39,185 nucleotides of DNA from a virus (lineage: Duplodnaviria; Caudoviricetes). Positions within the stretch are counted from its first letter, which is position 1, and every line of letters starts with the position of its first letter. Below the pieces are notes generated by a model, which saw only the letters and a list, made by a program, of their open reading frames with translations, did not search any database and was not told where the DNA came from. Position numbers and translations under genes: made by a program. The stretch spans positions 1-39,185 of the IMG/VR virus record IMGVR_UViG_3300028587_000004; one strand, written 5' to 3'. Below are positions 1-39,185 of the stretch, piece after piece.

Positions 1-127
1 GGACAAGCCATAAAACAATGAACTGTCCAATCTTGGGCTTTGTGTGAGAACTGTTGCATTACTGAATCTCCAGCCTATGAAGATGACCACGGAACTCAAG
101 AAGATCACTCTTAAGGTCTGCAATATG
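1..127. repeat. 127-bp terminal overlap (copy 1); circular assembly
   Basis: 1-127 is identical to 39059-39185, and an ORF reads across the junction. Confidence 0.95.
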
Positions 128-274
128 CCCTCTATTACCTCCTACTTGTGCAATGGCAATATCAAACTCTGTCTGCCAGATACATAACTTGAGGAACATT
201 CTTTGAAACATTCGACCTATACGTGAGTCTTCAATAGGACGGTTTAGGTCTGCCCATGTCTTGTTGTATTTCAT
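59..274 (-). CDS. hypothetical protein
   Basis: 71-aa ORF; start overlaps the stop of the upstream gene in the leftward operon. Confidence 0.7.
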   Translation of the reverse strand: MKYNKTWADLNRPIEDSRIGRMFQRMFLKLCIWQTEFDIAIAQVGGNRGHIADLKSDLLEFRGHLHRLEIQ

Positions 275-576
275 TTCGGTTCCTTTGCGCGTGCTTTCAT
301 AGATGCCTCAATCTCATACTCTTGAACCCTGACATCTACATCTCGTCCATGCAGAGCCATCTTTGCCGCATAGTCCCAAGCAACCGCATTAGCCTGAGCG
401 AAACCCTGAAGCCCTAGTTCATAAAGAATGCCGCCGTTAAGTCTTGGATACGGGATACCTGCGCCATCAATTGAGTCATTGACTGCAAGATCACTCCACT
501 TTTCTTCATTCTTAACCTGAGCCTTATATCCGCGTGTTTTCACAGATCGAGTCGGGCACCATTCTTCTTTATCCAT
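271..576 (-). CDS. hypothetical protein
   Basis: Start moved to MDKEEW (576), which has a GGAGG RBS. Confidence 0.7.
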   Translation of the reverse strand: MDKEEWCPTRSVKTRGYKAQVKNEEKWSDLAVNDSIDGAGIPYPRLNGGILYELGLQGFAQANAVAWDYAAKMALHGRDVDVRVQEYEIEASMKARAKEPK

Positions 577-577
577 C

Positions 578-673
578 TCATCCTCCAAACTCAATATACC
601 AATCATTAATTAAATAGTAGAGTATTAGTACCTTTACTATGGTTGATGTGAATAACAGTAAATGTAGGTACAT
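578..673 (-). CDS. small hydrophobic peptide (31 aa)
   Basis: Hand translation MYLHLLLFTSTIVKVLILYYLINDWYIEFGG fills the gap between genes. Confidence 0.35.
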   Translation of the reverse strand: MYLHLLLFTSTIVKVLILYYLINDWYIEFGG

Positions 674-674
674 C

Positions 675-710
675 TTTATTTGTCTTCGGGCTTAAACATG
701 GGTGTCTCGG
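675..710 (-). repeat. dispersed 36-bp element
   Basis: CCGAGACACCCATGTTTAAGCCCGAAGACAAATAAA, directly after the stop of gene 712-1287. Confidence 0.9.
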
Positions 711-711
711 C

Positions 712-1287
712 TTACTGGGCAGCAGGATGGAAAACATGCATATCTGGGCTGGAATTGCGCTCACCTTCTGATTTGTTTTGGTCACCAAGGCTTTTCACAT
801 GAAACACTTCGGTCAGCAATTGATCTAGTGTCTTACGAAGCTCAGAGCGAAGAGAGTCTTTCAGATGGCTTCCAATCTGTACCATGTGCTGCTTCATTTC
901 ATTACTGAACCCATCCGCCGCAACCGTAAGCATGATGTACTCGGCACGAGAAATTGAGCTGTAAGACGAGTCGGTTTTCTTGCCGTTCTTATCCACTCGC
1001 TCAGTCCAGTAGTTATTAACTTGGCGCTCAAGTTGTTGTCGAATCGTTGTTGTTTCACCAGATGGGCGACCAAATGTATCAACAGGCGTATAGGCATGGT
1101 CGAAACCATCATCCAGTGCCTTTTGAAGAATCCCATCAAGCGCTTTGCCTACCCCCGCCGTAATTCGCTTATCCATCTCTTTCTCAACGCGGCTACTGAT
1201 GGCAGACGACAAATCTATATTGCCGATAATCTCCTCAGAAACTTTGTCAATGATTGATTGTTCCAGCTTTTCGATATTGAATTCCAT
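712..1287 (-). CDS. hypothetical protein (cassette cargo)
   Basis: 191-aa ORF with a GGAG RBS. Confidence 0.85.
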   Translation of the reverse strand: MEFNIEKLEQSIIDKVSEEIIGNIDLSSAISSRVEKEMDKRITAGVGKALDGILQKALDDGFDHAYTPVDTFGRPSGETTTIRQQLERQVNNYWTERVDKNGKKTDSSYSSISRAEYIMLTVAADGFSNEMKQHMVQIGSHLKDSLRSELRKTLDQLLTEVFHVKSLGDQNKSEGERNSSPDMHVFHPAAQ

Positions 1288-1295
1288 TTGAATCT

Positions 1296-1334
1296 CCGAA
1301 GTATTGCCCGTGTTACTACCACAGGACTAATTAA
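1296..1334 (+). repeat. degenerate 36-bp element, inverted partner of 675-710
   Basis: CCGAAGTATTGCCCGTGTTACTACCACAGGACTAATTAA. Confidence 0.5.
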
Positions 1335-1609
1335 AAAGAATTGCTACTGTTTTCGTTTTGAACTGATGAGATAGCGCCAAACCAATACTGCAATTTCCCG
1401 ATATTTTCTGATAGATAGATAGCTATATCACCTGACTCTTGGTATCCCCTCCGAAAATCAAGACAAGGGCCGCTATCATCAAAATCTGCTGTGCTATACA
1501 AAAAATCATGAACATCAACGCCAATCTCCTTGCAGGCGTCATGAACCGTTCCGCCTTGCCATCCAAGCAAATACATTAGGTTTTTTGTCCTAGTTTCAGG
1601 CTTCATCAC
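1331..1609 (-). CDS. hypothetical protein
   Basis: 92-aa ORF abutting its neighbours. Confidence 0.75.
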   Translation of the reverse strand: MMKPETRTKNLMYLLGWQGGTVHDACKEIGVDVHDFLYSTADFDDSGPCLDFRRGYQESGDIAIYLSENIGKLQYWFGAISSVQNENSSNSF

Positions 1610-1951
1610 TCACCCCTCAAAGTTACCGTTCTTAACCTTAGCCAAATACTGGGGCCATAGGACTTGATCTGCATAGCGTTCTGCTAGTTCTTGCAGGACT
1701 ACACGAAGCTTATCTGAGGCACTGGCACGCCCACCAGCATCGAAGTATTGGTGAATCGTCATCCAGACAGAAACAGCCTCATAAACATCTTCTGAGCCTG
1801 TCTGCTCGCCATCCCAAGTCAAAGCATGCAGCATTTTTCTGTAATCACTACGAATCTCAATAGCCTCAGCAGCCACCCATTCTTCTCTACCATCTTCCTT
1901 AGCATCCATAGGGCTATTGTTTCCTTCATACTTTCCGATGGGTTCAAACAT
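1610..1951 (-). CDS. hypothetical protein
   Basis: 113-aa ORF with an AAGGA RBS. Confidence 0.75.
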   Translation of the reverse strand: MFEPIGKYEGNNSPMDAKEDGREEWVAAEAIEIRSDYRKMLHALTWDGEQTGSEDVYEAVSVWMTIHQYFDAGGRASASDKLRVVLQELAERYADQVLWPQYLAKVKNGNFEG

Positions 1952-2114
1952 GGTTCATGATCCTTTGTGTTACTTCTTTTTCGATCAAGTCAGCAAACAA
2001 CTGCAGAGTCGCCGCATCGCTTACCGGCATTGGTTTATTTGATTCTTGACCATATGCAGTGCTGATCATGATCCCAGTTTCAAGTGCTAGAAGAATTACG
2101 TCTTCACGTTCCAT
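1944..2114 (-). CDS. hypothetical protein (56 aa)
   Basis: Hand translation MEREDVILLA...IMNHV with an AGGAG RBS. Confidence 0.6.
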   Translation of the reverse strand: MEREDVILLALETGIMISTAYGQESNKPMPVSDAATLQLFADLIEKEVTQRIMNHV

Positions 2115-2141
2115 ATCTCTATCTCCTATCTTCTAGGGTGA

Positions 2142-2408
2142 CTAACTACGACGAATCCGGTTATTGCGGCGGATAGTGCCGTAGCCGTAGCCGTAGCCGT
2201 AGCCGTAGCCGTAGCCGTAGCCGTAGCCGTAGCCGTAGCCGTTGCCGTAGCCGTAGCCGTCGCCGTAGCCGTAGCCGTAGCCGTAGCCGTAGCCGTAGCC
2301 GTAGCCGTTGCCGTAGCCGTAGCCGTAGCCGTAGCCGTTGCCGTAGCCGTAGCCGTAGCCGTTGCCGTAGCCGTAGCCGTCGCCTACCGGCTTAAAGGTG
2401 GCAGTCAT
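2142..2408 (-). CDS. Gly-Tyr dipeptide repeat protein (88 aa)
   Basis: MTATFKPV-(G-Y/N/D)n-TIRRNNRIRRS; ATG lies 1 nt after the stop of the upstream gene. Confidence 0.75.
   Translation of the reverse strand: MTATFKPVGDGYGYGNGYGYGYGNGYGYGYGYGNGYGYGYGYGYGYGYGDGYGYGNGYGYGYGYGYGYGYGYGYGYGTIRRNNRIRRS
2178..2384. repeat. hexanucleotide tandem repeat (GCCGTA)n, ~34 units
   Basis: GCCGTA units with occasional GCCGTT/GCCGTC variants. Confidence 0.97.
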
Positions 2409-2409
2409 G

Positions 2410-2736
2410 CTACAGGCCCCACGAACTATCCACAGGGATAGCGAAGATTTCAGCATCAGCCGGCATGTCAATATCAGCCAGAGGCTTAATCGTTACCTTG
2501 TTGCTCTTGGGTGCTTCGATCATTCCATTGAAACCGATGGAATCCCAGCGCAGGATATGGAGCGCACGGGACAGCTTGATACGACCATTCTCGCGGGTTA
2601 CATCGCCTGCGAAAATCCAGCCACGATCTACAACAATCACAGCACGGTTGCCTACGACAGGCTTTTGAATCTGGTCAGCACGAACATAATCCACGCCATT
2701 GATTGCGATAGTTTCGATTGCTTCTTGAGTTGCCAT
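2410..2736 (-). CDS. small beta-barrel phage protein (DUF6948-like)
   Basis: VIVVDRGWIFAGDV...LSRALHILRW motif; strong AAGGAG RBS; first gene of the leftward operon. Confidence 0.6.
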   Translation of the reverse strand: MATQEAIETIAINGVDYVRADQIQKPVVGNRAVIVVDRGWIFAGDVTRENGRIKLSRALHILRWDSIGFNGMIEAPKSNKVTIKPLADIDMPADAEIFAIPVDSSWGL

Positions 2737-2753
2737 TTTTACTTCTCCTTTGG

Positions 2754-2789
2754 TTAATTAAGCTTCTTGCTTAAACTCGGTTATCTCGG
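2754..2789 (-). repeat. dispersed 36-bp element
   Basis: CCGAGATAACCGAGTTTAAGCAAGAAGCTTAATTAA; first 28 nt identical to 38464-38491. Confidence 0.92.
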
Positions 2790-2797
2790 TGTTACCT

Positions 2798-2882
2798 AGT
2801 AGGTGATTCAGTCTATATACAAGTATCGGCGGGGCCATTGACTTGTTATCTACTGACAGTGCCTTTCGGTTTGCTTCCTACT
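2798..2882 (-). ncRNA. putative structured 5' leader of the leftward early transcript
   Basis: AGTAGG/CCTACT closing stem, CC-GAAA-GG, TCAGT/ACTGA and ACAAGT/ACTTGT stems. Confidence 0.4.
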
Positions 2883-2890
2883 GAGACTCA

Positions 2891-2918
2891 AGTATAAAGA
2901 TAATTTTCTACATTGCAA
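2891..2918 (-). promoter_or_regulatory. leftward sigma70-like promoter (pL-like)
   Basis: TTGCAA-N16-TATACT on the minus strand. Confidence 0.65.
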
Positions 2919-2950
2919 GGATTATTTTCGTATCAATCGAATAAAATCCT
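2918..2950. promoter_or_regulatory. putative operator (imperfect inverted repeat)
   Basis: AGGATTATTTTCG-N7-CGAATAAAATCCT between the divergent promoters; related half-site AAGATAATTTTC at 2897-2908. Confidence 0.55.
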
Positions 2951-2951
2951 C

Positions 2952-2979
2952 TTTACTTTTGCCACGGATCGTTTAACAT
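2952..2979 (+). promoter_or_regulatory. rightward sigma70-like promoter (pR-like)
   Basis: TTTACT-N16-TAACAT; predicted +1 is near the ATG at 2986. Confidence 0.5.
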
Positions 2980-2985
2980 GGACAC

Positions 2986-3195
2986 ATGGCTAATAAAACA
3001 CTTGAACAGCAATCGAACGAGCTTCGCGCTCTCCTTCCACCAGCGGAACAGGGTCAGTACGCCGAGATAGGGCGTTTATCTGGGCTGCACCCTACATGGG
3101 TGTCATTGTTTGCTAGGGGTAAGGTACCCAACCCCGGCGTGGTCACATTGGACAAGCTTAAATGTGGCTTGGCTTGTTGGCGGAAGAAGAAGTAA
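2986..3195 (+). CDS. Cro-like XRE helix-turn-helix regulator
   Basis: YAEIGRLSGLHPTWVSLFARGKVPNPGVVTLDKL HTH signature; first rightward gene. Confidence 0.75.
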   Translation: MANKTLEQQSNELRALLPPAEQGQYAEIGRLSGLHPTWVSLFARGKVPNPGVVTLDKLKCGLACWRKKK

Positions 3196-3815
3196 TGCAG
3201 CTAGATATGCATCAAATACTTGAGCGTATGGCTGTAAGTTCTGAACTAGAGCAGATATTTGCCGAAGCTTTGGAATCCAGAGATACGCCTGCCTATTGGC
3301 ATCGAATCCGTGATTTGTGGGCCGTTTTAATGCCTAAGGTCATGGAAGGTGAGTATGAGCCGTACTTTGTGGATTGGACGCTGATATTCACGCCTATTGA
3401 ACGCGCCGTATGGACTGATATTCGATCTGCTGGGCTTAAATTTCACCCACAAATACCAGTTGGTCGCCGATTCATTGACTTTGGCGACCCAGTCAAAAAG
3501 ATCGGCATTGAATGTGACGGTTCGGCATTTCATGTCCTAGAAAAAGATATTGAACGCGATAAAGAACTACTAGAACACGGCTGGACTGTCTATCACTTGA
3601 AAGGTCGTGAATGTCTGGTTGGAGAATGCCCGGACGATTGGGACAGCTTTGAAGGGCGGAAGCATGAGATTCGGCAGTGGATGACACAATCCGCTGGCGG
3701 TCTAATCCGAGCTATTGCGGATAAGCACTATGGTAGGAAGGCTTACCCATATTGCACGCCCTATATTGACGAAGCCCTAACCGAACACCTATTGATTGAG
3801 ACTGACCATGGCTAG
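3195..3815 (+). CDS. DUF559/Vsr-like PD-(D/E)xK endonuclease
   Basis: QIPVGRRFIDF...IGIECDGSAFH...DIERDKELLEHGWTVYH; TAATG-coupled start at 3195. Confidence 0.75.
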   Translation: MQLDMHQILERMAVSSELEQIFAEALESRDTPAYWHRIRDLWAVLMPKVMEGEYEPYFVDWTLIFTPIERAVWTDIRSAGLKFHPQIPVGRRFIDFGDPVKKIGIECDGSAFHVLEKDIERDKELLEHGWTVYHLKGRECLVGECPDDWDSFEGRKHEIRQWMTQSAGGLIRAIADKHYGRKAYPYCTPYIDEALTEHLLIETDHG

Positions 3816-4647
3816 AGCACGAAACATCAAGCCGTCATTTTTCACCAATGAACTACTTGGGACAATGGACCCAATAATTTGCCTCCTATTTGAGGGCCTA
3901 TGGTGCCTTGCAGACAGAACCGGGGTTTTGGAAGACCGCCCTTTACGTATAAAGGCTGAACTGTTTCCGTACCGTGAATCACTGGACATTAACGGTTATT
4001 TAACCGTGCTTGAACGGAGCATGTTTATCAAGCGCTACAAAGTGGATGGATCAGGTTATATCAAGGTGCTTAACTTCGAGAAGCACCAGACTCCACACCA
4101 TACAGAGAAGGCGAAGAATTACCCGCAACCATGCGACTCTGACGAAGAGTGCGAACTAACACCGTTATGCAACGGTGAAAAAACGGTGCCAGAACGCTCT
4201 GATTCATTGATTCCTGATTTACTGAATCATGATTCACTGATACCTGATTCAAAAAGTTCCCGTGGCGCTTCGCTAACGGACGGGAAAGAAAATGAGATTC
4301 AAGAGGCATGCCGGAAAACATGGTCTTCATACAACAATGCTTACTTTGGTCGCTATGGAACTGAGCCAGTCAGGAACGCGGCTGTTAATGCCGTGGTCAA
4401 GAACTTTGTAAAGCGGATTGGTTATGATGAGTCGCCAGAGGTTGCTGCCTTCTATGTTGGTCACAACGATTCCTTCTATGTCAAGAAGGGCCACGATTTT
4501 AAACAGCTTCTTGCTGACGCTGAAAAGGTCAGGATGGAGTGGGCAACTAACCGGAGAATTACCCAAACGTCTGCGAGACAGATTGACCGGACCAGTTCGA
4601 CCTATGACGCCGTAAGCGAAATCCTTGCCGAACGGGGTGCCGCATGA
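3808..4647 (+). CDS. replication initiator protein (lambda O-like role)
   Basis: N-terminal MARARNIKPSFFTNE motif typical of phage initiators; internal iteron-like repeats; position. Confidence 0.8.
   Translation: MARARNIKPSFFTNELLGTMDPIICLLFEGLWCLADRTGVLEDRPLRIKAELFPYRESLDINGYLTVLERSMFIKRYKVDGSGYIKVLNFEKHQTPHHTEKAKNYPQPCDSDEECELTPLCNGEKTVPERSDSLIPDLLNHDSLIPDSKSSRGASLTDGKENEIQEACRKTWSSYNNAYFGRYGTEPVRNAAVNAVVKNFVKRIGYDESPEVAAFYVGHNDSFYVKKGHDFKQLLADAEKVRMEWATNRRITQTSARQIDRTSSTYDAVSEILAERGAA
4200..4250. repeat. iteron-like repeats, candidate replication origin
   Basis: Seven TGATTC-like units; TGATTCAYTGATWCCTGATT occurs at 4200 and 4230. Confidence 0.6.
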
Positions 4648-5288
4648 GCAACGTTCTAAAGGCTATCGCCGTTACTGCCGAACTGACCGGAACCGAGTTG
4701 AGCAAGGCGTCTTTGCAAGTGATGGAGTCCGACCTCTTGCACTACCCTGAAAACGCCGTTCTAGCGGCTTTGGTTAAGTGCCGTAGGGAGTTGAAGGGGA
4801 AGCTAACGATATCGGCTGTAATCGAGCGTATTGACGCCGGAGATGGCAGGCCAACAGGTAATGAGGCTTGGTCTATCGCTTTGATGGGATTTGACGAGTC
4901 TCGAACGGTAGTGACGAATCAAGAAATAAACGAGGCAATGGGGTTTGCTAGACCGATCATGAAAACGGGCGATTCAACTGCCGCCCGTATGGCTTTCAGG
5001 GACGCTTACGAACGAATCGTGGCGGCTAACCGTGAGAAGAACATAACCCCCGGCTGGTTCCCGTCATTAGGAACGGATACAGGCCTGCGTGATGAAGTAA
5101 TCAAAGATGCCATAAGTTCTGGCAGGCTGGAAGGAAGTAAATACGCAGGAATGCTTACCTGCCAAGCGGTAAATGATGGTAAAGGCGTGATGGGATTGCT
5201 TGAGGATAAATCCGATATGTCCGGGCTGTCACCAAAGGCAATCGCTAGCATTGCGAAGATGAAAGAGATTATGAGGGCTAAGAAATGA
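4644..5288 (+). CDS. putative helicase loader (lambda P-like role)
   Basis: ATGA-coupled to the initiator; DGRPTGNEAW motif; call is mainly positional. Confidence 0.5.
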   Translation: MSNVLKAIAVTAELTGTELSKASLQVMESDLLHYPENAVLAALVKCRRELKGKLTISAVIERIDAGDGRPTGNEAWSIALMGFDESRTVVTNQEINEAMGFARPIMKTGDSTAARMAFRDAYERIVAANREKNITPGWFPSLGTDTGLRDEVIKDAISSGRLEGSKYAGMLTCQAVNDGKGVMGLLEDKSDMSGLSPKAIASIAKMKEIMRAKK

Positions 5289-5455
5289 CAAACCAACTAG
5301 GCTGCGCTGGCGGCTGGTGCCAATCCCGAGAGAAATGCGCTCATTACTTACTAGGACAAGCCACAGAAGACATAAGGCTATGTAGTAAGGAAGAGAACCC
5401 AATGGTTATCAAGGAATATGAGACTGAGGAGAAGAGTGATGAAGAAAGACTTTGA
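5285..5455 (+). CDS. small Cys-containing hypothetical protein
   Basis: Hand translation MTNQLGCAGGWCQSREKCAHY...; ATGA overlap. Confidence 0.5.
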   Translation: MTNQLGCAGGWCQSREKCAHYLLGQATEDIRLCSKEENPMVIKEYETEEKSDEERL

Positions 5456-5636
5456 AAAACTGACAGTTTGGGCTGCTGGCCTGACCGCAGAACAAATGCG
5501 CCCGTTGCTAGTTGAATTGGCTGATTACGCGGTTGATTCTGAGATGGTAAGTATTTATGACTTTGCGCCGTATTGGTCACACACAGGCGACCCGCTGATT
5601 GAAGGCCAAAAGACTCACGAAGACGATGATCTTTGA
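5439..5636 (+). CDS. hypothetical protein
   Basis: Start MKKDFEK with a GAGGAG RBS. Confidence 0.7.
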   Translation: MKKDFEKLTVWAAGLTAEQMRPLLVELADYAVDSEMVSIYDFAPYWSHTGDPLIEGQKTHEDDDL

Positions 5637-5637
5637 G

Positions 5638-5674
5638 CCGAGATCGCCCGCGTTTAAGCCAGAAGACAAATGAA
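5638..5674 (+). repeat. dispersed 36-bp element
   Basis: CCGAGATCGCCCGCGTTTAAGCCAGAAGACAAATGAA, directly after a stop codon. Confidence 0.9.
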
Positions 5675-5697
5675 AAATAAAGCCTTTGAAAGGAAAG

Positions 5698-5961
5698 ATG
5701 ATGACATTCAAGTTGCCTGAATTCCCGAAGAACTTTGACGATCTACTATCTGCTTACAGTGAAGCAGTAGCCACTGGTGGAGAGGTAGGGGAATGTTATT
5801 TGAACCTATACGATCTTATCAATGCAGACCGGGAAGCCTGTGCTAAGGCAGCACTAGAGGAAGCAATTAAATTGGCAGAAAAGTACAACGATGGACGCTA
5901 CGCCAACTGTGCTGATTTGATTGCAGGCGCTATCCGCCAACTCTCTGACGAGATAACCTAG
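5698..5961 (+). CDS. hypothetical protein
   Basis: ORF with an AAAGGA RBS; REACAK-type phage accessory motif. Confidence 0.7.
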   Translation: MMTFKLPEFPKNFDDLLSAYSEAVATGGEVGECYLNLYDLINADREACAKAALEEAIKLAEKYNDGRYANCADLIAGAIRQLSDEIT

Positions 5962-5984
5962 CCACGAAGTAAAGGACAAATAAA
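5948..5984 (+). repeat. degenerate 36-bp element
   Basis: ACGAGATAACCTAG...GACAAATAAA overlapping the stop codon; centre diverged. Confidence 0.55.
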
Positions 5985-6038
5985 GAAGTAAGGGTCCTGT
6001 GTGCCCTCTTACACACGGTAGATAGACAGGAGAATCAA

Positions 6039-6317
6039 ATGAAACTGAAGCCATTTAGCGAACTAGTAGGTAAGACCAAGGAAGTTGTTGATGCAGCACT
6101 GGCCCCTATGCGTGCCCGTCAGGTTAAGGCACAAGCAGAACTAGAGATGGCAAAGCTGGACGAAAAGGCCATTACCCTAGAGGCTGAGATTCAAGAGCTA
6201 TGCGCAACCAAGACCATTGACTTTGACAAGCTACTGAACAAGCTTGATGAAGTTGCCCTGATTGAGCGCCGCACCAAGCAGTACAAGCGCGTTCTTTCCG
6301 AATTGTTCCCGGAGTAA
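6039..6317 (+). CDS. coiled-coil hypothetical protein
   Basis: 92 aa with an AGGAG RBS. Confidence 0.8.
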   Translation: MKLKPFSELVGKTKEVVDAALAPMRARQVKAQAELEMAKLDEKAITLEAEIQELCATKTIDFDKLLNKLDEVALIERRTKQYKRVLSELFPE

Positions 6318-6320
6318 ATC

Positions 6321-6515
6321 ATGACTGGCTCACTTTTGGGAGGTCTTTACGATGACATCCAAAATTCCGCGATTCGTGATCAGGAACGTCAGCTTCGGAA
6401 ATTTAGAGAGGAGATGTTGTGGAAAATTGATTTTGGCAACAGTCAGAAAGAAGTTATGCCAATTGCTACGGAGCCAGAGCCAAATAAAGCTTTATTGCTT
6501 TTGGATGATGCCTAA
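6321..6515 (+). CDS. hypothetical protein
   Basis: 64 aa with a GGAG RBS. Confidence 0.65.
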   Translation: MTGSLLGGLYDDIQNSAIRDQERQLRKFREEMLWKIDFGNSQKEVMPIATEPEPNKALLLLDDA

Positions 6516-6518
6516 CCA

Positions 6519-7115
6519 ATGACCTTCTCTAGCCGTCCAAAGAAGTGCGCTATCTGTAGAAACCCATTTCAACCTCGCAGCATGACGCATAAAGCCTGTA
6601 GTCCTGATTGCGCAGTTGAGCTAGCAAGGATTGAGCGAGAGAAGAAAGAACGCAAGGAAGCCCGTTTAGAGGCCCGTAGAGCGGCTGAAGAGAAAAGGCA
6701 GCACAAGGAGAAGCTGGAGTACTACAAGAAGCTCCAATGGCACCTAGAACGCGCTCAGACAGCTTTCAATGCCTATATCAAGGCTAGGGACTTTGGAAAG
6801 CCATGCGGGTGCTGCGGTAGGCCTTTGGACTGGTATTTGAACAAGGACATAGATTGTGGTCACTTCAGGACTGTTGCAGCGGCAGGGCACCTTAGATACA
6901 ACGAAGATAACGCCTCAGCTCAATCAGTATATTGCAACCGTAACAAGGCAGGGAATCAGGCAGAGTACAGACAAAACCTGATTCAAAGAATTGGGGTTGA
7001 GAGAGTCGAGGCACTGGAAAACGACAATCGGCCACGGAACTGGACGCGGGAAGAATTGGCAGAGATAACCGCCCATTACCGGGCAAAGCTAAAGGAGCTT
7101 AAAGATGGAAGATAA
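6519..7115 (+). CDS. ninG: NinG/Rap family junction endonuclease
   Basis: KKCAIC...CSPDCA, AQTAFNAYIKARD, PCGCCG, DCGHFRTV, LRYNEDN, CNRNKAGN motifs. Confidence 0.9.
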   Translation: MTFSSRPKKCAICRNPFQPRSMTHKACSPDCAVELARIEREKKERKEARLEARRAAEEKRQHKEKLEYYKKLQWHLERAQTAFNAYIKARDFGKPCGCCGRPLDWYLNKDIDCGHFRTVAAAGHLRYNEDNASAQSVYCNRNKAGNQAEYRQNLIQRIGVERVEALENDNRPRNWTREELAEITAHYRAKLKELKDGR

Positions 7116-7368
7116 CTGGCAACCAATCGATACTGCACCTGAAGGTAAGCTCGTTGTAGTTATGTGGCTAGATAAGGAAGATATTGATCATCCGGCGCGT
7201 TATGCGTTTGATTGGAAGGATGATGGTTTGTGGCTGGACTACTTCAATGAACATGAGCATTACGCTATTGCTGGCGTGGCGCGAGGTAATTCTGAGGACG
7301 CACCATACCAATACTGGATGCCCCTACCTAGCCCACCGAGACAACCTATAAACGGAGAGGAAGAATAA
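7105..7368 (+). CDS. DUF551-like protein
   Basis: WQPIDTAP...YWMPLPSPP. Confidence 0.75.
   Translation: MEDNWQPIDTAPEGKLVVVMWLDKEDIDHPARYAFDWKDDGLWLDYFNEHEHYAIAGVARGNSEDAPYQYWMPLPSPPRQPINGEEE
7336..7368 (+). repeat. degenerate 36-bp element
   Basis: CCGAGACAACCTA---TAAACGGAGAGGAAGAATAA ending in the stop codon. Confidence 0.45.
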
Positions 7369-7544
7369 TGGAATTGCAAAAGATTGCCTTGTGGAAAGGA
7401 AAACCAATAGACACCCTAAGCATCGAAGAATTAAGGGATGCTCTGGAACAAATGGCAAACATGTACTCTTCCTTACTTAAAGAAAGGTCGGGGATGTGGA
7501 AATATGTGGATTATTCATCCTATCTGATGAGGGATAAAGTATGA
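7368..7544 (+). CDS. hypothetical protein (58 aa)
   Basis: Hand translation MELQKIALWKGKPID...; TAATG coupling. Confidence 0.6.
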   Translation: MELQKIALWKGKPIDTLSIEELRDALEQMANMYSSLLKERSGMWKYVDYSSYLMRDKV

Positions 7545-7699
7545 AAGAACTAAACAACAAGCTAGACAAAGAACTAAACCTATTACTAAAAGCGGTCCAT
7601 GAATACCACTTCAAGCACCGAGAAGACGCAGACGAAGAATTAATCAAGCAAGTATTAGACTATGTAAGGCAAGCTAAACGAGTATTGGAGCCGGAATAA
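7541..7699 (+). CDS. hypothetical protein (52 aa)
   Basis: Hand translation MKELNNKLDKEL...; ATGA overlap. Confidence 0.6.
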   Translation: MKELNNKLDKELNLLLKAVHEYHFKHREDADEELIKQVLDYVRQAKRVLEPE

Positions 7700-7700
7700 C

Positions 7701-7973
7701 ATGCGCTGCAAAAAAGGAGACATGGCTCACATCATCAACGGAACTGACGGCTTGAACGTTGGTAAGGTTGTGGAGGTGGTAGCCTATCAAGGCGAGCATT
7801 CAAAGTATGGCCCAGTCTGGCGAGTCAAAAGCCACGGAGGTAATCTGATCACTGAATACGGTGGTGTAGGCATAACCTGTGATTGCCCGGACGAATGGCT
7901 GAAGCCCTTCCCACCTGAGCCGCTGGATAATGCAGGCTTTGGCATGGACGAACCTATCAAGGAAGCCGCATGA
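7701..7973 (+). CDS. hypothetical protein (SH3/KOW-like)
   Basis: MRCKKGDMAHII...NVGKVVEV...DEWLKP. Confidence 0.7.
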   Translation: MRCKKGDMAHIINGTDGLNVGKVVEVVAYQGEHSKYGPVWRVKSHGGNLITEYGGVGITCDCPDEWLKPFPPEPLDNAGFGMDEPIKEAA

Positions 7974-8131
7974 CTCCTAGCCAAGAAGACAAATACAGAG
8001 CAGAGACAAACAAATCCGCCCACTGTTACAACTGGAGAACTCAGACATGTAAGTGTTGTAGGAAGTCTAGGAGCCCAGCCCAGTTTCAAGGTAAATCTCT
8101 AATGTGCAATCAATGTAGAGGAATCAAGTAA
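7970..8131 (+). CDS. small putative Zn-finger protein
   Basis: Hand translation contains CKCC...CNQC. Confidence 0.5.
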   Translation: MTPSQEDKYRAETNKSAHCYNWRTQTCKCCRKSRSPAQFQGKSLMCNQCRGIK

Positions 8132-8277
8132 TGGTAAATCTTAACGTTCGCGTCCTGAGCAATGGCGCAATCTTCGTCCAATACCAAGAACAGGGTAAAT
8201 CTAAGGATGCAGCTTTCCTGACTTGGGCTGAATTCATCAAGTGGCTCACTGATCAAGTGACAGATCAAGCTGCTTGA
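8131..8277 (+). CDS. hypothetical protein (48 aa)
   Basis: Hand translation MVNLNVRVLSNGAIFVQY...; TAATG coupling. Confidence 0.55.
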   Translation: MVNLNVRVLSNGAIFVQYQEQGKSKDAAFLTWAEFIKWLTDQVTDQAA

Positions 8278-8301
8278 CAAACACCAACAATCCTTCATAA
8301 T
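8274..8301 (+). promoter_or_regulatory. sigma70-like promoter upstream of the packaging region
   Basis: TTGACA-N16-CATAAT. Confidence 0.6.
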
Positions 8302-8321
8302 CAAGGAATAGGAGTAAGAAA

Positions 8322-8525
8322 ATGGCGCTATATCAGAAGCGATACGATCTAGTGATGTGCGGTGACTACGCTGTGGTAATCGACCCAGTGACTAACGCCG
8401 CTTCTCCTATTGCGCTTGATAGCCTGCAAGAGTTTGGTAAGGACTCAATTGAAGACGCAATGCAAGACCTAAAGAACGCTGCAGACCATCAACAATACCT
8501 TAGAGGGAAGCGCTGGCATGGATGA
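8322..8525 (+). CDS. hypothetical protein
   Basis: 67 aa with an AGGAG RBS. Confidence 0.7.
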   Translation: MALYQKRYDLVMCGDYAVVIDPVTNAASPIALDSLQEFGKDSIEDAMQDLKNAADHQQYLRGKRWHG

Positions 8526-8709
8526 GCTATCAGACGCAGGCAAGAGGGCTAATCTGGAGTATTACCGTAACAGATACCTAAAGGCTGTCCAACAAGCTTC
8601 CATGCTTGAAAGTGAGATGGTAAGAGCTGAGTTACAACTAGTACCGCCTGATGAGCATGGGGATAGGATTGTGATGTACCCATATGGGCGTGGGCTCAAG
8701 CGAAACTGA
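8518..8709 (+). CDS. hypothetical protein
   Basis: 63 aa, overlapping the previous gene. Confidence 0.6.
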   Translation: MDELSDAGKRANLEYYRNRYLKAVQQASMLESEMVRAELQLVPPDEHGDRIVMYPYGRGLKRN

Positions 8710-8717
8710 GTTGCATA

Positions 8718-8963
8718 ATGACTAAAGACCAATTCATAGACAGAATGATGGGTTGCATGGTATTCGGCTTAGACGAGAAGCAAGCTGATGCCTTAATCGC
8801 TCAAGGTAAGGACACATGCGATTACTTTGAGAAGGCAGTATTAGCTGCTGAATACGAACTATTCAAAAGCTGCCCAGTCGAAGTAACGATAGACCAATGG
8901 GCCTATAATCACCCTAAGGTCGTGAAAGAACTTTACTTTGCAACTGAGTTGCATAATGAATAA
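8718..8963 (+). CDS. hypothetical protein
   Basis: 81-aa ORF. Confidence 0.65.
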   Translation: MTKDQFIDRMMGCMVFGLDEKQADALIAQGKDTCDYFEKAVLAAEYELFKSCPVEVTIDQWAYNHPKVVKELYFATELHNE

Positions 8964-9123
8964 TATGCCAACATTTGATGAGTGGTTCCTAGACAAGTAC
9001 GAACAGTCATTTGATGACAAGTACATGCAGGAAGGTATGTGGATACATGAGGCTATGAAGGCCCATCTAGACCACGGCAGAGAGTATCTGAGTTACATTG
9101 CAACACAATTGCAAAACAAATAA
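8956..9123 (+). CDS. hypothetical protein
   Basis: MNNMPTFDEWF... Confidence 0.6.
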   Translation: MNNMPTFDEWFLDKYEQSFDDKYMQEGMWIHEAMKAHLDHGREYLSYIATQLQNK

Positions 9124-9138
9124 ATAGGACTGCTAACA

Positions 9139-9411
9139 ATGGCTTGGAAACCCGGTGAGTCAGGTAATCCAGAAGGAAGGGCATTAAACAAGCCTTTCTT
9201 GGATGCTGTCAGCCGTGCTATTGCTCAGGATGATGGTAAGAGACTACGCAAGGCAGCAGAACAATTACTAGATGCTGCTGATGCAGGAGAGCCTTGGGCA
9301 CTACAGATGCTTGCAGACCGCCTAGACGGTAAGCCTAAGCAACAGGTAGAGGCTAGCGGCGCAGATGGTGGCCCATTAGTGGTTGAGATAGTCCGCTTTG
9401 GCAAGGATTAG
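9139..9411 (+). CDS. terS: terminase small subunit (DUF5681-type N-terminus)
   Basis: WKPGESGNPEGR N-terminus, DRLDGKPKQ, GADGGPL; directly upstream of terL. Confidence 0.8.
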   Translation: MAWKPGESGNPEGRALNKPFLDAVSRAIAQDDGKRLRKAAEQLLDAADAGEPWALQMLADRLDGKPKQQVEASGADGGPLVVEIVRFGKD

Positions 9412-10816
9412 CCTCCCCAATAAATGGAAACCGCGTGGCTACCAAATGGCCGCATGGGAGTATCTGGAGAACGGGGGTAAGCATGCTGAACTGGTATGGC
9501 ATAGACGCTCGGGTAAGGATGAGCTAGGCCTACATAGAACGGCAGTGGCTTCCTTTGAGCGTGTGGCTGGTTATTGGTACATGCTTCCAAAGTACAACCA
9601 AGCCCGTAAAGCCATCTGGGATGCTATCAACCCACATACAGGGAAGAAGCGTATAGATGAGGCTTTCCCTCATGAGCTGAGGAAGGCTGTCAATAATCAG
9701 GAAATGAAGATCACGTTCCAGAATGATTCTGTGTTTCAGGTCGTTGGATCGGATAACCCTGATAGCCTAGTTGGCTCTCCTCCCGCTGGTATTGTCTATT
9801 CAGAGTGGGCATTGTCAAACCCTGATGTACGGGCTTATCTCCGTCCCATCATCATGGAGAACAACGGCTGGCAGATATTCAACACCACGCCACGGGGCAG
9901 AAATCATGCCCTGAGAACCCTGACAGCAGCACAGAAAGACCCTAAGGCGTTTGCCCAAATCTTAGACGCCACGCAGACAGGGATATTCACCCCGCAACAG
10001 TTGGCAGATGAACTGCAGAACTACATAGACGACTTTGGGGATGATTATGGGCGTTCAAAGTATGAACAGGAGTATCTGTGCAGCTTTGATGCCGCAAATA
10101 TCGGGGCCATCCTTGCTCGCTCTATCATGGAGGCTGAGCGGTCTGGACGGGTAGGGGCTCATGTTGAGTATGATCCTGAAGGCGCACCTTTAATCATTAG
10201 CTCGGACATTGGACGCCGGGATACATCCACTTGGTGGTTTTGGCAGCCTTGTTTCGGCGGTTATAACATCGTTGATTATGATGGGGGCTTTGGTCTGGAT
10301 GCTGATCAATGGGCAGAGCGCCTGAATGAGAAGATCAGCCAGTACAAGAACAACAAAGGTGAATCAGCCCTTGGGAAGATATGGCTCCCGCATGATGCTA
10401 GGGCTAAGACGTTTGCCGCAAAGCACAGTGCTGTTGAGATATTCGGGCATTATTTCGGCTGGGATAAGGTTGACATAACCCCTGATAGCAAGAAACCTGA
10501 TCGGGTAAATGCGGCCAGAACAGTAATTAAGCGTGTTGCGTTCTCTGACAAGTGCGAGAAGGGCTTGGATGGTCTTAGGTCATGGGCCTACAAATGGGAC
10601 GATGAACGCAAAATGTTCAGTTCTGATCCAGAGCATGATTGGGCATCCCATGATGGGGATGGATTCAGTTATGGCGCAATAATCATGAAGGAACGCAAAC
10701 AAGAACCACAAGAACCCGTTGCACAATTCCCAATAAAGGGCCATAATGGTCGAATAATCACAGCACCTTTGGACGAGTTATGGGCTGATACGCCCAAACG
10801 CCAAGCGAGGTACTAA
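9398..10816 (+). CDS. terL: terminase large subunit
   Basis: PRGYQ, Walker A HRRSGKD, Walker B IVYSEW, TTPRGRN, nuclease DIG and WASHDGD motifs. Confidence 0.95.
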   Translation: MARISLPNKWKPRGYQMAAWEYLENGGKHAELVWHRRSGKDELGLHRTAVASFERVAGYWYMLPKYNQARKAIWDAINPHTGKKRIDEAFPHELRKAVNNQEMKITFQNDSVFQVVGSDNPDSLVGSPPAGIVYSEWALSNPDVRAYLRPIIMENNGWQIFNTTPRGRNHALRTLTAAQKDPKAFAQILDATQTGIFTPQQLADELQNYIDDFGDDYGRSKYEQEYLCSFDAANIGAILARSIMEAERSGRVGAHVEYDPEGAPLIISSDIGRRDTSTWWFWQPCFGGYNIVDYDGGFGLDADQWAERLNEKISQYKNNKGESALGKIWLPHDARAKTFAAKHSAVEIFGHYFGWDKVDITPDSKKPDRVNAARTVIKRVAFSDKCEKGLDGLRSWAYKWDDERKMFSSDPEHDWASHDGDGFSYGAIIMKERKQEPQEPVAQFPIKGHNGRIITAPLDELWADTPKRQARY

Positions 10817-10817
10817 A

Positions 10818-11162
10818 ATGGCAACCTTTATTGTTGTTGGCTCCTCAGTTCCCCTTAATACCGCTGCTGTGGTAGCCACTGATACCTATCGTGGTGGCGT
10901 TCTCGTCAATAGCACTGCTACCCAGAACAAAGCCGCTACCGCTGGCGGGGATGAATTCTCCAACGGTCTATTCCGTGATGACACTGGCCCGGTTATCTAT
11001 GTTGATGCCACTGCAGGCCTGCCAGCGAATACCCAATGGACTAACGGCCTACCGCTAAGCTCAGGGGGTGCCCTGTGTGTATCTACTAATGCTGCCGCCA
11101 CTTACTCCAACGGAATCCCATTTGCTGCTAATGGTGCCGTGGCAGTAACTATTACCCCATAG
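10818..11162 (+). CDS. small virion-associated protein with internal repeats
   Basis: Three NG(L/I)x-type repeats; Ala/Thr/Gly-rich. Confidence 0.65.
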   Translation: MATFIVVGSSVPLNTAAVVATDTYRGGVLVNSTATQNKAATAGGDEFSNGLFRDDTGPVIYVDATAGLPANTQWTNGLPLSSGGALCVSTNAAATYSNGIPFAANGAVAVTITP

Positions 11163-11169
11163 GTGCCAT

Positions 11170-13401
11170 ATGGCAGAAGTCAAAGCAGATAAACCAAAGA
11201 CAGACCAAGCCCGTAAATGGCTCTCTGAACTCAAGCTCTCCAAGAAAGAGGATGAGAAGTGGTCGGAACGGGCTAAGAAGATCGTCCGTCGCTACCGTGA
11301 TGAGCGTACTGGCTGGGCAGACAACACCAAGCGTTACAACATTCTGTGGTCGAACATTCAGACCATGCTCCCGGCCCTATACGGTAAAACTCCAAGGGCT
11401 GATGTTCAACGTCGATTCAAAGACCAAGACCCCATTGGACGGACTGCAGCCCAAATCCTTGAGCGCGCCCTACAGTATGAGATTGACCACTATGGAGACT
11501 TTGATGCCTCCATAAAGAACGCTGTCCTAGATCGCTTATTGCCGGGTCGTGGCGTGGTCTGGGTACGATTCGAGACTAAGGAACGGGACGAGGCTTATGC
11601 TGATCCTGAAGTTCTAGAAGAAGGTAACGAGGAAGTCACCGACTCCCAGCCTGAAGTCCCTAACTCTCAATACGAATGTACTCCCGTTGATTATGTATTC
11701 TGGGAGGATTTCCGCTGTTCGCCTGCCCGTACATGGGATGAAGTAACGTGGGTTGCCCGTCGTGTCTATATGACACAAAAGGACGGTATTGAGCGATTCG
11801 GGGAGGATTTCAAGGATGTACCCCTTACCCATGAACCTATCGGTCTGGATGAGCTAAAGAACCAACAGATTGAAGTCTCCGATATGGGAGACATGAAGAA
11901 GGCCCAAGTCTGGGAAATTTGGGTCAAGCCTACCAAGACTGTTTTCTGGGTGGCTGAAGGTTGCCAAAATACCCTAGACGAGAAGGAAGACCCCTACGGC
12001 CTAGATTCGTTCTGGCCTATCCCTCGCCCCCTGTATGCAACTCAGACTACGGATACCCTAGTCCCCGTCCCTGACTTCGCCCAGTATCAGGATCAGGCGC
12101 AAGAGCTAGACAACCTAACTAACCGTATTGCTATGTTGGTCGAGGCGGTCAAGGTTGTTGGTGTGTATGACGCATCCCAAAAGGGTGTTGAGCGCATGTT
12201 GTCTGAGGGTGTGAATAACACGCTAATCCCTGTAGATAATTGGGCTGCGTTCTCTGAAAAGGGTGGGATTAAGGGGGTGGTTGATTTCCTCCCGCTTGAG
12301 ATGGTGCTGACTGCTCTCAATGAGTGCTATGCCTCCAGAGAACAAGCCAAACAGGTAATTTATGAGATAACCGGGCTATCGGACATTATCCGGGGCGCTT
12401 CGGTTGCCTCTGAAACTGCGACTGCCCAACAGATCAAGAGTCAGTATGCCTCTCTCCGTCTGAAGCGACTGCAGACCGATGTGGCCCAGTTCGCCTCTGA
12501 AGTCCTGCGAATCAAAGCCCAGATGATGGCTGATCTGTACTCCCCACAAAACCTGATTGAAATGTCAGGGATCATGGGGACTCAGGACGCACAGTTTGCA
12601 GAACAAGCCATTCAACTATTAAAGCAAGAGCCCTCCCGTTCATTCCGTATTGAAGTAGCGAGTGATTCCCTTGTTGAGATGGATGAACAGACAGAGAAGG
12701 AATCCCGCATGGAGTTCCTTAACGCTGCAGGTGGATTCCTACAACAAGCATTGCCAGCAGCCCAACAAGCCCCGGAACTGATGCCACTCCTTGCTGAAAT
12801 GCTCCTCTATGGTGTTAGGGCTTTCAAGGGTGGCCGTCAGATGGAAGCTGCGTTTGATACCGCAATGGCCCAGATGACCGCACCGAAGGAGCCACAACAG
12901 CCACCGCCTGATCCTGAACAGATCAAAATGGAAGGCCAAATGCAGATTGAACAAGGCCGTATGCAATTGGAACAGGCCAAGCTCCAAGGCGCTGCCCAAC
13001 TTGAACAGTTGAAGATTCAGAACCAACAACAAGTAGAAGCTGCTCGTATGCAGCATGAGCAACAAATGGAACTCATGCGCCAACAAGCTGAAACTGAACG
13101 CGCTACCTATAAAGCCAATCTGGACGCCCAAACGAAGCTAGAGATTGCCCAGATTCAAGCCGACTCAAAGGCCGAAACCTCTGTTGTAGTAGATGGCAAA
13201 GGGGAACTGACCGCAAAGGGCGATGAACTCGCTCAAGCAGGGCAGGAGATGCGCGCCGTAGCCGAACAATCCACCCAAGCAATTGCCGAGGCCATGAGTT
13301 CTCTTGCAGACGCAGTAACACAAATGAACAAACCTAAGCGCCGTGTCCTAGAGATGGGACCGGATGGCCGTGCAATTGGTGCAATCGAGGTAATCGAATA
13401 A
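11170..13401 (+). CDS. portal protein (P22-like, long C-terminal coiled coil)
   Basis: 743 aa after terL; YEITGLSDIIRG, ETATAQ, Gln-rich helical barrel region. Confidence 0.9.
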   Translation: MAEVKADKPKTDQARKWLSELKLSKKEDEKWSERAKKIVRRYRDERTGWADNTKRYNILWSNIQTMLPALYGKTPRADVQRRFKDQDPIGRTAAQILERALQYEIDHYGDFDASIKNAVLDRLLPGRGVVWVRFETKERDEAYADPEVLEEGNEEVTDSQPEVPNSQYECTPVDYVFWEDFRCSPARTWDEVTWVARRVYMTQKDGIERFGEDFKDVPLTHEPIGLDELKNQQIEVSDMGDMKKAQVWEIWVKPTKTVFWVAEGCQNTLDEKEDPYGLDSFWPIPRPLYATQTTDTLVPVPDFAQYQDQAQELDNLTNRIAMLVEAVKVVGVYDASQKGVERMLSEGVNNTLIPVDNWAAFSEKGGIKGVVDFLPLEMVLTALNECYASREQAKQVIYEITGLSDIIRGASVASETATAQQIKSQYASLRLKRLQTDVAQFASEVLRIKAQMMADLYSPQNLIEMSGIMGTQDAQFAEQAIQLLKQEPSRSFRIEVASDSLVEMDEQTEKESRMEFLNAAGGFLQQALPAAQQAPELMPLLAEMLLYGVRAFKGGRQMEAAFDTAMAQMTAPKEPQQPPPDPEQIKMEGQMQIEQGRMQLEQAKLQGAAQLEQLKIQNQQQVEAARMQHEQQMELMRQQAETERATYKANLDAQTKLEIAQIQADSKAETSVVVDGKGELTAKGDELAQAGQEMRAVAEQSTQAIAEAMSSLADAVTQMNKPKRRVLEMGPDGRAIGAIEVIE

Positions 13402-15050
13402 TGGCTATTGAACCGTTCGTTGCCAATCCGGGGGCAGGTGGTGATTCATTTGCCGCAGATGATGTTGCTGGCGTTAAGTTTCCTCTATCCAAGATAGATA
13501 TTGGTGCAGACGGTGTATCTAGCCCAGTCAATGCAGGCAACCCTATGCCTGTTACAGGCACGGTGGATACGGGTCTTGTCCAAGGTTTGACAGATGCAGA
13601 GCTTCGTGCATCTTCCGTTCCTGTGCTAGATCAATCTGTATTAGACATTATTAATGATCTGTACAACATTACGGCCCCTGCACGCATTGGAATGCCTACG
13701 CAGGATGGTATGTATGTGCCAATCCTTCCGGTTCCTGCGTTCTCCTATCGTTGTGGATTTGATCGCGCTTATGCAAATAACGTTGATCCTGACTTCCTTA
13801 CACTAGTAAGGACGGGTACTGGTCAGACGATCAATCAAACGGGTGGGAATCTGGTTATCACGGCTGGCACCACAGCCAATGCTGAAACGATTGCGCGCTC
13901 TGTAAATCCATTCAGTGGAAATCTAATCTGGCGCTGGAATACCACGCTTTCCCAACGTATTGCACAAAACAACTTCTTCGTTGAATTAGTCGATGTTATT
14001 GGCGATAACCTCGCATATACGATCAACTCATCCACTAGCGTTACAGTGGTTATTCCGGGTACGACTTGGACTTCTGCAAACGTAGGTCAGTCCGTCTATC
14101 TAGGGAACATTACTGGCGCGGCTGGGCTTCCAAATCGCTATGCTATCGCTTCGGTATCGGGTACGTCTGTCACCTTTACGGTGGCTAGCTGGCCGGCTAC
14201 TGGTTCGGGGACTCTCTCCCTATTCGGATGGAACTACCACCAGATCACATATCAGGGAACGACAGCCACTTCTGCAGACTTCGATTGCCAGCGCAGGGGT
14301 TATGCCAGTGGCGTCACGGCGGCAACGATCAATACGACTGCTTCAGGTCATGTAGGGACTATCTCTGTTTCTGACGGTGAGGCAGCGTTTGCTGACCAAA
14401 CAGGCGCGTCTGCTACTGGCATTGAAATTACCCGTCGGGCTTCGCGTGTTCGCAATGTCCCGCTGAACGAGACTGAGCTATACCTTCAGATTCGCTGCCG
14501 TAACGGTACGACCAACCCGGCGAGTGGAACGACTTGGACGATTGGTTTCGTTGATATTGGGAACTGCTCGACTCTTCCAGTAACGATTCAGAACGTGTCC
14601 ATGATGAGTGCCAATTCTGGCCTTCCTTGCACGCTTGAATCGTCTATTACTCAGAATGTCTCATTGACCACTGCATTACCGGGCGGATCAAACAATATTG
14701 GGATGGTGAGTGCTGCTGCCACCGCTAGTGCGGCGGGGGCTACTCCGATAGCGACAACGGTTGCTGCGTCAAATGTTGTCTTAAAGGCATCAGCAGGAAA
14801 CCTTTACAGTGTCAATATTTGTACGGGTGCTGTGTCTGGCTATCTAATGTTATTCAACGCTACTAGCGCCCCTGCAGACGGAACAGTAACGCCGACAAAG
14901 GTTCTTCCTGTCGCCGCTAATGCCGGGATTATCTTGGACTTCGCAACTCCTTTGAGATTTACCACTGGCTGTACGGCTGTGTTTTCGACTACCGGACCAT
15001 TCACGAAGACCGCCAGTGCAACCGCTTTCATTAGTGGTGAGTGCATATGA
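13401..15050 (+). CDS. putative virion fibre/decoration protein
   Basis: 549 aa, Thr/Gly/Ala-rich beta composition; NPMPVTG and GLTDAELRA motifs. Confidence 0.6.
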   Translation: MAIEPFVANPGAGGDSFAADDVAGVKFPLSKIDIGADGVSSPVNAGNPMPVTGTVDTGLVQGLTDAELRASSVPVLDQSVLDIINDLYNITAPARIGMPTQDGMYVPILPVPAFSYRCGFDRAYANNVDPDFLTLVRTGTGQTINQTGGNLVITAGTTANAETIARSVNPFSGNLIWRWNTTLSQRIAQNNFFVELVDVIGDNLAYTINSSTSVTVVIPGTTWTSANVGQSVYLGNITGAAGLPNRYAIASVSGTSVTFTVASWPATGSGTLSLFGWNYHQITYQGTTATSADFDCQRRGYASGVTAATINTTASGHVGTISVSDGEAAFADQTGASATGIEITRRASRVRNVPLNETELYLQIRCRNGTTNPASGTTWTIGFVDIGNCSTLPVTIQNVSMMSANSGLPCTLESSITQNVSLTTALPGGSNNIGMVSAAATASAAGATPIATTVAASNVVLKASAGNLYSVNICTGAVSGYLMLFNATSAPADGTVTPTKVLPVAANAGIILDFATPLRFTTGCTAVFSTTGPFTKTASATAFISGECI

Positions 15051-15382
15051 GCGGGGTTTTCTCAACCCTTTACCAAGGTATGGCGGTTCAGACTGCCAGC
15101 CCTGCTTCTGGGGCTACAGTGGTTGCTACGCCTGACTCCACTGATCGCCTATTGATTCTTACACCAGCCGCAACCTTGGCAACCCTAACATTAACTGCGC
15201 CTGCTGATGCCACATCTAGGCTAGGTCAGTTGTGGTGCTTTACATCAAATAGAGACATTACGTCATTAACGATTAATGGTGGAACGATCAACAACACCAT
15301 CACAAGTATGTTGGCTAATGACTCTAAAACCTATCAGAAAACAGGAGCAAACACATGGACACAAGTATCCTCAAACGTCTAA
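15047..15382 (+). CDS. putative virion protein
   Basis: LTPAATLATLTLTAP fibre-tip-like motif; ATGA overlap. Confidence 0.6.
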   Translation: MSGVFSTLYQGMAVQTASPASGATVVATPDSTDRLLILTPAATLATLTLTAPADATSRLGQLWCFTSNRDITSLTINGGTINNTITSMLANDSKTYQKTGANTWTQVSSNV

Positions 15383-16149
15383 TCACAGGCCTAAGCCTTG
15401 TTTCAACTCTGGCTTATGCTGGCCCTGACGACATTCTGCTGACTCAGCGCAATAGTCTTGATACCGGCAACATCCAGCGGGTTACGGCTCATCCTACGGG
15501 TGGCCCCGGTCTGCTGCGTTACAACCTCGCTACCCTTCTGCCTGACTGGGTAGAACTGTCTTCTCCCCTTCAATTTAACGGTGCCACTCTTGAGATTGTG
15601 TGGCCTAACGCAGACTGGAACTCGGTGAGCGGGAACTCACAGATTCTCAACAAGCCTACGTTTGCTACCATCGCATTCACTGGCCTTGCTGCTGACATTA
15701 CTAACTCGACTTCAGTAGGTCGTGCTGTCCTGACCGCCGCTACTCAGGCAGATGCCCGTACTGCTATCGGCGTGGTAAATCCGGTTGCACGCAGCTTCAA
15801 CTACACGACTCGCTCCCTGAATACCTGTTTTCAAGTCTCCAGCACTCGGGATGCATTCGTTAGTTATGCAGTGGATATTGGTACTAGCTTGAGTCTATTA
15901 GCCGGTCAGCAAGGCACTGTTTATATGCGTACCTACACGAATTCCAGTTGCACTACTGGCACTCAAGAGGTAACTCGGTTCGTCAATGGACAGACGGGTA
16001 CTTTGACTATCGGCCTAGCCCTACAGCAGAACGTTACCGGAACGCTTGCGGGGATTATCCCTGCCGGCCTGTGGGTTCAATTGGTCACTGAAAACAACAC
16101 CGGAACTCCTACTTTCACCGCTCGTCCGGGACAAGAAACGCTCCTTTAA
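15355..16149 (+). CDS. putative fibre protein
   Basis: NADWN...ILNKP and VGRAVLTAATQADARTAIG tail-fibre-type motifs. Confidence 0.6.
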   Translation: MDTSILKRLITGLSLVSTLAYAGPDDILLTQRNSLDTGNIQRVTAHPTGGPGLLRYNLATLLPDWVELSSPLQFNGATLEIVWPNADWNSVSGNSQILNKPTFATIAFTGLAADITNSTSVGRAVLTAATQADARTAIGVVNPVARSFNYTTRSLNTCFQVSSTRDAFVSYAVDIGTSLSLLAGQQGTVYMRTYTNSSCTTGTQEVTRFVNGQTGTLTIGLALQQNVTGTLAGIIPAGLWVQLVTENNTGTPTFTARPGQETLL

Positions 16150-16508
16150 TGTGGATTCATCTTCTAACTATCGGGTTAATTGATGGTGCAGGCGGGAATC
16201 CAGTACCACCTGAACCAACGGATACCCATGACGGTTTCTGGCGACGGAAATACCGTGAGATGTTTGAGTGGGACAAGAAGAAGCCCACGTTAGAAGAGGT
16301 TATCGAGCTAGTACAGGAAGAACCACAACAAGCAATCGCTGTAGTTAAGGAAGAGATTAAAGAGAGTCACCCAGAGATAGACCTTAAACAGACCTACCTC
16401 GGGATTGAGGTTCAAAGAGTCATTGCACGACTGATTATGAGGAAGCTTGAGCTTAAAAGGGCTCAGGAAATTGAAGACCACAACATTAGAGTTTTACTGC
16501 TTACATAA
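16149..16508 (+). CDS. hypothetical protein
   Basis: 119 aa; TAATG coupling. Confidence 0.75.
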   Translation: MWIHLLTIGLIDGAGGNPVPPEPTDTHDGFWRRKYREMFEWDKKKPTLEEVIELVQEEPQQAIAVVKEEIKESHPEIDLKQTYLGIEVQRVIARLIMRKLELKRAQEIEDHNIRVLLLT

Positions 16509-17086
16509 TGTCCTACACGAACTTACTCAATGTCACTTCTAATCTTGGATGCGGATTTGATCGCGTCCGGGTTGATGTTGGACAAACCGGCTTCTTTGAG
16601 GGCCGGGAGTTCCGTTCGTACTTTGAATTCTCGGATGAGCAAAACACAGAACTAGCCGTGGCCGGTACGAGGAACTTCAAGTTCTCTTGCCCGGTAGATT
16701 TCATCCTTCAATCTCAGATTGTTGAAGTGGATAAAGGTGGGGTACGGATTCAGGTATTTACCGGATCAACTGATGGTGGTGGTTGGTCGTCTATCCCTGT
16801 AATTGCCAAGAACAGATCAACGAGTAGGCGTGTGTTCCCTAGTGGTAACTACTACACCGCGCAAGCCACGTTCTACACAGGCGGGACATTTACCAATGGA
16901 ACCCAAGTAGATGTAATCCGCGCCAGAACTGCATCACAAACCGTAGCTGCAGCAAATATTGGGGCGTCTCAAGACGATGTTAGATATCTACCTGCCGGAG
17001 ACTACTACCTGACCATGCAGCCGCTTATCGGGGTCAATGACCCATCAGAAGGCATCTATTCGATTTCATGGGAGGAAAGGCCGTAA
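16508..17086 (+). CDS. hypothetical beta-rich virion protein
   Basis: RVDVGQTGFFEGREFR motif; TAATG coupling. Confidence 0.7.
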   Translation: MSYTNLLNVTSNLGCGFDRVRVDVGQTGFFEGREFRSYFEFSDEQNTELAVAGTRNFKFSCPVDFILQSQIVEVDKGGVRIQVFTGSTDGGGWSSIPVIAKNRSTSRRVFPSGNYYTAQATFYTGGTFTNGTQVDVIRARTASQTVAAANIGASQDDVRYLPAGDYYLTMQPLIGVNDPSEGIYSISWEERP

Positions 17087-17427
17087 TGCCTATCTACGCG
17101 CTCAAATGCGATGAATGCGGGTCTGAACAAGACATTTACCGATCCATAGCTAGGATTGATGAAGACTTGCCTGTGTGTTGTGAAAAAACCATGCACAGAG
17201 TATTAACAGCCCCATTCGTACAGACAGACATTCAACCGTATAAATCTATGGTTGATGGCTCAATGATTACCTCAAAATCTCAGCATCGTGCCCATTTGAA
17301 ACAACACGGTATGGTTGAGATTGGTAATGAAGTAAAGGCTCACATGAAGAAAGAAGTCCCCAAGGTCGATAAGGAAGGGATACGCAGAGCCATATCCGAT
17401 TCCATCGACAAACTCCGTTCCCACTGA
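17086..17427 (+). CDS. FmdB-family zinc-ribbon protein
   Basis: MPIYALKCDECG...PVCC; typical position before the scaffold gene. Confidence 0.75.
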   Translation: MPIYALKCDECGSEQDIYRSIARIDEDLPVCCEKTMHRVLTAPFVQTDIQPYKSMVDGSMITSKSQHRAHLKQHGMVEIGNEVKAHMKKEVPKVDKEGIRRAISDSIDKLRSH

Positions 17428-17443
17428 CTAAAGGAAAACCCTA

Positions 17444-18475
17444 ATGTCCTCCCTGCGCGAAGCCCTTGAAACTGCCTTTGAACAACCCGCCGAAGAAGCT
17501 GTAGAAACCACAGTAGAGGTTTCTGAGACTGTAGAAGCGGCACCTGAACCTGACCCAGCCCCGGTAGAAGAAGGCCGTGCTAGGGATGAGTCGGGTAAGT
17601 TCGTAGCCAAGGACAAGGAAGAAGCCACCGCTGACGTTGTAGAAGAACTCGCAGCCGAAGCGCCTCCTCCACGGAAAGCTCCGTCTAGCTGGAAGCCTGC
17701 AGCACAAGAGGCCTTCCTTAAGGCTGATCGTGGGGAACCGCTGACGGGTGAGGAGATTCGACTTCTGACCCAAGAGGCAGAACGCCGGGAAAATGACTTC
17801 CATAAGGGTGTTTCTGAATGGAAATCACATGCAGATAAAGCTCGGGCTTATGAACAAGCCGTGACCCCGTTCAATGGTTATCTTCAACAGATAGGCGTAG
17901 ATGCGCCGACAGCGATTAGTCACCTCCTGAAGACTGAACATACGCTTCGTACCGCAGACCCGATTACCAAAGCAAACGAGTTCGCCCGTCTTGCTCGGGA
18001 GTACGGCGTCGATCTGTCCCAGATAGAAGAACCGCCACAGCATGATCCGCAGACTCAATATCTGATGAGCGAGCTAAAAGCCTTGCGAGATGAACAACAA
18101 AGGTTCTATAATCAAACTCAACAACATGAGTTAGCCAAAGCCCAAACAATCATTGAGCAAATGGCTAACGATAGTGCGAATTTCCCCCACTTCGAGGCGG
18201 TGCGGGGCGATATGGCAGATTTGCTGGAAACCGGCAAAGCCACATCGGAGAAGGAAGCCTATGAAATGGCTGTATGGATGCGCCCGGACACTAGGACAAC
18301 CCTACTGGACCAGCAACGCGCCGAAGCCCAAAGGAAAGCGATTGATGCCGCACAAGTGCAGAAAGCAAAAGCTGCTTCTGTCAGTGTAAAAGGCTCCAGT
18401 CCAGTTTCCAGTGGGGTTCAGCCTGTTAAAGGGTCGCTTCGGTCACAACTCGAAGCGGCATTTGCTGACAGATAA
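17444..18475 (+). CDS. capsid scaffolding protein
   Basis: Acidic N-terminus, RDESGKF, PSSWK, helical; directly before the major capsid gene. Confidence 0.8.
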   Translation: MSSLREALETAFEQPAEEAVETTVEVSETVEAAPEPDPAPVEEGRARDESGKFVAKDKEEATADVVEELAAEAPPPRKAPSSWKPAAQEAFLKADRGEPLTGEEIRLLTQEAERRENDFHKGVSEWKSHADKARAYEQAVTPFNGYLQQIGVDAPTAISHLLKTEHTLRTADPITKANEFARLAREYGVDLSQIEEPPQHDPQTQYLMSELKALRDEQQRFYNQTQQHELAKAQTIIEQMANDSANFPHFEAVRGDMADLLETGKATSEKEAYEMAVWMRPDTRTTLLDQQRAEAQRKAIDAAQVQKAKAASVSVKGSSPVSSGVQPVKGSLRSQLEAAFADR

Positions 18476-18487
18476 AGGAGTCCTAAA

Positions 18488-19480
18488 ATGGCTACATTTG
18501 CCAACTTGAGTGACATCGTTACCACTACCATCCAAAACCGTTCGGGTGTTCTGGCTGACAACGTTACTAACAACAATGCACTGCTGAAGAAGCTGAAGGA
18601 ACGCGGCAACGTCAAGACTGTATCCGGCGGTAACGTGATTCTTCAAGAGTTGATGTACAACGACCCGAACACTGAGAACTCCGGTTCTTACTCGGGCTAC
18701 GATGTCATTGACATTACCCCGAACAGCCCGATTTCCTCGGCTCAGTTTGACCTGAAGCAATACGCTGCTGCTGTCTCCATGTCCGGTCTTGAAATGCTCC
18801 AAAACAGCGGTAAAGAGCAGATTATCGACCTGATGGAAGGCCGTATCGAAGTTGCCGAAGCCCAACTGATGAACGACATCAACACTGGTCTGTATTCGGA
18901 TGGTACGGGTAACGGCGGTAAGGATATTACGGGTCTGGCTGCTGCTGTATCGACCTCGCCGGCTACGGGTACTTATGGTGGTATCTCCCGTGTCAATTGG
19001 TCTTTCTGGCGTAACGTTGCTTTTGATGCAACCACCGATGGCGGCGCTGCTGCTTCCTCGGCCAATATCCAGTCGTACATGAATCGCGTGGCCGTTCAAT
19101 TGGTTCGCGGTACTGATCGTCCGGATATGATCGTTGCTGACAACAACTACTACCGTTATTACCTAGAAAGCCTGCAAGCTATCCAACGTGTTACCTCGGA
19201 AAGCTCGGCTGGTGCTGGCTTCACCTCGCTCAAGTACTTCGGTGCTGGATTCAACTGCGATGTGTTCCTAGACGGTGGTATCGGTGGCGCTATCAGCACT
19301 AACCGCATGTACTTCCTGAATACCAAGTACCTGTTCTTCCGCCCTCACAAGGATCGTAACTTCGTTCCGATTGGTGGTGATCGTCAGAGCGTGAATCAAG
19401 ATGCCGTTGTCAAGCTGATTGGCTGGGCTGGTAACTTGACCTCCTCGGGCGTCCGCTATCAAGGGGTTTTGACGGATTGA
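18488..19480 (+). CDS. major capsid protein
   Basis: 330 aa; TTTIQNRS..LADNV, YSDGTG, strong AAGGAG RBS and high-expression codon bias. Confidence 0.9.
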   Translation: MATFANLSDIVTTTIQNRSGVLADNVTNNNALLKKLKERGNVKTVSGGNVILQELMYNDPNTENSGSYSGYDVIDITPNSPISSAQFDLKQYAAAVSMSGLEMLQNSGKEQIIDLMEGRIEVAEAQLMNDINTGLYSDGTGNGGKDITGLAAAVSTSPATGTYGGISRVNWSFWRNVAFDATTDGGAAASSANIQSYMNRVAVQLVRGTDRPDMIVADNNYYRYYLESLQAIQRVTSESSAGAGFTSLKYFGAGFNCDVFLDGGIGGAISTNRMYFLNTKYLFFRPHKDRNFVPIGGDRQSVNQDAVVKLIGWAGNLTSSGVRYQGVLTD

Positions 19481-19507
19481 TCGATTAATACTTGAAAGGA
19501 TAAAATC

Positions 19508-19807
19508 ATGGCTACTCCATATACCGTTACCCCACTCTTGGGTGTTGATCTGGTTAGCAAGACTTTGGCTGCCGACCTCGGCTCCGGTGGTTCGGAAGAT
19601 GCGCCGCAAATTGGTACGCAAGTATTTGCCTCCAATGGTAAGCGCTTCGTCTATGCCCAAGCTAACGCAACCATCACTGCCAGTACCGCTGTTTGCACTG
19701 TCAATGCTACGACTTTCCTTGCTACCGCCTCTGGTGGTGCATATCTGTCGCCTGCAGTTGATCTTGCTTCCGGTGATCGTGCTTGGTTCTCCGCAGCTAG
19801 CGTGTAA
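19508..19807 (+). CDS. capsid decoration/cement protein
   Basis: Small Ala-rich protein after the capsid gene; FVYAQA and RAWF motifs. Confidence 0.65.
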   Translation: MATPYTVTPLLGVDLVSKTLAADLGSGGSEDAPQIGTQVFASNGKRFVYAQANATITASTAVCTVNATTFLATASGGAYLSPAVDLASGDRAWFSAASV

Positions 19808-19814
19808 TTAGACT

Positions 19815-19836
19815 GGGGGCTTCGGCCCCCTTTCTT
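19815..19836 (+). terminator. intrinsic terminator
   Basis: GGGGGC-TTCG-GCCCCC-TTTCTT. Confidence 0.85.
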
Positions 19837-19850
19837 GAAAGGATATACAA

Positions 19851-20222
19851 ATGGCTATTCCAACTCGTCTGACTGGCACTGGCTCCTCGCCTGCAAATGC
19901 CACCCAGATTTGTGGTGATACGGCTAATGCGCTGAGTGCGACTGGTACGACTAACGCTGATGCTTTGCGTTTGAATGCTATCCACAACCGCGTCACCGTC
20001 ACTGCTTCTGGTACTGGTGTCCTTCTTCCTCCCGTTGAACCGGGCGCAGAAGTTACCGTGATGAATTCGGGTGCAAATGCACTCCTCGTTTATCCGGGTA
20101 CGACTGGCGCCCAAATCAACGCCCTTACCGCAACTACTGGTGGTTTCTCAGTAGCTGCTGGTGGTCGTGCCCGATTTATCGCATATGCCCCGACTGTTTG
20201 GGGTGCGATTCTTTCGGCTTAA
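19851..20222 (+). CDS. virion structural protein
   Basis: 123 aa; GVLLP...VMNSGANALLVYP motif. Confidence 0.7.
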   Translation: MAIPTRLTGTGSSPANATQICGDTANALSATGTTNADALRLNAIHNRVTVTASGTGVLLPPVEPGAEVTVMNSGANALLVYPGTTGAQINALTATTGGFSVAAGGRARFIAYAPTVWGAILSA

Positions 20223-20230
20223 TGCAGCAC

Positions 20231-20252
20231 CGGGGCTTCGGCCCCGTCTTTT
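20231..20252 (+). terminator. intrinsic terminator
   Basis: CGGGGC-TTCG-GCCCCG-TCTTTT. Confidence 0.8.
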
Positions 20253-20264
20253 CTGGAGCATGAA

Positions 20265-20825
20265 ATGGCAAACCCTGTACATGAATCCCACACCTTTATT
20301 GAGTTTTTCATGGAAGCGGTGGAATACAAGTTTGAGTCTGAACAAGCTGGCCGCCCGATCTTCAAGGAAATCCCGTTCTTCCGCATTACAGTCCCCGGTG
20401 ATCGTAACAACGTAACCGAAGGCAAAGTCACTGAGTATCACAAGAAGCGTTATCCGAAGGCATGGGCAGCATTCCAAGCCGGTCAAGCCCAAGGTGTTAC
20501 TGGCACTCCTCTGGAAACGTGGCCGCAGATTACCCGCTCCCAAGTCAAGGAAGCAAAGTATTACGAGATTCACACCGTAGAACAACTGTCCCAGCTTGCA
20601 GACATTCATTGCCAGCGTTTGGGTATGGGCTGGACTGATCTACGGCAGAAGGCAAAAGACTACATCGACCTCGCCGCAGGAACCGCCCATCAAACCGCAC
20701 AAGCGGCAGAGAATGAGCGCCTGAGACAAGAGATGGAAGCCATGCGCGCCCAGATTGCTGAAATCTCCGCTAACGCTGAGAAAAACAAGCCGGGGCGTCC
20801 AAAGAAAGAAACTGTAGAGGCATAG
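20265..20825 (+). CDS. conserved hypothetical protein of the morphogenesis module
   Basis: GRPIF, GTPLETWP, TVEQL, GRPKK motifs. Confidence 0.8.
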   Translation: MANPVHESHTFIEFFMEAVEYKFESEQAGRPIFKEIPFFRITVPGDRNNVTEGKVTEYHKKRYPKAWAAFQAGQAQGVTGTPLETWPQITRSQVKEAKYYEIHTVEQLSQLADIHCQRLGMGWTDLRQKAKDYIDLAAGTAHQTAQAAENERLRQEMEAMRAQIAEISANAEKNKPGRPKKETVEA

Positions 20826-20826
20826 C

Positions 20827-21729
20827 ATGACCTTACTAGAGCTGATTCAACAAGTCACTGGAGAACTCGGGCTAACTCAACCTAATATGGTTGTAGGCTC
20901 GACTGACCCGCAAATTATCCAATTTCTGGCTTTGTTGAATCGGCTCGGTAATGACCTGACCCGTCAGTTCGACTGGGAGCGCCTTAACAACGAGTACATC
21001 ATCAATACCGTTACCCTGACCACGACAGGCGACACGGTAGAAGGATCTGCAGTTATCACGAATATTCCTGATACCTCTACCTTCTCAACTCAGTACGCAA
21101 TTCAAGGTAATGGGATTACGGAGTTTTCACAGATTGAGTCTGTGGATAACTTGACTACCGTAACCATGACCATGCCGGCTACTGCCACGGCGACGGGTGT
21201 TACGCTGGAATTCGGGCAGGTTCAATACAGTCTCCCTGATGACTGGATGAAGCAAATCCCACAGACTGAATGGGACCGTACTAACCGCTGGCCTTTGATG
21301 GGACCGAATACCCCTCAAGAATGGCAATCCTTTAAATCGGGGATTGTCTATGCTGGGCCTCGCGTTCGTTTTCGCATTCTCGATAGAGCAATTACCCTAA
21401 ACCCGATTCCGGGTAATGGCTGGGTCTTTGCTTATGAGTACATTTCTAGCTATTGGGCACTTAGTGATACTGGCGTCCGTAAGGCTAAATTCACTGCAGA
21501 CACCGATACATCTATTTGGCCGGATTCCCTCTTAATCACGGGTCTAAAAGCTCAGTGGAAGGCCTCTAAGGGTCTGGATGGTACGTTTGACTTCGGTGAG
21601 TTCCGTGGCCTTCTAGAACAATGTAAGGCTCAAGACAAGAGCGCCAAGAAGTTGAGTCTTAGCCCTGTAGGGACGACTGTACTGCTGACTACCGCTAATT
21701 TACCCGATGGTTTTTTCCCGAGTAACTAA
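20827..21729 (+). CDS. head-tail adaptor (tail tubular protein A-like)
   Basis: MTLLELIQQ...YSLPDDW...; position before the nozzle gene. Confidence 0.7.
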   Translation: MTLLELIQQVTGELGLTQPNMVVGSTDPQIIQFLALLNRLGNDLTRQFDWERLNNEYIINTVTLTTTGDTVEGSAVITNIPDTSTFSTQYAIQGNGITEFSQIESVDNLTTVTMTMPATATATGVTLEFGQVQYSLPDDWMKQIPQTEWDRTNRWPLMGPNTPQEWQSFKSGIVYAGPRVRFRILDRAITLNPIPGNGWVFAYEYISSYWALSDTGVRKAKFTADTDTSIWPDSLLITGLKAQWKASKGLDGTFDFGEFRGLLEQCKAQDKSAKKLSLSPVGTTVLLTTANLPDGFFPSN

Positions 21730-21731
21730 CG

Positions 21732-22361
21732 ATGGTTACGCCTAAATTCAAAACCACATCTGTCGCGGCGCATGTAAATAGTTCATATGTGTTGCCACCG
21801 GGTTCTATTTTTAATCTTGCTAATTTGCTGATGGCTAATGCCAAAAGATTGAGAAATAATTGCAACCTTTTCGCCCATTTCAAGTCGGCAGCGAATTTCA
21901 AGCACTTGTTCCGCAGTAAGTTTTGCAGACGGGCATCGCTCTCCAAGATTTGCGGTTCCATGCCTAACAGCGTCTTTCATGTTGCTGGATGCCGTGTCAT
22001 ATCTAAGATTGCTAAGAGCATTATTGGATGGGTTCCCGTCGTAATGGCAAGTAACAAGCCCCTCTGGTCTATTTCCTACAAACGTGAGCATAATTACATG
22101 ATGCAAACGAATAACGGTCACGCAGTAATCTTTACACAAAGAAACTTGCTGCCGAAGATCGTCCTTGCAAGTTATTGGCTTAAGGAGTTTTCCTTTTATG
22201 CGTCTAGAAATACCGCTTTGCGTGAATACTACGCGGTCAAGGCTTCGCACTCTGCCAAGATCAGATGCTTCGTAAAGACCCTCGTAGCCGGGAATTGCTT
22301 TCCAGTTCTCTTCCATGTGCTTGCTCCTTTAACTCATTATAAGCGAGTGGCGCAATGGTAA
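21732..22361 (+). other. stop-free 209-codon ORF antisense to the HNH gene, starting with the relic N-terminus of the tail gene
   Basis: Begins MVTPKFKTTS like 22355; its stop overlaps ATG 22355. Confidence 0.55.
21783..22316 (-). mobile_element. NUMOD4-HNH homing endonuclease gene
   Basis: WKAIPGYEGLYEASDLGRVRS (NUMOD4), CHYDGNPSNNALSNLRY (HNH), C-terminal HTH; own TATAAT and AAAGGAG upstream. Confidence 0.92.
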
Positions 22362-23884
22362 CGCCAAAATTTAAAACTACCAGCATACCAAGCCCGATAG
22401 GAGGAATTAATGATCGAGACTCTATCGCCGACATGCCGCCTACTGATGCGGTAGTCTTGGAGAACTGGTGGCCTTACCCTTCCTATTGTGGTATTCGCAA
22501 GGGTAAATTGAACCATGTAACCGGGTTTGTAAGCCCTGTAGAAACGCTGGTCGAGTACCTTCCGACTGATGGGGTATCTACTTTATTTGCGGCGGCTGGA
22601 ACGTCTATTTATGACGTAACGGCAGAGGGGCCTTTAGGTGCTGCTGTACAGACAGGTTTAACCAATGCACGTTTCCAAGACGTACAGATAACAACTCCCG
22701 GTGGTAGCTTCTTATACCTGTTCAATGGCGCTGACTCTCCCCGTCTTTGGGATGGTACTACTTGGACCGCTGTAACTGGAGTATCAACACCTGCTATCAC
22801 AGGCCTGACTACATCCGAAATTATTCATGGTTGTGTCTTCAAGAACAGACTATTCCTTGTCACTATCGACAGTCTCGAGCTTGCCTATCTACCCGTCTTG
22901 AGTATTGGTGGTGCTGCTTCATTCCTTGATCTTGGGTCGATATTCCGCCACGGTGGTTACATCATGGCCGTCTATCCTTGGACGATTGACGCAGGGGACG
23001 GGGTCGATGATCACCTTGTAGTCATCTCGTCAATGGGGGAAATCGCCGTCTATCGAGGAACTGATCCTTCATCCTCCTCTACTTGGCAGCTTGTCGGTGT
23101 GTGGATGCTCGGGAAACCTATTGGCCGAAGGTGTGGGGTCAAGTTCGGTGGTGATCTAGCCATGAATACTACGGAAGGCGTCTATCCGCTCGGCAAGGGT
23201 CTTTTGTCGGCTTCTGTTGATCGCCGGGTAGCACTGACAGACAAGATTCAGAACTCAGTTTCCATCGCGGCAAACTCCTTCTATAGCAATTTTGGTTGGC
23301 AGTTGTGTCTATATCCTGATGCAAATATGTTAATCCTCAACATTCCTTCTACTTCTCAGAAGTACCAGTACGCTCAAAATACCATTACAGGGGCGTGGGC
23401 TAAATTCACAGGCTGGGCGGCTAACGTCTGGCTGAATGCCTCGACAGGTCTTTACTTTGGGAACTCGACCACTGTTTCTAAAGCATGGACGGGGAACCTT
23501 GACGACTCAACTCCGATTCAAGCGGATTGCCTACCCGCTTTTAGTTATTTCGGGAGTAAGTCGTTTAACAAGTATTTCACAATGGTTCGCCCTTATATCC
23601 AGACCAGCGGAACCCCGTCAATTCTCTACGGATTGAATACCAATTATCTAGCCCAGCCTGCAACTGGGAGCCTAAGTTACACACCCCCCACCGGGATGGT
23701 TTGGGGTTCTATGGTTTGGGGTTCTATGGTTTGGGGTGGTTCATTAGCTCAAGTCACTGGATGGAATACCGTAGGGGCTGTAGCTAACTCTGCTGCCCTC
23801 CGTTTAAAGGTTCAAGGGAACGGTGCTGATGTGCAATTTTCAAACGTTGATTATGTCTGGCAATCCTCTAACGGTGTTCTGTGA
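22355..23884 (+). CDS. tail nozzle / DNA stabilisation protein (P22 gp10 or tubular B-like)
   Basis: 509 aa, beta-propeller-like; PSPIGGIN.D, FKNRLF motifs; position. Confidence 0.75.
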   Translation: MVTPKFKTTSIPSPIGGINDRDSIADMPPTDAVVLENWWPYPSYCGIRKGKLNHVTGFVSPVETLVEYLPTDGVSTLFAAAGTSIYDVTAEGPLGAAVQTGLTNARFQDVQITTPGGSFLYLFNGADSPRLWDGTTWTAVTGVSTPAITGLTTSEIIHGCVFKNRLFLVTIDSLELAYLPVLSIGGAASFLDLGSIFRHGGYIMAVYPWTIDAGDGVDDHLVVISSMGEIAVYRGTDPSSSSTWQLVGVWMLGKPIGRRCGVKFGGDLAMNTTEGVYPLGKGLLSASVDRRVALTDKIQNSVSIAANSFYSNFGWQLCLYPDANMLILNIPSTSQKYQYAQNTITGAWAKFTGWAANVWLNASTGLYFGNSTTVSKAWTGNLDDSTPIQADCLPAFSYFGSKSFNKYFTMVRPYIQTSGTPSILYGLNTNYLAQPATGSLSYTPPTGMVWGSMVWGSMVWGGSLAQVTGWNTVGAVANSAALRLKVQGNGADVQFSNVDYVWQSSNGVL

Positions 23885-24276
23885 TCTATCTTAATGACGA
23901 TGTAACAGGGCCTTGGGTATGCGAAAAAGCGGGTGGAACATGGGTGAAAGGAAGAGGTAGCACGATTGGATGGGTTAAGGATGATTGGTTAGTGGCCGGA
24001 GTGTTATATGAAGACTTCAATGGTGCAAATATCCTTGCCCACATAAGGGGTGAAAAAGGATGGGCTAATCGAGAATTCATCCGAATCATGTTTGACTACC
24101 CCTTTAATCAATTGAAGGCAACAAGGATTACTGCTCCAATTAAAAGCACAAACAAAGTTGCGCAAGAGTTTGTACAAAGGTTAGGGTTTGAGCTAGAATG
24201 CAAGTTAGATCGGGCAACCCCTGACGGCGATTTGCTTCTGTACCGGATATTCCGGGAAGAATGTAGATATTTGTGA
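23881..24276 (+). CDS. GNAT-fold protein of the podophage tail module
   Basis: FDYPFNQL...N...RLGFELE. Confidence 0.75.
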   Translation: MIYLNDDVTGPWVCEKAGGTWVKGRGSTIGWVKDDWLVAGVLYEDFNGANILAHIRGEKGWANREFIRIMFDYPFNQLKATRITAPIKSTNKVAQEFVQRLGFELECKLDRATPDGDLLLYRIFREECRYL

Positions 24277-24283
24277 GGTTGTC

Positions 24284-25438
24284 ATGCGATTCCATCATTT
24301 AGACATTCCAGAGTTTCACCAAGAAGGGTTTAAAAAAGACCCACTTGGCCGACTCCGCCTATATGGCAAAGGGGATGCTCCAGAAGCACCGGATTACAAA
24401 GGCGCTGCACAAGAAACCGCTCAGGGGAATCGTGAGGCTGCAGAATACACAACTAAGGCGAATCGAATTAATCAATTCACGCCTTATGGTTCTCTGACGT
24501 ACCAATACAAACCACAGTACACTACTGACCCTAAGACGGGTAAGCAGGTAGAGACGGGAGCTGGCTGGACGCAGAATATGAATCTGACGCCAGAAGCCCA
24601 AAGGGCGCTCAATGAGCAACTATCCCTAAATACTAAGTATGGTCAGGTCGCTAACATAGGATTTGATAAAGCTCGACAGTTATTTGAGAACCCTGAGCTA
24701 GATACCTCGCAACTCCCACAAAGAGCGATTGACGTAGGACAAACCGCACAACAAGCGATTATGTCCCGTCTTCAGCCTCAGCTTCAACAGTCTGAGGAGG
24801 CTTTGCGTCAACGACTTGCCAATCAAGGTATTGGTCTAGGTTCGACTGCGTACGGAAGAGAGCAGAATCTCGCTGGGCAGCAACGTAACGACCTAGAGCT
24901 ACAAGCAGCATTGCAAGGTATTAATCTTGATCAGGCTAACCGTTCTGCCGCCCTTCAAGAACAAGCATATATGCAGGATCGGCCATTGAACCTGATCAAT
25001 GCCCTCCGCTCGGGTAATCAAGTTCAGGCCCCACAATTCCAACAATTTGCCCAGCAACAGCAAGTTCAAGGCCCTGATTACCTGAATGCTGCTAATGCTC
25101 AGTATGGTGCAAATATTGAAAGCTCAAATGCTCAGAAGGCTCAAGGTTCTGGTTTAGGTGCTGTGGCAGGTGGGATTGCAGGCGGCATGTTTGGCGGTCC
25201 AATTGGAGCATCTCTAGGATCATCTTTGGGGGCTGGGCTTTTTTCTGATGAACGCCTGAAGACCAATATTAAACGTATCGGAACTGTGGATGAACTCGGA
25301 GTTGGTTTGTACTCCTACAACTATGTATGGGGCGGGCCTACCCATGTCGGTGTGATGGCTCAGGAACTTGAAAAAGTAATGCCTGAAGCCGTGTTTGAGG
25401 TTGATGGTTATAAGGCGGTGGATTATGGACGACTTTGA
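24284..25438 (+). CDS. DNA ejection/pilot protein with C-terminal peptidase S74-like domain
   Basis: APEAPDY N-terminus, Gln-rich body, Gly-rich hydrophobic segment, SDERLKTNI...GVMAQE...VDY. Confidence 0.7.
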   Translation: MRFHHLDIPEFHQEGFKKDPLGRLRLYGKGDAPEAPDYKGAAQETAQGNREAAEYTTKANRINQFTPYGSLTYQYKPQYTTDPKTGKQVETGAGWTQNMNLTPEAQRALNEQLSLNTKYGQVANIGFDKARQLFENPELDTSQLPQRAIDVGQTAQQAIMSRLQPQLQQSEEALRQRLANQGIGLGSTAYGREQNLAGQQRNDLELQAALQGINLDQANRSAALQEQAYMQDRPLNLINALRSGNQVQAPQFQQFAQQQQVQGPDYLNAANAQYGANIESSNAQKAQGSGLGAVAGGIAGGMFGGPIGASLGSSLGAGLFSDERLKTNIKRIGTVDELGVGLYSYNYVWGGPTHVGVMAQELEKVMPEAVFEVDGYKAVDYGRL

Positions 25439-26627
25439 CCTGCAGCAAAGGCAATTAGAGCAGCGCCGAATGATGGCTAACCAACTTCGGCAGACTGAGA
25501 TTCCACAGGGTCGAATGGTGGGGCGTATCTTCGTCAAACAACCCGGTGAGGCTATCGCGGCTGCGCTTCGTCAATATGCTGGCATGAGTGAATTGAAGGA
25601 TGTGGATAAAGCATCTCAAGACCTCTCGCAACGTAAGCAACAGATTGAACAGGGTGATCTGCAGAAGTTCGCCCAAGCCTTGCGTGGGACGCCTGAGATG
25701 GTAAATGCCCCGGCGACTCCGATGGATGATGAAGGCAACGTAATGCCGACAACGACCACTGCTGCTCAAAAGGGTGATCCATATGCGGCTTACACAGGAC
25801 TATCTGCAAGTCAGATTCCTGCACTTCGTCAGGCTGGCCTACAGGGTCTGTCTCAGTTCCCGCAGATGGAAGCCCGTCAGGCAGAGCGTGAGGCTGATCG
25901 TCAGTTCCGCATGCAGCAAGCTGAAGCGCAACGTCAAGCCCGTGCAGATCAAATTGCACAACAGCAAGAGTTTCAGCGTGAAATGAAGCGCATGGGTGGT
26001 GCTGGCGCTCAACCTTACTTTCAGCCTGTACAGACGGCTCAAGGCGTTATGGCATTCAATGCCCGCACTGGTCAAATGGAGCCTATTCAGGCAGGCGGTA
26101 GGAGTGTTCTAGGCGCTCAATACGATCCTTCTCTGCAAGGTGAATTGATGCGCTCCAAGGAAGGCGCTAAGGCTGGCGTAGAACTTGGGGTAGAGAAAGG
26201 TAAAGCTGTCCGTAAGGCTGATCAGATGATTGGGCAACTTGATCAAGCAGAAAAGTTGTTAAAGGAAAAGCCAACTGCTAGTGGAGTCGGCTCTGCCTTG
26301 GATACCGCTGGCCGGGCTATTGGTGTGACCAGTAAAGGCGCTCAAACCGCAGCACAGCTTGAAGCTCTTTCGGGTTGGCTGGTTGCGAATGTCCCGCGCA
26401 TGGAAGGCCCGCAGTCTAACTTCGATGTACAAAACTATCAGACGATGGCTGGCAAGATTGGTGATCGCACTGTTCCTGTTGCTGAACGCGAAGCCGCTTT
26501 GAAGGAAGTTAAGCGCCTTCAGCAGAAGTACAAGGAAATAAACCAAGAGCCTGTTGCCCAACCAAGTGCGGCCCCAGCTCAAGGCCGTGTTCGCCGGTTC
26601 AACCCAGCCACAGGGGCGATTGAATAA
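25425..26627 (+). CDS. DNA ejection (internal virion) protein
   Basis: Gln/Ala-rich helical protein; start MDDFDL. Confidence 0.65.
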   Translation: MDDFDLQQRQLEQRRMMANQLRQTEIPQGRMVGRIFVKQPGEAIAAALRQYAGMSELKDVDKASQDLSQRKQQIEQGDLQKFAQALRGTPEMVNAPATPMDDEGNVMPTTTTAAQKGDPYAAYTGLSASQIPALRQAGLQGLSQFPQMEARQAEREADRQFRMQQAEAQRQARADQIAQQQEFQREMKRMGGAGAQPYFQPVQTAQGVMAFNARTGQMEPIQAGGRSVLGAQYDPSLQGELMRSKEGAKAGVELGVEKGKAVRKADQMIGQLDQAEKLLKEKPTASGVGSALDTAGRAIGVTSKGAQTAAQLEALSGWLVANVPRMEGPQSNFDVQNYQTMAGKIGDRTVPVAEREAALKEVKRLQQKYKEINQEPVAQPSAAPAQGRVRRFNPATGAIE

Positions 26628-28228
26628 TGCCTCAGATTATTGACGTTCCCGGCCAAGGACAAATTGAGTTCCCGGACTCAATGGATGATGCCGCCATTGT
26701 TTCGGCAATCAAAGGAATGTCTCAGCCCCAACAAGCACAACCTCAAAGCGACTGGAAGCAACAAGTCCGCCAAGGTCTAGGTAACGTTGCGGCGGGTGCG
26801 GTTCGTGGTGCTGGCTCGATTGGTTCTACTATCTTAGCCCCTTATGACATTGCTAAAGATGCCCTAGCAGGTAAGGGCCTATCCCTAGAGTCGAATCGTC
26901 AGCGCCGTGCTGAAATCGACCAAGGCCTTGCATTGATGGGTGCCGAACCTGAATCCGCACTCTACAAAACCGGAAAGATTGCTGGTGAAATTGCTGGAAC
27001 TGCAGGCGTCCCCGGTGTTCTCGCTAAAGGTGCCCAAGGTCTAGGTGCTACTCCTGCAATCGTTAATGCGCTCCGTGGTGGCGGTGCTGTCGGTAGTCTG
27101 CCTGCCCGTGTGGCAAGCGGTGCTGCGTCTGGTGGTGTTGCTGCCGGTATGGTCAATCCTGAAGATGCCGGTATGGGTGCTGCTGTCGGTGGTGGTATTC
27201 CTGTGGCTGCTGCAGCGTTGCGCGGTGCAACAAATATCGGTAAGCAGATGCTAGGCGGTACTACAGGGGTAGGGGGTGAGGCTATCGGTCAAGCCTTCCA
27301 AGCTGGGAAACAAGGTGGTCAAGCTGCTCAATCGTTCCGTGAGAATCTCCGTGGTCAGGCAGATATGGGCGATGTACTCGCTACTGCTAAACAAAACTTA
27401 GATGTAATGGGCCAACAGAAACAAGCTGCTTATCGTTCGGGTATGGCGAATATCAAGGCAGATAAAACTGTTCTCGACTTTGCAGACGTTGATAAAGCAT
27501 TGAATGACGCCTTGAACGTGGCTACATACAAAGGCCAAGTAAAGAATCCTGAAGCCGCCTCCGCCTTGCAGAAGATTCAACAACAGGTTGAGCAATGGAA
27601 GTCTCTTGATCCGGCTGAATTCCACACCCCGGAAGGTTTAGACGCGCTTAAGCAGTCAATTTCAGGCGTTCTTGAAAGCATTCCTTTTGAGCAGAAAACC
27701 GCCCGTCTTGCTACTGGCAAAGTCTATGACGCAGTAAAGGGAACCATCAATAAGCAAGCCCCTGAATACGCCAAGGTAATGAAAGACTATTCCGAAGCCA
27801 CTGATCTGATCAATGAGATTCAACAATCCTTGATCGGTGGTAAGCGTTCGACTGCAGAATCCTCCATGAGAAAGCTTCAAAGTCTCATGCGGAACAATGT
27901 CAATACCTCTTATGGTTATCGTGGTGATCTTGCCAGAGAACTTGAACAAGCAGGCGGTCAGCAGATCATGCCAGCCCTAGCAGGTCAGGCTATGCAGGAA
28001 TGGACGCCAAGAGGTATACAACGTGCTGCTGCTGGTACTGGGACTGCTGGCCTAGCTCTTACAGGTAACGTCCCTGCCGCCGCTGGCATGGCTGCGCTAT
28101 CTTCCCCTCGTCTTGTAGGTGAAGCCGCATATGGCGCGGGTCGTATGGCCGGTGCCGTTCCACAATCGTTAATAGAAGCCCTGCGTCAGGGTGTATATCG
28201 TGGCGCACCAGTCGCCGCAGCGCAATAA
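26627..28228 (+). CDS. DNA ejection/transfer protein
   Basis: 533 aa, Ala/Gly-rich; IEFPDSM N-terminus and SPRLVGE C-terminus. Confidence 0.7.
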   Translation: MPQIIDVPGQGQIEFPDSMDDAAIVSAIKGMSQPQQAQPQSDWKQQVRQGLGNVAAGAVRGAGSIGSTILAPYDIAKDALAGKGLSLESNRQRRAEIDQGLALMGAEPESALYKTGKIAGEIAGTAGVPGVLAKGAQGLGATPAIVNALRGGGAVGSLPARVASGAASGGVAAGMVNPEDAGMGAAVGGGIPVAAAALRGATNIGKQMLGGTTGVGGEAIGQAFQAGKQGGQAAQSFRENLRGQADMGDVLATAKQNLDVMGQQKQAAYRSGMANIKADKTVLDFADVDKALNDALNVATYKGQVKNPEAASALQKIQQQVEQWKSLDPAEFHTPEGLDALKQSISGVLESIPFEQKTARLATGKVYDAVKGTINKQAPEYAKVMKDYSEATDLINEIQQSLIGGKRSTAESSMRKLQSLMRNNVNTSYGYRGDLARELEQAGGQQIMPALAGQAMQEWTPRGIQRAAAGTGTAGLALTGNVPAAAGMAALSSPRLVGEAAYGAGRMAGAVPQSLIEALRQGVYRGAPVAAAQ

Positions 28229-28240
28229 AGGAGAACTAAA

Positions 28241-29341
28241 TTGTCCCGAGACGGAAATGGCGTGTACTCGCTTCCTACAAATAGTTGGAATCCCGCGATT
28301 AATGGGAATTCAGCAACCCCCGTTGATTGGCAAGCCCTTATTGATGATGTAGCTGCGGCACTAACTCAATCTGTTTCTGCTGATGGTCAAACGCCTATGA
28401 CGGGTGATTTGAACATGAATGGGAATCGGATTGAAAGCTTGGCTGCTGGCACTTCTACGACTGATGCTGCCAATGTTGGTCAGATTTACTCTCAAGGCAC
28501 CGAAACTGACGTAGCCAGCGCTGCAACAACTGACATTGGGATTGTTAATTCTAATTTCATCAGAATCACTGGGACAACTACGATTACCAGTCTAGGCACA
28601 ACTTACCGTGGCCCTCGGTTTGTTCGTTTTGCCGGGATTCTTACACTTACACATAACGCCACTACTTTGATTCTTCCGGGCGGTGCGAATATCACAACTG
28701 CAGCAGGAGATAGGGCTATTTTTGTTCCTAAAGGAAGCCCATCAGACGGATGGAATTGTGTTGTTTATGAATATGCCACAGGCGGGAAAATCACTGGGAA
28801 TCTTTCTGTCACTGGGAGCCTTTCTGTAACGGTAGATAGTTCTATAACTGGTAATTCAACTGTTACTGGTGATTTGACTGTAGATGGCAATGTAACGCTA
28901 GGTAACGCTGGGTCAGACACTGTAACAGCGAATGGTGCGTTATCCGCCACCAATGGAGTTGTAGTTACTGGGAATGGGTTACGCCAAGCTAGTCAGCACA
29001 TGATTGGTTACAACACTGGCGGCGGTGGGAATGTTACGCAAGCAACGTCTAAAGCGACTGCCGTGACATTAAACACGGCATCTGGCCGAATCACCATGAA
29101 TAATTCAATAATCAACGCTAATTCAGCAATTGAGTTTCAATTCAATAACTCTCTGATTGATGGTGACACATTGGTATTACTCGGTATCAGCGGTAATGTT
29201 GCCTCTGCGAATTCGTATTGTGTAGGTACTCGTTCGATAGGTGGAGGTGGGGTTGTTATCGGCGTAAGAAACTTAACTGCAGGCAATCTTTCAGAAGCAA
29301 TACAGCTTACTTTTGCACTACACAAAACCGCAACATCTTAA
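28241..29341 (+). CDS. tail fibre/spike
   Basis: MSRDGNGVYSLP, DGQTPMTGDL anchor; VTGxLxV beta-helix repeats. Confidence 0.8.
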   Translation: MSRDGNGVYSLPTNSWNPAINGNSATPVDWQALIDDVAAALTQSVSADGQTPMTGDLNMNGNRIESLAAGTSTTDAANVGQIYSQGTETDVASAATTDIGIVNSNFIRITGTTTITSLGTTYRGPRFVRFAGILTLTHNATTLILPGGANITTAAGDRAIFVPKGSPSDGWNCVVYEYATGGKITGNLSVTGSLSVTVDSSITGNSTVTGDLTVDGNVTLGNAGSDTVTANGALSATNGVVVTGNGLRQASQHMIGYNTGGGGNVTQATSKATAVTLNTASGRITMNNSIINANSAIEFQFNNSLIDGDTLVLLGISGNVASANSYCVGTRSIGGGGVVIGVRNLTAGNLSEAIQLTFALHKTATS

Positions 29342-29356
29342 CTAAAAGGAAACAAC

Positions 29357-29803
29357 ATGGCCGAAAACTTTATGCGTACCGTACAGATTCTGACTCTGAA
29401 CGCCAACCAACGCGCCCATTGCGAACTATTCAATCCAGAAGATAGTGGTTACAAAGCAATCGTGGATGCAATTTGGGTTTCTCGCTCTAGCGGGTTCTCT
29501 ATCGTCGGTCGTGGTGGCCCGATGATGAATGATGCTACTTTCCCCGAGTCACGCGGCTTGCCGATTCAAGACGGTGCGCCCCGTCAATATAGTTCTTGCC
29601 ATGCTAGGTTCCAGAAAACGACTTTCCCGGCAGAAGTTATCCAAGGTGGTCAATACTGGAATCACGAGAATGTTTCGGGTCTGGTCAAGATCGAAGCCCC
29701 ATTTGTTCTCGGCGAAAACAACAGCTTGATGATCCGTAATAATCTGGATGGTGAAAAGCTGATGGTTTCCTTCCTGTGGCATGAAGAACCACTGGGTAGC
29801 TGA
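29357..29803 (+). CDS. hypothetical protein
   Basis: 148 aa with an AAAGGA RBS. Confidence 0.75.
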   Translation: MAENFMRTVQILTLNANQRAHCELFNPEDSGYKAIVDAIWVSRSSGFSIVGRGGPMMNDATFPESRGLPIQDGAPRQYSSCHARFQKTTFPAEVIQGGQYWNHENVSGLVKIEAPFVLGENNSLMIRNNLDGEKLMVSFLWHEEPLGS

Positions 29804-29816
29804 TTAAATACAGATC

Positions 29817-30116
29817 ATGGAAACGAACGATGAAATCCGGGGGAAAAGGATAAACTTTGACCCGACAATTAATCTAGGCCATATTGGCTCAATGATTGCT
29901 GTATTGATTGCAGGTGTTCTCGCTTATTCTGACTTAAAGCAAGATCAGGTTGTTGTTAATCAAAGGCAAGCTTACCTAGAGGCTAGAATAAAAGAGTCTG
30001 AGGACAGAAGTAACCAGAGAATGAACGAGATGAGTTCTGACGTAAAAGATATGCGGAAGGCGGTGGAGAATATCGCCAACATCATTATCCTTAAAATCAA
30101 GCAGAGCGGGAAATGA
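29817..30116 (+). CDS. single-TM coiled-coil membrane protein (holin/antiholin candidate)
   Basis: FDPTINLGH followed by a hydrophobic helix; precedes the endolysin. Confidence 0.55.
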   Translation: METNDEIRGKRINFDPTINLGHIGSMIAVLIAGVLAYSDLKQDQVVVNQRQAYLEARIKESEDRSNQRMNEMSSDVKDMRKAVENIANIIILKIKQSGK

Positions 30117-30544
30117 AAACCTCTGACGTCGGGATCAACCTAATCAAACGTTTTGAAGGATTTGAGTCTGAACCTTACCTGTGTCCGGCAGGTAAATGGA
30201 CTATCGGTTATGGATGGACACACGGTGTTACTAAAGACTCAAAGCCAATCACTGAAGCAGAGGCGACTAAGCTACTTGCTGACGGACTCGGTAGTTACGA
30301 GATTGGTGTTCTTGATTGCGTTGATGTTGATCTTCAGCAGTGCGAGTTTGATGCTCTGGTGTCTTTTGCATACAATCTCGGGGTTCATGCTCTACGCGGA
30401 TCAACCCTACTAAAGAAGCTGAATGAGGCAGATTACGAGGGTGCGGCAGATCAGTTCCTGAGATGGGACAAAGCGAATGGTAAGGTATTGGCTGGCCTTA
30501 CAAAACGTAGAGAAGCAGAGCGGGAGTTATTCTTAAATGGCTGA
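30113..30544 (+). CDS. endolysin, GH24 lysozyme
   Basis: IKRFEG...YLCPAGKWTIGYG, FDALVSFAYNLG, GLTKRREAERELF. Confidence 0.95.
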   Translation: MKTSDVGINLIKRFEGFESEPYLCPAGKWTIGYGWTHGVTKDSKPITEAEATKLLADGLGSYEIGVLDCVDVDLQQCEFDALVSFAYNLGVHALRGSTLLKKLNEADYEGAADQFLRWDKANGKVLAGLTKRREAERELFLNG

Positions 30545-30815
30545 ACTGCGCCGCAAAACTGATGGCTGGTTTGGTTGGCTAACCCGGCTGTGGGACTGGA
30601 TCGACCAAAGAGAAATAGACAAGCATCTTGTCTCTGTCATGGTTCTCTACGGGACGATGATTGTGACTCAATGGGCTATGGGGTTTGCTGAAGCTCAGTC
30701 AGGAATGGGCCGAAGTGGAGTCGAGATAGCCGCTATTATCGCTGCGGTTCTTGGTCCTTACTCTATACTTCAAGCTGCTGCTATTAAGTTCTACTTCGAC
30801 AACCGGACGCCATGA
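30537..30815 (+). CDS. holin candidate (2 TM)
   Basis: Two hydrophobic helices; lies in the lysis cassette. Confidence 0.6.
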   Translation: MAELRRKTDGWFGWLTRLWDWIDQREIDKHLVSVMVLYGTMIVTQWAMGFAEAQSGMGRSGVEIAAIIAAVLGPYSILQAAAIKFYFDNRTP

Positions 30816-31240
30816 TCAATCCTTGGTTAATCCTTGCTGCTATTGTTGCACTGTCCGCTTCGTTTGTTGGTGGATATACAACAGGTTCCTCTCATAAAGA
30901 CAAAGAGTGGAAATTAGTCATTGCAGATCAGAAGGATAAAGCTAGACTCAAGGAACAGGAACTACAAGGAGCCGTTGATGAAATTACAAAGCAATCAAAG
31001 AAGCGCCAAGATGCTATTCAGCGCAAGCTTAATGACGCTCTTGATGGGCTGCGCAACCGCCCCGACAGATTGCCCGAGGATTCCCGTTCTAGCTGTCAGG
31101 GAGCCACTGGGGCCGAGCTTTCAAGACCAGATAGCACCTTTCTTGAAGGGGAAGCTGCAAGGGCAGACAGACTCAGAGAAGCGCTTGGAACCTGCTACGA
31201 ATACGCAGACAAAGTAGAAGGTCTTAAAACTCCCAAGTAA
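30812..31240 (+). CDS. Rz: i-spanin
   Basis: N-terminal TM, coiled coil, RADRLREALGTC. Confidence 0.8.
   Translation: MINPWLILAAIVALSASFVGGYTTGSSHKDKEWKLVIADQKDKARLKEQELQGAVDEITKQSKKRQDAIQRKLNDALDGLRNRPDRLPEDSRSSCQGATGAELSRPDSTFLEGEAARADRLREALGTCYEYADKVEGLKTPK
30978..31217 (+). CDS. Rz1: o-spanin lipoprotein nested in Rz
   Basis: +1 frame, AAGGAG RBS, lipobox LLMG-C, Pro-rich mature part. Confidence 0.75.
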   Translation: MKLQSNQRSAKMLFSASLMTLLMGCATAPTDCPRIPVLAVREPLGPSFQDQIAPFLKGKLQGQTDSEKRLEPATNTQTK

Positions 31241-31469
31241 GCACGACTCTTGTGACACTTGGCGCAGGAAGGCCGATTTCATCCCCTGCCACACACCAGA
31301 CAAAAGAAGCCAGCATTCCGTATTCTTGGCCGTGCTTGTTCTTTATTGACCGCAGGAATGGATTAGGCCTATCCCCGAACGTGATATAAAAGTTCTTGTC
31401 GTTAAACCAGTCAAACGCATAGGAATTAACTGGGAAGCACAAAGACAGTATCAATAGTAGTCTGAACAT
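31224..31469 (-). CDS. small secreted protein
   Basis: Signal-peptide-like N-terminus ending SYA-F. Confidence 0.5.
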   Translation of the reverse strand: MFRLLLILSLCFPVNSYAFDWFNDKNFYITFGDRPNPFLRSIKNKHGQEYGMLASFVWCVAGDEIGLPAPSVTRVVLTWEF

Positions 31470-31561
31470 TTCTTTGTTTGGTAGGGTGATTATTAAGTAG
31501 TGGGTGTCGCTTCATATACGACAGCATTGCGCCAATTCGAAACGTTGCTATCCCCACAAGT

Positions 31562-31660
31562 CAAAGCTACTGGCTGATGGTTCCCCATTTCCACCTTGCG
31601 GTGTGCTTCCTCAGCTCCCCATTTATCGACACGCCTCTCTAGGCCGCACCAATAGCTTTG
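31562..31660 (-). ncRNA. structured ncRNA candidate with GNRA tetraloops
   Basis: 12-bp closing stem CAAAGCTATTGG/CCAGTAGCTTTG; CACC-GCAA-GGTG; TGG-GGAA-CCA. Confidence 0.5.
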
Positions 31661-31789
31661 CTTCTGGAGACTCCGTTTCGTGGAGTCATGCCGGCCAATA
31701 CGTCTATTAGCACCTAGGATAGGATGAACCGCCGTTATTGACGGCCTTTACCTATACGGCTGGAGACTGGCTTGCCCCGGACCTGATTA

Positions 31790-31874
31790 GCCCGTTGCTA
31801 GGAATCGAACCCAACTTGACCATGGGCGCAATCTCCATGCGTATAGGTGCTAGTCTTTCCTAGCTGTCAGCGGA
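31790..31874 (-). ncRNA. tRNA-like element / pseudo-tRNA
   Basis: Acceptor TCCGCTG/CAACGGG, GCTAG/CTAGC arm, T-arm TTGGG-TTCGATT-CCTAG; anticodon arm non-canonical. Confidence 0.55.
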
Positions 31875-31890
31875 CAAAGATAGTCTGCAA

Positions 31891-32003
31891 TAGGGGCCAG
31901 TGCTGGGTTAATCTGGCTTGGTGGCGAGTCCCAGTAGGGATACTGTCGGGATTAGAGCCTCTTTAGCCACCGTTTTCTCGCGTATCAGCCTACGCATTCC
32001 CTA
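31891..32003 (-). ncRNA. cloverleaf ncRNA candidate with possible kissing loops
   Basis: TAGGG/CCCTA, GCGTA-GGCTGA-TACGC, GGTGGC/GCCACC, GCCAG-..CAGCA-CTGGC. Confidence 0.6.
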
Positions 32004-32009
32004 ATTCAA

Positions 32010-32038
32010 AGTATAGACTATTTCTACAGCATTTTCAC
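32010..32038 (-). promoter_or_regulatory. putative promoter for the ncRNA cluster
   Basis: GTGAAA-N17-TATACT; predicted +1 near 32003. Confidence 0.45.
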
Positions 32039-32380
32039 ATATGCTCGGTTCTTTCGAGTCTCCTTAAGCATTGGGTATCCTTTGGTATAAAGGAAGCTTA
32101 CAAGCCTGACAGCGTACTTAGACGGTCTGCCTAGAAACTCGCCCATTTCTGAGTACGATACGAACCTGTTTTGCGCCTTGAGCCAAGCGTATAACTTTCC
32201 GTTCTTGGTTTCTTCAAACGGCGTATTCTGGTTATTTCGTGTTTCCCGGCTAGTGTCTGTACGCGGTTTGTATTCGTCTTGCTCGTGGATTGCTATTTCA
32301 AGGTGGGCCACTTGCTCCGAAAAGAACCAAGGCCCTGCATGCTGCGGTAACGGCTGATAGCCGTAATGGTCATAGATCAT
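32024..32380 (-). CDS. hypothetical protein, possible C-terminal winged HTH
   Basis: LYAWLKAQNRFVSYSEMGEFLG...LYTKGY. Confidence 0.6.
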   Translation of the reverse strand: MIYDHYGYQPLPQHAGPWFFSEQVAHLEIAIHEQDEYKPRTDTSRETRNNQNTPFEETKNGKLYAWLKAQNRFVSYSEMGEFLGRPSKYAVRLVSFLYTKGYPMLKETRKNRAYVKML

Positions 32381-32391
32381 ATTTTCTCATT

Positions 32392-32427
32392 TCAATTTGT
32401 CTTCTGGTTTAAACGCGGTTATCTCTG
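32392..32427 (-). repeat. dispersed 36-bp element
   Basis: CAGAGATAACCGCGTTTAAACCAGAAGACAAATTGA; supplies the stop of gene 32409-32831. Confidence 0.92.
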
Positions 32428-32831
32428 AGCGAACGCCTATGCTCCATGAGCATTTTGTTCATCTCTTCTGACGAATAGCCTTCTGATGACCATTTCAAAA
32501 GCTGCATCACAATTTCCTGTTCGTCCGTGTAGTCGGCAGTAATATCAACACCGCCACAAAGAAACGCATGCCATGAGTCTTCCTTGAAACGAGGGTGAAG
32601 AACGTATTTGAAGATATTCACGCCAACTCTCCATGAGACTACAGGCGGGTATTCATTACGATCACCACGGTTTTTACTGCCGAACAAATTCCATGAATAC
32701 CCGGCATCGTATTCAACAGGCACTACATTTTCTGGCATCGTATCAATCTTAAATCCACTCACATTCGGGTATTTGTACTTAACCCATTTGTGGATAGGGT
32801 GTTCAAATGATTTTGTTGTCAGGATAGACAT
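32409..32831 (-). CDS. hypothetical protein (cassette cargo)
   Basis: 140 aa with a GGAGGAG RBS. Confidence 0.8.
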   Translation of the reverse strand: MSILTTKSFEHPIHKWVKYKYPNVSGFKIDTMPENVVPVEYDAGYSWNLFGSKNRGDRNEYPPVVSWRVGVNIFKYVLHPRFKEDSWHAFLCGGVDITADYTDEQEIVMQLLKWSSEGYSSEEMNKMLMEHRRSLRDNRV

Positions 32832-32844
32832 TTCTCCTCCTAAT

Positions 32845-32880
32845 CTGAGACAGACGTGTTTAAGCCCAAGGCCAAATTAA
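32845..32880 (+). repeat. dispersed 36-bp element, inverted partner of 32392-32427
   Basis: CTGAGACAGACGTGTTTAAGCCCAAGGCCAAATTAA. Confidence 0.85.
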
Positions 32881-32990
32881 AATAAATCCTCATCCTTCAT
32901 CAACCTACTCCCTACCCTAATACACCTACCAATAAAGCAAGCAAAGAGAAACATAAGACAGAGAACTAAAAGGATAATTAGGTAAGTCAT
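32877..32990 (-). CDS. small membrane peptide (37 aa)
   Basis: Hand translation MTYLIILLVLCLMFLFACFIGRCIRVG...; ATGA overlap. Confidence 0.5.
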   Translation of the reverse strand: MTYLIILLVLCLMFLFACFIGRCIRVGSRLMKDEDLF

Positions 32991-33670
32991 TTCCCCTGCT
33001 CCTTGGCGATGGCGGCGCGGATGCCTTCGCTTAATGTCGGGTGGTAGCCATTGCTATCAAGTTTGGTGACATGTGGTAGGCGATAAAATCTGTGGTATCC
33101 ACCGTCCCGATCTTCAGTCTGAACCTTACTTTCTAGCCAACGATACAGCTCAGCATCCTCCCTATCCATTGCTGCTTGCTCGCGTAGGGCTGTGGATTCG
33201 GCTTTGAGTTTCGTATTCTTTGCACGTTCGGCAGCGGCAAGGTCACTCCAAAGAATGTCGCCGGGGCCTTTTACTGCGGCACGGAGACGATATAGCTCGG
33301 CTAGTTGTTCTGCGCTGACTCCCGCATCCCTCCTATCCCCACATTGGGCGATGGCTTGGCGCATAGATTTCAGCAAATCAACAAGCCGAAGCGTAGTTTC
33401 TGCATTAATCATGATTGTTTTGCCGGGCCAAGTGATGACATCGACTTCACGAAGCAGCTTTTCTAGATTGGACGCCGGCAGCTCCCCACTCCCCGTAGCC
33501 TTCTCTGGATCGTGTGGCCTACCTGCATCAATGCCATCGAAATACGCTTTCTTCAGTTTTTCAATAATCTCCGGGCTTTCGCCAGCAAACCCGGTATAAG
33601 CCAGAAAATGCCCGAAATAGCATTCATCTGTATGAGGGGTGCCACCGCAACTGCATGTATTTGTGTTCAT
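32987..33670 (-). CDS. mosaic accessory protein (Ea22/Ead-like region)
   Basis: REDAELYRWL and IRAAIAKEQG motifs; start MNTNTC. Confidence 0.65.
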   Translation of the reverse strand: MNTNTCSCGGTPHTDECYFGHFLAYTGFAGESPEIIEKLKKAYFDGIDAGRPHDPEKATGSGELPASNLEKLLREVDVITWPGKTIMINAETTLRLVDLLKSMRQAIAQCGDRRDAGVSAEQLAELYRLRAAVKGPGDILWSDLAAAERAKNTKLKAESTALREQAAMDREDAELYRWLESKVQTEDRDGGYHRFYRLPHVTKLDSNGYHPTLSEGIRAAIAKEQGK

Positions 33671-34587
33671 GGATGTACTCCAAATCCGTCGCATTCATGG
33701 CAAACGTGCAAATCGTCGTCGCTGCACTTAAAGTGTTGCGCTGCTGTAGGCTCTGCTCCATGATTGGCGGGTGGGTGGGCGTAGAGCTTGGTTCCGATTG
33801 ATGGCTTTTCATCCCATCGAACAATCGGGTTGCCCATCAAGTCGCTATCTACAACCTTGCCTACTGCCTCCCCATCCCGCTTGCTGGCAAGGTGGGCTTC
33901 GACACGCGGCATGCCAAGAACAACGGCTCGCAACTCTTGCTCATGACCTTTCACGCCGCAAACAACATGCCCCCAGCTCGACCATTCGCCCCCCGAAACT
34001 CGGTAGCGTGCTTGGAAACCATGATCGCGTAGCGCGTGCTGAATTAATGCGAGAACAGCCATCACACTTCCAAACTCGACCGTTTCTTTATCAGTAATAC
34101 GGCCTCCGACATGAGCAATCCGCTGGCCTAGATTCATCCCTTCGGTGGGGCTGCTATCCCCATCCGTCATCCCTTCGGCTGCTGGCTGCTCGGCTGGTGG
34201 GGTGCGGCGTTGCTCACGATCCGCGAACAGATCAGCACGTAGCTTGTCGATTGCTTCCTTGATTGCTGGCTTCGTATCATTGAACCAGTCCGAGTCACCG
34301 CCGTCCTCTTTGTTTGGCTGTTTTGCCAGCATGAAAGCGGTATAGGCGATGTCAATCACTCGCGGCGTCAGGCGGTTGTGCAGATCATCTTGCAGGACAT
34401 AGGCAAGCAGATCAGTCCAAGGCAACAGTGTGTCCTGCGTGGTGTTGGTCAGTCCTTCGGTGTTTGGTGTCATTTCGATAGCCTCTTGAAGTATTGGCCT
34501 GAATTTTCTCTGGTTGCAGCAGTCGCACGGCTTGTATTCGTACCCGCACAATTTCTCTACATCGCATGAAGAACAGTGGCCGTTCAT
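33667..34587 (-). CDS. mosaic accessory protein
   Basis: 306 aa; IGTKLYAHP motif; Cys clusters at both ends. Confidence 0.7.
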   Translation of the reverse strand: MNGHCSSCDVEKLCGYEYKPCDCCNQRKFRPILQEAIEMTPNTEGLTNTTQDTLLPWTDLLAYVLQDDLHNRLTPRVIDIAYTAFMLAKQPNKEDGGDSDWFNDTKPAIKEAIDKLRADLFADREQRRTPPAEQPAAEGMTDGDSSPTEGMNLGQRIAHVGGRITDKETVEFGSVMAVLALIQHALRDHGFQARYRVSGGEWSSWGHVVCGVKGHEQELRAVVLGMPRVEAHLASKRDGEAVGKVVDSDLMGNPIVRWDEKPSIGTKLYAHPPANHGAEPTAAQHFKCSDDDLHVCHECDGFGVHP

Positions 34588-35303
34588 TTCATCGTCTCCG
34601 GCTGTTCGGCAATCGCAAGCATCAAAACGTCAAAGTCTTCCATCCACTCGGAGATTCTGGCTGGAGGGAGCCAACCGCCACGCGAATCCACTGTGTATAG
34701 CTCGCACCAGCGTTGGATAATGGATTTGGCTTGTTTTAGCAGAACTATCGACGGCACCTGCGCTACGGTGCTCGGCACAGGGGCGGCGGATAGCATCACA
34801 TCCCAGAGGAGCTTTCTGTACTGACCGTTAGCCCCTAGCGGGACATCAGCGTTTAGCATTTCCTCTGTCGGCTCTTTCGGCACCAGCACATACCCATCCG
34901 GCACCTTAGCGGCCTGCGCTTGGGTGAGTTGCTGGCTGGACAGGGAGCGAATCTTGTCTGCCCAATCCGAGGCCGTGTCGTCAGGCGAGTAGCAACCCAG
35001 CGCATCACTGATAGCTTTTGCTCTTGCTAGTTCTATTTGGTGCTCTGCCTCGCGCCTCATTTCGTGCGCGTCAGTAAGATCCTCTTTCAGCCGCCCGACT
35101 TCCTTTTGCAGCGCCTCGATCTGCCCGTAGTAGTGGGCCTCTGCTGCTGTCTTGTGGCCGCCTTCGAATGTTGGCTGCTGCACGGAGGCAAGGGCGGCTT
35201 GCCACACTTCCCAGAACATTTCATGGTGATCGTCGTCATAGCCGTTGCTATCTACCCAGCGCTCAAACGCTTCCCTGCATGCATCGTTGTTTGTGGTGTT
35301 CAT
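34584..35303 (-). CDS. Eaa/DUF551-like mosaic accessory protein
   Basis: REAFERW, WQAA, VPDGYVLVPKEPTEEM...MLSAAP motifs. Confidence 0.75.
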   Translation of the reverse strand: MNTTNNDACREAFERWVDSNGYDDDHHEMFWEVWQAALASVQQPTFEGGHKTAAEAHYYGQIEALQKEVGRLKEDLTDAHEMRREAEHQIELARAKAISDALGCYSPDDTASDWADKIRSLSSQQLTQAQAAKVPDGYVLVPKEPTEEMLNADVPLGANGQYRKLLWDVMLSAAPVPSTVAQVPSIVLLKQAKSIIQRWCELYTVDSRGGWLPPARISEWMEDFDVLMLAIAEQPETMK

Positions 35304-35313
35304 GGTTTAGTCC

Positions 35314-35514
35314 TTAGCCTGCGGTAGGCGGTTGCTGTTTCTTTGCTTTCTTAAATACCTCGTCCCTGAAGTTTTGGCACAGGCGGTGTAGGGCGTCAGA
35401 ATCCAGCATGGACAGAGGGATTGACGTAGCGCCTTCATCGCCGATAGCGTCTTTAAGGATGGCGAAGCTCGGCACCTGAAAATCCTTTACTTCAATTTCA
35501 ATGGTTGTCTTCAT
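35314..35514 (-). CDS. hypothetical protein
   Basis: 66 aa with an AAGGAG RBS. Confidence 0.75.
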   Translation of the reverse strand: MKTTIEIEVKDFQVPSFAILKDAIGDEGATSIPLSMLDSDALHRLCQNFRDEVFKKAKKQQPPTAG

Positions 35515-35525
35515 CTCACTTCTCC

Positions 35526-35741
35526 TTAACTATTAACCTTGTCGTGGGCGGCTAGGGCTTCATCTGCTAAGGCGTTGGCCTCTGCGCGAATTCCAGCAAA
35601 GCCGCTGCATCCATAAACCCGTAAATTCTTAAGCGCCTCAGCCAGCCTCTCTGCATCCTCGCGGGAGGATTGGAGTGCTTTCTCTGCAACGCATGCATCA
35701 CAGCAATCTTTCCTAAATCCGTGATAACAGAACTCGCTCAT
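35526..35741 (-). CDS. hypothetical protein
   Basis: 71 aa; ATGA overlap. Confidence 0.7.
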   Translation of the reverse strand: MSEFCYHGFRKDCCDACVAEKALQSSREDAERLAEALKNLRVYGCSGFAGIRAEANALADEALAAHDKVNS

Positions 35742-36112
35742 TTCTTCTCTCCAAGGGCGCGGATAGCTTTTGCGGCTTCATCATTACGAACCCACTCTGA
35801 CATGCCTTCTAGTACCTCGGCACACTCCTCAATCGTCTCCGCTCTTACTTGCTCTGCATGGGTAGTGGCATGGGATAGCAATACAACATCATGGCTCCCA
35901 AATTCCTCAATGACATTCTCAGGATGCGGCTCTATGTAATAGTCAAACGGACTTGCTTTGATTGTGCCCACAACCTCCAGCCCCTTAGGCTGCTCTGGGG
36001 TGGCACTCATGTGGTAATCGACCATGCGCACTGTCACATCCGATGCAGCGTCTTTGTCGTTTGCTATTAGCGCGGCAACGTATTCGCCAATAAGCTCAGA
36101 TGCTTTGTTCAT
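35738..36112 (-). CDS. hypothetical protein
   Basis: 124 aa, AAGGAG RBS, IEECA...AIRAL motif. Confidence 0.75.
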   Translation of the reverse strand: MNKASELIGEYVAALIANDKDAASDVTVRMVDYHMSATPEQPKGLEVVGTIKASPFDYYIEPHPENVIEEFGSHDVVLLSHATTHAEQVRAETIEECAEVLEGMSEWVRNDEAAKAIRALGEKK

Positions 36113-36150
36113 TCACTCACTCCTTGTAGGTGGGGCGATAAAAGGCTTTG

Positions 36151-36186
36151 TTTATTTGGCTTCTGGTTTAAACACGGCTTTCTCGG
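36151..36186 (-). repeat. dispersed 36-bp element
   Basis: CCGAGAAAGCCGTGTTTAAACCAGAAGCCAAATAAA; encodes the end of gene 36152-36322. Confidence 0.92.
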
Positions 36187-36322
36187 TGTTGTACCAATGA
36201 ACCAACAAAGCAAACGCGCTCCAGTAGATTCCTGATCCGAACACCGTGATAGTCACGTCACCAACAAGGCATGACAGCAAAATTGCCAATACGGTGATTC
36301 CGTAGCACTGTAAGCGGCTCAT
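36152..36322 (-). CDS. small membrane protein (56 aa)
   Basis: Hand translation MSRLQCYGITVLAILLSCLVG...KPEAK. Confidence 0.55.
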   Translation of the reverse strand: MSRLQCYGITVLAILLSCLVGDVTITVFGSGIYWSAFALLVHWYNTEKAVFKPEAK

Positions 36323-36489
36323 TTATCCCACTCCAAAGTCTTTTGCTTCTTTAGGTAGTAATACACCTGAGATGGCGTAGTACCAGCTTGTTTGGCGGCG
36401 CTGTATGGGTTATGGGGCTTTCCATCCTTGCGGATCGTGCCTACCAGAGACACGGCTAGCAGGGCCTTCTTACACTGTGGGCGGCTCAT
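36319..36489 (-). CDS. small HTH DNA-binding protein
   Basis: NPYSAAKQAGTTPSQVYYYLKK; start MSRPQ. Confidence 0.6.
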   Translation of the reverse strand: MSRPQCKKALLAVSLVGTIRKDGKPHNPYSAAKQAGTTPSQVYYYLKKQKTLEWDK

Positions 36490-36695
36490 GCTGGACCCCT
36501 TGCAGCGGATGCCGGTGTCGTCACTTTGAAACACTGAGACATTCGTTCTGCATATTCAGACCCGCGCCGGCTGACTTCAATCGCGGCAGAACGGATCCGG
36601 TTGCAATCTTCAAAGGTTGCGGCAGCTGGGCTGAACTGTATGCCGGCAGAGTAGTGGACATTTACTACAAACATCCAAACAGTAATTGTGCTCAT
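36486..36695 (-). CDS. hypothetical protein
   Basis: 69 aa with ATGA overlaps. Confidence 0.6.
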   Translation of the reverse strand: MSTITVWMFVVNVHYSAGIQFSPAAATFEDCNRIRSAAIEVSRRGSEYAERMSQCFKVTTPASAARGPA

Positions 36696-36775
36696 GCTGC
36701 ACCCACCACAATCAGCAGAAGGCAGAACAGGCCGGCCAAGGTGATCAGGATTGATTGGTTAATCTTGCTTTGCAT
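36692..36775 (-). CDS. 27-aa hydrophobic peptide
   Basis: MQSKINQSILITLAGLFCLLLIVVGAA with a GGAG RBS. Confidence 0.5.
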   Translation of the reverse strand: MQSKINQSILITLAGLFCLLLIVVGAA

Positions 36776-36806
36776 TTCAGTTACTCCGTTCGTTGTTGAT
36801 GTAGTA

Positions 36807-36834
36807 ACTATAGACCAATTAAAATATATATCAA
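36807..36834 (-). promoter_or_regulatory. internal sigma70-like promoter
   Basis: TTGATA-N16-TATAGT with a very AT-rich upstream region. Confidence 0.65.
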
Positions 36835-36885
36835 TCCATTTAGTTGCTATTTAATATAATAGTTTAATGAAAGTCGATAGCCAGC

Positions 36886-37275
36886 CTATATAAGCTCTAT
36901 TCCTAGCTCTGTAGCAGCATAGGCGCTGATCTTGTCGATGTACTCGGTGAATTCAGACACATCTAGGGTAGTCGTGGATATACCGATTAAACGGCCATCA
37001 GGAGTTTCCTCTGCCCCTATGAACTTGAGCTTGAACATTTCATGCCAAGCCTCAGGGGAGAACTGTTTGCCGCCTATCCATGCGCTTTCGGCTATCTCGT
37101 TTAATAGTCGCCAGAGGAGCTTATTCTGCTCAACTGAGCGCTTGGACTTGTACTCTTGTACCGTTACGGATAGAGGTTTGCCTTGGTCTGAACAGGCTCT
37201 AGCGTTAGCCTTCAAAAACGCAATCAGAGAACCTAGATTCTCCGAATTGCGTAGTGTGAAAGTGCGTTGAAGCAT
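36886..37275 (-). CDS. ninB: NinB/Orf-family recombination protein
   Basis: KRSVEQNKLLW, EAWHEMFK, STTTLDVSEFTEYIDKI motifs. Confidence 0.85.
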   Translation of the reverse strand: MLQRTFTLRNSENLGSLIAFLKANARACSDQGKPLSVTVQEYKSKRSVEQNKLLWRLLNEIAESAWIGGKQFSPEAWHEMFKLKFIGAEETPDGRLIGISTTTLDVSEFTEYIDKISAYAATELGIELI

Positions 37276-37592
37276 TACCAAGGAATGTCTTCTGGTGTTT
37301 CTTCTTTATTCGACCTTTGGTTTTGTCCTCGGTCATCTCGGGCCTTTGGCTCACTTGCTTTAGCCAGCAACAGAACTTCGTCGTTAAAACGATCCGAGCC
37401 TTGGCAGTGATTCCACCATTTACCCGTGTTCTCGTTCTTCTGAGCCGGGTAGGAGACAAACTCACCCTTGGCCGTGGAGACAATACGACAACCTCGGATG
37501 GTCATAAAAGCTGGAACACCATCCTTTGAATGTAGATTTAGGTTGAAAGAAGGGTGTTTTCCGTTATTGAACCACTCTACAGATAGATGCAT
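37275..37592 (-). CDS. SpoVG-like nucleic-acid-binding protein, probable SSB
   Basis: IRGCRIV...GEFVSYPA; acidic tail EETPEDIPW; next to the recombinase. Confidence 0.65.
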   Translation of the reverse strand: MHLSVEWFNNGKHPSFNLNLHSKDGVPAFMTIRGCRIVSTAKGEFVSYPAQKNENTGKWWNHCQGSDRFNDEVLLLAKASEPKARDDRGQNQRSNKEETPEDIPW

Positions 37593-38308
37593 TACTTTTG
37601 CTCCTTAGGTACGGCCTTCATGGCGGCGCGTTGTTTTGAATCGAATCGAGTCCAAAGTGCTGCTTGTTCGTCAGCATCTAGTTTCTGAGACTGAATATAG
37701 GCATTAGCGCCAACTGGGTTGCCAGAAGCAAGTAGGCCTACGACCTCCATAGCGATGCCTGTGAGGAATTCACGGCTCTCTTCGCTCTGAGCCTCCCATA
37801 GACCGCCTGTAGGGGTTGCTGGGTTCGCTTTCTTAGGCTCTGGATCAGGCCCATGCAGATCGCCCTTATGCCACAAGTCAAGTGCCGCACCGAAGCGCAT
37901 AGCAGCGTTTCTGAGGGCATCCCCGATGACTTCCTTGATTGCGTCTCCGCCAGACTTATCCCCAGCGTGCCCATAGCCTAACCGCGATGTATTGCACACG
38001 GTAAGACGAATCCACATACCGCCATATTCATCCAGCACAGGAAGGCCGTTAGGGCCGATTGCTAGCGGCTCCCAGAACCATGCCGGATCAGCATCTAGGA
38101 GGCGGTCTGTAAGGGCTGCGTGCCCTACGTAGTCAAGGTGGATTACCTTGGGATGGTGCCAGCCTCCGCATACATCACACCGAACCCCCGCCTTGAAGTC
38201 GTTGCGTACTTCGTCAGTCTGTTGCTTGGTGGGCTTGGGTAGCTTGCTGATTTGGTTTGCTGGGAAGGGTTCCCGCAATAGCTCCAGACCTGTTTTCTTC
38301 GTTTCCAT
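37592..38308 (-). CDS. Rad52/Sak-like single-strand annealing protein
   Basis: LREPF, LDYVGHA..TDRL, KEVIGDALRNAAMRFG..LDLW. Confidence 0.8.
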   Translation of the reverse strand: METKKTGLELLREPFPANQISKLPKPTKQQTDEVRNDFKAGVRCDVCGGWHHPKVIHLDYVGHAALTDRLLDADPAWFWEPLAIGPNGLPVLDEYGGMWIRLTVCNTSRLGYGHAGDKSGGDAIKEVIGDALRNAAMRFGAALDLWHKGDLHGPDPEPKKANPATPTGGLWEAQSEESREFLTGIAMEVVGLLASGNPVGANAYIQSQKLDADEQAALWTRFDSKQRAAMKAVPKEQK

Positions 38309-38417
38309 CTACATTCTCCGTGATTAAGTTAATTAACTGCTCTCTACCTACTTCGTGAAAGTACCGCTCTTCTTCCATTAGATACCTCCGGGTTACTTCT
38401 ATAAATGTTTCAATCAT
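38214..38417 (-). CDS. hypothetical protein
   Basis: AAGGA RBS, but a long overlap with the recombinase gene. Confidence 0.4.
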   Translation of the reverse strand: MIETFIEVTRRYLMEEERYFHEVGREQLINLITENVDGNEENRSGAIAGTLPSKPNQQATQAHQATD

Positions 38418-38455
38418 AGTTCCTTGGTGGCTCAGGATTCGAGCCTGTGTTTCTT

Positions 38456-38491
38456 TTTATTCGGCTTCTTGCTTAAACTCGGTTATCTCGG
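38456..38491 (-). repeat. dispersed 36-bp element
   Basis: CCGAGATAACCGAGTTTAAGCAAGAAGCCGAATAAA; CCG AGA TAA is the methyltransferase end (P-R-stop). Confidence 0.92.
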
Positions 38492-38956
38492 CTGAGATTC
38501 CTTCATGAAAATCATCCAGTGCGTATTTGATGCCTTGCCGCTTGGATGACAAAACAACGGCTTACGGTCTGTAAGCTTAAGAATGTCACTGGTCTTGATC
38601 TGAGTCTGATTCCATTTGAAGACTAGAACCCCGTCGTAATCAAGCACCCGGAAACACTCTTCAAATCCCTTGGCCAAGTCATCACGCCACTGGCCAGACA
38701 ATCGACCATACTTCTTGAACATCCAGCTATTAGAGCCAAGCTTCTCTAAGTGCGGCGGGTCAAATGCTACAAGCTTGAATGAACATTCCTTGAATGGTAA
38801 CGCCGTGAAATCCATAAGCTGATCTGGCTCAATGCTTAACTCACGACCATCACAAAGGATATGATCTTCATGCCTTATATCGCCATAGATAGTGTCTGGG
38901 TGCTTACGGTCAAACCACATCATCCGACTACCACAGCAAACGTCTAAAACTCGCAC
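38483..38956 (-). CDS. SAM-dependent (probably DNA amino-) methyltransferase
   Basis: VLDVCCGSRM motif I, FDPPH catalytic motif, GVLVFKW. Confidence 0.85.
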   Translation of the reverse strand: MRVLDVCCGSRMMWFDRKHPDTIYGDIRHEDHILCDGRELSIEPDQLMDFTALPFKECSFKLVAFDPPHLEKLGSNSWMFKKYGRLSGQWRDDLAKGFEECFRVLDYDGVLVFKWNQTQIKTSDILKLTDRKPLFCHPSGKASNTHWMIFMKESQPR

Positions 38957-38967
38957 AATTATCCCTC

Positions 38968-39117
38968 TCAGCGGCAGAAGCCTAGTTTAAACAACAGACC
39001 AAATAAAAATGCCTTGATCCTTTGAACTCTCCTCATAGGAACCCTACTCCTATATCCGGGACAAGCCATAAAACAATGAACTGTCCAATCTTGGGCTTTG
39101 TGTGAGAACTGTTGCAT
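38968..39117 (-). CDS. hypothetical protein (49 aa) spanning the circular junction
   Basis: Hand translation MQQFSHKAQDW...KLGFCR; TAATG coupling. Confidence 0.45.
   Translation of the reverse strand: MQQFSHKAQDWTVHCFMACPGYRSRVPMRRVQRIKAFLFGLLFKLGFCR
38972..39007 (+). repeat. dispersed 36-bp element, inverted partner of 38456-38491
   Basis: CGGCAGAAGCCTAGTTTAAACAACAGACCAAATAAA. Confidence 0.75.
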
Positions 39118-39185
39118 TACTGAATCTCCAGCCTATGAAGATGACCACGGAACTCAAGAAGATCACTCTTAAGGTCTGCAATATG
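39059..39185. repeat. 127-bp terminal overlap (copy 2)
   Basis: Identical to 1-127. Confidence 0.95.

Follow-up and report, generated by a model that had tools for sequence, protein, structure and literature searches.

Lambdoid phages carry short conserved stretches at gene edges, which are proposed guides for modular exchange where a phage has a Rad52-like protein; these boundary sequences are specific to a junction and shared between phages, and are not known as a single motif repeated in both directions within each genome. Sak-, Orf- and Rap-type proteins generate mosaic genomes by acting on homology that is short and diverged; the minimal pairing segment quoted for Red-beta is 23-27 nt, and a divergence figure of 17% is also given (PMC3945230). 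Other systems scatter short sites among plasmid or phage genes. The pdif modules of Acinetobacter plasmids use short asymmetric sites of 11 + 6 + 11 bp with a variable centre, which bracket single passenger genes inversely (PMC6863613, PMC9771954) and have no recombinase beside them (PMC6863613). The PeSL elements of T4-type phages are intergenic, lie in variable regions near stop codons and orphan genes, are tied to gene replacement, and carry a sigma70 early promoter and a stem-loop terminator (PMC2839356). Phage-borne attC sites and CALINs are described as direct arrays with a hairpin, located at gene 3' ends and often including the stop codon, on which an integrase could act in trans (PMC9892861). 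The 13-bp stoperators of cluster A mycobacteriophages are numerous asymmetric sites in short intergenic spaces that follow transcription and fail when reversed (PMC9283540).

Here we describe a 36-bp element on the circular 39-kb genome of an uncultured soil phage (IMG/VR record IMGVR_UViG_3300028587_000004; its whole 39,185-nucleotide stretch is referred to below as the window). The element is a conserved, asymmetric DNA site of one phage lineage, and we give about an even chance to the reading that it is recognised by a protein and acts as a joint for accessory-gene exchange.

Results

The element occurs as eight strong copies and a number of degenerate ones. A first-pass annotation of this DNA had quoted the sequence at 11 places, all 11 of which we recovered, and had proposed a weight matrix built from the strong copies. 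This matrix separated all eight from background: with leave-one-out scoring they reached 21.5-50.3 bits, against a best score of 14.6 among 30 codon-block shuffles. Degenerate copies were scored with a gapped three-box model, for which the shuffle maximum was 21.0 (n=15). Of the three degenerate copies listed previously, 5948-5984(+) held up (24.0), 7336-7368(+), at the end of gene 7105-7368, is doubtful with a chance-level score (14.5), and 1296-1334(+) is non-significant by score (15.7, a level at which about one to two matches are expected per shuffled genome) while it is positioned as the other antisense copies are. A degenerate copy absent from that list, 37305-37341(-), scored 24.6. The window thus holds 12 copies, nine in the sense orientation (along transcription) and three antisense. 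Five half-site scans gave candidates at 7060, 7983 and 6474, none of which stands out clearly from chance (expectation 0.05-0.8 in a genome).

The site is asymmetric, occurs in both orientations and has a fixed length, one copy (5638-5674) carrying a single inserted base. Conservation is blockwise, with 14 of 36 positions invariant and the invariant part at the centre, and the element includes a partly palindromic 14-bp core. Its inner end, CCGAGA, forms a sharp edge; at its outer end conservation is gradually lost in A-rich DNA. The element also contains imperfect direct sub-repeats of 9 bp. Copies agree on average at 27 of 36 positions (mean divergence 25%); of the 45 copy pairs, 44 share exact runs of 6-14 nt, and 28 nt are identical between 2754-2789 and 38456-38491. 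One sense and one antisense frame of the element always meet a stop.

Protein profiles identified a Sak/Rad52-like single-strand annealing protein (37592-38308, -), in agreement with the Sak-like assignment made earlier, a NinB/Orf recombination mediator (36886-37281, -) and a NinG/Rap junction endonuclease (6519-7115, +). As proposed earlier, no recombinase was recognised among 77 proteins compared with PHROGs, 63 with Pfam and 77 window ORFs with NCBIfam; the phage has no recognisable integrase, and no transposase was seen in it. With these proteins encoded, the element might be a passive patch of homology that has no reader, is both spread and homogenised by Sak-type annealing after an initial copying and is kept only where it gives stops and spacing, as the 28 bases common to two copies and the built-in stops would allow. 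We consider this very improbable. Plain annealing would be inefficient, because the exact runs fall short of 23-27 nt and the divergence exceeds 17%; the flanks are not co-converted, and blockwise invariance and a fixed length are maintained across three contigs of diverged phages.

All eight strong copies lie in the early/accessory arms, as first noted from the letters alone; these arms account for 43% of genome length, which gives p=0.0013. Counted by gene, 12 of 47 arm genes and 0 of 28 late genes have copies (Fisher p=0.0026). The reported tie to stop codons was likewise upheld, in that seven of the eight strong copies overlap a stop or lie within 4 nt of one, compared with 12.2% of random arm 36-mers (p=3e-6). 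Two of these seven depend on small ORFs of our own calling, 32877-32990 (called after the motif was found) and the doubtful 38968-39117, without which five of eight remain (p=0.001).

Among sense copies, 675-710(-) starts 1 nt past the stop of 712-1287, and 5638-5674(+) 1 nt past that of the gene ending at 5636. Stops are supplied by 5948-5984(+) to the gene ending at 5961 (this copy keeps both arms, with the core replaced), by 32392-32427(-) to 32409-32831 and by 38456-38491(-) to a methyltransferase gene; 36151-36186(-) encodes the last 11 residues and the stop of 36152-36322. Copy 2754-2789(-), also sense, has no annotated stop and lies about 100 nt past a leftward sigma70-like promoter (2918-2891). 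The degenerate copy 37305-37341(-), again with its arms kept and its core replaced, is inside the 3' end of an SSB-like gene (37275-37592) and could be a coding coincidence. Since copies occupy different reading frames and antisense positions, the constraint acts at the nucleotide level, as previously argued. An origin at the protein level was rejected on the use of three frames, the antisense copies and the invariant third positions. Location at gene junctions proves little alone, because any mosaic phage breaks at gene edges and because intergenic DNA is the only place that tolerates a 36-mer.

Beyond what the first-pass annotation had described, we found three inverted pairs of copies, each around one small gene. 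All three antisense copies in the window open such a bracket, and a sense copy closes it. In pair A, 1296-1334(+), which also overlaps the stop of 1331-1609, ends ~8-9 nt before the start of 712-1287(-), a 576-nt gene for a 191-aa protein (phrog_14855) whose homologous length is kept whole, and 675-710 lies downstream. In pair B, the most diverged strong copy, 38972-39007(+), ends ~15-16 nt before the start of a 157-aa DNA methyltransferase gene (phrog_954; 38483-38956, -), whose conserved domain fills the bracket closed by 38456-38491. In pair C, the strong copy 32845-32880(+) ends ~13-14 nt before the start of a 140-aa orphan gene (32409-32831, -), with 32392-32427 downstream. The CCGAGA ends of all three pairs face the gene inside, and the inner spans of pairs A, C and B (585, 417 and 480 nt) are within 9 nt of the gene lengths (576, 423 and 474 nt). 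This geometry is unexpected by chance (p=0.0014-0.0022; p=0.017-0.019 without the weak copy at 1296; p=0.012 with three of four antisense copies bracketing, when an unclosed copy in the relative L132 is counted). Strict alternation of orientation was non-significant (p=0.07-0.12).

The cargo families are widespread elsewhere, and none of 119 methyltransferase homologues and none of 150 phrog_14855-like ones has a tail encoded by the motif. The bracketed genes are not clearly foreign by composition (GC 0.43-0.46 versus 0.49), their codon usage, in a comparison that left out one gene with a mis-set start (3173), was uninformative, and no empty site pair was seen. A homologue search with the 56-aa gene found nothing beyond the gene itself.

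Inverted pairs flanking a single passenger gene would also be expected if the copies were terminal inverted repeats, the ends of a transposon-like, non-autonomous carrier (a MITE or passenger cassette) mobilised by a transposase in trans, with lone copies as decayed ends. Thirty-six base pairs is a plausible length for a transposon end, and the 9-bp sub-repeats would fit. We nevertheless regard this explanation as improbable. Seven pairs showed at most 3 nt of target duplication in either polarity, against a background median of 2-3 nt, although a duplication of great age may no longer be recognisable. Of the two edges, the inner is sharp and the outer is soft, bracket partners (25/36 and 24/36 identical) are no more alike than copies in general, and no transposase was seen. 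Neither 72,556 plasmids nor 50,697 phages contained a match over 80% of the 36-mer, and no autonomous partner with the same ends was found in plasmids, phages, GTDB or IMG/VR, in scans whose exact patterns recover two to four of the eight window copies.

Two metagenome contigs of the same lineage, L128 (1.3 kb) and L132 (2.1 kb), carry one copy each. Copy 2754-2789 is missing from the corresponding place in L128; the L128 copy is missing from the window, where a different gene with no BLASTP alignment is found; and 32392-32427 is missing from the corresponding junction in L132. At all three alignable junctions, therefore, the element is present in only one of two relatives, and similarity resumes 4-11 nt past its outer end. 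At a fourth slot, both the window and L132 have an antisense copy one gene before a winged-helix gene, and the genes that follow this copy are unrelated (140 aa and, in L132, 129 aa; best match 26 aa, E 0.016). The L132 copy ends ~10 positions before the start codon and has no closing sense copy. The proposal that gene presence/absence breakpoints fall on the motif thus agreed with three of three junctions and one slot with swapped cargo in these two short contigs, whose intergenic DNA is too diverged for crossovers to be placed to the base. Copies are 77% alike across contigs and 74% within the window; identity is 30% for shared proteins and 79% for shared coding DNA. That copies are as alike across as within contigs, despite diverged proteins, would fit selection by a reader protein.

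The prediction of excision circles or inversions did not find support: no circle, inversion or joint appeared in window 29186-39185, in a check of contigs representing 27-35% of each run. The main run has no cover from 36985 on, so pair B lies outside this check. For the cassette or recombination reading offered at first pass, nucleotide-level constraint, restriction to the arms and the breakpoints in relatives agree, and an excision or inversion joint is missing from the stretch examined.

A reader protein could instead serve control. On this account, the main rival, the element is a dispersed regulatory site (an operator, roadblock or antitermination-type site) bound by a DNA-binding protein of the phage; its function would keep the copies alike, and the shuffling of genes around it by general recombination would be secondary, much as for PeSL. 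We judge this possible, if on the unlikely side. The confinement to early arms, the nine of 12 window copies along transcription, the copy about 100 nt past a leftward promoter, the 14-bp core that could seat a dimer either way and the three HTH-type candidate proteins encoded all fit it, as does the precedent of stoperators, asymmetric sites in short intergenic spaces (PMC9283540). Nevertheless, copies are kept at none of three orthologous junctions and one-gene inverted brackets are not predicted. Stoperators follow transcription and fail when reversed, whereas antisense copies make up three of 12 in the window and one of two in the relatives (PMC9283540). No promoter or terminator was found at the copies beyond a single 9-of-12 sigma70 match, at chance level, that overlaps one of 12 copies, and sigma70 site counts did not exceed shuffle means. 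No RNA fold emerged either (RNAalifold, 0 pairs; Rfam, no match in the window at E<=1).

How does the element compare with the described systems? Like pdif, it is a short asymmetric site that brackets single genes inversely with no recombinase alongside, but it is 36 bp with an invariant centre, and no chromosomal cognate was found in the bacterial genomes scanned. The 28-bp XerC-6-XerD consensus had 0 window matches at 3 mismatches, and all 14 copies differed from the published XerC/D pattern at 6-8 of 19 positions, where the background mode is 7-8 (PMC6863613). Like PeSL, the element is intergenic, near stops and orphan genes, and in two short relatives associated with variable regions and gene replacement; it differs in lacking a sigma70 promoter and stem-loop, and in having both orientations, one-gene inverted pairs and a small lambdoid-type genome. 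It shares with attC a place at gene 3' ends, often with the stop, but forms inverted brackets and not direct arrays, as three of 12 window copies are antisense at 5' ends. Folding energies of single-stranded copies were within the shuffle range, giving no hairpin. The attC core motif, GTTRRRY, was found in 0 of 14 copies on either strand. The earlier statement that the motif matches neither attC nor pdif was thereby confirmed by consensus and hairpin tests. (A capsid relative, L148, carries attC-like arrays.) The stoperators are shorter (13 versus 36 bp) and aligned with transcription, and no repressor of their type was found in this phage. The lambdoid boundary sequences are not known to repeat within one genome, as this element does a dozen times in both orientations.

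Outside the lineage, matches in GTDB, IMG/VR, phages and plasmids are at chance level. Exact patterns, which recover two to four of the eight window copies, matched GTDB 0 and 5 times, where chance would give about 0.5 and 9, with the left box in none of the five; the full site was absent from GTDB matches L234-L238 and L239-L240. In one bacterial order, two of 401 genomes matched versus 5 control matches. Pattern scans of IMG/VR returned 0, 4 and 0 stretches, the four being one sequence in four contigs (E 0.38). Relatives were also sought there by protein, with the annealing protein (43 loci), the capsid (best 80 of 599) and a 108-aa protein (best 80 of 286). A profile run over 229 loci (3.09 Mb) scored only L128 and L132, both in its training set, and IMG/VR scans with the 712-1287 product and the winged-helix protein found no relative. 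The winged-helix family does occur in further Logan contigs (longest 39,920 and 18,167 bp). Cultured phages had no near DNA match to this phage. Repeats called de novo in 185 stretches formed families in 36 of these, and no family had this motif; the scan is insensitive, because the window's own family was recovered in the right half and not the left. We found no description of this element in the literature searched, a collection with few subscription papers.

Discussion

Under the reading that we favour, a protein-read joint for gene exchange, a sequence-specific protein would bind the 36-bp site; this reader is probably phage-encoded, because no host copy of the site was found in the bacterial genomes scanned. 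Crossovers between two co-infecting genomes, one at each of the two sites around a gene, would then replace the gene between the sites; the most likely agents of strand exchange are Sak, Orf and Rap, all encoded by the phage itself. Inverted placement would keep a single intramolecular event from deleting the gene, and the stops built into the site would terminate any reading frame that the exchange had truncated. A copy standing alone would be one end of a former pair, its partner having been lost.

The best candidate for the reader may be a 118-aa predicted winged-helix protein (32024-32380, -), the last gene of the left operon, which is 30% identical to its L132 counterpart and whose fold assignment is a lead, below naming thresholds. 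A DUF559/REase-like nuclease (3162-3815, +), encoded after a Cro-like gene, is the second candidate. More tentatively still, and with some doubt, the element may belong to a system that soil phages dedicate to capturing and exchanging genes, distinct from integrons, Xer, transposons and PeSL, in which a lineage-specific reader allows single genes, held between inward-facing sites with a few bases to spare, to be loaded and swapped as cassettes.

How phages gain and swap small accessory genes with such neat joins at gene edges has long been asked, and the usual answer is random joining plus selection. With a fixed short site that both brackets single genes and moves with them, a directed mechanism could be put to the test, using a substrate of 36 bases and the two or three candidate proteins. 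If the site is regulatory instead, it would add a new type to the dispersed control sites of phages.

Copies of the element in the phage arms

The window phage is a circular contig (terminal repeat 127 nt), and both sequencing runs containing it are soil metagenomes, of which one may be its source. Its structural block (9139-31240) is of podovirus type, with a capsid 52-54% identical to those of Mx8-like phages, and its early arms are lambdoid in type, encoding a Cro-like protein, replication initiator, NinG/Rap, NinB/Orf, DNA methyltransferase and a single-strand annealing protein resembling Sak/Rad52. The window proteins scanned (77 against PHROGs, 63 against Pfam, 77 against NCBIfam) yielded no integrase or other recombinase, no transposase and no CI-like repressor, in agreement with the first-pass annotation, which had reported no site-specific recombinase. 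As neither a CI-like repressor nor an integrase was found, the phage looks like a lytic derivative of the lambdoid layout. In one bacterial order, 4 of 401 genomes matched the capsid gene, one of them (L241) with 72% identity, a weak hint that the host may be betaproteobacterial. A capsid relative (85% identity), L148, carries at 1986-3119 four hairpins between small genes, attC-like by eye, in a CALIN-array-like arrangement.

All copies of the 36-bp element listed by the first-pass annotation are present. The eight strong copies (at 675, 2754, 5638, 32392, 32845, 36151, 38456 and 38972) scored 21.5-50.3 bits in leave-one-out tests, against a best of 14.6 among 30 shuffles. With a gapped model and 15 shuffles, the proposed degenerate copies fared unequally: 5948 (+) exceeded the best shuffle, 1296 (+) did not by score, and 7336 (+) was at chance level. 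An additional degenerate copy at 37305-37341 also scored above the best of 15 shuffles. The reported restriction to the arms held (p=0.0013-0.0026), as did proximity to stop codons, seen in 7 of 8 strong copies (p=3e-6) and in 5 of 8 when two small self-called ORFs were left out (p=0.001). At 2891-2986 a leftward promoter-like site lies ~70 nt from the Cro-like gene, and a strong copy occupies the expected beginning of the first left gene there.

Anatomy and range of the element

A scan of JGI metagenomes returned six stretches. Once the four that came from the window's own contig had been set aside, there were two independent related contigs, L128 (1,325 bp) and L132 (2,111 bp), with one strong copy each. 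Across these and the eight window copies, length is 36 bp in 9 of 10, and 14 invariant positions are grouped in blocks. The CCGAGA side has a sharp edge and the A-rich outer side a softer one. In the middle lies a partial palindrome of 14 bp around GTTTAARC, but neither arm is an inverted repeat of the other; by sequence reading, the copies at 5948, 37305 and 1296 keep both arms and differ at ~7-12 central bases. Every copy closes one sense and one antisense frame with a stop codon, and 7 of 10 close another sense frame as well. Neither a single-strand hairpin nor a consensus RNA fold was found in the element. Copies resemble each other across contigs as closely as within the window (77% against 74% identity). 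Blockwise invariance, fixed length and conservation across phages together suggest a sequence-specific reader.

Range scans used patterns that recover 2-4 of the 8 window copies; in IMG/VR they returned 0, 4 and 0 stretches (the four being one sequence, E 0.38), and in GTDB 0 and 5 matches, roughly the chance expectation, none with the left box. The 401 genomes of one order gave 2 loose matches against 5 control matches, and no match in cultured phages or plasmids spanned over 80% of the element. The family of the predicted winged-helix protein (32024-32380 (-), 118 aa) had 5 members among 50 candidates. From these scans, the element appears confined to a small phage lineage.

Other repeats were seen in other phage loci. 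The phage of L036, which encodes a related annealing protein, has at 1542-18690 about eight sites of another dispersed, partly palindromic element of different sequence, often directly upstream of genes; a short palindrome common to three phage loci (L139, L153 and L158) recurs near promoter-like stretches.

Inverted copies bracket single genes

Three copies oppose transcription (1296, 32845 and 38972), part of a geometry that the first-pass annotation had not stated. Each ends 9-16 positions upstream of a start codon, and the same gene terminates in a sense copy. The pairs 675/1296, 32392/32845 and 38456/38972 thus face each other with their CCGAGA ends across inner spans of 585, 417 and 480 nt, around genes of 576 (712-1287), 423 (32409-32831) and 474 nt (38483-38956). 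Such pairing has a chance probability of 0.0014-0.0022, rising to 0.017-0.019 when the weak copy is left out. For a strict alternation of orientation in the left operon, the evidence is no more than suggestive (p=0.07-0.12).

The 38483-38956 gene encodes the methyltransferase, whose N-terminus is of the shortest class among homologues (7 of 106 scored) and whose conserved domain stops 9 nt short of the element; the 191-aa product of 712-1287 is full length as judged by homologues. A motif-coded C-terminal peptide occurred in 0 of 119 methyltransferase homologues and 0 of 150 homologues of the 191-aa protein. Several methyltransferase homologues among P0015-P0133 have heads and tails resembling run-through into attC sites; this family may therefore travel as integron cassettes elsewhere.

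Copies turn over with neighbouring genes

L128 and the window share a 108-aa gene, a short Tyr-Gly-repeat-rich gene behind it (2142-2408 (-); 79% DNA identity) and the beginning of the conserved gene that follows. In place of the window's 56-aa gene, which has no copy, L128 contains an unrelated 74-aa gene together with a sense copy, and the window copy at 2754 is missing from L128. At L128:1-360, a homologue of window 1610-1951 ends after ~27 residues and the remainder is non-phage in appearance; L128 may be chimeric ~80 nt past the element.

L132 shares the winged-helix gene (30%) and the non-coding stretch downstream. In both the window and L132 an antisense copy lies one gene upstream of the winged-helix gene, in L132 10 positions before a start codon; the L132 gene in this slot is unrelated to the window gene, and no closing sense copy was found in L132. 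Two short contigs thus point towards the proposed breakpoint association: where alignment was possible, all 3 of the 3 sense copies lacked a counterpart, and one antisense slot held different cargo. Similarity at copy-less junctions restarts 4-11 nt beyond the element's outer end. Breakpoints at gene edges are, however, expected anyway.

The shared non-coding stretch (window 31540-31760 (-); L132:1225-1420 (+)) lies between the winged-helix and Rz-like genes, with 83.6% identity over 67 nt. The two-sequence alignment gives a long stem with both-sided changes at 3 pairs, a sigma70-like site (32038-32010) goes with the stretch, and searches against Rfam, for tRNAs and against cultured phages found nothing. 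It is a candidate undescribed RNA.

Proposed exchange joints and alternative readings

Lambdoid boundary sequences are among the systems to which the element can be compared. Its brackets resemble pdif modules in layout (PMC6863613), and its distribution resembles that of PeSLs (PMC2839356). As the first-pass annotation had held for attC and pdif, it did not pass the sequence tests that define pdif (with the pattern of PMC6863613), attC (PMC9892861), PeSLs (PMC2839356) and stoperators (PMC9283540). A relic of transposon ends would be an improbable origin, as the test for a duplicating transposon also failed.

A regulatory site is a less likely alternative: that facing copies frame single genes, and that copies come and go with the genes beside them, speaks for exchange joints rather than for plain regulation. 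We consider the chances about even that the element is a protein-read joint for accessory-gene exchange. Since neither a host copy nor an encoded recombinase was found, the most likely route would be a phage DNA-binding protein marking the element, with strand exchange there by Sak, Orf and Rap. The winged-helix protein is a candidate reader only, as the sole full-length protein common with L132 and, on two leads, DNA-binder-like. Rad52-like proteins with orf and rap drive mosaicism via short, diverged homology (PMC3945230). That the copies are merely passive patches of homology is very improbable: in 44 of 45 pairs, the two copies share exact runs of 6-14 nt, below the 23-27 nt quoted for Red-beta (PMC3945230). 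Contigs gave no recombination joints in window 29186-39185, where the 38456/38972 pair was without cover.

A dedicated new cassette system is a doubtful reading. The element is real, apparently lineage-specific and cassette-end-like in arrangement, with an exchange function proposed from layout and comparison; no description of it was found in the literature searched, and we regard it as an undescribed element of the phage module-junction repeat kind.

Follow-up and report, generated by a model that had tools for sequence, protein, structure and literature searches.

A stop-free frame antisense to an HNH endonuclease gene as a probable ribosome relay between two virion genes of a phage

Where an HNH endonuclease gene lies on the opposite strand between the adaptor and nozzle genes of phages, the strand that faces it commonly carries a reading frame which is free of stop codons throughout and which ends at or very near the start of the following gene. 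This open bridge is real, selected and widespread at the adaptor-nozzle junction, where it represents one common solution and not a requirement. From sequence comparison, the bridge probably acts as a ribosome relay which keeps translation of the nozzle gene coupled to that of the adaptor gene. The case from which the analysis starts lies in a window of 39,185 bases, the whole of the stretch of DNA that was analysed, which is a complete virus record with terminal repeats present. The features of the window on which the argument depends are as follows.

20827..21729, + strand: head-tail adaptor gene, the upstream partner (Pfam SU10_adaptor PF24175, E 9.7e-08; phrog_6013, tail protein)
21732..22361, + strand: stop-free bridge frame of 209 codons, codon-aligned with the antisense HNH gene (ORF and codon counts)
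21732..21782, + strand: probable relic of the nozzle gene 5' end, 17 codons (comparison with the new start; L058 and L081)
21783..22316, − strand: free-standing NUMOD4 + HNH_3 gene of the I-HmuI type, intact (Pfam PF07463, E 1.4e-15; PF13392, E 3.4e-09)
22324..22330, − strand: Shine-Dalgarno (SD) site of the HNH gene (sequence; −7.9 kcal/mol)
22336..22341, − strand: perfect sigma-70 −10 hexamer 5' of the HNH gene, a candidate promoter only (sequence; no −35 match)
22355..22361, + strand: 7 nt shared by the end of the bridge frame (stop codon) and the beginning of the nozzle gene (start codon) (sequence)
22355..23884, + strand: nozzle or tail-hub gene (P22 gp10-like) with a recoded new start (AlphaFold model, Foldseek, GenBank relatives)

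The late operon is of the podovirus type, in which the portal, major head and adaptor genes are followed by the gene at 22355-23884, an acetyltransferase-like gene, virion protein genes and lysis genes. The product of 22355-23884 is modelled by AlphaFold as a beta-propeller, and since the best structural matches of this model in Foldseek are phage tail complexes, namely those of Pan3, Pa223, P22, Sf6, VP1 and Pam1 (E 1.8e-10 to 2e-07), it is named here a nozzle; a search of its sequence profile against the PDB returned no match. Its GenBank relatives are labelled tubular tail B, head closure or stabilization protein. The label of 'amidase', which the family bears in PHROG 5107 and which some RefSeq relatives share, is contradicted by the P22 gp10-like nozzle fold.

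The HNH gene, of 177 aa, is antisense between the adaptor and nozzle genes and sits inside the 5' end of the latter. Its closest solved structure is that of I-HmuI (PDB 1u3e, E 1.2e-11), with the motif of which residues H91, N99 and N112 align, such that the catalytic His and Asn are present; the Asp that precedes the motif His is replaced by Cys, as it is in most relatives. The gene appears to be a homing endonuclease gene with its own promoter and SD site on the other strand, although the −10 hexamer at 22336..22341 is absent from the list that a two-hexamer promoter scan returned. There are no Rfam intron matches in the window stretch, and no Pfam intein family matches the bridge frame. The distribution of the gene is patchy, in that it is found in 5 of 67 measurable nozzle loci and is absent from the other 62. 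The closest protein relative (P0002) stands at 76%, and the nearest relative with DNA (L161) is 56% identical; a scan of viral contigs directly for the HNH yielded a single weak match. A public contig agrees with the whole of the window without a difference, although it may itself be where this DNA comes from. The joint expected of an empty allele of exactly this phage was found in none of three public DNA runs, two of which cover only 4 of 30 bins.

It is probable that the HNH gene was inserted into the 5' end of the nozzle gene and that a second start then took over. The first ten residues of the relic are identical to those of the new nozzle start; 22 of the 30 underlying nucleotides match and all six codons that differ are synonymous, while the last seven relic codons have drifted. 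The break point follows an S-I-P-x-x-V-G-G stretch and is common to the window, L058 and L081, and it is this shared position, together with the duplicated start, which points to entry of the HNH gene into the nozzle 5' end. A relic is found in only two of the clusters examined, and other clusters bridge without one. L058 contains a single frameshift within its HNH gene, with the + frame open in both halves, and in L081 a run of G shifts the relic out of the bridge frame; assembly error, decay or slippage are possible in both.

The adaptor-nozzle junction is tight by default. The sample in this regard comprised 78 nozzle loci of viral contigs (the best 80 of 118 stretches) and three adaptor loci, of which 67 were measurable. 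In 60 of the 62 loci without an HNH gene the upstream stop lies −2 to +7 nt from the nozzle ATG, across about 24 distinct junction sequences, and the tightness holds both for the adaptor as upstream gene and for a variable co-directional insert in that position. Such an insert, a gene of 87-600 aa which abuts both neighbours, is found between adaptor and nozzle in about 30 loci (within L002-L077); its N-terminal start is usually conserved and its C-terminal parts are swapped, as in an insertion hotspot with polymorphic cargo.

The preliminary description of this DNA had depicted the bridge as a 209-codon frame that starts 2 nt past the adaptor stop, runs through the whole of the antisense HNH gene and overlaps the nozzle ATG. 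This depiction holds in each part: the adaptor stop ends at 21729 and the ATG is at 21732, the ORF at 21732-22361 encodes 209 aa, and its end, CAA TGG TAA, shares 7 nt with the nozzle gene. The lack of an obvious SD site at the relic start is likewise seen (−2.5 kcal/mol against an E. coli-type anti-SD sequence, almost none). The SD site at 22355, which had been called only weak, does form a broken duplex, of −5.1 kcal/mol, but values little different from this (−5.4 to −5.6) are found at many of the ordinary genes in the window. The nozzle start at 22355 is predicted to be partly paired.

The HNH and bridge frames are codon-aligned, and a stop in the bridge is therefore a TTA, CTA or TCA codon in the HNH gene. 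Upon recounting, none of these occurs among its 16 Leu codons (CTT 12, CTC 2, TTG 2) or its 14 Ser codons (TCT 6, AGC 6, TCC 2), as had first been counted. CTA is indeed common elsewhere in the phage: 51 other likely genes use it for 168 of their 846 Leu codons, and the stop-equivalent codons make up 29% of Leu and 16% of Ser in these genes. From the codon use of the window, the chance of finding 0 of 30 stop-equivalent Leu and Ser codons is 3.5e-4; similarly, a model built from 44 co-directional HNH relatives places about 8.7 stops in this HNH gene, with P(0) about 5e-4. Moreover, A occupies 20 of 56 of the other four-fold sites in the gene as against 0 of 22 at CTN/TCN, and the remaining two + frames across it contain 7 and 15 stops.

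The preliminary description had proposed a comparison with HNH homologues in other settings, on the grounds that equal openness of their antisense frames regardless of context would count against selection. Openness proves to be dependent on context. The comparison drew on 216 HNH loci from three scans (the best 80 of at least 586 matches, the best 80 of at least 558, and all 56), which together with the window and five loci from the nozzle scan form 195 clusters at 80% identity, nine of them short or broken and dropped. The strands of neighbouring genes were called by a crude ORF scorer of our own, by which 44 clusters are co-directional, 30 antisense within an operon and 5 convergent, with 107 of the 186 unclassed. 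Among the matches listed, the frame is open in 13 of the 30 antisense-in-operon clusters versus 4 of the 44 co-directional ones, all four of GC at least 0.60 (Fisher p 0.0014, such p-values being too small because the clusters are related); it is open in 0 of 5 convergent and 14 of 107 unclassed clusters. A beta-binomial model in GC and A3, fitted on the 44 co-directional clusters, expects 1.4 open clusters among the 30, and 10 of 27 are open when the window and the two nozzle-picked clusters are set aside.

The other 17 of the 30 antisense-in-operon clusters carry stops, some of them between virion genes (L098, L118, L149), and there is no bridge in an alternative frame in these closed HNH genes, since 17 of 17 have stops in all three frames. 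From the PHROG labels of 67 neighbours, bridges precede nozzle, head-closure, major-head and tail genes; closed HNH genes follow endolysin and terminase genes and are also found at some tail junctions. The bridged layout occurs on separate branches, ahead of a major head gene (L116), of head closure genes (L140, L246) and of a tail gene (L190). To place the 17 bridged genes on a quick tree takes 11 changes, just two of them required by branches with good support; several independent origins of bridges are likely, not proven.

Several further observations were made in these loci. No cultured phage with a bridge was found in the four HNH-bearing GenBank records examined of 1443 matches, all four being co-directional. 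In Microcystis phage Mae-Yong1326-1 (L403:1492-2022) a co-directional HNH gene occupies the equivalent junction, between tail-tube and stabilization-protein genes, overlapping the upstream gene and lying 9 nt from the next. Closed antisense HNH genes after endolysin or terminase genes have two conserved motifs 5' of the HNH start (L100, L101, L184-L186, L189; L108, L132, L133, L158, L196), which are possibly structured RNAs or promoters. The only firm RNA match is to Rfam int-alpA, above the gathering score and directly 5' of the HNH gene in L055:1047-1114, L058:2181-2248 and L059:2139-2206 (−), and the bridge frame crosses it stop-free in L055 and L059.

The same junction was then considered across relatives, in a set of 79 loci with an antisense HNH gene near adaptor or nozzle homologues, which form 37 clusters at 90% identity; the clusters share ancestry, such that counts over them overstate independence. 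The frame is fully open in 29 of the 37, four have one TGA, and the last four have 2, 3, 4 and 9 stops. Within these HNH genes A is found at 13 of 424 CTN/TCN sites (3%) versus 538 of 1983 other four-fold sites (27%). At the same loci, TTA, CTA and TCA account for 684 of 2644 Leu and Ser codons in the next gene (26%) and for 22 of 695 in the HNH gene (3%); over 36 rows, these 22 compare with 182 expected. The four-fold sites are some 60-65% diverged between clusters, and so openness has outlived extensive third-position change. The claim that selection keeps the frame open is thereby supported, both by the dependence of openness on context and by the depletion of stops in this frame only.

The end of the frame also appears to be placed. 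Where a start was called for the next gene, 33 of 35 clusters have their first bridge-frame stop no more than 7 nt from that start, as compared with 4 and 1 in the other frames, and this proximity is found in 15 of 17 configurations of spacer length and offset, with offsets of −3 to +7. The stop keeps to the next start even though the spacers range from 34 to 117 nt, which argues that it is placed and rules out a conserved fusion; all three phases with respect to the next gene are seen among relatives. In the window, L335 and L342 the nearby stop is out of frame, and the frame is ended by another stop which overlaps the ATG. L161, in which the HNH gene stands before a nozzle gene, contains nine stops, and its frame ends 87 nt short of the nozzle start. 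The closed cases are scattered within the open group in a quick tree and look like losses. An in-frame restart 15-21 nt past the stop is present in two of the four single-stop clusters: in L310-L315, L330 and L360 the TGA is at about codon 135 of the bridge, and L313, L330 and L360 have an in-frame start at that distance beyond it, such that a two-piece relay is possible in these three.

Some features of the two ends come without cost. The ATG near the upstream stop is often a free by-product of the C-terminal His codon of the HNH gene, and is found also in the closed L108, L133 and L196, whilst the stop beside the nozzle ATG is in many loci the reverse of the −10-like box of the HNH gene. At several loci the upstream stop and the bridge start are 10-25 nt apart, a gap close to or beyond the limit for coupling, as far as the available part of the literature describes it. 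Could the whole frame then be a by-product of chance, of HNH codon bias or of promoter geometry? In many loci such a box does place a stop triplet close to the ATG, GC-rich HNH genes are often open by chance (as is L403, of GC 0.75, co-directional, with 0 stops), and in the major capsid gene of the window (18488-19480) codon bias alone has left 225 antisense codons in a row without a stop, a caution for any such ORF. The HNH gene of the window, however, has a GC content of 44% and prefers A in third positions, and the depletion of stops is 8- to 9-fold, in one frame and one context only, against both paired and model controls. The by-product reading is largely refuted, and it would be a considerable surprise were it correct.

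The length of the frame, with its start and stop, might instead suggest a functional overprinted protein of 209 residues, a reading to which very little probability is attached. Antisense identity does slightly exceed that of controls in some bins (48% in bridged versus 44% in control pairs at 70-80% HNH identity), a small excess that the restricted Leu and Ser codons could produce; overall it decays much as in the control pairs, which are few (12) but similar. A change at a four-fold site of the HNH gene alters a residue of the bridge; about 60-65% of these sites differ between the members of bridged pairs, which is near saturation and is matched in the controls. The peptide has no Pfam or PHROG matches, its composition is lopsided (29 K+R, 3 D+E), and both of its ends differ completely among relatives; its single-sequence AlphaFold model (pLDDT 39.7), which has no alignment behind it, is not informative. 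An overprinted antisense gene is not supported, in that the divergence test finds no purifying selection on a second protein. To judge by these comparisons, selection acts on openness and on the end points of the frame and not on the sequence of the peptide.

It had also been suggested that a −1 shift at the junction would give a fusion protein. This suggestion fails, as a slippery heptamer is lacking and the stop at 22340 confines any shift to four codons; relatives, whose stops take each of the three phases with respect to the next gene, contradict it further. The same evidence bears on the broader reading in which −1 frameshifting, read-through, bypass or splicing joins the relic start to the nozzle. 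The duplicated N-terminus would permit rejoining in register, and the nozzle frame is indeed −1 to the bridge, yet with four open −1 codons, three phases, no Rfam intron and relics in only two clusters any such joining is scarcely credible.

The function most consistent with these data is that of the ribosome relay. Ribosomes which finish the adaptor would re-initiate at 21732, make a disposable peptide of 209 residues across the HNH gene, terminate at 22359-22361 and re-initiate at 22355 to translate the nozzle gene. The same traffic would shield the 623 inserted bases from Rho and nucleases, and in this way the relay could let the HNH gene persist inside an essential virion operon. The stops and starts of each putatively coupled pair are close, with a gap of 2 nt at the left end and an overlap of 7 nt at the right. 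According to the available part of PMC10666635, translational coupling requires an overlap or a very short distance, and hence the right end fits well, as does the left end in the window.

Of the two roles that the preliminary description had offered, translational coupling or avoidance of Rho polarity, the tracking of the next start by the stop favours coupling over anti-polarity alone, although we infer both. The main rival to the relay, and one partly compatible with it, is that the frame is translated only as cover for the mRNA against Rho polarity or nucleases, with the nozzle gene using its own SD site and coupling being incidental. Such cover would account for the depletion of stops equally well, and the stop is TGA in all four single-stop clusters. 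TGA is in general the leakiest of the stop codons. There is, moreover, an SD-like site at most bridged nozzles, and open and closed cases are not told apart by their SD energies (median −5.5 versus −1.5 to −5.6), so most bridged nozzles could start on their own. Polarity is known to follow untranslated RNA (PMC12548453, in the portion available). Cover alone, however, needs no stop near the next ATG, which 33 of 35 clusters nonetheless have with spacers of 34-117 nt, and there is little excess of C over G on the + strand across the HNH gene. On balance this rival is rather unlikely, and the relay is preferred to it.

A different kind of protection would be that the traffic guards the late mRNA from pairing with an antisense transcript of the HNH gene, or that it damps HNH expression. 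The HNH gene has its own SD site and a −10-like hexamer on the other strand, and antisense transcripts of inverted endonuclease genes are noted as a hazard in the accessible text of PMC2988022. Many antisense HNH genes with similar signals have closed frames, however, and only a small probability is given to this explanation.

If the relay is correct, then it describes a long frame that is selected for openness and placement while its product is free to change, with a natural control built in. It would explain how selfish genes persist unspliced inside essential, tightly coupled virion operons, and bridges would mark those phage gene junctions for which coupling, or else cover by ribosomes, is important. 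One silent base change would then suffice to test how coupling contributes to virion stoichiometry. There is also a warning, in that long antisense ORFs of this type would be neither noise nor new proteins, and a suggestion of a route by which genes might be inserted into phage operons without polarity. Whether antisense relay ORFs are a general and repeatedly evolved means of sparing the host, open to homing endonuclease genes beside introns and inteins, and whether the same HNH family may switch to an antisense-in-intein form, are proposals that we entertain at slightly less than even weight; if true, the relay would be a stepping stone between free-standing and intein-borne endonucleases.

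Taken with what is known of other systems, the bridge would be an apparently new form of known host-sparing strategies. In the literature searched, in which subscription journals are mostly uncovered, no account was found of an antisense endonuclease gene that stands free and has a relay ORF adjoining the gene on either side. The T4 seg and mob genes and I-HmuI-type genes are likewise HNH genes without an intron that sit inside essential phage genes or between them and that are patchily distributed in related phages. The segD gene of T4 shares the antisense position, with a virion gene on either side (PMC2988022, available part), but, unlike the HNH gene of the window, it has no bridge, with nine antisense stops and longest + ORFs of 34-48 aa; the coupling treated in the same part of that paper serves expression of the endonuclease itself and not a relay across it.

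Closer in form are inteins with an antisense endonuclease, in which the host strand also keeps an open frame with a junk product; there, however, the frame belongs to the host protein, from which its product is removed by splicing (bioRxiv 2025.01.02.630785, as far as available). For the window an intein is rejected, as the frame ends in a stop, is out of the nozzle frame and has no intein match. Two HNH relatives do appear to have the antisense-in-intein form, each lying antisense within an apparent mini-intein of a terminase-like gene (L173, about 2-1519, −; L213, 1-1559, −); the Pfam intein match of L213 is weak (E 1.5e-05, under the cut-off) and the L173 query missed the N-terminal block. 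The available text of the same preprint describes this layout for other nucleases. The ShiLan HNH genes in phage methylases are alike in that the insertion adds no stop to the host frame and brings a short duplication of host residues, but they share the strand of the host gene, are out of frame with it and are kept as an in-frame loop of a single protein that is not essential (PMC11855218, available part). An arrangement of the ShiLan type is rejected for the window, where the HNH gene is on the opposite strand and the host ORF restarts at a new ATG.

The nearest likenesses in mechanism come from bacteria. In Bacillus subtilis the translation of the comEB ORF, and not the ComEB product, is needed by the next gene, comEB being an ordinary conserved gene in contrast to the antisense frame of a mobile element (bioRxiv 2020.12.30.424838, in the part available). 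The mycobacterial MIRU repeats are mobile elements at a start codon with an ORF that is coupled to the downstream gene, a coupling thought to spare expression of that gene (PMC12548453, in the sections available). MIRUs, as described there, are short repeats, whereas the putative relay of the window is about 200 codons long, is overprinted antisense to an enzyme gene and abuts the host genes on both sides.
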